Of a stretch of DNA of 64,000 nucleotides, positions 1 through 64,000 are shown piece after piece. Source of the DNA: Eledone cirrhosa. Taxonomy: Eukaryota. The translations under genes and the position numbers were made by a program. How positions within the stretch are numbered: the first letter of the stretch is position 1; each line of letters opens with the position of its first letter. The notes below the pieces were generated by a model. It was not told the DNA's origin. It was given only the letters and a program-made list of their open reading frames with translations, and did no database searches. Location of the stretch: the NCBI GenBank assembly GCA_964016885.1, contig OZ024742.1, positions 20,212,001 to 20,276,000 of the forward strand. Reading direction: 5' to 3'.

Positions 1-33
1 TATCCAGTTCTGCGTTTACAGATTGACTTTGTT

Positions 34-84
34 AGTTTCAGAAGATCCCGTTAAGGGTGAAAGCAGCGATTCTTTGCTTAAACT
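34..84 (+). ncRNA. Degenerate type I hammerhead ribozyme motif (core variant CAGAAGA)
   Basis: agttt-CAGAAGA-t ccc gttaa ggg t-GAAA-gca(9 nt)tgc-TT-aaact. All three helices pair, but U4 is A. Confidence 0.4.
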
Positions 85-189
85 TTATTCTGTTATTTTA
101 ATAAATATTTGCTCAACGGTTTTTATATATTTGATATATATTTTCCTTATCGAGCCCTCTTTGGATTTTAGTCTTCAATTTTATTATTA

Positions 190-415
<226 letters not shown>

Positions 416-420
<5 letters not shown>

Positions 421-914
421 GTTATATTTAGGGAGGGTCATATTTGTGTAATATTCAAAGAATTCATAACAGAACACACTCACTGTTTGGTTGGTTTTCG
501 CTTTTCGCTTCTGTGTCTTTTATATCGGTAATCTAATTTATTCGGTCCTCAATGTCGCCATTGACTGACCAACGGAAAGATGGCGTAGAAAATACAAAGC
601 AACGGGAGGAAACAATAGCACCACTGACGATGTTGCAGATGTGCAATGAAAGAACTTTGATAAACTATATATATGTGTTTGTGTCTATATTGTATCTGTA
701 TTATTTTTGAGCGTTGGTCAGTCAATGGCAAATTGAGGACCGAATAAATTAGATTACCGATATAAAAGACATAGAAGCGAAAAACGAAAACCAACCAAAC
801 AGTGAGTGTGTTCTGTTATTAATTCTGGCAATATTACACAAATATGACCCTCCCCAAGTATAACAATATTTGTTTCGACACACGATTTCATATGAAAAAC
901 CTCGCAAAACTAAT
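416..914. mobile_element. Fold-back element between (TA)n tracts (family A)
   Basis: 416-574 is the reverse complement of ~712-869, with a 137-bp spacer. Arm-only copies occur at 14803-14963 and 17218-17374. Confidence 0.85.
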
Positions 915-926
915 TCATCGCCGTTA

Positions 927-973
<47 letters not shown>

Positions 974-1062
974 TATATATAGAGTTATAAACTCAAACAG
1001 TCTTTTACAATTAAATAGCTCAAAGAAAGAAGAGGTATTTCTGAGCCGTGTAATACAAATGA

Positions 1063-1246
1063 ATATATGATAAACACTAATACAAGTATATAAGTGTTTG
1101 TATTGCAAATGACCAAGTTAGCTAGATTGAAAAATACTAATTAAATTAATACAGTTTGCCTGTCTCGATTTAAAATAATAAATCAATAAAAACAAACCCA
1201 TATTGGCAATAGCCGTGATATACTTGTATTAGTGTTTATCATATAT
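1063..1246. repeat. Dispersed repeat with 29-bp terminal inverted repeat
   Basis: atatatgataaacactaatacaagtatat (1063-1091) is inverted at 1218-1246. The body matches 47459-47616 on the opposite strand. Confidence 0.7.
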
Positions 1247-1528
1247 ATATATATATATATATAAACATAAATTATTGAGATTCGCATTTCGGCCCACGAA
1301 ATAACGAAAAGCAACCTCCGAGATGTGCGGCAAGTGCTCAATGAACCAGAGATGAACCAGAGCTATAACAAACGTTAAAGGCCAAACACACTGAGACGAT
1401 GGTTAAACAATCATTCGCATAGCCAAAAAAAAAAACGATCAAGTAATTCGGGTATTGAAAATTTACCCGGACCCCTGGAAGGTTGGTAAAATCCAGTATA
1501 TGGGTTTCTGCGGCTCCTAAATCAAGTT

Positions 1529-1554
<26 letters not shown>

Positions 1555-1559
<5 letters not shown>

Positions 1560-1780
1560 TTCTATATTATTTTTGAGACATTTGAGGTAATCCTGGCCTA
1601 CAAAATGATTTTTCTTAAATTTTATGTTTTGTATGATAGAAATAATCCCATTTTCAAATTCCATTAATAATTTGTTGGAAGATGGATTCTTTTTGGATTT
1701 GAAGATTCTATCAAGATATTTTCTTTTCTATCAGATTTTTTATCAAAATCACGCCATCTAAGTCTTCTTATAAACGAGTC
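1555..1780 (-). pseudogene. Penelope-like retroelement ORF N-terminal fragment
   Basis: Minus-strand translation with one frameshift: DSFIRRLRWRDF...IFKSKKNPSSNKLLMEFENGIISIIQNIKFKK. This resembles the 'IKRMRWKA...FKS..PP...L..FE.DL..LI.NIKF' region preceding the RT in invertebrate PLEs (recognised from memory). Confidence 0.7.
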
Positions 1781-2088
1781 TTTCTCTTTCTCTTTCTTCT
1801 CTCTCCCTCTCACTACTCTTTCTCCCTCTTTTTTTCAATATTTTTTCAATATTCTTTTCTCTCTCCCTCTCAATACTTTTTCTTTCTCTCTCCATCTTAA
1901 TATTTGTTCTTTCCTTCAATCTCTCTCAATATTATATCTTTTCCCTTTTTTCTTCTATCTCTCTCTTTCTCTTTCTATTCTCTTCTCTCTGCCATCTCAC
2001 TATTCTATCTCCCTCCCTTTCAATATATTTCTTCTCTCTATCTCTCTCCCTCTCAACTTTTTTCTCTCTATCTCTCTCCTTCTCAATT

Positions 2089-3268
2089 TTTTGTCTCTCT
2101 CCCTTTTACATCTATCTTGTCTCTCTCCCTTTTACATCTATCTTGTCTCTCTCCCTTTTACATCTATCTTGTCTCCCCCTTTTATATCTATCTTGTCTCT
2201 CTCCCTTTTACATCTATCTTGTCTCTCCCTTTTACATCTATCTTGTCTCTCTCCCTTTTACATCTATCTTGTCTCTCCCTTTTACATCTATCTTGTCTCT
2301 CTCCTTTTTACATCTATCTTGTCTCTCTCCCTTTTACATCTATCTTGTCTCTCCCTTTTACATCTATCTTGTCTCTCTCCCTTTTACATCTATCTTGTCT
2401 CTCTCCTTTTTACATCTATCTTGTCTCTCTCCCTTTTACATCTATCTTGTCTCTCTCCCTTTTACATCTATCTTGTCTCTCTCCCTTTTACATCTATCTT
2501 GTCTCTCCCTTTTACATCTATCTTGTCTCTCTGCCTTTTACATCTATCTTGTCTCTCTCCCTTTTACATCTATCTTGTCTCTCTCCCTTTTACATCTATC
2601 TTGTCTCTCTCCCTTTTACATCTATCTTGTCTCTCCCTTTTACATCTATCTTGTCTCTCTGCCTTTTACATCTATCTTGTCTCTCTCCCTTTTACATCTA
2701 TCTTGTCTCTCTCCCTTTTACATCTATCTTGTCTCTCCCTTTTACATCTATCTTGTCTCTCCCTTTTACATCTATCTTGTCTCTCTGCCTTTTACATCTA
2801 TCTTGTCTCTCTCCCTTTTACATCTATCTTGTCTCTCTCCCTTTTACATCTATCTTGTCTCTCTCCCTTTTACATCTATCTTGTCTCTCCCTTTTACATC
2901 TATCTTGTCTCTCTGCCTTTTACATCTATCTTGTCCCTCTCCCTTTTACATCTATCTTGTCTCTCTCCCTTTTACATCTATCTTGTCTCTCTCCCTTTTA
3001 CATCTATCGTGTCTCTCTCCCTTTTACATCTATCTTGTCTCTCTCCCTTTTACATCTATCTTGTCTCTCTCCCTTTTACATCTATCTTGTCTCTCTCCCT
3101 TTTACATCTATCTTGTCTCTCCCTTTTACATCTATCTTGTCTCTCTGCCTTTTACATCTATCTTGTCTCTCTCCCCTTTACATCTATCTTGTCTCTCTCC
3201 CTTTTACATCTATCTTGTCTTTCTCCCTTTTACATCTATCTTGTCTCTCTCCCTTTTACATCTATCTT
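2089..3268. repeat. 26-bp (24-bp variant) minisatellite TTGTCTCTCTCCCTTTTACATCTATC
   Basis: About 45 near-identical units; all three + frames are open only because the unit lacks stop codons. Confidence 0.97.
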
Positions 3269-3424
3269 CTTCCAACCGTTGTTTTTTCAATTTTTCCGAC
3301 ACTCATTTCCATACTCACTCACTAATTTTTATCACCCTCAATTATCTCCACTATCCAGCGAATTTCAACCGTTGAGGTTGTCTTTTTTCCGGGTATGTCA
3401 ATATTTATTTATAAAACAAATCTG

Positions 3425-3490
3425 TATTTTATCTGATGAAAGCGCACCATAATTTACCTTGGTTGCCCTTGAAATATATATAATAAAATA
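3425..3490 (+). ncRNA. Minimal type I hammerhead ribozyme motif
   Basis: tattttat-CTGATGA-aagcgcacca...tggttgccctt-GAAA-tatata-TA-ataaaata. Helix I is 8 bp, helix II is imperfect, helix III is palindromic. Confidence 0.75.
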
Positions 3491-3582
3491 ATTATGGTTT
3501 TATAAATATAGTTTCCATTTATTAATATATTGTGTATATTTATATATATATATATATATTTATATATACATATATATTTATA

Positions 3583-3679
<97 letters not shown>

Positions 3680-3699
3680 TTATATATTATATATATATA

Positions 3700-3738
<39 letters not shown>

Positions 3739-3740
<2 letters not shown>

Positions 3741-3873
3741 CGGAAGAAATGTGGTAAGGAACCAGGTGGACCATAACGCACCAAAGTACTCAATACTTAG
3801 GGTAGTAGAGTGGGTAATAGGAACGAGTAGGACCCCGACGGCTGAGCTCAAGCCGTTTCGACGGCTAATTCTG

Positions 3874-3878
<5 letters not shown>
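3739..3878 (-). mobile_element. Family B short element in (TA)n; begins with the 3' half of a hammerhead
   Basis: Minus strand reads ...agccgtc-GAAA-cggct tgagctc agccg-TC-ggggtc. Homologous to 46262-46385 and 51763-51967. Confidence 0.75.
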
Positions 3879-3961
<83 letters not shown>

Positions 3962-4012
3962 ATATAAATAAATAAATATATATATATATATAAATAAATA
4001 TATATATATATT

Positions 4013-4071
<59 letters not shown>

Positions 4072-4083
4072 ATATATATTTAC

Positions 4084-4206
<123 letters not shown>

Positions 4207-4709
4207 CTAAGTTAAGGTATTATAGCATATATCTTTGATGATTAAGTTATATACATCTATATATATATATATATATATAGATAGATAGATATATAAGAGA
4301 GGCGATAAAGCGAGAGAAAGAGAGTGAAATAGATCGATAGATCGATCTATAGATAGATAAATAGAGTGAGAGTGAGAGTGAATGTAAGACTTCAATCTAT
4401 CAAGTATATAACAGACACCCTTGATTGCTGACACAGCTAAACTAAATCGATTATAACTGACACAGTTAAACTCTATCGATTATGTTAATGATGATTTCAT
4501 AATCACAAAGCTTCATATGTATGAAGCTTCAGTGTGTGGGGGACACACACCCAGATGACCATATATAGAAAATAGCATTGTACATTTTGTGGTATACCCG
4601 GGTCACTGTTTATAAGAAACAACGTTGTATGTATTGTTGTACCCTGATCACCATATCTAGAATATAGTGTGTATGTGTTGTGGTGTATCCAGTTCTCTAT
4701 ATAAGAATA

Positions 4710-5209
4710 GTAGCTGATGTACCCAGCTTCTCCCGGGTAAACATATGATAGGTGAAGTCTAGAAGAGAAAACGACTGTAGTGGATGCGTTGTTTGGTTTA
4801 CCGTATCAGACCTGCCAACTTCTAAAAACCCAAACGAGGAGGACAAAGAAAAAAAGTGCCCTAAAAGGTAGAGAAATGAGGCAAAATGGGGAGATTTTAC
4901 ATAAAGCAAGCTATACCCATTTTCACAAAGTGAATGGGAGATTTTCACAAAGTGAGTTGACAGGTCTGAAGTATGAGGCGAGACCCTGGTGTGTGTGTGT
5001 GTGTGTGACAAAAAAACAAAACAAAGAAAAAACAGTAAACAATCTTCCAGATACACCAAACTTTTCGTTTTACCGTTCGTGCAAAGTATATGAAGATTTC
5101 TAGGTGTCCCCATTCTCGAACAAGCTACATATAACTGTCCATGGGTAAAAAGCGATTCTCTTGTTTTCAATCCATTGAAACTGCGACTCTGAGCTTTATT
5201 TATGGTCAT
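4710..5209 (-). mobile_element. Helitron 3' fragment: PIF1-type helicase C-terminus plus 3' terminus
   Basis: MTINKAQ...FTHGQLYVACSRMG matches helicase motifs V/VI. The minus-strand end 'acccgggagaagctgggtacatcagctac' resembles the hairpin + CTAG end seen at 46595. Confidence 0.85.
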
Positions 5210-5494
5210 ACCTGTAGTGTACCCGGATCACAATATATAGAAAATAGCGGCGTATGTGTCGTATATATAGAGTATAGTGGTGTATCTGCAGTTGTGTACC
5301 AGGAACCTCAGATATACAAGATAGCGGTGTATGTGTTGTTGTGTACCCTATTTACTTTATAGTGAAAATAGCGGTGTATGAGATGTTGTGTAACCGGATC
5401 CTTAGATATAGAAGATAGTAGTATATGTATTGTGGTCTACCCGGATCCTCAGATGTAGAATATGGCCTTGTACGTGTTGCAGTGTACAAGGATC

Positions 5495-5772
5495 CAGGGT
5501 TGGATTTAGATCTTGGGGGCGGGGAACATCAGGTTAGGGGACCCCATCATACACAAACACTTAGAATATACAACAACCCCCCAATTTTACATACAAAAGT
5601 TAGCTTGGCGCAAGTGACAGGAATTGAAAAATTATACATACAGGTATCAAATTAAACAATTCTAACCACCCTAAAACTAAAAAGCCTAGGTGAGGGCGCA
5701 AATAAATTGCTATAGCCGTCGCTGGTAGGACACACAACTGCCTCATCCCCTGCCCCATTAAATCCAGCCCAA
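5495..5772. mobile_element. MITE-like insertion (hAT-like ends)
   Basis: Terminal inverted repeats gggttggattta / taaatccagccc interrupt the minisatellite. Confidence 0.55.
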
Positions 5773-6953
5773 CCCGGATGACCATATATAGAATATAGCG
5801 ATATATTTGCAGAGGTATACTTTGATCCTCAGAGCGGTGTACGATCTGTGGTGTACTTGGTTCACTATATAAAGGAGATAAAATTAGTAGTTTAAGTGGT
5901 GTGCTGGTGTGCTCGTATCGTTCATCATTTATTTATTGTAAACTATTGGTACAGAGTATATTATCGATCTAGATTGGTGACAGGCAATACATGTCTGCTT
6001 TCCAGTTCTTCTAAGCAGAAATAACTAAAATAATTCTTACTCTCGGGTCTCCAATAATCACCCCCACCTGCTTATTAATTTTTGTGGTATCATTCCTGAA
6101 ACAATTAATTTTCTTTAGACATTAAAAAACATTATACATAACAAAAAAGTAAATTACTAGAAATCCCAGACGTTATAAATAGGATGCGTTGGGGCCTCAA
6201 TATGTAAAAAACCCACTAATTCTGTTTTTTTTTAAAATTCAACGCAGACAACCTAGAAAAATAACTGACCCATCTCCGCTTATTCTACTTCCGCTTATGA
6301 AATGTTGGAAGTTGTATATACCAAAACAAAACACTATTAAAAGGATTAAAAAAGGGAAATGAAAAGTAGGGGAAAAAAAAGAATCAAGCAGAGAAAGACA
6401 GGCAGAGTGCGGGGGGCACTGCCACCCGGTCTGAGCGGGGCCTCAACGGCTCCCCGACCAGACAAAATGGCCAGAGATGCTCACCGTATTTCTAATTTTC
6501 ATTTTTTATTGTATTAATTGAATACGTTGAGTCGGTACATCAAGGCTCTTGTTACTGAGGGATTATCGATGTAATCCTATCGATTACTCCTATTGATTTA
6601 ATCCTATCTCTAGATTTGTTTTCTGCTTGTGCCTCACTCAACTTTGAAATAACACAGTCTACCCCACTGAAATTAGGTAATGGGGGCCAGAAACTGTGAA
6701 GGTGTAAACAGTAGTAACACTGCGAAATATACGAGTGTTTCATTAGAAACCATTACTTTGATCAATTACTCCGTTCTGTATGTATCAACACTCCGGATAG
6801 TGTTATCAAGATTTCCTGGTAAATTGTAACACAGCCATCACTACTGATCTTTGGAGATAAAAAAATGAAAGCCAAAAGTGATCTAACTACAGTCTTACGT
6901 GGGAGGTGTTTGGTGAGGGAACCCCAAACTGTTATAAGGTCGTAATATAAATA

Positions 6954-7004
6954 TAAAAACAAATAACGAAACGAAATTAAATTTCGTTTCGTTATTTGTT
7001 TTTA
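6954..7004. repeat. Perfect 25-bp-arm hairpin at the 5' edge of the HHR-bearing element
   Basis: taaaaacaaataacgaaacgaaatt-a-aatttcgtttcgttatttgttttta. Confidence 0.85.
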
Positions 7005-7038
7005 TCGTCTCCGCTGAACCGGTACGTACTCACGCTCT

Positions 7039-7046
7039 ATGCAAAT
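7039..7046 (+). promoter_or_regulatory. Octamer ATGCAAAT 100 bp upstream of the HHR core
   Basis: The same motif lies at similar spacing at 8785, 16903(-), 41019 and 40900(-). Confidence 0.5.
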
Positions 7047-7103
7047 TAGTCTGCCCACTACTAATTTTCATAGAAAAAGCATATAACGATATGTGCTTTT
7101 ACG

Positions 7104-7199
7104 ATTCTCTAGAAAGGCCGGAAGATAGGTAAATATTGCTGATGAGATGTAACAACATCGAAACTAGTCCAATATTCCTTGTCTGGCTTTCTGGAGAAT
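7104..7199 (+). ncRNA. Type I hammerhead ribozyme, fully canonical core, extended helix I
   Basis: aatattg-CTGATGA-gatgt aaca acatc-GAAA-ctag-TC-caatatt (7132-7176). Predicted GUC cleavage after 7169. Helix I extends via ttctctagaaaggccgga / tctggctttctggagaa. Confidence 0.92.
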
Positions 7200-7424
7200 A
7201 GAGGAAAGGTGTTTCCTCGAAAACCAGTATGACTCTAAAAACCGGTTTGTCTGTGTGTTTAGATACAGAATAGCTGGACACTCACAGTAAAGTGTCCAGT
7301 GAAAAACTCGGTACATCTACATATGTACACGTGTGTGTATTCATATGCATACTAGTATTTCAGTATACATATGTGGATGTACATTTTTAACTTAATTAAT
7401 ATAAATATACTCCTCTACCTTCTA

Positions 7425-7473
7425 TCACGGGACCCCAGACACGCCTTTGCAGAACCCACTTTGGGGACCACTG
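7425..7473 (-). mobile_element. hAT (Charlie-like) terminal fragment
   Basis: Minus strand starts cagtggtccccaaagtgggttctgc, typical of a Charlie-type TIR; no partner end found. Confidence 0.4.
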
Positions 7474-7934
7474 GCCTGGACAGTGGGGTAGAACGCTCTT
7501 TGACATGCAGAATCCCAGACACAAACCTCCACATGGTTCCAGTAGTCAGAATAGCACCGAAAAGAAGGATTGGACCCTTCTGGCTTCCATCTTTGTAAAA
7601 ATAAACAGAAAATAGCCATCCAGTGATACATCTTGACATTGAAAAACAACAAAAAATCAATTGATTTATTCGGTCATCTGACAAATAAGAGATCGATAAA
7701 GGAATATATATGTCAATCGACCTGTGTCTTTTAATATTTCCCATGTACTTTATCAATAGATAGATTTCTTTTGTCGTATGTGAAGATCAATGTCAACAGA
7801 GCAAGCTGTCCATTGTTTACGACGATAGATTAGTTCAAGATATTTGTCTTATATTTAATCAGAGGCAAATACTGACGTTTTAAACAAATTTATATTTTTC
7901 CGCTGATTTAATAACATTCCAGGACAATACCGCT

Positions 7935-8500
7935 AGACAACGAAACATGCACACATACATAGAAACATACACATACACACATATATACACACACAGAGAA
8001 ACACATACATACACACATACATAGAAACACATATAGACAGACATACGTACACATACACACACAGACAGACGCACACATACACAGTACAGACAGACACACA
8101 CACACAAACAGACACATACATAAACACAGACGCGTAAACACACAGACACACATAGACGGACATACACACATATATACACAGACAGACATACACATACATA
8201 CACTCACACAGACATACACATACACGCACACTCACATGCACGCACACACACGGACACACATTCACGTATACATACACTGACGCCTACATCCACACACCCA
8301 CACATACCCACACAGTCAGAGAACGACGCACACACACACACACTCACACAAACAAACAGATGCACACGCAGCCACACACTCAGACGCACACACACATACA
8401 CAGATGCACGCACACAAACATACACAGATGCACGCACACACACACAGACGCACATATACAGCCACTTAGACAGACTGACACACACACATACAAACATATG
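7935..8500. repeat. Degenerate (CA)n-rich microsatellite
   Basis: Direct reading. Similar tracts at 10670-11415, 50820-51420 (GT) and 52950-53285. Confidence 0.95.
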
Positions 8501-8672
8501 ACAGCTGCAGCTTGATAACTTCTGTCTTCGCCATTTGGTGGCTAGTGCCGTCCATGTTATCGGGACTGCAGGCCGGGACCTGCTATAAGCCTGAAGTCCT
8601 TGTTGTGACTTGACAGATTACTAAATACTCTGGCACATTAATCTTCGACACTGCTTGACTAAATGAGAATAC

Positions 8673-9060
8673 AAACATACCGTATTTCTTTAGAAATACG
8701 ACATTCCATAAATATCTGTATACAGCTATGCTCAAAGCTACATTCTGATTCTATTCTAAGTTGAACCAAATTATACAGCTTCATATGCAAATGAGATTAA
8801 TCACCTCGTTTACACAGACGAGAAATCTATATATTCTCGCCCGTTTTCAAGTCCAGCAGTTGCAAGAGCGGGAGGGATCGTCCCGATGAGAACCAATTCA
8901 GTTCGAAATGCATCGACGATTGACCCCCTTGATTCTGCTGGACACCGACAGTGTTTTTGCCTAGCTACGGCTTTCTAAATGTTTATCTATAAACATACCG
9001 TATTTCTTTAGAAATACGAAATTTCAATACAGCTATGCTCGAAGCTAAATCCTAATTCTC
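8673..9060 (+). mobile_element. Partial tandem (retrozyme-like) unit, 318-bp period
   Basis: aaacataccgtatttctttagaaatacga...tacagctatgctc occurs at 8673 and 8991, enclosing an octamer and an HHR. Confidence 0.7.
8851..8943 (+). ncRNA. Type I hammerhead ribozyme motif, core variant CCGAUGA
   Basis: gatcgtc-CCGATGA-gaac caattca gttc-GAAA-tgca-TC-gacgatt (8876-8921). Outer helix gtccagcag/ctgctggac. Confidence 0.82.
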
Positions 9061-9068
9061 TCCCCACT

Positions 9069-9143
<75 letters not shown>

Positions 9144-9199
9144 ATATCAAAGAGTTGACTGTAACTCATTCCGTAGAGCTTGCCACTTGGTTGTCAAGC

Positions 9200-9395
9200 A
9201 TTCCTTTGTGGGCCTTGGGACCTTGTACATGTTGTTCAAGAACCTGCCGATTATGCTGGAATTCTCATTGAAGCAGTCCCGGTATTTATTTTTTCGAATT
9301 GAATCCGATAATTCAATCAGCAGCATCATAGACGACTTCGGCAAGGATTTGAACTCAGAACGTAAAGGAATGTAACTATATAATTGAAGGACACA
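9200..9395 (-). mobile_element. Degenerate tRNA-derived SINE
   Basis: ggatttgaactcagaacgtaaag is the reverse complement of the SINE B-box region. Confidence 0.6.
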
Positions 9396-9414
9396 CCGAA
9401 ACCTTTTCAACACC

Positions 9415-9850
9415 CTACATCACCACCACAACCACCACCGCCACCAACAACAACTTATAAAACACCCCCAACATCACCATCATACCTGCTGCCAACAACA
9501 ATACCTGGATAGAACACCCCCGCTTTCTCCCTATAAGAACGACCTCTAACATATTCCCATCCAGCAACCCCACCAACATCCTCGCCAACATCCCGACACT
9601 AACAACAACAATGACCCCTCAGAACATTGCTTCCCCACCACTGACAACAAAATCCCCCAACCCACCCTAGAGCATCCCTCCTCCACCACTAACCACAACA
9701 ATAGCCCCATCCCCACCCTAGAGCATCCCTCCTCCACCACTAACCACAACAATAACCCACCCCCACCCTAGAGCACCCTTCCCCCACCACTAACCACAAC
9801 AATATCTCCTCTTCCACCACTAACAATAACAACAACAGCAACAAGATACA
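9415..9850. repeat. CAA/CAC-rich low-complexity tract with a 51-bp triple tandem (9660-9810)
   Basis: cccaccctagagcatccctcctccaccactaaccacaacaata repeated about 3 times. Confidence 0.85.
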
Positions 9851-10094
9851 ATGACCACTGTACAGTGAGTGAATTTAGTGAATGTCACAGTTAACTGTGG
9901 CAAGAAATCCCAAGGTAAAAACATTCAAAAAGAAAAGAGAACAAAAAATGAAAGAAATTGTCTGTAAAACAATAGATTGTCTAAAAATACGACAAAATAA
10001 ATACAAAACTAAAAATAAAATATAGCTAGACAATAAAACAATAAAATAAGAAAATAAGAAAATAATAAGATAGCTTAAAAGTAAAATAGTGAAA

Positions 10095-10440
10095 TAGCAT
10101 TGGAATGTCTGAAGACATGGCCAGAAGCAAATATTTTCTCACTTCAATGTTGATCTAACCAATATTCCAATATTGTCTTTACTGATGACTCTCTTTGTTC
10201 TCCTTTTGTCCTTCCTTCTCTATTTTCTCTGTCATCTATTTTAGAAGAAGAACATTCTTTTAAACTAAAAATGCCCATTGCAGTCTATAAACAGATCAGC
10301 TAATATTAGTACAGCAAACTTTTACATCACTTTCTCAGACTATATTGGTGGTCAGTAGTGTATCTAAGATAAGAACCGTCCTTGGAAGCAGCTTTTAATA
10401 CACATGTTTGGCTCCAATCTTTTATTTTTCTTCTAATGTC
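10095..10440 (-). mobile_element. Possible highly degenerate RTE 3' relic
   Basis: Minus-strand peptides '...REGRTKGEQRE...GHVFRHS' loosely resemble RTE C-termini; many stops. Confidence 0.3.
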
Positions 10441-10588
10441 TGATGCTATTTCTGTCTTCTGAAGATTTACTCTCTCCTCTCACTCTCTCTCACCCTCTAT
10501 ATCACCCGTTCCTTTCTCTTTCCCCGTCTCTTTCTCTCACTCTATCTCTCTCAAACTGTCTCTTGTTGATTTTCCACTGTTGACACAT

Positions 10589-10648
10589 TTTCTTCTTCTT
10601 CTTCTTCTTCTTCTTCTTCTTCTTCTTCTTCTTCTTCTTCTTCTTCTT
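10589..10648. repeat. (TTC)n microsatellite
   Basis: Direct reading. Confidence 0.97.
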
Positions 10649-11267
10649 GGCGTATTTTGTCGTTGGAAGTACACACACAGAAACACGCACAACAACCACT
10701 TCTAACACACACACATAAAGACACACATACACACACACACGCACCCCTCTCTTATACCCTCACACATGCACACACACACACACACACATGCTCATATATC
10801 ACATATACAAATGTACACACACACACAAATACATATATACATATATAAAGAACGGATACATAGACAGACATACAGTTAGAGTTTCAAATACATACAGGAT
10901 AACAGATATACATATACACACGTACACACATACACACATACACACATACATTCATACACATACATACATACACACACACACAAATACATGTAAACATATA
11001 AAACAGATGAATGGATAGACACAAACACATACAAGATTAACAGATACACATATATACACATACATACACACACACATACGCACTCATAAACACATACATA
11101 CGCATACACACACATACACACACATACACAAATACAAATACACATACACACAGTAACATACACATGCATATACACACAAACACACATATATATATATATA
11201 CACACGCGCACACACATATACACACATACACACATATATGCACACATATGCACATATACACACACAT

Positions 11268-11307
<40 letters not shown>

Positions 11308-11837
11308 TCACTTACATAAATAAACACACACGCACACATGCATAGATATGCATGCCATTACATAAATACACACATACACATAAATACACGCACTTACATA
11401 AATACACGCACACACTGGTCTATTATCTAAACAGTTCGAAGTATTTAGATTTAATTAATCTATGATTTTCCGTTTTATATTAATGAATAATTAATTTATT
11501 TTCCCGAAAAATATATATTTCACACTTCAAAATAGTAAAGTTGACAACCATTAACAGCTATGATGTAAAAACTGACTTCAAAGGGCGATGAATATATTTT
11601 TAATCAGCGTTTTAAAGCATCTTAATGCTGAGATATATATTTTAATTAACTCTTGTGAAAATGATAGCTAATTAGTAGTAACAAACAACACGTGAATTAA
11701 AATTACTATGTGTTACATCACATGTCATTTAATACATGTAGGGGCGGTGGAACTGGGGGGGCGGGCACAGGGCTCCATGACCCCTCCCTCTTTCAATGAT
11801 TATATTTTTCTCCCCAAACTACCAAAACACATCTATT

Positions 11838-13052
11838 TGGATATATACATGTTATGTTACATTGATATATACACGTTATGTAACATGGATATGTACATGT
11901 TATATTACATGGATATGTACATGTTATGTCACATGGATATGTACATGTTATGTAACATGGATATGTACATGTTATGTTACATGGATATATACATGTTATG
12001 TTACATGGATATGTACATGTTATGTCACATGGATATGTACATGTTATGTTACATGGATATATACACGTTATGTCACATGGATATATACACGTTATGTCAC
12101 ATGGATATATGCACGTTATGTAACATGGATATATACATGTTATGTTACATGGATATATACACGTTATGTAACATGGATATATGCACGTTATGTAACATGG
12201 ATATATACATGTTATGTTACATGGATATATACACGTTATGTCACATGGATATGTACATGTTATGTAACATGGATACGTACATGTTATGTTACATGGATAT
12301 ATACACGTTATGTCACATGGATATATACATGTTATGTTACATGGATATATACACGTTATGTAACATGGATATATGCACGTTATGTAACATGGATATATAC
12401 ATGTTATGTTACATGGATATATACACGTTATGTCACATGGATATGTACATGTTATGTAACATGGATATGTACATGTTATGTTACATGGATATGTACATGT
12501 TATGTTACATGGATATATACATGTTATGTTACATGGATATATGCACGTTATGTAACATGGATATATACATGTTATGTTACATGGATATATACACGTTATG
12601 TAACATGGATATGTACATGTTATGTTACATGGATATATACATGTTATGTAACATATATATATATATACATGTTATGTAACATGTATATATACATGTCATG
12701 TGACATGTATATGTCCATATTATGTTACATGAATATATATACATGTTATGTAACATGGATATATACATGTTATGTAACATGGATATTTACATGTTATGTT
12801 ACATGGATATATACACGTTATGTAACATGGATATATACATGTTATGTAACATGGATATGTACATGTTATGTTACATGGATATATACATGTTATGTAACAT
12901 ATATATATATATATACATGTTATGTAACATGTATATATACATGTCATGTGACATGTATATGTCCATATTATGTTACATGTATATATATACATGTTATGTA
13001 ACATGGATATATATACATGTCATCTAACATGTATATATCCATGTTAGGTAAC

Positions 13053-13138
<86 letters not shown>

Positions 13139-13200
13139 GTTATGTTATATGTACATATACATGTTATGTAACATGTATATGTATATGTACATGTACATAT
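11838..13200. repeat. 24-bp minisatellite TTATGTAACATGGATATATACATG
   Basis: About 50 units; the 8-aa periodic ORFs are artefacts. Confidence 0.97.
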
Positions 13201-13524
13201 CGAAGTCTTTTTTTATATGCCGGTTGATATTTGATAATAACAGCTAAATTAATCACTACAAATGAATTGATCAAATTTGCACACACCCCCCCTCTCCTCA
13301 TTCAGAAATGTTTTCATTGCCCCATGGCATGGTATGTGTGGTATGGTCACGTAACTTCTGATAAAGTGGTAGGTGTGTCGTAGTGGCGTACGACATTTCG
13401 TGGCCATTTTTAAGTCTGGAGGAAGCTCATCTCTTTTCACCGTCTGAATATAACAGAATTCGTCCAGAGAATGTTAGAAAATAAGAAAGAGAGGAAGTGG
13501 AAGAGAAAGAGATATAGAGGGAGA

Positions 13525-13830
13525 ACTAAACCAGTACTAAACTGGTACTTTTTTTTTATCTACCTTGGATGGATGAAATGCAGAATTGACATTGACAGGA
13601 TTTGAGCTCCAAACGTACTGCATCAGAATAACTAAATAGTTATGATAATATGGTAGCATGATCTTGAGGGAGTCTTAGAGGCGCTGTATTAACATACGGT
13701 GTTTTGGGGAGCATTTTAAAATCTGGCAGAGCCCATCTCCTCCCATTTTTCTTTTGAGAGCAGAGAGCTGAAACGAATACCTCAAAGCATTCTATCTGAC
13801 GTTCTATCGACCCAGTTAATTTACTGCCTC
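13525..13830 (-). mobile_element. Degenerate SINE fragments
   Basis: actggtacttttttttatc...ggatgaaatgcagaattgac...ggatttgagctc and a head remnant at 13770-13829. Confidence 0.55.
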
Positions 13831-13837
13831 ATTATAG

Positions 13838-14022
13838 GGCGGTGGATTGGCAGTATCGGTAGAGGGTCGAACGCCATGCTTTGACGCATAGAGTTACGGC
13901 CCTTTCCATTCTGAGTTCAAATCCCGCCGAGGTCAATTTTGCCTTTCATCCTTACGGGGTCGATAAAATAAAGTACCAGTAATACACTGGGTAATTGCTG
14001 GCCTTGTGCCAAAAGTAGGAAC

Positions 14023-14027
<5 letters not shown>
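13838..14027 (+). mobile_element. Full-length ~190-bp tRNA-derived SINE
   Basis: A-box-like tggcagtatcggt, B-box gagttcaaatcc, 3' end acaatta joined to (TA)n; more than 10 relatives in the window. Confidence 0.9.
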
Positions 14028-14078
<51 letters not shown>

Positions 14079-14322
14079 GCCCGAAACGTCATTCCCCACC
14101 GCACTCTCAAGCGTGAATCCAATACCTAACACCTTTCGTAACTGTACTCCTTGTTGTTATTTACTTTTCCAATATATATATTTCGCTAAAAAGAAATGTT
14201 GGTTTGGTTTGGAGGATTATTTTGGACTAATTGCCTCGGTAGTCCCTTGGAGACCGGAGATATTCATGTCGTTAGTGTTCCCCATTAATAGGTGATTGCT
14301 GGTGACTTCAGGGGGAAAAAAG

Positions 14323-14575
14323 GCACATGTGGTTAGAATGTCTCAGGAAAGAATCGCTGGACAGATTTTACAGGCAAAACCAACCGGCAGGAGACCCAGG
14401 GGTAGACCCCGAGCAAGATGGTTGGATAACATCCATGAGCTTGGTTGGTCTCGCTTGGGGATGCAGCCAGATTAAACGGTTGCTTCTGACAGGACCCGCT
14501 GGAAGGGGTGTGTGAAGACTCGGCCCCTACGTCCCTCTCATGAATAAGTGGGCAAAGAAGAAGTAATAGTAGTAA

Positions 14576-14618
<43 letters not shown>
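14323..14618 (+). mobile_element. RTE-clade LINE 3' end with (GAA)/(GTA)n tail
   Basis: Translation from 14323: AHVVRMSQERIAGQILQAKPTGRRPRGRPRARWLDNI, a typical RTE C-terminus. Confidence 0.85.
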
Positions 14619-14760
14619 CACGGATAAAATCAGTTTAACCGAGATTGTTATATGTACAGATATAAATTTAATCTATCTATCTATCAATCTATCTCAACTC
14701 TCCTCTCTCTCTCACTCTCTACATATATGTACACACACAGAGACACACTCAGACACGCAG

Positions 14761-14802
<42 letters not shown>

Positions 14803-14806
<4 letters not shown>

Positions 14807-14962
14807 TTAACCGATATAAAAGACACAGAAGCGAAAACCAACCAAACAGTGAGTGTGTTCTGTTATTAATTCTGGCAATATTATTACACAAATATGACCC
14901 TCCCCAAGTATAACAATATTTGTTTCGACACACGATTTCATATAAAAAACCTCGCAAAACTA

Positions 14963-14963
<1 letters not shown>
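14803..14963 (+). mobile_element. Family A solo arm in (TA)n
   Basis: Near-identical to 757-913; inverted twin at 17218-17374. Confidence 0.85.
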
Positions 14964-15053
<90 letters not shown>

Positions 15054-15165
15054 TAAAAGGAATTCCAACTTTGTCTGATTTACTCGTTTTAATTACAATT
15101 CTTTAAAATGTATAATGGTATTATAATGAAATAGTATGGTAGAATATTAAATGTTAAGTGTTAAT

Positions 15166-15204
15166 TGAACAAGTACTTTCATGCTTTCGCAATCTTCAGG
15201 TTGA
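15166..15204 (-). ncRNA. Minimal hammerhead motif (mirror copy)
   Basis: Reverse complement reads tcaac-CTGAAGA-t tgc gaaa gca t-GAAA-gtac-TT-gttca. Confidence 0.6.
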
Positions 15205-15277
15205 AATTGTGTGGTGACAGTAAAGTTTGCAATTTTCAACAGTTGAAAATTGCAAACTTGACTGTCACCACATATTA

Positions 15278-15316
15278 TGAACCTGAAGATTGCGAAAGCA
15301 TGAAAGTACTTGTTCA
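15278..15316 (+). ncRNA. Minimal hammerhead motif
   Basis: tgaac-CTGAAGA-t tgc gaaa gca t-GAAA-gtac-TT-gttca; helix III is the palindrome AGTACT. Confidence 0.7.
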
Positions 15317-15428
15317 ATTAACACTTAACATTTAATATTCTACCATACTATTTCATTATAATACCATTATACATTTTAAAGAATTGTAATTAAAACGAGT
15401 AAATCAGACAAAGTTGGAATTCCTTTTA

Positions 15429-15494
<66 letters not shown>

Positions 15495-15606
15495 TTGAAA
15501 TAAAATGAAAACGAAATTTCATTTCTCACTCTTAGTTCGGCACTTACTTAAATGTAAGTATGTATGTATACGTACATACATATATGTATACAGACGTATA
15601 GTAGCA

Positions 15607-15669
<63 letters not shown>

Positions 15670-16169
15670 TGGCTGCCAACTCGTTTTCGAGTACGGCCAC
15701 TACTTTATATCCATGTAGGAGAACCCCTATCGAAGCGCTGAACGAGTGTGACTTTTTAGTCCAGCCAGCGACTTGAAAACTCTGGTACAAAGACTACACT
15801 TGTGACAATTATTGACACATAGTGCTGGGCCCATGGTACCATGTGAGGACAAGTGCAGAGAGATCTCCAGATATAAAGCAATGCCTGTGCCGTGAAGCTT
15901 TTATAGTGAGCAAAGGCACTGCACAAAGCCAGTCCCACTCTCTTAACCAAGATGATATTTACCAAAAAGAAGAACAAGTCAACATCATTGGATACCATCA
16001 GGGTTGCAGGTGTAGGCATCTCTAACAAAATACACCCCGTCCCCCCACCCCCACCCCATCCACACCACCCCGTTCTATGTAAAGTTATGTTGGTGCCGCG
16101 CCATCCAGGCCGAAACAAATGAGATCGTGTAGGTGTCATGACAAAAAACACACAGTCCACGCTGTAATG

Positions 16170-16366
16170 TGGCCGTGTAGGCAACACGGTAAAAACCTCC
16201 CAGACCCACACTGTAAATGTGGTTGGTGTTAGGAAGGGCATCCAACTGTAGAAAACCTGCCAGACAGTCCTATGCGAGCAAGACAATCACTCTTGCCTCA
16301 AGTGGGACTACGCCCGTCCAAACCCATGCAAGCGTGGAACACGGACGTTAAACGTTGATGATGATG
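16170..16366 (+). mobile_element. SINE/RTE-related 3' tail ending in (GAT)n
   Basis: gttggtgttaggaagggcatccaactgtagaaaac...ggacgttaaacgttgatgatgatg. Confidence 0.65.
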
Positions 16367-16389
16367 TGTGTGTATATATATATATATAT

Positions 16390-16603
16390 CCCAGTACAAC
16401 CTGTCTCATGGTCGGGTCGTTGGCGACTAAACTGGCAACCCCACCAAGGTTTCTTGGTGAGGAGGGTGACTTTGGACATCCTGCAGGACTAAAAACAAAA
16501 CCTGTCAAAGGGCAAAGGAGCTCTTAAGAGTCAATGGCCATCCAAAATCACCGGGAGAGATGACCCCTTAGCCTTTGTTAAGGCAGAATTCTAGGAGAAG
16601 GAA

Positions 16604-16610
<7 letters not shown>
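16390..16610 (+). mobile_element. RTE-type 5' UTR fragment between (TA)n tracts
   Basis: Ends in ctaggagaaggaaaactctga, a motif I recognise from RTE 5' regions. Confidence 0.45.
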
Positions 16611-16635
<25 letters not shown>

Positions 16636-16766
16636 CAGGTACACATACATACATGCACGTATCAGTTTAGCGGACGCTTATTATAACGCCGCTTTGTTCG
16701 TTTGTAAACAAACTGAACAGCCTGAATTTATGCCGTACGGTGTTAAGGCAACCACGTCACCTTTTT

Positions 16767-16853
16767 GTTCAACACTGACACAGGAACGATGTACTAGTTT
16801 AAAGCTTGTTAGCTATCATCAGCACCGTATACCCTTCTGCCAGATAGTTGAAC
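16767..16853 (-). ncRNA. Hammerhead motif with G12>U (probably inactive)
   Basis: Reverse complement of 16786-16828: acggtg-CTGATGA-t agct aaca agct t-TAAA-ctag-TA-catcgt. Outer helix gttcaac/gttgaac. Confidence 0.72.
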
Positions 16854-17067
16854 GTTCGAAAGTATATACTTTCCTTATGAAAATTAACGGCTGAGCAGCC
16901 TAATTTGCATATCGAGTGAGTTAAGTCGGTCAGGCATACCGAAAACGATAAGTTGAAATAAAATGAAAACGAAATTTCATTTCTCACTCTTAGTACGGCA
17001 CTTACTTAAATGTAAGTATGTATGTATACGTACATACATATATGTATACAGACGTATAGTAGCATGC

Positions 17068-17103
<36 letters not shown>

Positions 17104-17217
17104 ATACAGGTACACATACATACATGCACGTATCAGTTTAGCGGACGCTTATTATAACGCCGCTTTGTTCGTTTGTAAACAAACTGAACAGCCTGAATTT
17201 ATATATATATATATATA

Positions 17218-17374
17218 TTAGTTTTGCGAGGTTTTTGATATGAAATCGTGTGTCGAAACAAATATTGTTATACTTGGGGAGGGTCATATTTGTGTAATAA
17301 TATTGCCAGAATTAATAACAGAACACACTCACTGTTTGGTTGGTTTTCGCTTCTGTGTCTTTTATATCGGTTAA
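17218..17374 (-). mobile_element. Family A solo arm, inverted
   Basis: Reverse complement of 14803-14963 with the same endpoints. Confidence 0.85.
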
Positions 17375-17386
17375 TATAATATATAT

Positions 17387-20300
17387 ATGGCTATGTGGTA
17401 GAATGATTAGGTGGTAGGATGGCTAGGTGCTAGGATGGTTAGGTGGTATAATGTCTAGGTGGTAGAATGGTTAAGTGGTAGAATGGCAAGGTGGTAGAAT
17501 GGTTAGGTGGTAGAATAGTTTGGTAGTAGAATAGCTAGGTGCTAGGATGGTTAGGTGGTAGAATGGCTATGTGGTAGAACAGTTAGGTGGTAGAATGGCT
17601 AGGTGTTAGAATGGTCAAGAGGTAGAATGGCTAGGTGATAGAATGTATAGGCGGTAGAATGGCTAGGTGATATAATGGTTAAGTGGTAGATTGGTTAGGT
17701 TGTAGAATGGCTAGGTTATAGAACGGTTAAGTGGTAGAAAGGCTAGGTCGTAGAATGGCTAGGTAGTAGAATGGCTAAGTGGTAGAATGATTAGGTGGTA
17801 GAATGGTGGTAGAATGGATAGCTGGTAGAATGGTTACGTAGTAGAATGGTTAAGTGGTCGAATGGTTATGTGGTAGAATGGCTAGGTGGTAGAATTTATA
17901 GATGGAAGAATGCCAAGGCGTTAGAATGGTTAAGTGGTAGAATGGTTAGGTGGTAGAATGGTTAGGTGGTAGAATGGTTAAGTGGGAAAATGGTTAGGTG
18001 GTAGAATGGGTAGGTGGTAGAATGAGTAAGAGGTAGAATGGCTAGGTGATATAATGACTAGGTGATAGAATGGTTAAGTGGTAGAATGGCTAGGTGATAG
18101 AATGGTTAGGTGATAGAATGACTAGGTGATAGAATGGTTAAGTGGTAGATTGGTTAGGCGGTAGAATGGCTAGGTGGTAGAATGGCTAGATGCTAGAATG
18201 GTTAGGTGTTAGAATGGCTAAGGGGTAGAATGATTAGGTGGTAGAATAGCAAGGGGGTAGGATGGTTAAGAGGTAGAATAGCTAGGTGATAGAATGGTTA
18301 AGTGGTAGACTGGTTAGTTGATAGAATGGTTAGGTGGTAGAATGACTAGGTGATAGAATGGCTAAGTGGTAGAATGGTTAGGTGGAAGAATGACTAGGTG
18401 ATAGAATGACTAAGTGGAGGAATGGTTAGGTGATAGTATGGTTAAGCGGTAGAATGGTTAGGTGGTAGAATGGTTAGGTGGTAGAATGTCTAGGTGGTAG
18501 AATGGTTAGGTGGTAGAATGGCTAGGTGGTAGAATGGTTAAGAGGTAGAATGGCTAGGTGATCGAATGGCTAGGTGATAGAATGGTTAGGCGGTAGAATG
18601 GCTAGGTGGTAGAATGGCTAGGTGATAGAATGGTTAAGTGGTAGAATGGTTAGGTCGTAGAATGGCTAGGTGGTAGAATGGCTAGGTGGTAGAATGGCTA
18701 GGTGATAGAATGGTGAAGTGGTAGAATAGTTAGGTGGAAGAATGGTTAGGTCGTAGAATGGTTACGTCGTAGAATGGCTAGGTAGTAGAATGGCTAAGTG
18801 GTAGAATGGTTAGGTGGTAGAATGGTTAGGTGGAAGAATGGCTAAGTGGTAGTATGGTTAGGTGGTCGTATGGTTAGGTGGTAGAATGGCTAGGTGCTAG
18901 AATTGTTCCGTCGTAGAATAGCTAGGTGGGAGAATGGTTAGGTGGTAGAATGGCAATATGTTAGAATAACTATATGGTAGAATGGCTAGGTGGTAGAATG
19001 GTTAAATGGCAGAATAGCTAAGTGGTAGAATGGCTAGGTGGTAGAATGGTTAGGTGGTAGAATGGTTAGGTGGTAGAATGGCTAGGTGCTAGAATTGTTA
19101 CGTCGTAGAATGGCTAGGTGTTAGAATGGCTAGGTAGTAGAATAGCTAGGTGCTAGAATTGTTACGTCATAGAATGGCTAGGTGGTTGAATGGTTAGGTG
19201 GTAGAATGGCGTGGTAGGATGGTTAAGAGGTAGAATAGCTAGGTGATGGAATGGTTAAATGGTAGAATGGTTAGTTGATAGAATGGTAAGGTGGTTGAAA
19301 GATTAGGTGATAGAATGGCTAAGTGGTAGAATGGTTAAGTGATAGAATGGTTAGGATGTAGAATGCCTAGGTGGTAGAATGTTTTGGTGATAGAATGGCT
19401 ATGTGGTAGAATGGTTAGGTAGTAGAATGGTTAGGTGGAAGAATGGCTAGGTGATAGAATGGTTAGGTGGTAGAATGGCTAGAGCGTAGAATGGCAAGAT
19501 GTTTCAATGGCTAAATGTTAGAATGGCTGAGTGGTAGAATGGTTAAGCGGTAGAATATCTAGGTGGTAGAATGGTTAGGTGGTAGAATGGCTAGGTGGTA
19601 GAATGGTTAGCTGGAAGAACGGCTAGGTGGTAGAATGGTTAGGTGGTTGAATGGTTAAGCGGTAGAATATCTAGGTGGATGAACGGCTAGGTAGTAGAAT
19701 GGTTAGGTGATAGAATGGCTAGGTGGTAGAATGGCTAGCTGGTACAATGGTTAAGAGGTAGAATGGCTAGGTGATAGAATGGCTAGGTAATAGAATGGTT
19801 AGGTGGTAGAATGGTTAGTTGGAAGAATGGCAAGGTTTTAGAATAACTATAGGGTAGAATTGCTAAGTGGTACAATGGTGGTAGAATGGCTAGGTGATAG
19901 AATGGTTAGGCGGTAGAATGGCTAGGTGGTAGAATGGCTAGGTGATAGAATGGTTAAGTGGTAGAATGGTTAGGTCGTATAATGGCTAGATGGTAGAATG
20001 GCTAGGTGCTAGAATTGTTCCGTCGTAGAATGGCTAGGTGGTAGAATGGTTAGCTGGTAGAATGGCTGGGTGGTAGAATGGCTAGGTGGTAGAATGGTTA
20101 AATGACAGAATGGCTAGGTGGTAGAATGGCTAGGTGGTAGAATGTTTAGGTGATAAAATGGTTAGGTGGTAGAATGGCAAGGTGGAAGGATGGTTAAGTG
20201 GTAGAATGGCTAGGTGGTAGAATGGTAGCTGATAGAATATTTAAGTGGTAGAATGGTTAGTTGATAGAATGGTTAGGTGGTAGAATGACTAGGTGATAGA

Positions 20301-23300
20301 ATGGCTAAGTGGTAGAATGGTTAAGTGATAGAATGGTTTGGTGGTAGAATGGTTAGGTGGAAGAATGGTTAGGTGATAGAATGGCTAGGTCGTAGAATGG
20401 CTATGTGGTAGAATGGTTAGGTGGTAGAATGGTTAGGTGGAATAATGGCTAGGTGGTAGCATGATTAGGTGGTAGAATGGCTAGGTGGTAAAATGGCTAG
20501 GTGGTAGAATGGTTAGGTGGTGGAATGGTTAAGAGGTAGAATGGCTAGATGATAGAATGGTTAGGCGGTAGACTGGCTAGGTGGTAGAATGGCTAGGTGA
20601 TAGAATGGCTAAGTGGTAGAATGGCAAGTTGTTAGAATGGCTAAATGGTAGAATGGCTGAGTGGTAGAATGATGGTAGAATAGTTAGGTGGTAGAATGGC
20701 TAGGTGGTAGAATGGTTAAGTGGTAGAGTGGCTAGGTGGTAGAATGGGTAGCTGGTAGAATGGCTAGGTGATAGAATGGTTAAGTGCTAGAAAGGCTAGG
20801 TGGTAGAATGGCTAGGTGGTAGAATGGTTACCTAATAGAATGGTTAGGTGGTAGAATGGTTAAATGGTAGAATGGTTTAGGTGGTTGAATGGTTTAGGTG
20901 GTAGAATAGTTAGGTGGTAGAATGGCTAAGTGGTAGAATGACTAGGTGATAGAATGGCTAAGTGTTAGAATGGTTAGGTGATAGGATGGTTAAGCGGTAG
21001 AATGGCTAGGTAGTAGAATGGCTATGTGCTAGAATGGTTAGGTGGTAGATTGGCTAGTTGGTAGAATGATTAGGTGGTAGAATGGTAAGGTGGTAGGATG
21101 GTTAAGAGGTAGAATGGCTAGGTGATAGAATGGTTAAGTGGTAGAATGGTAATTTGATAGAATGGTTAGGTGGTAGAATGACTAGGTGATAGAATGGCTA
21201 AGTGGTAGAATGGTTAGGTGATAGTATGTTTAAGCTGTAGAATATCTAGGTGGTAGAATGGTTTGGTGGTAGAATCGCAACGTGGTAGGATGGTTAGGTG
21301 GTAGAATATTTAGGTGGAATAATGGCTAGGTGGTAGAATGGTTAGGTGGTAGAATGGTTAGGTGGTAGAATGGCTAGGTGCTAGAATGGTTAGGTGGTAG
21401 AATGGCTAGGTGTTAGAATTGTTACGTTGTAGAATGGCTAGGTGGTAGAATGGCTAGGTGGTAGAATGGTTAGGTGGTAGAATGGCAAGCTGGTAGGATG
21501 GTTAGGTGGTAGAATGGCTAGGTGGTAGAATGGTTAGGTGGTAGAATGGCTAGGTGGTAGAATGGTTAGGTGGAAGAACGGCTAGGTGGTAGAATGGTTA
21601 GGTGGTAGAATGGTTAAGCGGTAGAATATGGTTAGGTGGTAGAATGGCTAGGTGGTAGAATGGCTAGGTGGTAGAATGGCTAGGTGGTAGAATGGTTAGG
21701 TGGTAGAATGACTAGATGGTAGAATGGCTAAATGGTAGAATTGCTAAGTGGTAGAATGATGGTAGAATGGTTAGGTAGTAGAATGGCTAGGTGGTAGAAT
21801 GCTTAAATGGTAGAATGGCTGAGTGGTAGAATGATGGTAGAATAGTTAGGTGGTAGAATGGCTAGGTGGTAGAATGGTTAAGTGGTAGAATGGCTAGGTG
21901 GTAGAATGATTAGGTGGTAGAATGGCAAGGTGATAGGATGGTTAGGCGGCAGAATGGTTAGGTGGAATAATGGCTAGGTGGTAGAATAGTTAGGTGGTAG
22001 AATGGCTAGATCGTAGAATGGCTAGGTGGTAGAATGTTTAGGTGGTAGAATGACTAGGTGATAGAATGGCCATGTGGTAGAATGGTTAGGTGATAGAATG
22101 GTTAGGCTGTAGCATGGCTAGGTGGTAGAATGGTTAGGTGGTAGATTGGTTAGGTGGAATAATGGCTAGGTGGTAAAATGGTTAGGTGGTAGAATGGCTA
22201 GGTGGTAGAATGGCTATGTGGTAGAATGTTTAGGGGGTAGAATGGCTAGGTGGTAGAATATTTCGGTGGTAGAATGGTTAAGAGGTAGAATGGCTAGGTG
22301 ATAGAATGGCTAGGTGGTAGAATGGCTAGGTGCTAGAATGGATAAGTGGTAGAATGGTTAGGTCGTAGAATGGCTAGGTGGTAGAATGGCAAGATGTTAG
22401 AATGGCTAAATGGTAGAATGGCTAAGTGGTAGAATGGTGGTAAAATTGCTAGGTGATAGAATGGCTAAGTGGTAGAATGGTTAGGCGGTAGAATGGTTAG
22501 GCGGTAGAATGGTTACGTGGAAGAATGGCTAAGTGTTATAATGGCAAGATGTTAGAATAACTATATGGTAGATTGGCTAAGCGGTAGAATGGTGGTGAAA
22601 TGGCTAGGTGATAGAATGGCTAAGTGGTAGAATGGTTAGGTGATAGAATGGTTAGGCGGTAGAATGGTTAGGTGGAATAATGGCTAGGTGGTAGAATGGT
22701 TAGGTGGTAGAATGGCTAGGTGGTCGAATGGCTAGGTGGTAGAGAGGTCAAATGGCAGAATGGCTAAGTGGTAGAATGGTTAGGTGGTAGAATGGTTAGG
22801 TGGTATAATGGTTAGGTGGTAGAATGGCTAGGTGCTAGAATTGTTTCGTCGTAGAATGGCTAGGTGGTAGAATGGTTAGGTGGTAGGATGGCTTGGTGGT
22901 AGAATAGCTAGGTGCTAGAATTGTTACGTCGTAGAATGGCTAAGTGGTAGAATGGATAGCTGGTAGAATGGCTATGTGGTAGAATGGTTAGGTGGTAGAA
23001 TGGCTAGATGGTAGAATGGCTAGGTGGTAGAATGTTTAGGTGGTAGAACGTAGGTGATAGAATGGCTATGTGGTAGAATGGTTAGGTGATAGAATGGTTA
23101 GGCTGTAGCATGGCTAGGTGGTAGAATGGTTAGGTGGTAGATTGGTTAGATGGAATAATGGCTATGTGGTAGAATGGCTAGGTGGTAGAATGGCTATGTG
23201 GTAGAATTTTTAGGGTGTAGAATGGCTAGGTGGTAGAATGTTTAGGTGGTAGAATGGTTAAGAGGTAGAATGGCTAGGTGATAGAATGGCTAGGTGGTAG

Positions 23301-26300
23301 AATGGCTAGGTGATAGAATGGTTAAGTGGTAGAATGGTTAGGTCGTAGAATGGCTAGGTGGTAGAATGGCAAGATGTTAGAATGGCTAAATGGTAGAATG
23401 GCTAAGTGGTAGAATGGTGGTAAAATTGCTAGGTGATAGAATGGCTAAGTGGTAGAATGGTTAGGCGGTAGAATGGTTAGGCGGTAGAATGGTTACGTGG
23501 AAGAATGGCTAAGTGTTATAATGGCAAGATGTTAGAATAACTATATGGTAGATTGGCTAAGCGGTAGAATGGTGGTGAAATGGCTAGGTGATAGAATGGC
23601 TAAGTGGTAGAATGGTTAGGTGATAGAATGGTTAGGCGGTAGAATGGTTAGGTGGAATAATGGCTAGGTGGTAGAATGGTTAGGTGGTAGAATGGCTAGG
23701 TGGTCGAATGGCTAGGTGGTAGAGAGGTCAAATGGCAGAATGGCTAAGTGGTAGAATGGTTAGGTGGTAGAATGGTTAGGTGGTATAATGGTTAGGTGGT
23801 AGAATGGCTAGGTGCTAGAATTGTTTCGTCGTAGAATGGCTAGGTGGTAGAATGGTTAGGTGGTAGGATGGCTTGGTGGTAGAATAGCTAGGTGCTAGAA
23901 TTGTTACGTCGTAGAATGGCTAAGTGGTAGAATGGATAGCTGGTAGAATGGCTATGTGGTAGAATGGTTAGGTGGTAGAATGGCTAGATGGTAGAATGGC
24001 TAGGTGGTAGAATGTTTAGGTGGTAGAACGTAGGTGATAGAATGGCTATGTGGTAGAATGGTTAGGTGATAGAATGGTTAGGCTGTAGCATGGCTAGGTG
24101 GTAGAATGGTTAGGTGGTAGATTGGTTAGATGGAATAATGGCTATGTGGTAGAATGGCTAGGTGGTAGAATGGCTATGTGGTAGAATTTTTAGGGTGTAG
24201 AATGGCTAGGTGGTAGAATGTTTAGGTGGTAGAATGGTTAAGAGGTAGAATGGCTAGGTGATAGAATGGCTAGGTGGTAGAATGGCTAGGTGATAGAATG
24301 GTTAAGTGGTAGAATGGTTAGGTCGTAGAATGGCTAGGTGGTAGAATGGCAAGATGTTAGAATGGCTAAATGGTAGAATGGCTAAGTGGTAGAATGGTGG
24401 TAAAATTGCTAGGTGATAGAATGGCTAAGTGGTAGAATGGTTAGGCGGTAGAATGGTTAGGCGGTAGAATGGTTACGTGGAAGAATGGCTAAGTGTTATA
24501 ATGGCAAGATGTTAGAATAACTATATGGTAGATTGGCTAAGCGGTAGAATGGTGGTGAAATGGCTAGGTGATAGAATGGCTAAGTGGTAGAATGGTTAGG
24601 TGATAGAATGGTTAGGCGGTAGAATGGTTAGGTGGAATAATGGCTAGGTGGTAGAATGGTTAGGTGGTAGAATGGCTAGGTGGTCGAATGGCTAGGTGGT
24701 AGAATGGTCAAATGGCAGAATGGCTAAGTGGTAGAATGGTTAGGTGGTAGAATGGTTAGGTGGTATAATGGTTAGGTGGTAGAATGGCTAGGTGATAGAA
24801 TGGCTAGGTGGTAGAATGGCTAGGTGATAGAATGGTTAAGTGGTAGAATGGTTAGGTCGTAGAATGGCTAGGTGGTAGAATAGCAAGATGTTAGAATTGC
24901 TAAATGGTAGCATGGCTAAGTGGTAGAATGGTGGTAAAATTGCTAGGTGATAGAATGGCTAAGTGGTAGAATGGTTAGGTGGTAGAATGGTTAGGTCGTA
25001 GAATAGCTAGGTAGTAGAATGGCTAAGTGAAAGAATGGTTAGGCGGGAGAATGGTTAGGCGGTAGAATGGTTACGTGGAAGAATGGCTAAGTGGTAGAAT
25101 GGCAAGATGTTAGAATAACTATATGGTAGATTGGCTTAGCGGTAGAATGGTGGTAAAATGGCTAGGTCATAGAATGGCTAAGTGGTAGAATGGTGGTAAA
25201 ATTGCTAGGTGATAGAATGGCTAAGTGGTAGAATGGTTAGGTGGTAGAATGGTTAGGTCGTAGAATAGCTAGGTAGTAGAATGGCTAAGTGAAAGAATGG
25301 TTAGGCGGGAGAATGGTTAGGCGGTAGAATGGTTACGTGGAAGAATGGCTAAGTGGTAGAATGGCAAGATGTTAGAATAACTATATGGTAGATTGGCTTA
25401 GCGGTAGAATGGTGGTAAAATGGCTAGGTCATAGAATGGCTAAGTGGTAGAATGGTTAGGTGATAGAATGGTTAGGCGGTAGAATGGCTAGGTGGTAGAA
25501 TGGTTAGGTGGTAGAATGGTTAGGTGGAATAATGGCTAGGTGTTAGAATGGTTAGGTGGTAGAATGGCTAGGTGGTCGAATGGCTAGGTGGTAGAATGGT
25601 CAAATGGCAGAATGGCTAAGTGGTAGAATGGCTAGGTAGTAGAATAGCTAGGTGCTAGAATTGTTACGTCATAGAATGGCTAGGTGGTTGAATGGTTAGG
25701 TGGTAGAATGGCGTGGTAGGATGGTTAAGAGGTAGAATAGCTAGGTGATGGAATGGTTAAATGGTAGAATGGTTAGTTGATAGAATGGTAAGGTGGTTGA
25801 AAGATTAGGTGATAGAATGGCTAAGTGGTAGAATGGTTAAGTGATAGAATGGTTAGGATGTAGAATGCCTAGGTGGTAGAATGTTTTGGTGATAGAATGG
25901 CTATGTGGTAGAATGGTTAGGTAGTAGAATGGTTAGGTGGAAGAATGGCTAGGTGATAGAATGGTTAGGTGGTAGAATGGCTAGAGCGTAGAATGGCAAG
26001 ATGTTTCAATGGCTAAATGTTAGAATGGCTGAGTGGTAGAATGGTTAAGCGGTAGAATATCTAGGTGGTAGAATGGTTAGGTGGTAGAATGGCTAGGTGG
26101 TAGAATGGTTAGCTGGAAGAACGGCTAGGTGGTAGAATGGTTAGGTGGTTGAATGGTTAAGCGGTAGAATATCTAGGTGGATGAACGGCTAGGTAGTAGA
26201 ATGGTTAGGTGATAGAATGGCTAGGTGGTAGAATGGCTAGCTGGTACAATGGTTAAGAGGTAGAATGGCTAGGTGATAGAATGGCTAGGTAATAGAATGG

Positions 26301-29300
26301 TTAGGTGGTAGAATGGTTAGTTGGAAGAATGGCAAGGTTTTAGAATAACTATAGGGTAGAATTGCTAAGTGGTACAATGGTGGTAGAATGGCTAGGTGAT
26401 AGAATGGTTAGGCGGTAGAATGGCTAGGTGGTAGAATGGCTAGGTGATAGAATGGTTAAGTGGTAGAATGGTTAGGTCGTATAATGGCTAGATGGTAGAA
26501 TGGCTAGGTGCTAGAATTGTTCCGTCGTAGAATGGCTAGGTGGTAGAATGGTTAGCTGGTAGAATGGCTGGGTGGTAGAATGGCTAGGTGGTAGAATGGT
26601 TAAATGACAGAATGGCTAGGTGGTAGAATGGCTAGGTGGTAGAATGTTTAGGTGATAAAATGGTTAGGTGGTAGAATGGCAAGGTGGAAGGATGGTTAAG
26701 TGGTAGAATGGCTAGGTGGTAGAATGGTAGCTGATAGAATATTTAAGTGGTAGAATGGTTAGTTGATAGAATGGTTAGGTGGTAGAATGACTAGGTGATA
26801 GAATGGCTAAGTGGTAGAATGGTTAAGTGATAGAATGGTTTGGTGGTAGAATGGTTAGGTGGAAGAATGGTTAGGTGATAGAATGGCTAGGTCGTAGAAT
26901 GGCTATGTGGTAGAATGGTTAGGTGGTAGAATGGTTAGGTGGAATAATGGCTAGGTGGTAGCATGATTAGGTGGTAGAATGGCTAGGTGGTAAAATGGCT
27001 AGGTGGTAGAATGGTTAGGTGGTGGAATGGTTAAGAGGTAGAATGGCTAGATGATAGAATGGTTAGGCGGTAGACTGGCTAGGTGGTAGAATGGCTAGGT
27101 GATAGAATGGCTAAGTGGTAGAATGGCAAGTTGTTAGAATGGCTAAATGGTAGAATGGCTGAGTGGTAGAATGATGGTAGAATAGTTAGGTGGTAGAATG
27201 GCTAGGTGGTAGAATGGTTAAGTGGTAGAGTGGCTAGGTGGTAGAATGGGTAGCTGGTAGAATGGCTAGGTGATAGAATGGTTAAGTGCTAGAAAGGCTA
27301 GGTGGTAGAATGGCTAGGTGGTAGAATGGTTACCTAATAGAATGGTTAGGTGGTAGAATGGTTAAATGGTAGAATGGTTTAGGTGGTTGAATGGTTTAGG
27401 TGGTAGAATAGTTAGGTGGTAGAATGGCTAAGTGGTAGAATGACTAGGTGATAGAATGGCTAAGTGTTAGAATGGTTAGGTGATAGGATGGTTAAGCGGT
27501 AGAATGGCTTGGTGGTAGAATGTTTATATCGTAGAATGTCTATATGGTCGAATGGTTTGGTGGTAGAATGGTTAGGTGGAAAAATGGCTAGGTGATAGAA
27601 TGTTTAGGTGGTAGAATGGTTAAGAGGTAGAATGGCTAGGTGATATAATGACTAGGTGATAGAATGGATAAGTTGTAGCATGGTTAGTCGGTAGAATGGC
27701 TAGGTAGTAGAATGGCTATGTGCTAGAATGGTTAGGTGGTAGATTGGCTAGTTGGTAGAATGATTAGGTGGTAGAATGGTAAGGTGGTAGGATGGTTAAG
27801 AGGTAGAATGGCTAGGTGATAGAATGGTTAAGTGGTAGAATGGTAATTTGATAGAATGGTTAGGTGGTAGAATGACTAGGTGATAGAATGGCTAAGTGGT
27901 AGAATGGTTAGGTGATAGTATGTTTAAGCTGTAGAATATCTAGGTGGTAGAATGGTTTGGTGGTAGAATCGCAACGTGGTAGGATGGTTAGGTGGTAGAA
28001 TATTTAGGTGGAATAATGGCTAGGTGGTAGAATGGTTAGGTGGTAGAATGGTTAGGTGGTAGAATGGCTAGGTGCTAGAATGGTTAGGTGGTAGAATGGC
28101 TAGGTGTTAGAATTGTTACGTTGTAGAATGGCTAGGTGGTAGAATGGCTAGGTGGTAGAATGGTTAGGTGGTAGAATGGCAAGCTGGTAGGATGGTTAGG
28201 TGGTAGAATGGCTAGTTGGTAGAATGGTTAGGTGGTAGAATGGCTAGGTGGTAGAATGGTTAGGTGGAAGAACGGCTAGGTGGTAGAATGGTTAGGTGGT
28301 AGAATGGTTAAGCGGTAGAATATGGTTAGGTGGTAGAATGGCTAGGTGGTAGAATGGCTAGGTGGTAGAATGGCTAGGTGGTAGAATGGTTAGGTGGTAG
28401 AATGACTAGATGGTAGAATGGCTAAATGGTAGAATTGCTAAGTGGTAGAATGATGGTAGAATGGTTAGGTAGTAGAATGGCTAGGTGGTAGAATGCTTAA
28501 ATGGTAGAATGGCTGAGTGGTAGAATGATGGTAGAATAGTTAGGTGGTAGAATGGCTAGGTGGTAGAATGGTTAAGTGGTAGAATGGCTAGGTGGTAGAA
28601 TGATTAGGTGGTAGAATGGCAAGGTGATAGGATGGTTAGGCGGCAGAATGGTTAGGTGGAATAATGGCTAGGTGGTAGAATAGTTAGGTGGTAGAATGGC
28701 TAGATCGTAGAATGGCTAGGTGGTAGAATGTTTAGGTGGTAGAATGACTAGGTGATAGAATGGCCATGTGGTAGAATGGTTAGGTGATAGAATGGTTAGG
28801 CTGTAGCATGGCTAGGTGGTAGAATGGTTAGGTGGTAGATTGGTTAGGTGGAATAATGGCTAGGTGGTAAAATGGTTAGGTGGTAGAATGGCTAGGTGGT
28901 AGAATGGCTATGTGGTAGAATGTTTAGGGGGTAGAATGGCTAGGTGGTAGAATATTTCGGTGGTAGAATGGTTAAGAGGTAGAATGGCTAGGTGATAGAA
29001 TGGCTAGGTGGTAGAATGGCTAGGTGCTAGAATGGTTAAGTGGTAGAATGGTTAGGTCGTAGAATGGCTAGGTGGTAGAATGGCAAGATGTTAGAATGGC
29101 TAAATGGTAGAATGGCTAAGTGGTAGAATGGTGGTAAAATTGCTAGGTGATAGAATGGCTAAGTGGTAGAATGGTTAGGCGGTAGAATGGTTAGGCGGTA
29201 GAATGGTTACGTGGAAGAATGGCTAAGTGTTATAATGGCAAGATGTTAGAATAACTATATGGTAGATTGGCTAAGCGGTAGAATGGTGGTGAAATGGCTA

Positions 29301-32300
29301 GGTGATAGAATGGCTAAGTGGTAGAATGGTTAGGTGATAGAATGGTTAGGCGGTAGAATGGTTAGGTGGAATAATGGCTAGGTGGTAGAATGGTTAGGTG
29401 GTAGAATGGCTAGGTGGTCGAATGGCTAGGTGGTAGAATGGTCAAATGGCAGAATGGCTAAGTGGTAGAATGGTTAGGTGGTAGAATGGTTAGGTGGTAT
29501 AATGGTTAGGTGGTAGAATGGCTAGGTGCTAGAATTGTTTCGTCGTAGAATGGCTAGGTGGTAGAATGGTTAGGTGGTAGGATGGCTTGGTGGTAGAATA
29601 GCTAGGTGCTAGAATTGTTACGTCGTAGAATGGCTAAGTGGTAGAATGGATAGCTGGTAGAATGGCTATGTGGTAGAATGGTTAGGTGGTAGAATGGCTA
29701 GATGGTAGAATGGCTAGGTGGTAGAATGTTTAGGTGGTAGAACGTAGGTGATAGAATGGCTATGTGGTAGAATGGTTAGGTGATAGAATGGTTAGGCTGT
29801 AGCATGGCTAGGTGGTAGAATGGTTAGGTGGTAGATTGGTTAGATGGAATAATGGCTATGTGGTAGAATGGCTAGGTGGTAGAATGGCTATGTGGTAGAA
29901 TTTTTAGGGTGTAGAATGGCTAGGTGGTAGAATGTTTAGGTGGTAGAATGGTTAAGAGGTAGAATGGCTAGGTGATAGAATGGCTAGGTGGTAGAATGGC
30001 TAGGTGATAGAATGGTTAAGTGGTAGAATGGTTAGGTCGTAGAATGGCTAGGTGGTAGAATAGCAAGATGTTAGAATTGCTAAATGGTAGCATGGCTAAG
30101 TGGTAGAATGGTGGTAAAATTGCTAGGTGATAGAATGGCTAAGTGGTAGAATGGTTAGGTGGTAGAATGGTTAGGTCGTAGAATAGCTAGGTAGTAGAAT
30201 GGCTAAGTGAAAGTATGGTTAGGCGGGAGAATGGTTAGGCGGTAGAATGGTTACGTGGAAGAATGGCTAAGTGGTAGAATGGCAAGATGTTAGAATAACT
30301 ATATGGTAGATTGGCTTAGCGGTAGAATGGTGGTAAAATGGCTAGGTCATAGAATGGCTAAGTGGTAGAATGGTTAGGTGATAGAATGGTTAGGCGGTAG
30401 AATGGCTAGGTGGTAGAATGGTTAGGTGGTAGAATGGTTAGGTGGAATAATGGCTAGGTGTTAGAATGGTTAGGTGGTAGAATGGCTAGGTGGTCGAATG
30501 GCTAGGTGGTAGAATGGTCAAATGGCAGAATGGCTAAGTGGTAGAATGGCTAGATGGTAGAATGGTTAGGTGGTATAATGGTTAGGTGGTAGAATGGCTA
30601 GGTGCTAGAATTGTTACGTCGTAGAATGGCTAGGTGGTAGAATGGTTAGGTGGTAGGATGGCTAGGTGGTAGAATAGCTAGGTGCTAGAATTGTTACGTC
30701 GTAGAATGGCTAGGTGGTAGAATGGCTAGGTGGTAGAATGGCTAGGTGGTAGAATGGTTAGGTGGTAGAATGGCAAGGTGGTAGGATGGTTAAGAGGTAG
30801 CATGGCTAGGTGACAGAATGCTTAAGGGGTAGAATGGTTAGTTGATAGAATGGTTAGGTGGTAGAATGACTAGGTGATAGAATGGCTAAATGTTAGAATG
30901 GTTAGGTAATAGAATGGTTAAGCGGTAGAATGGCTAGGTGGTAGAATGTTTAGGTGATAGAATGGCTAGATTGTAGAATGGTTAGGTGGAAGAATGGCTA
31001 AGTGGTAGAATGGCAAGGTGTTAGAATAACTATATGGTAGAATGGCTAGGTGGTAGAATGGTTAAATGGCAGAATGGCTAGGTGGTAGAATGGCTATGTG
31101 GTAGAATGGTTAGTTGGTAGAATGGTTAGGTGGTAGAATAGCGAGGTGGTAGGATGGTTAAGAGGTAGAATAGATAGGTGATAGAATGGTTAAGTGGTAG
31201 AATGGTTAGTTGATAGAATGGTTAGGTGGTAGAATGACTAGGTGATAGAATGGTTAAGTGGTAGAATGGTTAGGTCGTAGAATGGCTAGGTGGTAGAATG
31301 GCAAGATGTTAGAATGGCTAAATGGTAGAATGGCTAAGTGGTAGAATGGTGGTAAAATTGCTAGGTGATAGAATGGCTAAGTGGTAGAATGTTTAGGTTG
31401 TAGAATGGTTACGTCGTAGAATAGCTAGGTAGTAGAATGGCTAAGTGGTAGAATGGTTAGGCGGTAGAATGGTTAGGCGGTAGAATCGTTACGTGGAAGA
31501 ATGGCTAAGTGTTAGAATGGCAAGATGTTAGAATAACTATACGGTAGATTGGCTAAGCGGTAGAATGGTGGTAAAATGGCTAGGTGATAGAATGGCTAAG
31601 TGGTAGAATGGTTAGGTGATAGAATGGTTAGGCGGTAGAATGGTTAGGTGGAATAATGGCTAGGTGGTAGAATGGTTAGGTGGTAGAATGGCTAGGTGGT
31701 CGAATGGCTAGGTGGTAGAATGGTCAAATGGCAGAATGGCTAAGTGGTAGAATGGTTAGGTGGTAGAATGGTTAGGTGGTATAATGGTTAGGTGGTAGAA
31801 TGGCTAGGTGTTAGAATTGTTACGTTGTAGAATGGCTAGGTGGTAGAATGGTTAGGTGGTAGGATGGCTTGATGGTAGAATAGCTAGGTGCTAGAATTGT
31901 TACGTCGTAGAATGGCTAGGTGGTAGAATGGATAGCTGGTAGAATGGCTATGTGGTAGAATGGTTAGGTGGTAGAATGGCAAGGTGGTAGGATGGTTAAG
32001 AGGTAGCATGGCTAGGTGATAGAATGGTTAAGGGGTAGAATGGTTAGTTGATAGAATGGTTAGGTGGTAGAATGACTAGGTGATTGAATGGCTAAGTGTT
32101 AGAATGGTTAGGTGATAGAATGGTTAAGCGGTAGAATGGCTAGGTTGTAGAATGTTTAGGTGATAGAATGGCTAGTTTGTAGAATGGTTAGTTGGAAGAA
32201 TGGCTAAGTGGTAGAATGGCAAGATGTTAGAATAACTATATGGTAGAATGGCTAGGTGGTAGAAAGGTTAAATGGCAGAATGGCTAGGTGGTAGTATGGC

Positions 32301-35300
32301 TAGGTGGTAGAATGGTTATGTGGTAGAATGGTTAGGTGGTAGAATAGCGAGGTGCTAGAATTGTTACGTCGTAGAATGGCTAGGTGGTAGAAAGGTTAGG
32401 TGGTAGAATGGCAAGGTGGTAGAATGGTTAAGAGGTAGAATAGATAGGTGATAGAATGGTTAAGTGGTAGAATGGTTAGTTTATAGAATGGTTAGGTGGT
32501 AGCATGACTAGGTGATAGAAGGGTTAAGTGGTAGAATGGTTAGGTGATAGAATGTTTAGGCTGTAGAATGTCTAGGTGGTAGAATGGCTAGGTGATAGAA
32601 TGGCAAGATGTTTGAATGGCTAAATGGTAGAATGGCTGAGTGGTAGAGTGATGGTAGAATGGTTAGGTGGTAGAATGGCTAGGTTGTAGAATGGTTAGGT
32701 GGTAGAATGGCTAGGTCTTAGAATGGCTATGTGGTAGAATGATTAAGTGGTAGAATGGCTAGGTGGTAGAATGGCTAGATGGTAGAATGGCTAGGTGGTA
32801 GAATCGTTAGGTCGTAGAATAGTTATATGGTAGAATGGCTAGGTGCTAGAATGGTTAGGTGGTAGAATGACTAGGTGGTAGAATCGTTAGGTGGTAGAAT
32901 GGCAAGGTGGTAGGATGGTTAAGAGGTAGAATGGCTAGGTGATAGAATGGTTAAGTGGTAGAATGGTTAGTTGATAGAATGGTTAGATGTTAGAATGACT
33001 AGGTGATAGAATGGCTAAGTGGTAGAATGGTTAGGTGATAGAATGGTTAAGCGGTAGAATGGCTAGGTGGTAGAATGTTTAGATGATAGAATGGCTATGT
33101 GGTTAAATGGCTACGTGGTAGAATGGTTAGGTGGTAGAATGGTTAGGTTGAAGAATGGCTAGGTGATAGAATGGTTATGTGGTAGAATGACTAGATGGTA
33201 GAATGGTTAAGAGCTAGAATGGTTAGGCGGTAGAATGGCTAGGTGGTAGAATGGCTATGTGGTAGAATGGTTAGGTGGTAGAATGGTTAGGTGGAAGAAT
33301 GGCTAGGTAATAGAATGGTTAGGTGGTAGAATGGCTAGATGGTAGAATGGTTAAGAGGTAGAAAGTCAAGGTGATATAATGGCTAGGTGGTAGAATGGCT
33401 AAGTGTTAGAATGGTTAGGTGGCAGAATGGTTAAGCAGTAGAATATCTAGGTGGTAGAATGGTTAGGTGGTAGAATGGCTAGGTGGTAGAATGGTTAGGT
33501 GGAAGAACGGCTAGGTGGTAGAATGGTTAGGTGGTAGAATGACTAGATGGTAGAATGGTTAAGAGGTAGAATGGCAAGGTGATATAATGACTAGGTGATA
33601 GAATGGTTAAGTGGTAGAATGGTTAGGCGGTAGAATGGCTAGGTGTAAGAATGGTAAGTGGTAGAATTGTTAGGTGGTAGAATGACTAGGTGATAGAATG
33701 GCTAAGTGTTAGAATGGTTAGGTGATAGAATGGTTAAGCGGTAGAATATCTAGGTTGTAGAATGGTTAGGTGGTAGAATGGCTAAATAGTAGACTTGCTA
33801 AGTGGTAGAATGATGGTAGATTGGTTAGGTAGTAGAATGGCTAGGTGGTAGAATGCTTAAGTGGTAGAATGGATAGGTGGTAGAATGGCTAGGTGGGAGA
33901 ATGATTAAGTGCTAGAATGGCAAGGTGATAGGATTGTTAGGCGGCAGAATGGTTAGGTGGAATAATGGCTAGGTGGTAGAATGGTTAGTTGGTAGAATGG
34001 CTAGATGGAATAATGGCTAGGTGATAGAATGGTTAGGCTGTAGCATGGCTAGGTGGTAGAATGGTTAGGTGGTAGATTGGTTAGATGGAATAATGGCTAT
34101 GTGGTAGAATGTTTGGGGGGTAGAATGGCTAGGTGGTAGAATGTTTAGGTGGTAGAATGGTTAAGAGATAGAATGGCTAGGTGATAGAATGGCTAGGTGG
34201 TAGAATGGCTAGGTGATAGAATGGTTAAGTGGTAGAATGGTTAGGTCGTAGAATGGCTAGGTGGTAGAATGGCAAGATGTTAGCCATTCTACCATTTAGC
34301 CATTCTAAGTGGTAGAATGGTGGTAAAATTGCTAGGTGATAGAATGGCTAAGTGGTAGAATGGTTAGGTGGTAGAATGGTTAGGTCGTAGAATAGCTAGG
34401 TAGTAGAATGGCTAAGTGATAGAATGGTTAGGCGGTAGAATGGTTAGGCGGTAGAATGGTTACGTGGAAGAATGGCTAACTGGTAGAATGGCAAGATGTT
34501 AGAATAACTATATGGTAGATTGGCTAAGCCGTAGAATGGTGGTAAAATGGCTAGATGATAGAATGGCTAAGTGGTAGAATGGTTAGGTGATAGAATGGTT
34601 AGGCGGTAGAATGGCTAGGTGGTAGAATAGTTAGGTGGTAGAATGGTTAGGTGGAATAATGGCTAGGTGGTAGAATGGTTAGGTTGTAGAATGGCTAGGT
34701 GGTAGAATGGTTAGGTTGTAGAATGGCTAGGTGGTCGAATGGTAAGGTGGTAGAATGATCAAATGGCAGAATGGCTAAGTGGTAGAATGGCTAGGTGGTA
34801 GAATGGTTAGGTGGTATAATGGTTAGGTGGTAGAATGGCTAGTTGCTAGAATTGTTACGTCGTAGAATGGCTAGGTGGTAGAATGGTTAGGTGGTAGGAT
34901 GGCTAGGTGGTAGAATAGCTAGGTGCTAGAATTGTTACGTCGTAGAATGGCTAGGTGGTAGAATGGCTAGGTGGTAGAATGGTTAGGTGGTAGAATGGCA
35001 AGGTGGTAGGATGGTTAGTTGATAGAATGGTTGGGTGGTAGGATGACTAGGTGATAGAATGGCTAAGTGTTAGAATGGTTAGGTGATAGAATGGTTAAGC
35101 AGTAGAATGGCTAGGTGGTAGAATATTTAGGTGATAGAATGGCTAGTTTGTAGAATGGTTAAATGGAAGAATGGCTAAGTGGTAGAATGGCAAGATGGTA
35201 GAATAACTATATGGTAGAATGGCTAGGTGGTAGAATGGTTAAATGGCAGAATGGCTAGGTGGTAGAATGGCTATGTGGTAGAATGGTTAGGTGGTAGAAT

Positions 35301-38300
35301 GGTTAGGTTGTAGAATAGCGAGGTGGTAGGATGGTTAAGAGGTAGAATAGATAGGTGATAGAATGGTTAAGTGGTAGAATGGTTAGTTGATAGAATGGTT
35401 AGGTGGTAGAATGGTTAGGTGATAGAATGGTTAGGCTGTAGAATGGCTAGGTGGTAGAATGGCTAGGTGATAGAATGGCAAGATGTTTGAATGGCTAAAT
35501 GGTAGAATGGCTGAGTGGTAGAATGATGGTAGAATGGCTAGGTTGTAGAATGGTTAGGTGGTAGAATGGCTAGGTGCTGGAATTGTTAGGTGGTAGAATG
35601 GCTAGGTCTTAGAATGGCTATGTGGTAGAATGATTAGGTGGTAGAATGGCTAGGTGGTAGAATGGCTAGGTGGTAGAATGGCTAGGTGGTAGAATGGTTA
35701 CGTCGTAGAATAGTTATATGGTAGAATGGCTAGGTCCTAGAATGGTTAGGTGGTAGAATGACTAGGTGGTAGAATCGTTAGGTGGTAGAATGGCAAGGTG
35801 GTAGGATGGTTAAGAGGTAGAATGGCTAGGTGATAGAATGGTTAAGTGGTAGAATGGTTAGTTGATAGAATGGTTAGGTGTTTGAATGACCAGGTGATAG
35901 AATGGCTAAGTGGTAGAATGGTTAGGTGATAGAATGGTTAAGCGGTAGAATGGCTAGGTGGTAGAATGTTTAGATGATAGAATGGCTATGTGGTTAAATG
36001 GCTACGTGGTAGAATGGTTAGGTGGTAGAATGGTTAGATCGGAGAATGGCTAGGTAATAGAATGGTTAGGTGGTAGAATGGCTAGATGGTAGAATGGTTA
36101 AGAGGTAGAATGTCAAGGTGATATAATGGCTAGGTGGTAGAATGGCTAAGTGTTAGAATGGTTAGGTGGTAGAATGGTTAAGTGGTAGAATATCTAGGTG
36201 GTAGAATGGTTAGGTGGTAGAATGGCTAGGTGGTAGAATGGTTAGGTGGAAGAACGCCTAGGTGGTAGAATGGTTAGGTGGTAGAATGACTAGATGGTAG
36301 AATGGTTAAGAGCTAGAATGGCAAGGTGATATAATGACTAGGTGATAGAATGGTTAAGTGGTAGAATGGTTAGGCGGTAGAATGGCTTGGTGGTAGAATG
36401 GCTAAGTGGTAGAATTGTCAGGTGGTAGAATGACTAGGTGATAGAATGGCTAAGTGTTAGAATGGTTAGGTAATAGAATGGTTAAGCGGTAGAATATCCA
36501 GGTGGTAGAATGGTTAGGTGGTAGAATGGCTAGTTGGTAGGATGATTAGGTGGAAGAACGGCTAGGTGGTAGAATGGTTAAGATGTAGAATGGCTAGGTG
36601 ATAGAATGGCTAGGTGATAGAATGGTTAGGTGGTAGAATGGTTAGGTGGAAGAATGGCAAGCTGTTAGAATAACTATAGGATAGAATGGCTAAGTGGTAG
36701 AATGGTGGTAGAATGGCTAGTTGATAGAATAGTTAGGCGGTAGAATGGCTAGGTGGTAGAATGGCTAGGTGATAGAATGGTTAAGTGGTAGAATGGTTAG
36801 GTCGTAGAATGGCTAGTTGGTAGAATGGCTAAGTGGTAGAATGGTTAGGTGGTAGAATGGTTAGGTAGAAGAATGGCTAAGTGGTATTATGGCAAGATGT
36901 TAGAATAACTATATGGTAGAATGGCTAAATGGTAGAATGATGGTAGAATGGCTAGGTGATAGAATGGTTAGGTGGTAGAATGGCTAGGTGGTAGAATGGC
37001 TAGGTGGTAGAATGGTTAAATGGCAGAATGGCTAATGGTAAAATGGTTAGGTGGTAGAATGGTTAGGTGATAGAATTGTTACATCGTAGAATGGCTAGGT
37101 GGTAAAATGTTTAGGTGGTAGAATGGCAAGGTGGTAGGATGGTTAGCTGGTAGAATGGTTAGTTGGAATAATGGCTAGGTGGTAGAATGGTAAGTGGTAG
37201 AATGGCTAGATGGTAGAATGGCTAGGTGGTAGAATGTTTAGGTGGTAGAATGGATGGGTGGTAGAATGTTTAGGTGGTCGAATGGCTAGGTGGTAGAATG
37301 GTTAAGAGGTAGAATGGCTAGGTGATAGAATGGTTAGGCGGTTGAATGGCTAGGTGGTAGAATGGCTAGATTATAAATGGTTAAGTGGTAGAATGGTTAG
37401 GTCGTAGAATGGCTAGCTGGTAGAATGGCTAAATGGTAGAATGGCAAGATGTTAGAATGGTAAATGGTAGAATTGCTAAATGGTAGAATGATGGTAGAAT
37501 GGTTAAGTGGTAGAATGGCTAGGTGGTAGAATGCTTAAGTGGTAGAATGGCTAGGTGGTAGAATGGCTAGGTGGTAGAATGATTAGGTGGTAGAATGGCA
37601 AGTTAGATAGGATGGTTAGGCGCCAGAATTGTTAGGTGGAATAATGGCTAGGTGGTAGAATGGTTAGTTGGTAGAATGGCTAGATGGTAGAATGGCTAGG
37701 TGGTAGAATGTGTGTTTAGGTGGTAGAATGACTAGATGATAGAATGGCTAAGTGGTAGAATGGTTAGGTGATGGAATGGTTAGGCGGTAGAATGGCTAGG
37801 TGGTACATTGGTTAGGTGGTAGAATGGTTAGGTGGAATAATGGCTAGATGGTAGAATGGTTAGGTGGTAGAATGGCTTGGTGGTAGAATGGCTAGGTGGT
37901 AGAATGGCTAGGTGGTAGAATGTTTAGTTGGTAGAATGGCTACGCGGTAGAATGTGTAGGTGGTAGAATGGTTAAGAGGTAGAATGGCTAGGTGATAGAA
38001 TGGTTAGGCGGTAGAATGGATAGGTGGTAGAATGGCTAGGTGATAGAATGGTTAAGTCGTAGAATGGTTAGGTGGTAGAATGGCTAGGTGGTAGAATGGC
38101 TAAGTGGTAAAATGGCAAGATGTTAGAATGGCTAAATGGTAGAATGGCTAAGTGGTAGAATGATGGTAGAATGGTTAGGTGGTAGAATGTCTAGGTGGTA
38201 GAATGCTTAAGTGGTAGAATGGCTAGGTGGTAGAATGCTTAAGTGGTAGAATGGATAGGTGGTAGAATGGCTAGGTGGTAGAATGGTTAAGAGGTAGAAT

Positions 38301-38623
38301 GGTTAGGTCGTAGAATGGCTAGGTGGTAGAATGGCTAGTTGGTAGAATGGTTAAGTGGTAGAATGGTTAGGTCTTAGAATAGGTAGTAGAATGGCTAAGT
38401 GGTAGAATGGTTAGGCGGAAGAATTACTAAGTGTTAGAATGGCAATATGTTAGAATAACTATATGGTAGAATGGCTAAGTGGTAGAATGGTGGTAGAATG
38501 GCTAGGTGATAGAATGGTTATGTGGTAGAATGGCTAGGTGGTAGAATGGCAAGGTGTTAGAATAACTATGTGGTAGAATGGCTAGGTGGTAGAATGGTTT
38601 GGTGTGGTGGTAGAATGGCTAAG
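17387..38623. repeat. ~21-kb satellite array, 16-bp unit GGTGGTAGAATGGYTA (about 1,300 units) with higher-order duplications
   Basis: Continuous periodic sequence; diagnostic variants recur at 980-bp and 6502/6694-bp offsets. Confidence 0.99.
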
Positions 38624-38772
38624 CGGACGGACAACATCGTTTGTTATATTTGTTTCGGCTCTTTACGTTCTGTGTTTAAATCACTCCAAGATCAACATTT
38701 CGGTTCAGCGTTCAGGGATCGATAAAATCTACTTTCTGTTCTCCAAATTGCTTACATTGTGCCTAAATTATT
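38608..38772 (+). mobile_element. Degenerate SINE fused to the satellite end
   Basis: tggtagaatggctaagcggacggacaacatcg...ctttacgttctgtgtttaaatc...gggatcgataaaa...ttgtgcctaaa aligns with the other SINE copies. Confidence 0.75.
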
Positions 38773-38798
38773 GATTTGTGTTGACCTAGGATTCCAAA

Positions 38799-38913
38799 GG
38801 GCGACAAATTGGCAGAGTCGTTAGAACGTCCGATAGAATGGTTTGCCGTATTCGTTCCACCTCTCAGCTCTCTGAGTTCAAATCCCGCTGAGGTCAACTT
38901 TGCCTTTCCTCCC
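38799..38913 (+). mobile_element. SINE 5' half
   Basis: tggcagagtcgttag...ctgagttcaaatcccgctgaggtcaactttgcctttc. Confidence 0.8.
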
Positions 38914-39517
38914 TGAACACGTTCACATACATAGATACATACATAATACATACACACATACATATATAATACATACTTACAGACATACATACATATATAG
39001 TTAGGAAATTACTAGTACAATCCATTAATGGATCAGTAAAAATATGTAAAACATTTCAAAGGTTCTGCATCTAATAACTGCATATACACATGTACAGACA
39101 CAAAGCATATACACATGCATACATATAACTCAAAACATGCACATCCACACATACAATAACATCCATACCTACACATCCATGCATACATACATACATATCT
39201 ACCTAGTTGATGTGTGTAAAATCCAATGAGAGTGTCTTGTAACTATGTTAGAAACCGACTCCCTCTCTATCGGTAAACATTTGTGAAATTATATAACCAG
39301 AAAACATACATACATACATATGTACATACATATATACATACACACACACACATACATACTAGCAACTATTGCTCTATAAAAAAGAGGACTAAATACAATT
39401 GGGAGGTGATTCTGTTGAGTATATGTGGCTTTAGTTGTGATATTTTATGATTTAGTTTCATGAAAAGACACGATGCCCAACACTTTAGTTGGTGAGGTTG
39501 TTGTGTCAAACATTTAG

Positions 39518-40082
39518 ACTGTATCTCTGCAAGTTGATCTTTGCACGTTGATCCCTACAATGAGTATATGTCTCAATATATTTATGTAGAGTTTATATTT
39601 TCTATTAAGAACATTAGAGGTAAAATTCCCTATCATAACTGACTAGTTTCATCTCATTTCAGTGTCTGCAAGTTGATTTCTTCAAGTCGATCTCTAGAGT
39701 TAATCTCTGCAAGTTGATCTCTGCAAGTTAATCTCTGTAAGTTGATCTCTGAAAGTTGATCTCTGCAAGTTAATCTTTGCAAGTTGATCTCCGAAAGTTG
39801 ATCTCTGCAAGTTGTTCTCTGTAAGTTAATCTCTGCAAGGAAGCTATGTCTCAACATATATTTGGAGAGTTTATATTTTGTATTGAGATCATTAGGTACA
39901 ATTCCCTCCCTATAGTAACTCACTAGTTTCATCTAAGTTGTATATCTGTAAGTTTATCTCGGTAAATTAATCTCTGCAAAGAAGGTATGTTTCAATATAT
40001 ATATAGATGTAGAGTTTATATATTCTATATTGGGAGAATTAGATGTTCAATCCCCTACAGTAACTGACAAGATTCATTTCAG
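39518..40082. repeat. Compound tandem: 14-bp ATCTCTGCAAGTTG runs alternating with a ~90-bp block (3 copies)
   Basis: The block tatgtctcaa...gagtttatatt...taactgactagtttcatct occurs at ~39567, ~39845 and ~39986. Confidence 0.85.
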
Positions 40083-40217
40083 TTGAAAATCATCAGATTG
40101 CTATAATGGTTGTTTATTGAAGTAAAGTTAGTCAGATATCGTTGGGAATTGTAGCTTCTTATTCCCTCAATAATGTGGTTGTTTGAGAGGGGGGGGGGGG
40201 CAGACAGACAGAGCGAG

Positions 40218-40270
<53 letters not shown>

Positions 40271-40565
40271 GGGTATGTAGGAAGGTGAGTGTTTGTGTAT
40301 GTGAGTGTTTGTGTGTGAGTATTTGTGTATGTGAGTGTTTGTGTGTGTAAGTGTGAATGTGTGTGTGTGTGAATATTTGTATGTATGTGTATGTGAGTGT
40401 GTATGTGTGTATGTATGTTTTCACTAATATCCACCAGTATATGTTTCATATTCAACAACACGTCATCTTAGATCAAATCACATGACACTGAAGTGCAATT
40501 CCGAAAAATATAAATATTTTGCTTTGAATGGAAACGTGTGATTGTTATACACACGCCCCCCGCCC

Positions 40566-40637
<72 letters not shown>

Positions 40638-40764
40638 AATCTGAGTTTTTCGAATATTAATAATAACATTTGATTCGTTTGCAATTATGCAAACAAACCT
40701 CAATTTTATAGCCATGTCAGTAGAATGAACACTTCATTCTCGCACTGGTGTTGGCATGCGAACA

Positions 40765-40814
40765 GAACTGCAGGCAGTAATGTTTTTGGGTATCACCCTT
40801 CATCAGTACAGCTC
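40765..40814 (-). ncRNA. Inactivated mirror hammerhead (GAAA>AAAA, GUC>GCC)
   Basis: Reverse complement: gagctgta-CTGATGA-agggtgataccca-AAAA-cattactg-CC-tgcagttc. Confidence 0.6.
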
Positions 40815-41103
40815 ACTAGTGAAAATATTTGCTATTTTCAAAAATACACAGTGACTGATCGGGCTGATATGCATGTCAGCAGACTGGCTGATCAGCCAGA
40901 TTTGCATATCAGCAGACTGACCAGTCAGTTTCCTGTATATGAGCGATAAATGGCTGGCTTTGCCAAATTCAGTGGATCTGCTAATATGCAGATCTGACTG
41001 ATCAGCCAGTCTGACGAAATGCAAATAAGGCCGATCAGACACTGCGTATTTTTGAAAATAGCATATATTTTCACTAGCTCTGACAGTTTGGCAGATGAAC
41101 AGT

Positions 41104-41153
41104 GAGCTGTACTGATGAAGGGTGATACCCAGAAACATTAGTGTCTGCAATTC
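41104..41153 (+). ncRNA. Type I hammerhead motif, intact core
   Basis: gagctgta-CTGATGA-a gggt gat accc a-GAAA-cattagtg-TC-tgcaattc; predicted cleavage after 41145. Confidence 0.8.
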
Positions 41154-41360
41154 TGTTCGCATGCCAACACCAGATCAAGAATGAAGTGTTCATTCTATTG
41201 ACATGGCTATAAAATTGAGGCGTGTTTGCATAATTGCAAACGAATCAAATGTTATTATTAATATTCGAAAAGCTCAGATTACATTTATCGTATTCAACCA
41301 TGTAGAGCGAAATTTTCTTTATATATATATATGTTTATATACATATATTGATGAATTTAT

Positions 41361-41361
41361 T

Positions 41362-41414
<53 letters not shown>
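41361..41414. repeat. (TATC)n microsatellite at the LINE 5' junction
   Basis: Direct reading. Confidence 0.95.
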
Positions 41415-41415
<1 letters not shown>

Positions 41416-41575
41416 AGTGTTTCCGTACTGTTTAAAAGCGAGGCACTCGCCCAAAAACATTCTGTGACACCAATGGTATCAAAAGTATTCACCCTTTTCC
41501 CTACATACATGGAAAAAAGGTCACAAAAAATAAAAATAAAAAATTATACCCCCAAACATTAACATCTGGTGGATC

Positions 41576-42073
41576 TTGGCTGGCTTCGTAGAGCCAGAAA
41601 CTGATATGATTCTTTCGATACGAAAATTTATTCGACAAAGGTGGGCGGGTACTGATTTGGAGATTCTGTTGCAAATGAAGCCGGAGAGAATCTCCAAAAT
41701 ACCCGAAAGAGTCGTCATCGATGATAACAACAAAATAAACATTTTGGTAGAAGGACGAACATTTCATTGCTTTCGCTGTGGTAGCACAGCACACCTAAAA
41801 GCCTCTTGTCCACAAACACACAACAACATCATTAAAAAAACACTATTACCAACACCAACACCAAAACAACCACCACCACCACAAGTACAACGACAGACGA
41901 AACGAACAACCACACCAAAACAAACAGACACTCAACCAACAACGACAGAAAAAAACAGAGACAACACCCCTGAAGAACACAGCCCCACCCCATCCCACTA
42001 CATCAAACACTACCACAAACACACACACCGAAACACCACCACCACACAACATACCCCTACCCCACACACCTGA
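41576..42073 (+). pseudogene. LINE ORF1 remnant (zinc knuckle)
   Basis: CX2CX4HX4C followed by a P/T-rich low-complexity tail. Confidence 0.8.
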
Positions 42074-42399
42074 CGATGATTATTCATCGGCGGATGAAGC
42101 TGCTTCTCCTTCTTTAAGTGAAGAAGAGGGAGAGCCGCGGAAATCTAAAAAACAAAAAAAGAGACCACAAAACCCCCAAAACTCCAATCACCAACACCAA
42201 CACACAACCACAGACACAAACAACAACACAAACGACACCACAGTCAAACATCCCCCTATCAGCAAAACCAACACCAACACCACCCCAAACACAAACACCT
42301 ACCATAAAAAGAAAACTCCCGGACGAACAACAAACTAAAACAACACAACAAAAACACAAACAACAAGAATTTGATGGAGGCATCTCCCAAAACCCCATC

Positions 42400-44235
42400 T
42401 CTCTGTCAGCCAGGAGGTGGAGGTGGAGTGGCTGTCATGTTTCGGAAGAACCTGGACGTCGGAGTACAGCAAGTACACTTGGACCCGGAGGGTAGACTGG
42501 TAGTCCTAGACGTGAACAGTATTGGAGGTGGAGCTTTCAGACTGGTGGCCGTTTATGCCCCGACCGGGCAATCGCAATCACGGCCAGACTTCTTTAAGCG
42601 TCTAGAGTCTTTCTGGGAACGTCTCGTTCCTTACTTTTAGTGGGGGGACTGGAATGGTATCCTAGATGCACGATGGGACTATGTGGGAGCATGTCCCAGT
42701 AGAGCGGGGTGCAACAGCCTCAAAACTTTAATCGGCCAATTCCAACTGGCCGATAGGTATCGACTGGATTTCCCGACTGCACCACAGTGGACGTGGGCAA
42801 ACCGCAGCGGGACATCTAGATCGTATTTAGATAGGTTCTTCATTAGAGAAAGGGACAAGGAGATGTTAAGCAGGGGTGGCCTCTCCTCCATTCTGTATGT
42901 ATTGACTCTAGAGCCACTACTGCGGAAATTGGAGCTGTTGCAGGGCATCCCTCTAGAACCGGGACTGTGCAAAACGGCGTCGGCTTATGCCGACGACGTG
43001 ACGGTAATGGTGTCAAGTACCTCGGAAATCGGGGTGATCGGCAACTTACTGAAAGAATATGAAACGTTGACGGGAGCAAAACTAAACCCGGACAAGTCTG
43101 TCGGTTTGCAACTTGGTACGCTGGACGGACGGACCGGTGAAATTGCTTGGGGTCTGGTTCGGTCCAGACCTTCAGGTGGAGAAAAACTGGAACGAGGTCA
43201 CAGCCAAGGTGTTTGCACTCACCCAGAAATGGGCAGAGTGCAAACTGTCCTTGAAAGGTCGAGCGAAGGTGGCGAACACTTTCATAGCATCCGTCATCTA
43301 CTACCACTTGACTGTCGTGCCTTGTCCCCGTGAACACCTCACCAAGATGGAGCGCATGCTCTTCCAGTTTCTGTGGAAGAAGCAGGCTCCGCTGGTGAGG
43401 AGATCCGTCTGCTGTCAGCACTCTTCCAACGGAGGGCTGGGAATGCCGTGTCTGATGATGCGCAAACATGCGCTGAGGCTGCAGCATCTCCAGGTATTCC
43501 TCACCGACCCCCAACCGGTGTGGGCACCGTTTGTGAGACAGGCTTTCCCACAGCTCGTCTCGCTGACGGAGCTGCAGTCCTGGGTCAAGAAAAGACCGAA
43601 AACAATGGGCGCCTGGCACATTGAATGCGCTCAGGCGCTCACAGTCCTCTGGCAAGCGGACGCAGCAATCAGTGGAGACTCCACTTCGACATTCTATAGA
43701 GGGATTGTACGTTACAAGGGCGACGACGTGCTCGGAGAGATTCTGGGCGTCGAAGACGATGAGCTCACCAGTCTGTTTGGTAGGACTTTCCGCTCGGGAC
43801 CTATGGACAACTTCCAGAGGTCCCTGGCCTGACAGTGCTACCGAGGAGCTCTACCGGTTCGTGACAAGATCTACAGGGATCCGCCGAAGATGCGCGCAGG
43901 ATATTGAAACAGTCCTGCACAACTGCTGTCGCGTATGGGACAAATCCAGTTGACTGCCGAGTCCATAGTAAGGATCAAACCGCCAGCCTCTTTCAAAAAC
44001 GAAAGAGAGGCGGTTTTCCTCTGTACGGTGGCTATGGTGAAAGAGGTTATATGGTGGACGAGGTTAAGAGGACTTTCTCTCCGGACAACAATTGATTCCT
44101 TTCTTTAAGTATTACTTTCGAAGGAGAATCAGAGTGGAGAGAGAGGCACTGCACCCCAGTAAATTTACTGAAAGGTGGGTGAATGAAGCGAAAATGGCCC
44201 GAGTGATTGGGCCTTCTCTGTTTATAAGCCTGTAG
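42400..44235 (+). pseudogene. LINE ORF2 remnant (APE endonuclease-reverse transcriptase)
   Basis: Spread over ORFs 42371-42640, 42683-43333 and 43113-43832 by frameshifts. Confidence 0.9.
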
Positions 44236-44543
44236 GTTGAAGAGGAGAGCAAAAGGAAGAAAGGAGTACTTGCACAACACGCTCTTGGAGTTGAGGGTTG
44301 TTCTATCGGCGGGGTATTAAACAACCCATTTGTGGTGCCTCCCCCTTATTGGGGATTTCGATTGTTGTAATTGTTTGTTTTTATATTTCTTACACGACTG
44401 TATGTAAAATCCCCGGCATGTATTGTCCCCTTTTCTTGTGCGCCCTTGTGGCAAATAAATAAATATCTTTATAATACCATATAGCGGGCTTATATTATAA
44501 AGTCTGCGCTAAGGTATGTCAATATCTTTAACACCAAATATTA

Positions 44544-44606
44544 TATTTTATCTGATGAAAGCACACTAAAATCTTGTGTCCTTGAAATATAAACTATAAT
44601 AAAGTA
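44544..44606 (+). ncRNA. Type I hammerhead motif, same family as 3425
   Basis: tattttat-CTGATGA-aag c acac...gtgt c ctt-GAAA-ta taaac ta-TA-ataaagta. Shares upstream ggtatgtcaatat with the 3392 region. Confidence 0.7.
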
Positions 44607-44665
44607 AGAAGCGCGGGACTGCGTACGGATTATAATTTTTTATTCCATTAGTAAAATAAGTTGGA

Positions 44666-44975
44666 TTACTTTGAATAAATAATTGTTTCTACTTTTGGCA
44701 CAAGGCCAGCAATTACCCAGTACATTACTGGTACTTTATTTTATCGACCCCGTAAGGATGACAGGCAAAGTTAACCTCGACGTTACTTTGAATAAATAAT
44801 TGTTTCTACTTTAGGCACAAGGCCAGCAATTACCCAGTGCATTACTGGTACTTTATTTTATCGACCCCGTAAGGATGAAAGGCAAAGTCAACCTCGGCGG
44901 GATTTGAACTCAGATCGTAAAGGGACGTAACTATGCTGGAAAGCATGGCGTCCGACCCTCTACCCATACTGAAAT
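44666..44975 (-). mobile_element. SINE with a 117-bp tandem duplication of its 3' half plus flank
   Basis: ttactttgaataaataattgtttctac occurs at 44666 and 44783. Confidence 0.88.
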
Positions 44976-45308
44976 GAATGAATATTACATAATTTATCTA
45001 CTAAATTTCGTGATGTTCATTAAATATATTTTATTATTTATTTAAAGATTCACTTCTTTAAATTTTCAAATGTCAACACTTCCGGCTAGCGATCGCTTAA
45101 ATAAACATTCATATATTTCCGTCACTAATTTTCTCCTAATGCAGTTTATATATAATATCGTTTTTTTTTAATGTATCATGGATTACGTTACTGATTACAT
45201 AAGACAGTGTAACACGGTCTCTCTTCAATTATTGTGGATATTGTCAATTACGATTTTATTTGATGTATCATATCTACATGCGTATATACTTGCGTATAAT
45301 ATCAACAT

Positions 45309-45348
45309 GCTAGCAGAAAACCACCCAATGGGTGGTTTTTCTGCTAGT
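45309..45348. repeat. Short near-perfect hairpin
   Basis: gctagcagaaaaccaccca-a-tgggtggtttttctgctagt. Confidence 0.75.
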
Positions 45349-45704
45349 GATAATAATACTCCAGATAAAGGTGTAGAGTGCTTCAAATCTGTTATAAAAA
45401 TAATTTTGTTGAATGATAATCAACAAATCATATAACTCATTGTTTATCCATCTCTATATATATATCTTTGTGTGGGTGAGGGAGATAAAAGGGGAGAGGG
45501 TAGGTGATAGTGAGTTGAGAGAGAAAGTGTGTGTGTGTGTGTCTGTGTGTGTGTGAGAGAGAGAGGGGGGGGGGGGGGTAAGAAGTAGATAATGTTGAAC
45601 CTTAATATAATACTAAGGTTGATTGTGTCGTTTAAAAACATAATGAAACGCAGATTTCGACATTGTCACGATTTGATCTCGAAAACGCTAAGGACTATAA
45701 TGTA

Positions 45705-45738
<34 letters not shown>

Positions 45739-45782
45739 TACACACACACAGACACACACACATATATATTTATATATGTATG

Positions 45783-45805
<23 letters not shown>

Positions 45806-45816
<11 letters not shown>

Positions 45817-46155
45817 GAATAGCTTTCACCGTATTTTTTTACTAAAGAAATTTTAGTCTGATAATGGGGTTTAGAACCCTCAGATAAATGGAAAAAGATG
45901 AATATTGACGTACATGGGAGTCGAACCCACATCTTTGGTTATCCAGACCACTGTGCTACCATTTACACCAACACATCATGGGTGATGTGTTGGTGTAAAT
46001 GGTAGCACAGTGGTCTGGATAACCAAAGATGTGGGTTCGACTCCCATGTACGTCAATATTCATCTTTTTCCATTTATCTGAGGGTTCTAAACCCCATTAT
46101 CAGACTAAAATTTCTTTAGTAAAAAAATACGGTGAAAGCTATTCTATTTTCTAAT
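45806..46155. mobile_element. Perfect 350-bp palindrome of a tRNA-headed element
   Basis: 173-bp arms with loop tggg at 45979-45982; left end abuts (TA)n. Confidence 0.92.
45984..46055 (+). pseudogene. tRNA-like cloverleaf (SINE head or pseudo-tRNA); mirror copy at 45906-45977 (-)
   Basis: Acceptor gatgtgt/gtacgtc, D arm gtgt/gcac, anticodon loop CTGGATA, T arm gtggg-TTCGACT-cccat, TTTTT about 10 nt downstream. Many wobble pairs and a pyrimidine at position 37 argue against a functional tRNA. Confidence 0.7.
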
Positions 46156-46188
46156 TTCAAACCTGCTCACTGTTTCAAAACATATTTT

Positions 46189-46261
<73 letters not shown>

Positions 46262-46264
<3 letters not shown>

Positions 46265-46385
46265 GGCAGAGCTGAAGCCATTTCGGCAGGGTCTTGAACA
46301 TTTTCCTATTACCCACTCTACTACCCTAAGTATTGAGTACTCTGGTGCGTTATGGTCCACCTGGTTCCTTACCACACTTCCTTCG
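46262..46385 (+). mobile_element. Family B copy with a collapsed palindrome remnant
   Basis: Matches 51784-51810 joined to 51870-51965. Confidence 0.75.
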
Positions 46386-46404
46386 TTCCTGTGTGTTTGC
46401 GTAG

Positions 46405-46435
<31 letters not shown>

Positions 46436-46437
46436 CC

Positions 46438-46502
46438 AAATAATTATTTCTACTTTTGGCACAAGGCCGGCAATTATCCCAGTGCATTACTGGTACTTTA
46501 TT
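46438..46502 (-). mobile_element. SINE 3' fragment
   Basis: tttctacttttggcacaaggccggcaatta...actggtacttta. Confidence 0.75.
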
Positions 46503-46520
46503 AAGAAGACTCTTGTACAA

Positions 46521-46594
<74 letters not shown>

Positions 46595-46595
<1 letters not shown>

Positions 46596-46894
46596 TAGCA
46601 GATGTACCTGGCGTTGCTCGGGAAATGAATGACAACCTGAATTGTTCAAGGTCGTTTATGGCTTAGCTAGCAATTTCTGAGTGCATGTCAGCTTATGTCA
46701 GCTAATTGGCTAGCCAATGAGAGGTCGCCTCAATAGCACGTGCCAAATCGGCCTAGTACTTCAAAAGTTAAACGGAGCCTAGTATTTGTACACAGACAGA
46801 TACACACACAAAATCGATTTTTCGGCCCCAATATCGAATGTTTTCAATTTTCTTTTGTCCAAAACCTGCTCTGGCATATAAACAACATGTTTCC

Positions 46895-46898
<4 letters not shown>
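46595..46898 (-). mobile_element. Non-autonomous Helitron in (TA)n
   Basis: The minus-strand 3' end cccgagcaacgccaggtacatctg-CTAG|T has the subterminal hairpin + CTAG signature. Confidence 0.75.
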
Positions 46899-46946
<48 letters not shown>

Positions 46947-47025
46947 GTGGGAGGTGAGTTTTATTGTAGCACAATAAAGTAATAAAGCAATGCAAGTGTT
47001 TTTTAAGCTTCATATCATGTCTCCC

Positions 47026-47096
47026 TATTTTATCTGATGAGAAGGCAAATATCATCCCATGATGATATTTGTTTTTGAAATGCGCATAATAAAATA
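47026..47096 (+). ncRNA. Minimal type I hammerhead with a 16-bp helix II
   Basis: tattttat-CTGATGA-gaaggcaaatatcatc ccat gatgatatttgttttt-GAAA-tgcgca-TA-ataaaata. Confidence 0.88.
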
Positions 47097-47458
47097 CATG
47101 GAACTCTTTTAACCATCTTTTGATCTTATATTATATATATATATATGTTTTGAACTCATTATTAATAGTATCACTGCTCCTTACGTAGAGCTAAATTTAA
47201 CCCCATATAAACGGCTGTTATTTCTAGCAGCACGAGTATGCGGTAGCTAGACACTGGATAACCATGTGTGTAAAACCATGTGCGTTAAACAGTCTTTTTA
47301 AATATTTTGAAGTGAAACATACCAATTTTTCTGGTGCTTGCTGAGGAGATAGAAATGCGGTATTCTTTCAGTTTCATTTTTCGAAACTTATTTGGATTTT
47401 AGGGTTTAAACCTCTCTACGGAACAGGTTTGATTTTGAAATTTAAATTTGTCCAAGCA

Positions 47459-47616
47459 CCACGGCCATTTGCCAATATGCTTTGTTTTTATTGATTTATT
47501 ATTTTAAATCGAGACGGGCAAACTGTATTAGTATAATCAGTATTTTTCAATCTAGCTAACTTAGTCGTTTACAATACAAACATGGATATGTTGGTATTTG
47601 TGTTTATCAAATATAT
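47459..47616 (-). repeat. Dispersed repeat homologous to 1063-1217
   Basis: tttaaatcgagacgggcaaactgtatt...caatctagctaactt is the reverse complement of 1115-1175. Confidence 0.8.
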
Positions 47617-47631
47617 TAATTTATATTAACT

Positions 47632-47767
<136 letters not shown>

Positions 47768-47899
47768 TATATGAAAATAGGGAGAAAAAGACGATTATTA
47801 GGGGAAAAAATATTCTTTTTGCCTTTTTATTTTTTTCTCTTTTTTCTGGGTTAGAAAATATTTAAAACAAAATATTTTACTTTGTGTGATAAATGTATA

Positions 47900-48760
<861 letters not shown>

Positions 48761-48934
48761 TGCAATGCTAGATAAGCCTAGAGCAGTATTACCATGTCTA
48801 CTGCAGGTGATTGTATATTGCAGAGTCACTGGTGCACCTAAAACTGCATATGTTAGAGTGCGGGGAGGAGGAGGTGGTGTGTGAAGGAGGGGGAGCGAAT
48901 AGCAATGGCTGAGGGGGGAGGAAGGAGAAAAGAT

Positions 48935-50150
48935 GACAGTGGTGGTGGTGGTGGTATCAGTGGTGATGTTGTTGTTTGTGGTGGTGGATGTGGTGTTGTT
49001 GTTGGGGGTGATGGTGGTGGTGATGCTAGTGGTAGTAGTAGTGGTAGTAGTAGTGGTGGTGTCAGTGGTAGTGGTAGTAGTAGTGGTAGTAGTAGTGGTG
49101 GTGTCAGTGGTAGTGGTAGTAGTAGTGGTAGTAGTAGTGGTGGTGTCAGTGGTAGTGGTAGTAGTAGTGGTAGTAGTAGTGGTGGTGTCAGTGGTAGTGG
49201 TAGTAGTAGTGGTAGTAGTGGTGGTGGTGTCAGTGGTAGTGGTAGTAGTAGTGGTAGTAGTAGTGGTGATGGTGGTGGTAGTAGTAGTGGTAGTCGCAGT
49301 GGTGGTGGTGGTAGTGGTGGTTGTAGTAGTGTTGATAGTGGTGGTGATAGTGGTGATAATAGTGGTAGTGGTAGTGGTGGTGGTAGATGTGGTGGTGGTG
49401 GTAGTGTTCGTGGTGGTGGTAGTGTTAGTGTGGTGGTGGTAGTGTTAGTGTGGTGGTGGTGTTAGTGGTGTTAGTAGTGGTAGTGGTGGTGGTAGAGGTG
49501 GTGGTAGAGGTGGTGGTGGTGGTAGTGTTCGTGGTGGTGGTAGTGTTAGTGGTGGTGGTGGTGTTAGTAGTGTTAGTAGTGGTAGTGGTGGTGGTAGAGG
49601 TGGTGGTAGAGGTGGTGGTGGTGGTAGTGTTCGTGGTGGTGGTAGTGTTAGTGGTGGTGGTGGTGTTAGTGGTGTTAGTAGTGGTAGTGGTGGTGGTAGA
49701 GGTGGTGGTGGTGGTAGTGTTCGTGGTGGTGGAAGTGTTAGTGGTGTTAGTAGTGGTAGTGGTAATGGTGGTGGTAGAGGTGGTGGTGGTGGTGGTAGTG
49801 TTAGTGGTGGTGTTAGTGGTGTTAGTAGTGTTAGTAGTGGTAGTGGTGGTGGTGGTGGTGATGGTGGTGGTGTCGGTGGTGGTAGTGTTCGTGGTGGTGG
49901 TAGTGTTCGTGGTGGTGGTTGTGGTGGTGGTAGTGTTGGTGTTAGTAGTGGTGGTGGTGGTGTAGGTGGTAGAGGTGGTGCTGGTGGTGGTAGTGTTGGC
50001 GGTGGTGGTGGTGTTAGTGGTGCTAGTAGTGGTAGTAGTGGTGGTGGTGGTGGTGGTGGTGGTAGTATTGGTGGTGGTGGTGGTGGTGGTAGTAGTGGTG
50101 GTAGTGTAGGTGGTGGTGGTAGTAGTGGTGGTAGTGTAGGTGGTGGTAAG
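48935..50150. repeat. (GGT/AGT)n compound trinucleotide repeat
   Basis: The poly-V and poly-GS ORFs are artefacts. Confidence 0.95.
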
Positions 50151-50226
50151 GTAGCAAATATGTGTGATCCAACACGTCTTTACCTCCCACCATTACCAAC
50201 ATCTCCTCCCACTATCCGATTTGAAC

Positions 50227-50372
<146 letters not shown>

Positions 50373-50435
50373 GTGTGTGTGTATATATAAATATATATAT
50401 ATATATATTTATTTACTCAAACACTCACAGATATT

Positions 50436-50468
<33 letters not shown>

Positions 50469-50494
50469 TTCTCTCTCTCTCTCTCTCTCTGTCT

Positions 50495-50591
<97 letters not shown>

Positions 50592-50780
50592 GAAAGAGAG
50601 ACAAGAGAGAGAGAGGGAGAGAGAAAAAAAGAGAGAGAGAAAGAGAGAGAGAGATAATTGTATCCGTATGTCTGTGTGTGTGTCAGTGTTTCAGTGTGTC
50701 ACTGCGTAATATTAGTGTGTGTACGTATGTATGTGTGTGTATGTGTCCGTATATATATATACATACATACACACACACAC

Positions 50781-50836
<56 letters not shown>

Positions 50837-50857
50837 GGTGTGTGTGTGTGTGTGTGT

Positions 50858-50940
<83 letters not shown>

Positions 50941-50943
50941 TGT

Positions 50944-50994
<51 letters not shown>

Positions 50995-51053
50995 GTGTGT
51001 GTGTATGTGTGTGTGTGTGTGTGTGGTGCGTGGTGTGTGTGTATGTGTGTGTG

Positions 51054-51139
<86 letters not shown>

Positions 51140-51237
51140 TGTGGTGTGTGTGTGTGTGTGTGTGTCTGTGTGTGGTGTGTATGTGTGTGTGTGTGTGTGT
51201 GGTGTGTGGTGTGTGTGTGTGTGTGTGTGTGGTGTGT

Positions 51238-51387
<150 letters not shown>

Positions 51388-51701
51388 TGTGGTGTGGTGT
51401 GTGTGTGTGTGTGTGTGTATATGAGGGCAGTGTGCCGTCTGTGAGACACAGTACTGACTGTCTCTACAGCAGTTGTAGTCAGCATCAAGAATTGTTGTTT
51501 GGTTGATCAGCAATTTCAACAGACGTGAGAGAGGCATACCGTGGGAGGATGAGGGGGAGGAGGTAGGATGAGGAGGGGAGGGGGGGAGGAGTGCAGGCGC
51601 CGGTGCACTGAAATATATGCATAGCAATGCAGCTACATAAATTGTGCACTACATGTACCGTTGCTGCTGTTTTTTTTTCATCCTAATCAGCAAACGTCTC
51701 A

Positions 51702-51762
<61 letters not shown>

Positions 51763-51767
<5 letters not shown>

Positions 51768-51965
51768 AAAAAGTATGACCCCGACGGCAGAGCTCAAGCT
51801 GTTTCGACGGCTGTTTTTGGACTATTTCAGTCCAGAAATAGCCGTCGAAACGGCTTGAGCTCTGCCGTCGGGGTCTTAATTTTTCCTATTTCCCACTCTA
51901 CTACCCTAAGTATTGAGTACTCTGATGCGTTATGGTCCATCTGGTTCCTTACCACATTTCCTTTG

Positions 51966-51967
<2 letters not shown>
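51763..51967 (+). mobile_element. Family B element with a 5' fold-back centred in hammerhead helix II
   Basis: 51763-~51822 is inverted at ~51829-51889; the right arm reads agccgtc-GAAA-cggc...gccg-TC-ggggtc. Confidence 0.8.
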
Positions 51968-52021
<54 letters not shown>

Positions 52022-52567
52022 TTATGTATATATACGTCTTAGTATTCTTATTCCCAACACCACCATCACTACCAATTGAGAATGAATCAACAGGCGTTGA
52101 ATATACATTCATACACACATACACACATATATACACATACACACACAAACATACAAACACAGACAGATAAAACACTATCCTACTCCTACACACATACACA
52201 CATACACCTGCATATAAATATAAATACGCACATACTTACACATCCAGACACAGAAACACGCCCACACGCACACACATATGCATACACACTCAGTGATGAA
52301 CACACAGATACACACACACTTACAGTTAGTTATATATATACAAATAAGACTTGAGGGCGACCGGCAAAGGTGGAAGATGCTAGATGGCGGTCGTCCTCGG
52401 GTCTTTGATTTTCAGACCCATGGATTTTATCTATTACATTTACTTATTATATTTCGAATACCTGATATCACCGGATTCATACGGAACCCGGTCATTGAAA
52501 TGATCATGTATATATTTATATAATAAACCTTTCAAGGATTTAGACAAGTCCAGCCTCCTGTTATTTC

Positions 52568-52610
<43 letters not shown>

Positions 52611-52655
52611 TGTGTATATATATATGCGTAAATACACGCAGACACACATGTGTGT

Positions 52656-52950
52656 GTGAAGGTGCGTTACTTAGAAGTAAATGTTTCGGTTCACGATGGT
52701 GAGATCGAACGATCGATTTCAAGAAACACGACGTGTTGCCCTCGTTTTCTTAACTGGGTAAATTGTACCTATAATTGAGAGGGCCACCCTTGTCACACAG
52801 TGTGTCATGGTGAATCTCCCTGAGAACTACATTACGGGTATAGGTGTATATGGAATACTCAACCATTTGTAAGTTAATTCAACGAGAAAGCTGTTCTGTT
52901 TGTGAAACAACCGGAACACTCGTCAGAACTGATAGTTCCAACAAAACAAC

Positions 52951-52952
<2 letters not shown>
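52656..52952 (+). mobile_element. Second tRNA-derived SINE family (degenerate)
   Basis: gtgaaggtgcgttacttag head...gggccacccttgtcacacag...aatctccctgagaactac...(CAA) tail. Relatives at 54170-54276 (-) and 54375-54597 (+). Confidence 0.7.
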
Positions 52953-52991
<39 letters not shown>

Positions 52992-53033
52992 AGACACACA
53001 CTCACACAGACACACACAGGCACACACACACAC

Positions 53034-53065
<32 letters not shown>

Positions 53066-53126
53066 GCACACACAAACACACACCTGCACACACACAGACA
53101 CAAACACACACACACATGCACACACA

Positions 53127-53160
<34 letters not shown>

Positions 53161-53402
53161 CACATACACATACACACACACACATGCACACACACGCACA
53201 CACACATACACACACACACACATACACGCACACACCACAAACACAAACACACATTACACACACAGACACAAACACACACACACATATATATATTTATATA
53301 TAATCAATAAAGAATAACCAGAATTTAAATTGAATAATTTGATTGATTGACGACGGTTGAAATTTTGTTTATATGGTTGTATTTTTCAACTGATCTAATT
53401 TA

Positions 53403-53464
<62 letters not shown>

Positions 53465-53545
53465 CGTGTGTGTGTGTTTATATACATATGATACTATATG
53501 TATATGTGTTAGGAAAAAAGAGTGCTCTATGTATAGAACAGAGCT

Positions 53546-53760
53546 ATTAGAAAGTGAACAACACAAAATATAACTACTCCATTACCAAAGGTTTATGGAT
53601 CCCAGACGATAATAATATACGTCTGGATTGGTCGTGAGAGAGAGATGTTATCTCTTAATGTCTCTGTCTGACGACAGATCCAGACGTATATTATTATTGT
53701 CTGTGAGCCAGAAACCTTTGGTAATGGAGTAGTTATATTTTGTGTTGTTCACTTTCTAAT
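53546..53760. mobile_element. 215-bp palindrome near (TA)n with an HHR
   Basis: attagaaagtgaacaacacaaaatataactactccattaccaaagg... is inverted about 53651-53655. Confidence 0.9.
53662..53729 (+). ncRNA. Type I hammerhead motif, intact core
   Basis: ctctgt-CTGACGA-(helix II with cagac/gtctg)-GAAA-cc ttt gg-TA-atggag. The mirror arm has CTCACGA/TAAA. Confidence 0.68.
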
Positions 53761-54169
53761 TAAATATATATATATATAGTATCATGCCTCTCATAATGTG
53801 TGAACTAACATCAATGTAGAAAAACTTTTGGAAGGACAAGAAAATGATGGTTAGAAGGAAAGACACATAAGTACAGGAAGAGGCAACGAGAAATGATATG
53901 AAGATATTGTACCGTATAGTGCGTGACCTGACTGGATACAGCAGGACTGGAAAAGTGTCGATAAAGAATAAATAGGTAACATTTTACTGGGGGAAATAAG
54001 CAGAAGGCGAGGTGGAAAGAACATTTTAAAGTAATGTTATGTTGATTCATTAAAATCCTACGAATACCTCCACAGTTAGTGACCAGATGTTATTGGAGTT
54101 AGAGATCGCTAGTGACAATTATTGTTGTTTTTGTTACAGCTCACACCTATGCAGGTTTAGCTGGCATCC

Positions 54170-54276
54170 TCCAAGTGTCTTGATCAAGGAAACAACACAT
54201 CATCCGCTCCGAGAATTGAACTCACACACTTTCGATTGCAAGCCCAATGCTCTAACCACTAAGCCATGCGCCTTCA
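54170..54276 (-). mobile_element. SINE head (second family)
   Basis: Reverse complement tgaaggcgcatggcttagtggttagagc...gtgagttcaattctc contains A and B boxes. Confidence 0.8.
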
Positions 54277-55088
54277 ATAGTGACGATAGACGTTAGGGAA
54301 AATGGAATCACTCACAGTTAGTGACCAGATGTTATTGGAGTTAGAGATCGCTAGAGACAATAGACGCTAGGGAAAATGGTGTCAATGAAGATCGTGTGTT
54401 TAATCCCCTATAGTGCATTGTGTCCTTGAGAAAGACACTTAATTCCCCTTGGAAAAAAATGTGTTGCGTCTGTAATTCAAAGGGCCAACCTTTTCAGACA
54501 CAATGTCACCCCGAATCTTCCTGAAAAATACATTAAGGGTACACATATCTGTGGATTGCTCATTCAATGATGATTTCAGGGGTAAGGCTGTTACGCCATC
54601 ACCATCACCATCACCATCATCATCCTCACCACCCTCACCACCACCATCAGCATGAATTAAAGACACCACTGGACAATAGGTCTAGAGAATAACAAGCAGG
54701 TTTTATTGAATCTTGAAGATCATGTATTGAACAAGTTTTGTGCTGCAGAACATTAGAGAGCAATGCGTTTATTTTCTACAGTCTTTGGTCATGAAGGGTT
54801 TCGACAGTATATATAGAGAAACGCTATGGTGTATAAGGTAAGGATGAGAGCTCTTAACAACTGATGGAGTCGTAGGAACGATGTCCTGACACACGTCGTT
54901 TTGGGGCATTTAAAACATGGTGGAGCCCATCCATTTTCCATGTTTGAATATAACTGATTTGTTCCTGTGAAAGAGATTGATCGAATCAATCGATAAGATG
55001 CCACACCTCACTCACTAACCGTGTAGAGTAACACTAATCAAATCGGACCAAGACAACAATGTTTCCATCGGTCTTTCCATTGCTGATA

Positions 55089-55461
<373 letters not shown>

Positions 55462-57294
55462 AAGAGGGAGAGAGGGAGAGAGGTAAAATGTGTTAGTGGA
55501 AGAACCATCGTCAACAACAATGTGGTAGACTGGCTGTAGCCGACATACAGACCAACTTAGTATTAGTTGATGAAATTACCAACAAGAATTTTGAATAAAG
55601 ATTAACATCTGATCTGTGCCAGCTCCTAAATCAACATCTGTATGAAGATCTTCCTGTACCGAGCCATTATCATGAAAAATGCAGTCTATGCAGGGAAAAC
55701 ACGGAAGATGATTTCCAAGATCCCTCGGAAACTGAAGTGTTCTAGCAAAGATTATATTCAGTGACTGATTCACTAGATATTATATATAGGGACTGATCAC
55801 TAGATATTATATATAGGGACTGTGGACTAGATATTATATATAGGGACTGATCACTAAATATTATATACAGTGACTGATTCACTAGATATTATATATAGGG
55901 ACTGATCACTAGATATTATATATAGGGACTGATTCACTAGATATTATATATAGGGAATGATTCACTAGATATTATATACAGTGACTGATTCACTAGATAT
56001 TATATATAAGGACTGTTCACTAGATATTATATATAGGGACTGATCACTAGATATTATATATAGGGACTGATTCACTAGATATTATATATAGGGACTGATC
56101 ACTAGATATTATATATAGGGACTGTTCACTAGATATTATATATAGGGACTGTTCACTAGATATTATATACAGTGACTGTTCACTAGATATTATATACAGT
56201 GATTGATTCACTAGATATTATATATAGGGACTGTTCACTAGATATTATATATAGGGACTGTTCACTAGATATTATATATAGGGACTGTTCACTAGATATT
56301 ATATATAGGGACTGTTCACTAGATATTATATATAGGGACTGTTCACTAGATATTATATATAGGGACTGTCACTAGATATTATATATAGGGACTGTTCACT
56401 AGATATTATATACAGTGATTGATTCACTAGATATTATATATAGGGACTGTTCACTAGATATTATATATAGGGACTGTTCACTAGATATTATATATAGGGA
56501 CAGTTCACTAGATATTATATATAGGGACTGTTCACTAGATATTATATACAGTGATTGATTCACTAGATATTATATATATAGGGACTGTTCACTAGATATT
56601 ATATATAGGGACTGTTCACTAGATATTATATACAGTGACTGTTCACTAGATATTATATATAGGGACTGTTCACTAGATATTATATATAGGGACTGTTCAC
56701 TAGATATTATATATAGGGACTGGTCACTAGATATTATATATAGGGACTGTTCAGTAGATATTATATACAGGGACTGATCACTAGATATTATATATAGGGA
56801 CTGTTCACTAGATATTATATATAGGCACTGTTCACTAGATATTATATATAGGGACTGTTCACTAGATATTATATATAGGGACTGTTCACTAAATATTATA
56901 TATAGGGACTGTTCACTACATAATATATATAGGGACTGATCACTAGATATTATATATAGGGACTGTTCACTAGATAATATATATCAGGACCGTTCACTAG
57001 CTATTATATATAGGCACTGTTCACTAGATATCATATATAAGGACTGTTCACTAGATATTATATATAGGGACTGTTCACTATATATTATATATAGGGACTG
57101 TTCACTAGATATTATATATAGGGACTGATCACTAGATATTATATATAGGGACTGTTCACTAGATATTATATATAGGGACTGATTCACTAGATATTATATA
57201 TAGGGACTGTTCACTAGACAACTATATATAGGGACTGTTCACTAGATATATATAGGGACTGTTCACTAGATATTATATATAGGGACAGATCACC

Positions 57295-57482
57295 GGCGTT
57301 GGATTGGCAGTATCGGTAGAGGATCGGACGCCATGCTTTCCAGCATAGCTACGTCCCTTTACGATCTGAGTTCAAATCCCGCCGAGGTTGACTTTGCCTT
57401 TCATCCTTACGGGGTCGATAAAATAAAGTAGCAGTAATGCACTAGGTAATTGCTGGCCTTGTGCCTAAAGAAGAAACAATTA
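57295..57482 (+). mobile_element. SINE in satellite
   Basis: Matches the 13838 family. Confidence 0.92.
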
Positions 57483-58398
57483 TATATAGGGACTGATGAC
57501 TAGATATTATATACAGTGACCGTTCACTAGATATTATATATAGGGACTGTTCACTAGATATTATATATAGGGACTGATTGACTAGATAGTATATATAGGG
57601 ACTGATTCACTAGATATTATATATAGGGACTGATTCACTCGATATTATATATAGGAATTGATTCAGTAGATATTATATATAGGGACTAATTCACTAGATA
57701 TTATATATAGGGACTGATTCACTAGATATTATATATAGGGACTGTTCTCTAGATATTATATATAGGGACAGTTCACTAGATATTATATATAGGCACTGTT
57801 CACTAGATATTATATATAGGGACTGTTCACTAGATATTATATATAGGGACTGTTCACTATATATTATATATAGGGACTGTTCACTAGATATTATATATAG
57901 GGACTGATTCACTAGATATTATATATAGGGACTGATTCACTAGATATTATATATAGGGACTGTTCACTAGATATTATATATAGGGACTGTTCACTAGATA
58001 TTATATGTAGGTACTGTTCACTAGATAATATATATAGGGACTGTTCACTAAATATTATATATAGGGACTGTTCACTAGATATTATATATAGGGACTGTTC
58101 ACTAGATATTATATATAGGGACTGATCACTAGATATTATATATAGGGACTGTTCACTAGATACTATATATAGGGATTGTTCACTAGATATTATATATAGG
58201 GACTGTTCACTATATATTATATATAGGGACTGATCACTAGATATTATATATAGGGACTGTTCACTAGATATTATATATAGGGACTGATTCACTAGATATT
58301 ATATATAGGGACTGTTCACTAGATACTATATATAGGGACTGTTCACTAGATATATGTAGGGACTATTCACTAGATATTATATGTAGGGACACATCACC

Positions 58399-58586
58399 GG
58401 CGGTGGATTGGCAGTATCGGTAGAGGATCGGACGCCATGCTTTCCAGCATAGCTACGTCCCTTTACGATCTGAGTTCAAATCCCGCCGAGGTTGACTTTG
58501 CCTTTCATCCATACGGGGTCGATAAAATAAAGTAGCAGTAATGCACTAGGTAATTGCTGGCCTTGTGCCTAAAGTAGAAACAATTA
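58399..58586 (+). mobile_element. SINE in satellite
   Basis: Same junctions as 57295. Confidence 0.92.
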
Positions 58587-59122
58587 TATATAGGGACTGA
58601 TGACTAGATATTATATACAGTGACTGTTCACTAGATATTATATATAGGGACTGTTCACTAGATATTATATATAGGGACTGATTGACTAGATATTATATAT
58701 ATGGACTGATTGACTAGATATTATATATAAGGATTGATTCACTAGATATTATATATAGGGACTGATTCACTAGATATTATATATAGGGACAGATTCACTA
58801 GATATTATATATAGGGACTGTTCACTAGATATTATATACAGTGACTGATCACTAGATATTATATATAGGGACTGTTCACTAGATATTATATATAGGGACT
58901 GTTCAATAGATATTATATGTAGGTACTGTTCACTAGATATTATATATAGGGACTGATCACTAGATATTATATATAGGGACTGTTCACTAGATATTATATA
59001 TAGGGACTGATTCACTAGATATTATATATAGGGACTGTTCACTAGACAACTATATATAGGGACTGTTCACTAGATATATATAGGGACTGTTCACTAGATA
59101 TTATATATAGGGACAGATCACC

Positions 59123-59310
59123 GGCGTTGGATTGGCAGTATCGGTAGAGGATCGGACGCCATGCTTTCCAGCATAGTTACGTCCCTTTACGATCTGAGTT
59201 CAAATCCCGCCGAGGTTGACTTTGCCTTTCATCCTTACGGGGTCGATAAAATAAAGTAGCAGTAATGCACTAGGTAATTGCTGGCCTTGTGCCTAAAGAA
59301 GAAACAATTA
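59123..59310 (+). mobile_element. SINE in satellite
   Basis: Same junctions as 57295. Confidence 0.92.
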
Positions 59311-59838
59311 TATATAGGGACTGATGACTAGATATTATATACAGTGACCGTTCACTAGATATTATATATAGGGACTGTTCACTAGATATTATATATAGGG
59401 ACTGATTGACTAGATATTATATATAGGGACTGTTCACTATATATTATATATAGGGACTGTTCACTAGATATTATATATAGGGACTGATTCACTAGATATT
59501 ATATATAGGGTCTGATTCACTAGATATTATATATAGGGACTGTTCACTAGATATTATATATAGGGACTGTTCACTAGATATTACATGTAGGTACTGTTCA
59601 CTAGATAATATATATAGGGACTGTTCACTAAATATTATATATAGGGACTGTTCACTAGATATTATATATAGGGACTGTTCACTAGATATTATATATAGGG
59701 ACTGATCACTAGATATTATATATAGGGACTGTTCACTAGATACTATATATAGGCACTGTTCACTATATATTATATATAGGGACTGATCACTAGATATTAT
59801 ATATAGGGACTGTTCACTAGATATTATATATAGGAACT

Positions 59839-60026
59839 CGGTGAATTGGCAGTATCGGTAGAGGGTCGGACGCCATGCTTTGACGCATAGAGTTACGGCC
59901 CTTGCCATTCTGAGTTCAAATCCCGCCGAGGTTAACTTTGCCTTTCATCCTTACGGGGTCGATAAAATAAAGTACCAGTAATACACTGGGAAATTGCTGG
60001 CCTTGTGCCAAAAGTAGAAACAATTA
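59839..60026 (+). mobile_element. SINE in satellite (other subfamily, like 13838)
   Basis: Diagnostic ctttgacgcatagagttacggccc; different 5' junction. Confidence 0.92.
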
Positions 60027-60151
60027 TATATAGGGACTGATTCACTAGATATTATATATAGGGACTGTTCACTAGATACTATATATAGGGACTGTTCACT
60101 AGATATATGTAGGGACTATTCACTAGATATTATATATAGGGACAGATCACC

Positions 60152-60339
60152 GGCGGTGGATTGGCAGTATCGGTAGAGGATCGGACGCCATGCTTTCCAG
60201 CATAGCTATGTCCCTTTACGATCTGAATTCAAATCCCGCCGAGGTTGACTTTGCCTTTCATCCTTACGGGGTCGATAAAATAAAGTAGCAGTAATGCACT
60301 AGGTAATTGCTGGCCTTGTGTCTAAAGTAGAAACAATTA
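60152..60339 (+). mobile_element. SINE in satellite
   Basis: Same junctions as 58399. Confidence 0.92.
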
Positions 60340-62846
60340 TATATAGGGACTGATGACTAGATATTATATACAGTGACTGTTCACTAGATATTATATATAG
60401 GGACTGTTCACTAGATATTATATATAGGGACTGATTGACTAGATATTATATATAGGGACTGTTCACTATATATTATATATAGGGACTGATTCACTAGATA
60501 TTATATATAGGGACTGATTCACTAGATATTATATATATGGACTGTTCACTAGATATTATATACAGTGACTGATCACTAGATATTATATATAGGGAGTGAT
60601 TCACTAGATATTATATATAGGGACTGATCACTAGATATTATATATAGGGACTGTTCACTAGATATTATATATAGGGACTGATTTACTAGATATTATATAT
60701 ACGGACTTTTCACTAGATATTATATATAGGGACTGATTCACTAGATATTATATATAGGGACTGATTCACTAGATATTATATATAGGGACTGTTCACTAGA
60801 TATTATATATAGGGACTGTTCACTAGATATTATATATAGGGACTGATCACTAGATATTATATATAGGGACTGATTCACTAGATATTATATATATGGACTG
60901 ATTCACTAGATATTATATATAGGGGCTGTTCACTAGATATTATATACAGTGACTGATCACTAGATATTATATATAGGGAGTGATTCACTAGATATTATAT
61001 ATAGGGACTGATCACTAGATATTATATATAGGGACTGTTCACTAGATATTATATATAGGGACTGATTTACTAGATATTATATATACGGACTTTTCACTAG
61101 ATATTATATATATGGACTGATTCACTAGATATTATATATAGGGACTGATTCACTAGATATTATATATAGGGACTGTTCACTAGATATATATAGGGACTGT
61201 TCACTAGATGTTATATATAGGGACTGTTCACTAGATATTATATATAGGGACTGTTCACTAGATATTATATATAGGGACTGTTTACTAGATATTATATACA
61301 GTGACTGTTCACTAGATATTATATATAGGGACTGATTCACTAGATATTATATATAGGGACTGTTCATTAGATATTATATATAGGGACAGATCACTAGATA
61401 TTATATATAGGGACTGTTCACTAGATATTATATATAGGGACTGTTCACTAGATATTATATATAGGGACTGTTCACTAGATATTATATACAGTGATTGATT
61501 CACTAGATATTATATATAGGGACTGTTCACTAGATATTATATATCGGGACTGTTCACTAGATATTATATATAGGGACTGTTCACTAGATATTATATACAG
61601 TGACTGATTCACTAGATATTATATATAGGGACTGATCACTAGATATTATATATAGGGACTGATCACTAGATATTATATATAGGGACTGTTCATAAGATAT
61701 TATATATCGGGACTGATTCACTAGATATTATATACAGTGACTGATTCACTAGATATTATATATAGGGACTGATCACTAGATATTATATACAGTGACTGAT
61801 TCGCTAGATATTATATATAGGGACTGATCACTAGATATTATATACAGTGACTGATTCACTAGATATTATATATAGGGACTGATCACTAGATATTATATAC
61901 AGTGACTGATTCACTAGATATTATATATAGGGACTGATCACTAGATATTATATACAGTGACTGATTCACTAGATATTATATACAGTGACTGATTCACTAG
62001 ATATTATATATAGGGACTGTTCACTAGATATTATTACAGGGACTGATCACTAGATATTATATATAGGGACTGTTTACTAGATATTATATATAGGGACTGA
62101 TCACTAGATATTATATATAGGGACTGATCACTAGATATTATATATAGGGACTGATCACTAGATATTATATATAGGGACTGTTTACTAGATATTATATATA
62201 GGGACTGTTTACTAGATATTATATATAGGGACTGATCACTAGATATTATATATAGGGACTGTTTACTAGATATTATATATAGGGACTGATCACTAGATAT
62301 TATATATAGGGACTGTTTACTAGATATTATATATAGGGACTGTTTACTAGATATTATATATAGGGACTGATCACTAGATATTATATATAGGGACTGTTTA
62401 CTAGATATTATATATAGGGACTGATCACTAGATATTATATATAGGGACTGTTTACTAGATATTATATATAGGGACTGATCACTAGATATTATATATAGGG
62501 ACTGATCACTAGATATTATATATAGGGACTGATCACTAGATATTATATATAGGGACTGTTTACTAGATATTATATATAGGGACTGATCACTAGATATTAT
62601 ATATAGGAACTGTTCATAAGATATTATATATAGGGACTGATTCACTAGATATTATATACAGTGACTGATTCACTAGATATTATATATAGGGACTGATTCA
62701 CTAGATATTATATATAGGGACTCATTCACTAGATATTATATACAGCGACAGATTCACTAGATATTATATATAGGGACTGTTCACTAGAGATTATATATAG
62801 GGACTGTTCACTAGATATTATATATAGGGACTGTTCACTGGATATT

Positions 62847-63007
62847 TGGATTGGCAGTATCGGCAAAGGGTCGAACGCCATGCTTTGACGCATAGAGTTA
62901 CGGTCCTCTCCATTCTGAGTTCAAACCCCTTACGGGGTCAATAAAATAAAGTACCAGTAATGTACTGGCTAATTTGTTGGCCTTGTGCCAAAAGATAGAA
63001 ACAATTA
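62847..63007 (+). mobile_element. SINE in satellite with internal deletion
   Basis: gagttcaaacccct|tacggggtc lacks about 25 bp. Confidence 0.88.
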
Positions 63008-64000
63008 TATATAGGGACTGTTCACTAGATATTATATATAAGGCCTGTTCACTAGATATTATATACAGTGACTGGTTCACTAGATATATATAGGGACCTG
63101 TTCACTGGATATATATATAGAGAGAGAGAGACCTGTTCACTGGATATTAGATACACAGACTAGTTCACTAAATATAATGTACAGAGATGTGTTCACTAGA
63201 TATATATAGAGACCTGTTCACTAGATATAATATATAGACCTGTTCACTAGACATAATATATAGGGACTGTTCACTAGATATAATATATAAGGACTATTCA
63301 CTAGATATTATATAGAGACCTGTTCACTAGATATATATAGAGACCTGTTCACTAGATATAATATATAGACCTGTTCACTAGATATGATATATAGACCTGT
63401 TCACTTGATATATATAGAGACCTGTTCACTAGATATAATATATAGGGACTGTTCACTAGATATTATATATAGGGACTGTTCACTAGATATAATATATAAT
63501 GACTGTTCACTAGATATAATATATAATGACTGTTCACTAGATATAATATATAAGGACTATTCACTAGATATATAAGGACTGTTCACTAGATATAATATAT
63601 AAAGACTTTTCACTAGATATAATATATAGGGACTGTTCACTAGATATAATATATAAGGACTGTTCACTAGATATATAAGGACTGTTCACTAGATATAATA
63701 TATAAAGACTTTTCACTAGATATAATATATAGGGACTGTTCACTAGATATAATATATAAGGACTGTTCACTAGATATATAAGGACTGTTCACTAGATATA
63801 ATATATAAAGACTTTTCACTAGATATAATATATAAGGACTGTTCACTAGATATAATATATAAGGACTGTTCACTAGATATATAAGGACTGTTCACTAGAT
63901 ATAATATATAAAGACTTTTCACTAGATATAATATATAGGGACTGTTCACTAGATATAATATATAAGGACTGTTCACTAGATATATAAGGACTGTTCACTA

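What the first reader, a model, noticed from the sequence alone, without database searches (positions are those of the whole stretch)
6954..7300. Textbook hammerhead at 7132-7176 and its diverged homolog at 16.8-17.0 kb show compensatory change
Seen: 6975-7200 aligns with the reverse complement of 16767-16985 (aaatttcgttt, ttatcgt, actcac, tatgcaaattagNctgc, taattttcata). Loop 2 (AACA) and helix III (ACTAGT) are identical, while helix I (aatattg/caatatt vs acggtg/catcgt), helix II (gatgt/acatc vs agct/agct) and the distal helix differ yet still pair. Inference: selection on RNA structure. This is the best candidate here for an active ribozyme. A perfect hairpin at 6954-7004 marks a short fold-back at the element's 5' edge.
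Basis: partly seen in the sequence, partly recalled or inferred. Interest (0 to 1): 0.78.

Follow-up and report, generated by a model that had tools for sequence, protein, structure and literature searches.

The report
Hammerhead retrozyme copy, Penelope-style insertion
The hammerhead motif is really there, but it is one copy of a young 466-base repeat found well over a thousand times in this animal genome, likely a self-cleaving 'retrozyme' that is likely pasted around by Penelope-type jumping-gene enzymes, so it is a new member of a known kind rather than a unique ribozyme.

Summary
Confirmed: an intact type I hammerhead at 7132-7176 (Rfam HH9, E 8e-9, below the gathering score) and a true homolog at 16.8-17.0 kb with compensatory helix changes. 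Helix III is one pair plus a palindromic tetraloop, so cleavage probably needs a dimer, which this solo copy cannot form in cis. The 'fold-back' is the short inverted arm of a Penelope-type insertion inside a 13-bp target duplication, shown by empty paralogous sites (14 of 14). In 34 of 34 classifiable two-armed insertions the arms end at two different fixed sites 73 nt apart, as in an autonomous Penelope-like element of this genome (6 of 7). Verdict: non-LTR retrozyme, new member of a known kind; its ends argue for Penelope-type mobilisation. Cleavage, expression and circles are untested; no partner element was identified. The scan noted similar Penelope-type insertions in other genomes.

The parts
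6943..6955 (+). Left copy of the 13-bp target-site duplication
   Evidence: Same 13 bases at 7397-7409; present once in 14 of 14 paralogous empty sites of the host repeat
6953..6993 (-). Short inverted arm (28-41 nt) ending at the family's fixed outer end END2; with the forward arm it makes the 25-bp hairpin 6953-7005
   Evidence: 6953-6993 matches family units on the minus strand at 100%; the hairpin loop is the reverse complement of the native loop; fold
6981..7397 (+). Forward arm: 0.9 of one 466-bp unit of family A, ending at the fixed inner end END1; the junction with the inverted arm lies in 6981-6993, inside a 13-bp hairpin native to the unit
   Evidence: 99.3-99.5% identical to tandem units elsewhere
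7036..7074 (+). Hairpin shared by families A and B, just 3' of END2 on the RNA; contains an octamer-like ATGCAAAT (7039-7046). Role unknown: candidate enzyme-binding RNA element or promoter element
   Evidence: Folds; conserved; 5'-arm variants at 7039, 7043, 7044, 7048 are all A>G and keep G.U pairing
7104..7199 (+). Extended hammerhead domain with distal stem and TA bulge next to helix I
   Evidence: Fold z -4.6; Rfam HH9 alignment; TA invariant in 10 of 10 rows
7132..7176 (+). Type I hammerhead, intact core, predicted cleavage after C7169, one-pair helix III with palindromic tetraloop
   Evidence: 1,582 exact copies of 7139-7176
7397..7409 (+). Right copy of the 13-bp target-site duplication
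16611..17202 (-). Copy of sister family B (about 1.25 units, flanked by TA tracts)
   Evidence: 1,490 candidates, best 40 at 99-100%; unit map
16786..16828 (-). Family B hammerhead with G12 changed to T at 16801 (likely dead), T.T at the base of helix II, GUA triplet
   Evidence: 338 of 24,738 B motifs lack G12

Best explanation
The locus is a recent insertion of a 466-bp non-coding tandem-repeat element carrying a type I hammerhead, likely a non-LTR retrozyme mobilised by a Penelope-like element (PLE) protein. Shown: intact hammerhead, thousands of near-identical dispersed and tandem copies, head-to-head arms with scattered inner junctions, two fixed outer ends 73 nt apart used one per arm, AT-rich targets, a 13-bp target duplication here. 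Inferred: tandem arrays are transcribed; paired hammerheads cut the RNA to unit length (probably as dimers) and a host ligase may circularise it; a PLE endonuclease makes staggered nicks in AT-rich DNA; each nicked strand primes reverse transcription at one of two internal RNA sites; the enzyme reads through the hammerhead site (uncut or re-ligated RNA) for 0.1 to 15 units; the two truncated cDNAs are joined. In this window one arm ran 0.9 unit and the other only about 30-40 nt, which produces the hairpin. The solo copy here is probably a dead end, since it has one hammerhead and cannot release a unit-length RNA.
For: Copy number and youth. Covariation. G12 varies only sporadically (338 of 24,738) while neutral position 7 differs in whole subfamilies (2,701 in one). 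End coupling: 34 of 34 classifiable insertions have one END1 and one END2, of 37 two-armed insertions in 52 stretches; no family B locus of 31 has END2 at both outer ends. Target duplication. PLEs with RT and GIY-YIG are abundant here (10,596 candidates; Pfam on 5 frames), and one family has the same TA targets and two ends, discordant in 6 of 7 two-armed loci. Two internal initiation sites explaining the PLE 'tail' were shown in vitro (PMC11167929). No pile-up of inner junctions at the cleavage site (1 of 78 listed values within 3 nt). The unit folds strongly as a circle with helices I and II formed (z -11.1, 60 shuffles).
Against: No cleavage, expression or circle was observed. No autonomous PLE sharing sequence with family A or B turned up in 50 GIY-YIG loci examined of 150 listed, so the partner is inferred from end anatomy only. 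The Rfam score is below the HH9 gathering cut-off. Some insertions carry a dead G12 in two neighbouring motifs, once in both arms, and PLE insertion in vitro did not need hammerhead cleavage, so the ribozyme's part in mobility is not shown. In a recent preprint only 1 of 9 predicted Xenopus retrozyme dimers cleaved. The PLE pair in this window has the same end on both sides. Loci were picked through intact hammerheads, mostly on one contig.
Confidence: 0.85

Rival explanations
1. Same element, different route to arrays: templates are uncut linear read-through RNAs and long arrays grow afterwards by unequal exchange, with no circular RNA involved.
For: Higher-order periods of 3, 4, 4 and 6 units in 4 of 14 arrays fit block duplication as well as multimeric circles; unprocessed RNA was the main PLE substrate in vitro; the preprint 10.64898/2026.07.22.740005 favours local amplification; no ligation scar at the cleavage site (115 of 118 rows identical).
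Against: Both arms of single insertions are multi-unit with exact ends; in 4 of 14 arrays all units are identical, including 18 units over both arms with array-specific variants.
Confidence: 0.35
2. The unit is only the terminal repeat (pLTR) of an autonomous Penelope-like element and the window copy is a truncated stump of it.
For: Inverted truncated arm, tail at one end, target duplication and hammerhead are all pLTR features; only 50 of 150 listed GIY-YIG loci were inspected.
Against: Arrays are pure 466-bp units up to 15.6 long with no reading frame between them; the PLEs found have unrelated 3' ends and hammerheads.
Confidence: 0.08
3. A DNA-level rolling-circle element (Helitron/Helentron-like) with hairpins and microsatellite, carrying a hammerhead as a passenger.
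For: Tandem arrays, TA targets and terminal hairpins occur in such elements (recalled, not tested).
Against: A 13-bp target duplication is shown; inverted arms with scattered junctions and two coupled ends match PLEs; helices covary as RNA.
Confidence: 0.03
4. A domesticated ribozyme kept by selection at this locus for a host function.
For: Intact core and strong fold.
Against: One of 1,582 identical motifs, 99.3-99.5% like other units, inserted into an older repeat.
Confidence: 0.02

Closest known systems
Metazoan non-LTR retrozymes (Cervera and de la Pena 2020, PMC7229834; Li, Clavereau and Pollet 2026, 10.64898/2026.07.22.740005)
   Same: Type I hammerhead in each unit of a short, low-GC, non-coding tandem repeat; thousands of copies; target duplication longer than 4 bp; PLEs in the same genome.
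   Different: Unit of 466 bp is slightly above the 150-450 bp range of the 2020 paper (inside the 51-972 bp of the preprint); sequence is new; the two-armed anatomy with coupled ends is not described for retrozymes in the parts of those papers that I read; expression and circles untested here.
Axolotl/newt satellite hammerheads HHR_Amex1 and HHR_Amex2 (PMC7229834, section 15)
   Same: Family A has the Amex1-type helix III (one pair, palindromic tetraloop); family B has the U.U mismatch at the base of helix II seen in Amex2.
   Different: Family B combines the weak helix II with the weak helix III; different host and unit sequence.
Endonuclease-bearing Penelope-like elements and their pLTR/tail (PMC8557442, PMC3846280, PMC11167929)
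   Same: Partial tandems, inverted 5'-truncated arm, tail at one end, AT-rich or (TA)n targets, target duplication of about 8-13 bp, hammerhead.
   Different: No reading frame; tail is 73 nt instead of 30-40; hammerhead has distal stem and bulge instead of the minimal pLTR form; arrays of many whole units.
Rfam RF02275 Hammerhead_HH9 (clan CL00010)
   Same: Full-length model match with the catalytic core and the loop 1 bulge.
   Different: 38.9 bits against a gathering score of 52; helix III five bases shorter; HH9 is a single-copy vertebrate motif (recalled).

Membership tests
Type I hammerhead ribozyme | Core CUGANGA, GAAA, UH with three helices, helix I open | tested here: met
   for 7132-7176; not met by the 16.8-kb copy (G12 lost)
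Type I hammerhead ribozyme | Covarying helices I and II | tested here: met
   8 of 14 pairs with two-sided change, 0 of 500 shuffles; 10 related rows chosen by me
Type I hammerhead ribozyme | Site-specific self-cleavage | not testable with these tools
   Bench assay needed
Rfam HH9 family | Score at or above 52 bits | tested here: not met
   38.9 bits
Non-LTR retrozyme | Hammerhead in every unit of a short tandem repeat, dimers to multimers | tested here: met
   466-bp period, arms up to 15.6 units
Non-LTR retrozyme | Non-coding, low GC, no LTR | tested here: met
   No frame of 100 aa within 6953-7397; unit 36% GC; PBS and PPT not searched
Non-LTR retrozyme | Dispersed copies with target duplication longer than 4 bp | tested here: met
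   13 bp with empty paralogous sites; 11-13 bp at other readable sites
Non-LTR retrozyme | Expressed as unit-length linear and circular RNA | tested here: inconclusive
   No listed run is on record as RNA; contigs cannot tell a circle from a tandem array
PLE-mobilised non-autonomous element | Inverted truncated arm and tail at one end | tested here: met
   34 of 34 classifiable insertions
PLE-mobilised non-autonomous element | Autonomous PLE in the genome | tested here: met
PLE-mobilised non-autonomous element | Sequence shared with the pLTR of a named partner | tested here: inconclusive
   None in 50 of 150 listed loci
Autonomous Penelope-like element | RT and GIY-YIG reading frame in the element | tested here: not met
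   Pure non-coding units

The most novel reading that the evidence does not exclude
These arrays are written in one step at insertion: a Penelope-type reverse transcriptase dimer primes both nicked target strands, each obligately at a different one of two internal sites, and rolls round monomeric or multimeric hammerhead circles. The strict one-of-each end rule and the 3-, 4- and 6-unit variant periods would then be direct genomic footprints of PLE-driven rolling-circle copying of retrozyme circles, and this 466-nt RNA a minimal natural template for dissecting PLE integration.
Probability: 0.45. Interest if true: 0.65.

Novelty: new member of a known kind. Interest (0 to 1): 0.4.

Why it matters
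As a ribozyme it is ordinary: one of tens of thousands of retrozyme hammerheads in this genome. Its value is mechanistic. Which enzyme moves animal retrozymes is open: the 2020 paper names 'LINEs or PLEs among others' and the 2026 preprint gives co-occurrence and sequence-relationship evidence in vertebrates. Very young, abundant insertions whose ends follow the PLE two-site rule, with a proven target duplication, give anatomical evidence for PLE mobilisation and a short RNA with mapped candidate initiation sites that can be tested with a purified PLE protein.

Tried and rejected
Partner search: blastn of units A and B against 50 GIY-YIG loci and a profile search over all loci held found only separate insertions of the repeats, no pLTR link. 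Expression: no RNA holder listed; four coded runs laid twice gave contigs only, and a single cyclic 495-base contig in one run of another organism cannot be told from a tandem array. RNA-editing footprint: no significant A>G excess in RNA sense among variants shared by units (17 against 12 T>C, p 0.21; 156 units, 36 insertions). Octamer as an essential promoter element: present upstream in 242 of 264 A rows and 63 of 73 B rows, but only 79 of 180 rows of the sister variant, and absent from a young 18-unit array, so not required; the newt snRNA-type promoter is known to me only through a citing passage (PMC2220036). Linear cleaved monomer as template: no pile-up of junctions at the cut site (biased toward loci with a whole hammerhead). 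A dimer cofold did not show the intermolecular helix III (the program is not suited to it). My first end-classifying script had a faulty motif and was discarded; there I dropped 2 of 39 rows (an internal palindrome artefact and a duplicate) and left 3 insertions unclassified. The bacterial promoter scan is irrelevant to this host. The host taxon was not determined; 'octopus' and 'cephalopod' were my guess.

Full report
Observation. The window sequence holds a complete type I hammerhead: helix I 7132-7138/7170-7176, core 7139-7145, helix II with loop AACA, GAAA at 7160-7163, palindromic ACTAGT, and C17 at 7169. Rfam matches it to HH9 over the whole model (38.9 bits, E 8.1e-9, gathering score 52) and 7100-7210 folds at z -4.6. 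The match to 16767-16985 is far beyond chance (score 122 against a maximum of 38 in 1000 shuffles, 144 of 223 columns). Between the two copies 5 of 14 pairs change on both sides and 2 break. The 16.8-kb copy reads TAAA where GAAA is required; G12 is the general base (PMC6155905, passages), and Rfam finds no hammerhead there. The hairpin is 25 bp, 6953-7005.

What it is. The window lies in a 3.0-Gb assembly (taxon not determined). The query 6975-7230 gave 813 candidates; the 40 scored are essentially identical and many lie 466 bp apart. Exact counts: 1,582 of motif 7139-7176; 5,308 matches to a pattern for other G-C-closed variants, the first 100 listed all being a sister form with an A-U to U-A swap in helix II; 24,738 family B motifs, of which 338 lack G12. 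Neutral position 7 differs in whole subfamilies (2,701). Over 10 representative rows, 8 of 14 pairs show two-sided changes, no shuffle of 500 reaches this and slid controls give 1; the rows are related and were chosen by me, so they count as a handful of independent events. The structure is thus maintained in the lineages that multiply; the individual copies decay.

The fold-back. In arrays the unit has only a 13-bp native hairpin there. In the window, 6953-6993 is a minus-strand piece of the unit. Mapping 52 stretches gave 39 two-armed calls; after dropping an internal palindrome artefact and a duplicate, 37 insertions remain. Each is a reverse array joined head to head to a forward array. 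Inner junctions are scattered over the unit; outer ends fall at two fixed sites, END1 (window 7397) and END2 (equivalent to 7004-7005), 73 nt apart. All 34 insertions with both ends classifiable have one of each (19 and 15 in the two orientations; 3 unclassified); independent choice would give this with probability 2^-34. The other 15 stretches gave no two-armed call. Family B has END2 at the homologous place and never at both outer ends in 31 loci, though its END1 lies in a microsatellite and was incompletely scored. Most targets are (TA)n. The window insertion sits in an older repeat; 14 of 14 fetched paralogs of that repeat show the left flank joined to a single copy of the 13 bases that flank the element twice here, which proves the duplication. 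Other readable sites give 11-13 bp.

Who moves it. Inverted truncated arms, a tail at one end and microsatellite targets are described for Penelope-like elements (PMC8557442, passages; PMC3846280, passages), and the tail equals the stretch between two internal reverse-transcription start sites in vitro (PMC11167929, parts 1-2 of 4). The genome is rich in such elements: 10,596 GIY-YIG candidates, frames up to 1,096 codons, RT in 5 of 5 and GIY-YIG in 4 of 5 frames scanned. One family with its own hammerhead (5,173 exact motifs) has two ends and TA targets, discordant in 6 of 7 two-armed loci; the exception is the pair in this window. No element sharing sequence with A or B was found in 50 of 150 listed loci, so the partner is not identified.

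How it likely works. Shown: anatomy, copy number, covariation, coupled ends, target duplication. Inferred: arrays are transcribed, cut between units by hammerheads and possibly circularised, as shown for coral, mussel and axolotl retrozymes (PMC7229834, abstract, passages and sections 14, 15, 17); a PLE protein nicks both strands about 12 nt apart and primes one cDNA at each site; the cDNAs run through the hammerhead site (1 of 78 listed junction values within 3 nt of it, about the chance rate) and are joined. Helix III can form only one pair plus a palindromic tetraloop, the axolotl Amex1 type that cleaved 6% as a monomer and far better as a dimer, so the solo copy here is a weaker candidate for activity than any tandem array of the family. 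For rolling-circle copying: 4 of 14 arrays have all units identical, one with 18 units over both arms; 4 of 14 show variant periods of 3, 4, 4 and 6 units; the unit folds as a circle at z -11.1 with helices I and II formed. Against: periods also arise by block duplication, the two arms of an insertion can differ, some neighbouring motifs share a dead G12, cleavage was not needed for PLE insertion in vitro, and only 1 of 9 predicted Xenopus dimers cleaved (10.64898/2026.07.22.740005, parts 1-3 of 5). The block shared by A and B upstream of the hammerhead lies just 3' of END2, where the PLE protein-binding region lay in vitro. It has an octamer-like 8-mer (label recalled), but four A>G variants in its 5' arm keep pairing while three of them destroy the 8-mer, which leans to an RNA hairpin; no two-sided changes are seen there.

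Comparison and novelty. It works like, and meets the sequence-testable criteria of, a metazoan non-LTR retrozyme; expression, circles and cleavage are untested. It is not an HH9 member by score and not an autonomous PLE. Seven literature searches showed no description of this family or of coupled ends in retrozyme insertions; I did not see the supplements of PMC7229834 or the preprint, nor the 2014 paper on PLE hammerheads, any of which may show such insertions. The one-sided tail itself is known for PLEs. The scan has no notes on this genome; notes from other genomes describe PLE-type palindromic stumps and ready-made tandem arrays, unchecked by me.

Verdict. Real feature, new member of a known kind, interest 0.4: ordinary as a ribozyme, useful as anatomical evidence on how retrozymes move.

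Noticed in passing
window 15051-15431: Palindromic pair of 3' ends of an autonomous PLE family, with hammerheads at 15199 (-) and 15283 (+), in TA tracts; both outer ends are the short end, unlike 6 other two-armed loci; many genomic pairs have the same 112-128 bp spacing, so it may move as a fixed mini-element.
   Followed up: partly
window 40635-41285: Another two-armed hammerhead element (motifs at 40806 (-) and 41112 (+)) with ATGCAAAT 93 nt upstream of the core; weak profile hit to the A/B block, E 1.6e-4.
   Followed up: partly
window 15490-15668: Short family B fragment ending at END2, in the TA tract beside the PLE pair.
   Followed up: partly
window 45906-46055: Near-perfect palindrome of two tRNA-like copies, 47 bits each against Rfam tRNA.
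   Followed up: no
window 17387-38597 and 55751-63983: A 21-kb array of a 16-bp unit and an 8-kb array of a 27-bp unit.
   Followed up: no
L124:8627-9771, L067:2400-2729, L052:2804-3133, L067:571-900: Further hammerhead repeat families with T.T at the base of helix II, some with the same AACA loop; the genome holds many hammerhead families.
   Followed up: partly
G000:C2:17246516-17247105: Family B insertion with the G12 lesion in both arms, suggesting that RNA with a dead hammerhead can be copied.
   Followed up: no
L168 (G000:C1:95652001-95662000): A long, more diverged array of about 470-bp units filling the whole 10-kb stretch, a possible older or satellite-like source locus.
   Followed up: no

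Follow-up and report, generated by a model that had tools for sequence, protein, structure and literature searches.

The Sm-alpha and Sj-alpha hammerhead repeats of schistosomes have tRNA-type internal boxes as promoters, and the promoter of newt satellite 2, reportedly described by Coats, Zhang and Epstein in 1994, is said to consist of an octamer and a PSE. In published accounts, newt satellite 2 is a hammerhead-bearing repeat whose internal promoter is of the snRNA type and is read by Pol II (PMC2220036), and the schistosome elements are SINE-like Pol III hammerhead repeats (PMC6765202). Non-LTR retrozymes of animals are known from mussel, coral, and axolotl (Cervera and de la Pena 2020, PMC7229834), and with about 5000 copies of hammerhead repeats in mussel their occurrence in molluscs was already established (PMC7229834). 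Animal retrozymes are transcribed abundantly in most tissues, and a 2020 review regards them as seemingly promoterless (PMC7761336). A full-text search of a literature collection with few subscription journals turned up no description of such a promoter in the hammerhead repeats of molluscs.

The window, the 64-kb stretch of Eledone cirrhosa DNA analyzed here, contains five exact ATGCAAAT octamers (7039, 8785, and 41019 on the plus strand, 16910 and 40907 on the minus strand). Each is followed by a co-oriented C(T/C)GATGA core, at 100 nt (7039), 98 nt (8785), 88 nt (16910), 101 nt (40907), and 93 nt (41019). Our count agrees with the first-pass annotation, which had placed these five octamers 88 to 101 nt upstream of the cores. 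Five or more octamers were also found in 9 of 100 shuffled windows, so their count alone is unremarkable, and it is their fixed position that is unusual. The cores at 40806 and 41112 belong to two copies of a single family in inverted orientation; the window copies therefore represent four families (A, B, C, and D; at least three had been claimed) and not five independent cases. On balance, their sequences favor the reading that families A to D are repeats of the retrozyme kind with an internal promoter, composed of a U6-class box and a TATA element, that is probably read by Pol II through to the next ribozyme. Their parts are as follows.

6943..7409, plus strand: solo unit of family A, a hammerhead repeat with a tandem period of 466 bp (approximate ends)
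7038..7049, plus strand: U6-class proximal box with octamer, family A (23 bits, matrix of 7 host Pol III promoters)
7061..7073, plus strand: imperfect inverted copy of the box (ATTTTCATAG), family A, pairing with the box in the predicted RNA fold
7080..7087, plus strand: TATA-like element, family A (at +41 to +43 relative to the octamer; start predicted near 7111)
7108..7195, plus strand: Type I hammerhead, family A (core 7139-7145, GAAA 7160-7163, predicted cut after GUC 7169)
8670..9060, plus strand: family B unit with a terminal direct repeat, about 1.2 monomers of a period of about 318 (approximate ends)
8784..8795, plus strand: proximal box, family B (16 bits; TATA 8828-8835; predicted start 8858)
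8851..8943, plus strand: Type I hammerhead, family B (CCGA core at 8883 in this copy; predicted cut after AUC 8914)
16625..17205, minus strand: family D unit with a terminal repeat and, internally, (TA)n (approximate ends)
16900..16911, minus strand: proximal box, family D (20 bits; TCAG at +16; TATA 16868-16861; predicted start 16838)
16765..16856, minus strand: Type I hammerhead, family D (core 16822-16816; here TAAA in place of GAAA)
40630..40910, minus strand: family C inverted partner (octamer 40907-40900 belonging to a sub-repeat; in-register variant box starting at 40874)
40630..40910, minus strand: damage in the same partner (some 25 nt lost around the predicted start; AAAA instead of GAAA with core 40806)
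40965..41330, plus strand: family C unit with 33-bp upstream sub-repeats, each with octamer-like and ATCAG boxes (ends approximate)
41018..41029, plus strand: proximal box, family C (weak here, 6 bits; TCAG 41035; TATA-like 41062-41069; predicted start 41093)
41085..41170, plus strand: Type I hammerhead, family C (core 41112-41118, GAAA 41132-41135, predicted cut after GUC 41145)

Three of the five window cores are damaged (16822 and 40806 in the GAAA motif, 8883 by its CCGA). The exact octamer at 40907 sits in a 33-bp sub-repeat and the in-register variant box lies 68 nt from the core, so that the distance of 101 is accidental. No open reading frame of at least 150 aa overlaps the window units. 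Family A repeats are spaced at 466 bp in 57 of 59 cases, with copies that are 97% to 100% identical and often lie within (TA)n; family D has tandem periods of 463 to 605 bp outside the window unit, and family B is part-tandem at about 318 bp. The fetched copies of B and C are mostly solo, and insertion at (TA)n is frequent. Monomer A, the sole monomer folded whole, has a fold z-score of -11 with the promoter region included. Families A to D resemble tandem or part-tandem non-LTR retrozyme units.

The hammerhead assignment rests on motifs and stems; Rfam support is sub-threshold or absent. No hammerhead reached the gathering threshold in the window, family A being a sub-threshold HH9 match (38.9 bits versus 52), and 14 loci of families B, C, D, and E (the last found outside the window) gave no hammerhead match at E<=0.05. 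Core motifs are intact in 6/6 contexts of A, 16/28 of B, 17/20 of C, 9/10 of D, and 6/16 of E. Stems I and II differ in sequence among all five families, yet their pairing holds; stem III of family A is short and palindromic. As a control, the hammerhead descriptor matched once in 400 kb of shuffled DNA.

The position of the octamer was examined in a genome sample of 139 ten-kb stretches (1.39 Mb) spread across the genome. A core lies 78 to 103 nt downstream of 24 of 108 octamers but of only 1 of 108 reversed octamers, and five permuted 8-mers gave 0/43, 1/82, 0/66, 0/79, and 1/86. The genome-wide positional enrichment that the first-pass annotation had proposed looking for is therefore present. 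The sample was also scanned with a box matrix for which the 7 host Pol III promoters were the sole source. Of its 20 best hits, 18 had an exact core downstream, and the other two are a truncated copy of A and a damaged copy of D. The sample holds 41 family matches, from which rough scaling gives tens of thousands of copies of these families. The box is absent from seven other hammerhead clusters in the sample (0/52 copies), and its matrix scores below 0 bits at the window hammerheads at 624, 3433, 15199, 15283, 44552, and 47034; in window and sample alike, most hammerheads are without it.

Such an enrichment could arise by chance or hitch-hiking if one recent family had been seen several times. 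Two of the five window copies form one inverted pair, family D accounts for 23 of the 41 sample matches, and homology is detectable between A and D and between C and D, so that A, C, and D share ancestry and are not independent cases. Descent of all five copies from one recent family, under which the motif would be mere shared ancestry, nevertheless does not fit, with C and D only about 65% identical and B, like E, without significant alignment to the other families beyond the box. The divergent but paired stems I and II point the same way, and the motif is that of independent host genes in sequence and register. This explanation is largely refuted and very improbable. The common ancestry of A, D, and C is real but old, and leaves unexplained why just the box, TATA, and core are invariant.

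On comparison with host genes, the octamer turns out to be the proximal box of type 3 Pol III (U6-class) promoters. It is present at -76 to -79 in 7/7 chosen host U6, U6atac, MRP, and tRNA-Sec promoters and in 0/16 host U1, U2, U5, and RNase P promoters; we ourselves chose the 7 and 14 host genes that underlie the promoter matrices. The octamer had previously been assigned to the distal element as a POU/Oct site, and in this host it is proximal. A role as distal enhancer was rejected, as the 300 nt upstream of U1/U2 contain no octamer that is conserved. The distal motif that U1, U2, and U6 of the host have in common at about -260 (seen in 17 of the 23 host genes tested) differs from the octamer in sequence, and A-D units have no significant match to it (commonest best matches p 0.07-0.4). 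Host Pol III genes combine the 12-bp box with a TATA element 46 to 48 from it (7/7) and a start about 30 nt past TATA, which is a G in 7/7 and an A in U1/U2; U6 terminators are T7-T10. Host Pol II snRNA promoters have a TCAGT box (U1/U2/U5) 23 to 28 nt before TATA that occurs in 0/7 host Pol III genes. Paralogous SNAPc as the cause of the two promoter classes was rejected, an exon-wise search finding one locus each for SNAPC3 and SNAPC1. The genome has four POU-domain loci.

In families A to D, a TATA-like element lies at a fixed offset from the box, giving the box and TATA arrangement of host U6-class promoters. Box scores are 10 to 23 bits in most copies, versus 12 to 28 for host genes when left out one at a time. 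The box-to-TATA distance stays at 41 to 44 while the box-to-core distance varies from 80 to 100, and the invariant columns are chiefly the box, +17/+18, TATA, and the catalytic core. The TATA element and the spacing difference from host genes were not part of the first-pass annotation. Its proposal that the ribozyme is coupled with an snRNA-class promoter inside the element holds, as a predicted promoter that is enriched genome-wide and kept across diverged families, without the distal-element reading. The ATTTTCA(C)TAG-like motif it had listed between octamer and core proved to be two different things: an imperfect inverted copy that pairs with the box in A and D (ATTTTCATAG in A), and the flank of TATA in C. 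ATTTTCATAG was rejected as a PSE; with the box it forms a predicted hairpin.

From family to family the box and its partner change together, which would be consistent with the box being a relic of ancestral capture or, at the RNA level, a hairpin or protein site in the circle, with RNA coming solely from host read-through. Read-through transcription has been proposed for retrozymes in the review cited above (PMC7761336), and the seven box-less clusters have spread. However, the octamer is invariant across families though its pairing partner is imperfect and variable, and TATA and spacing are fixed in the register of host promoters, neither of which an RNA hairpin would need; we therefore regard this account as distinctly unlikely.

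We infer the promoter activity of A-D and its polymerase from sequence. The spacing of 41 to 44, the TCAGT box of C (weakly D), and the near absence of T6 runs in A and D suggest a hybrid promoter and likely Pol II read-through. The spacing lies outside the 46 to 48 of host Pol III genes and is about half a helical turn shorter. The TCAGT box stands at its Pol II distance from TATA, as ATCAGT at TATA-27 in 16/18 contexts of C (p 0.001 each) and as CTCAG(C/T) at TATA-26 in 7/8 contexts of D (p 0.005-0.05, weak to moderate); no significant match was seen in A (p 0.08) or in B (12/21 at p 0.2). A 3' box match is confined to C (20/28 copies, p 0.01 uncorrected, from a loosely aligned matrix). Predicted starts fall on A, as in U1/U2. 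Right after the ribozyme there is no T-run terminator in A-D, the longest run being T3 or less in nearly all copies, and T6+ runs occur in 2/59 A and 0/11 D monomers. The A monomer has two T5 and two T4 runs and the D monomer about four T4. According to one study, human Pol III terminates at T4 in 75% and at T5 in 95% of cases (PMC5725217), and would mostly fail to pass these monomers.

A point against the Pol II reading is that the box is specific to Pol III genes in the host. Pol III may thus read the same promoter in U6 fashion, with most transcripts stopping at the first T4/T5, 100 to 310 nt downstream, and rare read-through or parallel Pol II supplying monomers. The scarcity of T6+ runs fits this as well, given the T7-T10 of host U6 terminators, as does the exact Pol III layout of family E. 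T4+ runs are few past the predicted start, with medians in the next 200 nt of 0, 1, 0, and 0 for A to D, versus 3, 0, 2, and 1 for A4+ runs. This asymmetry is only suggestive: a median of 0 is also found in 2/7 box-less clusters, and within the monomers T runs are at least as long as A runs, which means that no whole-unit asymmetry exists. Inserts of A and many of C end just past the first T-run, an arrangement that also fits TA microhomology with the target. Published work describes human type 3 promoters as able to recruit both polymerases (PMC6023835) and schistosome hammerhead repeats as apparently Pol III-transcribed (PMC6765202). The shortened spacing, the TCAGT box of C and D, the starts on A, and the several T4/T5 runs between start and next ribozyme all count against Pol III, which we consider a possible but doubtful reader of these units.

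Family E has the U6 spacing (box-to-TATA 46 to 49 in 16/16 copies, 47 in 13) and a T-run directly after the ribozyme (T4-T10 in 16/16, T6+ in 8), a Pol III form with box, +47 TATA, G start, and T-run. Tentatively, and with rather little confidence, one may suppose from these sequences that a ribozyme lineage captured a host U6 promoter and then switched polymerase, E being the Pol III form and A-D the Pol II form. Family E would then yield a free-standing hammerhead of about 80 nt, a possible trans version of the dimer partner that these palindromic ribozymes need, and A-D would have lost half a helical turn and gained the U1/U2 box, leading to Pol II read-through and full-length circles. If so, these repeats would be a natural mutational series of Pol II/Pol III choice at a cephalopod snRNA promoter.

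In the favored reading of A-D, with Pol II reading through to the next ribozyme, transcription would start at a YAG about 30 nt past TATA, 72 to 74 bases past the octamer and within the long stem I. Cleavage by two successive ribozymes would release a monomer carrying the next promoter, a host ligase could close it into a circle, and a Penelope-like reverse transcriptase might copy the circle into tandem inserts. By this tandem or circular route a gene-external promoter could travel inside the transposed RNA. Coding sequence for a Penelope-type reverse transcriptase with GIY-YIG is present in the genome (locus L184). Among the 154 ORFs listed, of which 14 were Pfam-scanned together with 2 window ORFs, there was no autonomous element with the box, and the box is absent from a hammerhead cluster flanking an RT-like ORF (locus L126). 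A 466-nt go-back joint occurs in contigs of four sequencing runs whose kind is unstated, and tandem DNA gives the same joint. Two runs labelled as other organisms each contain one low-depth ring-shaped contig, for which DNA, RNA, or carry-over is possible.

Families A to D provide a precise predicted promoter, start site, and mutation targets, and through their contrast with E one can test in a mollusc how snRNA promoters choose their polymerase. The host U6-class and U1/U2-class promoter motifs obtained as a by-product are useful for guide-RNA expression in cephalopods.

Among known systems, host U6, U6atac, MRP, and tRNA-Sec promoters share with A-D the 12-bp octamer box, TATA, and a (here predicted) start about 30 nt past TATA, but A-D differ in their spacing of 41 to 44, the lack of a distal motif, and the lack of a T6+ terminator past the ribozyme. 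In family E, spacing and T-run are those of host type 3 promoters. Penelope-like element pLTRs with minimal hammerheads show similar tandem and inverted arrangements and a palindromic stem III, and in the published description one unit's promoter serves the next (PMC6765202), whereas A-D are without an ORF. Non-LTR retrozymes are comparable in their Type I hammerhead, in tandem units that are short, non-coding, and low in GC, in the strong self-pairing of the monomer, and in co-occurrence with Penelope-like elements, a likeness to the published elements (PMC7229834) that is drawn here from sequence, with cleavage and circles predicted. Units of A and D are longer (460-600 bp) than the 170 to 400 nt of those retrozymes (PMC7229834), and they contain a predicted promoter that matches those of the host, whereas the review describes retrozymes as seemingly promoterless (PMC7761336). 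The schistosome Sm-alpha and Sj-alpha repeats likewise place promoter and then hammerhead in tandem units, the upstream unit transcribing the next (predicted here), but A-D carry a predicted gene-external promoter of type 3 or snRNA class. Newt satellite 2 is, by analogy, the precedent for A-D: as described, it matches them in joining a hammerhead to an internal promoter of snRNA type (predicted here) within a repeat, and in a short palindromic stem III. The present families differ in belonging to another phylum, in an octamer that is part of a Pol III-class proximal box with TATA, and in having a sister family of Pol III layout. With them, the arrangement of the newt, in which a tandem or circular unit brings along a gene-external snRNA promoter, would be found in a second phylum, though in another form.

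Exactly five copies of the octamer ATGCAAAT occur in the window, and every one lies 88-101 nt upstream of a co-oriented hammerhead core, C(T/C)GATGA, as the first-pass annotation had described. Their number is ordinary (five or more in 9 of 100 shuffles); unlike the count, the position of the octamer relative to the core is unusual. The positional enrichment that the annotation had proposed as a genome-wide check was recovered in a 1.39-Mb sample (139 ten-kb stretches at round positions on long contigs), where a core follows at a distance of 78-103 nt for 24 of the 108 octamers that had margins of 300 nt, versus 1 of 108 for the reversed octamer and 0 or 1, of 43-86 each, for five permuted 8-mers. 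The octamer-hammerhead link is real and well above chance. The window copies, three of which have a damaged core, represent four hammerhead repeat families: A at 7039, B at 8785, D at 16910, and C as an inverted pair at 40907 and 41019. The 101-nt distance at 40907 stems from a 33-bp sub-repeat and a deletion. Such 33-bp sub-repeats, a multimerised promoter element upstream in window 40870-41060 and family C loci L280-L304, each contain an octamer-like and a ATCAGTGG-like box, the latter resembling the box of the host's U2 promoter.

The octamer had been assigned to the distal element of snRNA-type promoters. In the host, it is instead a proximal U6-class box, since it is placed at -76 to -79 in Pol III genes and is absent from U1, U2, and U5. 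No conserved octamer was found within 300 nt upstream of U1 and U2 (19 distinct upstream regions, 40 loci). The octamer, exact or with one letter changed, sits at -76 to -78 in four of the seven distinct U6 upstream regions listed; it is shifted by an insertion in one more and absent there in two lower-scoring copies. For U6atac, it is present in one of eight loci, the top match only, and the others look like retrocopies. All seven top-scoring genes kept as the host Pol III set (three U6, U6atac, MRP, and two tRNA-Sec) contain the 12-bp box TATG(C/G)(A/T)AAT(T/G)AG at -76 to -79 and TATA at -30/-31. This box is not in 15 U1, U2, and U5 loci nor in RNase P RNA, which have TCAGT near -57 and mostly also AATTA near -90 and TATA. 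Near -260, U1, U2, U6, and RNase P share a different, distal motif, which has no significant match in the hammerhead units; the difference between this motif and the octamer, and the lack of the octamer in U1 and U2, rule out the octamer as a distal enhancer.

Across host promoter loci (L031-L073, L106, L234-L236, L243-L249), TATA-like elements are found in Pol II and Pol III classes alike, proximal boxes are class-specific, and the distal motif is shared. The octamer box is a candidate binding site for a POU protein or SNAPc. In PMC9652321, polymerase choice is attributed to TATA for vertebrates, to PSE sequence for flies, and to the spacing between PSE and TATA for plants. In the promoter of the RNase P RNA gene (L114), a TCAGT box of the U1/U2 type occurs with two distal motifs, and the U6-class box is missing. 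Promoter layout suggests that RNase P RNA may be transcribed by Pol II in this mollusc, with MRP RNA in a Pol III layout. A 3' box-like motif lies 10-30 nt downstream of host U1, U2, and U5; one U6 array copy (L077) has an insertion between TATA and gene, and a U6atac-like copy (L110) is joined straight to an inverted family C element. The genome (~3.0 Gb) is molluscan: PF14830, a haemocyanin domain of molluscs, is matched above cut-off 39 times. A single functional unit reaches 659 bits with 4yd9_C and 650 with 1js8, from squid and octopus, and 460 with 8tnv, from a gastropod, so that the host is likely a cephalopod.

When a matrix built solely from the seven host Pol III promoters was scanned over the 1.39-Mb sample, hammerhead elements ranked highest, with an exact core downstream in 18 of the top 20 among the matches listed. 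Conversely, a hammerhead descriptor (86 matches; false rate 1 per 400 kb shuffled) found the box in 18 of 21 A and D matches, 3 of 4 in C, and 1 of 3 in B, and in none of the other hammerheads (0/52 copies in seven further clusters, 0/6 singletons). Another repeated sequence (L190:5466, L197:9085, plus strand) has an octamer box of 13-14 bits with no core at 60-115 nt. The four-family window alignment is invariant chiefly at the box, the TATA, and the catalytic core, and at two letters (+17/+18); box-to-TATA is constant at 41-44, and box-to-core varies from 80 to 100. Descent of all copies from one recent family, named by the annotation as fatal to its reading, applies in part: A and D are homologous (78% over 59 nt), as are C and D (65% over 361 nt), and 40907/41019 are one pair, but there are four families, B is at best weakly related to the others, and the shared ancestry is old. 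The proposed module of internal snRNA-like promoter and ribozyme is retained as a candidate, now made up of box, TATA, and fixed spacing, with the box U6-class proximal rather than distal. The motif ATTTTCATAG, noted between octamer and core, proved in A and D to repeat the box in inverted orientation and to pair with it; in B and C, its paired letter changes as the box does. Because the two pair and change together, the promoter region itself would belong to the structured RNA, as would be needed in a read-through or circular RNA.

Family A repeats in tandem with a 466-bp period (57/59 spacings); its copies are 97-100% identical, often embedded in (TA)n, and include inverted arrays. D is tandem at 463-605 bp. 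The B and C copies examined are mostly solo or part-tandem and older (~87% and ~94% identity, respectively). Each of A-D has a type I hammerhead layout, with core motifs in 6/6 (A), 16/28 (B), 17/20 (C), and 9/10 (D) distinct contexts; stem sequences differ between families, and pairing is kept. The family A monomer RNA folds with z = -11. In Rfam, family A matches HH9 at 38.9 bits, below the gathering threshold of 52, and 14 B-E loci gave no hammerhead matches at E<=0.05. Families A-D fit non-LTR retrozymes.

Further hammerhead-like motifs without the box occur at window 624, 3433, 15199/15283 (within a 251-bp inverted repeat, 14990-15492), 44552, and 47034. Interspersed units of ~180 bp and longer in window 57308-60400 (57308, 58412, 59136, 60165; inverted match at 44792) have CTGATGA after each, with hammerhead stems absent. 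A 16-bp unit is repeated in register >1000 times in a satellite array at ~17250-39000 (right end approximate), and a broken LINE-like element at 41540-43850 has a weak RVT_1 match (42641-43330) with interrupted frames. A perfect 173-bp inverted repeat at 45806-46155, likely a fold-back tRNA-derived SINE head, contains two divergent copies:
45906-45977, minus strand, tRNA-like copy, 47.1 bits
45984-46055, plus strand, tRNA-like copy, 47.1 bits

Judged from promoter layout, A-D may well be read through by Pol II from the internal promoter. Their box-to-TATA spacing is ~5 bp shorter than in 7/7 host Pol III genes, and ATCAGT lies at TATA-27 in 16/18 family C contexts, with a weaker match in 7/8 of D, versus 0/7 host Pol III genes (matches to a TCAGT-type box in A and B are not significant). 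In each of the four families, the predicted start is an A preceded by a pyrimidine, versus G in 7/7 host Pol III genes. These features, and the T-runs to be passed before the next ribozyme (A has two T5 and two T4, D about four T4), argue against Pol III, which would be favored by the confinement of the box to Pol III genes in the host set and by the scarcity of T4+ runs over the 200 nt past the predicted start (medians 0, 1, 0, and 0 for A-D); reading by Pol III appears less likely. Human Pol III is reported to terminate 75% at T4 and 95% at T5 (PMC5725217), and human type 3 promoters to be usable by both polymerases (PMC6023835). Taking the Pol II and Pol III readings together, an internal promoter that functions in A-D, whichever polymerase uses it, is likely.

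A fifth family, E, absent from the window, was found by the host-matrix scan (L181), with at least 40 further places at 78-83% identity. An example is:
G000:C2:365008880-365009100, minus strand, family E (loci L316-L339), older repeat with U6-type spacing, G start, and T-run

Box-to-TATA distances in the 16 copies recovered by anchor from 24 loci span 46-49, 13 copies having 47, and TATA+30 is G in the commonest contexts. The core lies ~105 nt from the box (full motifs in 6/16), and a T4-T10 run, T6+ in 8/16, directly follows the ribozyme. The predicted 80-nt product folds into a single hammerhead-shaped hairpin (z -2.0 and -2.9). Family E, which showed no alignment with A-D beyond the box, is a U6-layout unit that would yield an ~80-nt RNA consisting of the ribozyme alone, and A-D are a shifted hybrid.

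Motifs, spacing, tandem structure, and insertion context are the sequence basis for a mechanism. From known retrozyme biology, successive ribozymes would cut the RNA, probably as dimers because the short stem III is palindromic in A, B, D, and E; such stems are described as giving hammerhead dimers (PMC6765202). Monomers would be ligated into circles, which a Penelope-like RT may reinsert. The genome has an ORF with RT and GIY-YIG (L184); none of the ORFs checked belongs to an autonomous element carrying the box, and a hammerhead cluster beside an RT-like ORF (L126) is without it.

The promoter of newt satellite 2 reportedly includes an octamer. It is described as an snRNA-type Pol II promoter (PMC2220036), and schistosome hammerhead repeats as having a Pol III promoter (PMC6765202). 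For snRNA-derived SINEs, transcription is treated as open in PMC4494074, snRNA promoters being external to the RNA, and PMC10886601 adds nothing further on this question. The main text of a 2026 octopus repeat annotation (PMC13282606) mentions neither ribozyme, hammerhead, nor promoter, and we found no report of a promoter-hammerhead module in molluscs in literature main texts; supplements could hold such notes. The five families are putative promoter-bearing hammerhead retrozymes with a host U6-class box, in two layouts. A-D resemble the non-LTR retrozymes of PMC7229834, except for their longer units. According to PMC7761336, promoters seem to be missing from retrozymes of both plants and animals, and promoter function of a plant retrozyme LTR has been reported since then; in contrast to the retrozymes of PMC7761336, A-E have box and TATA inside the unit.
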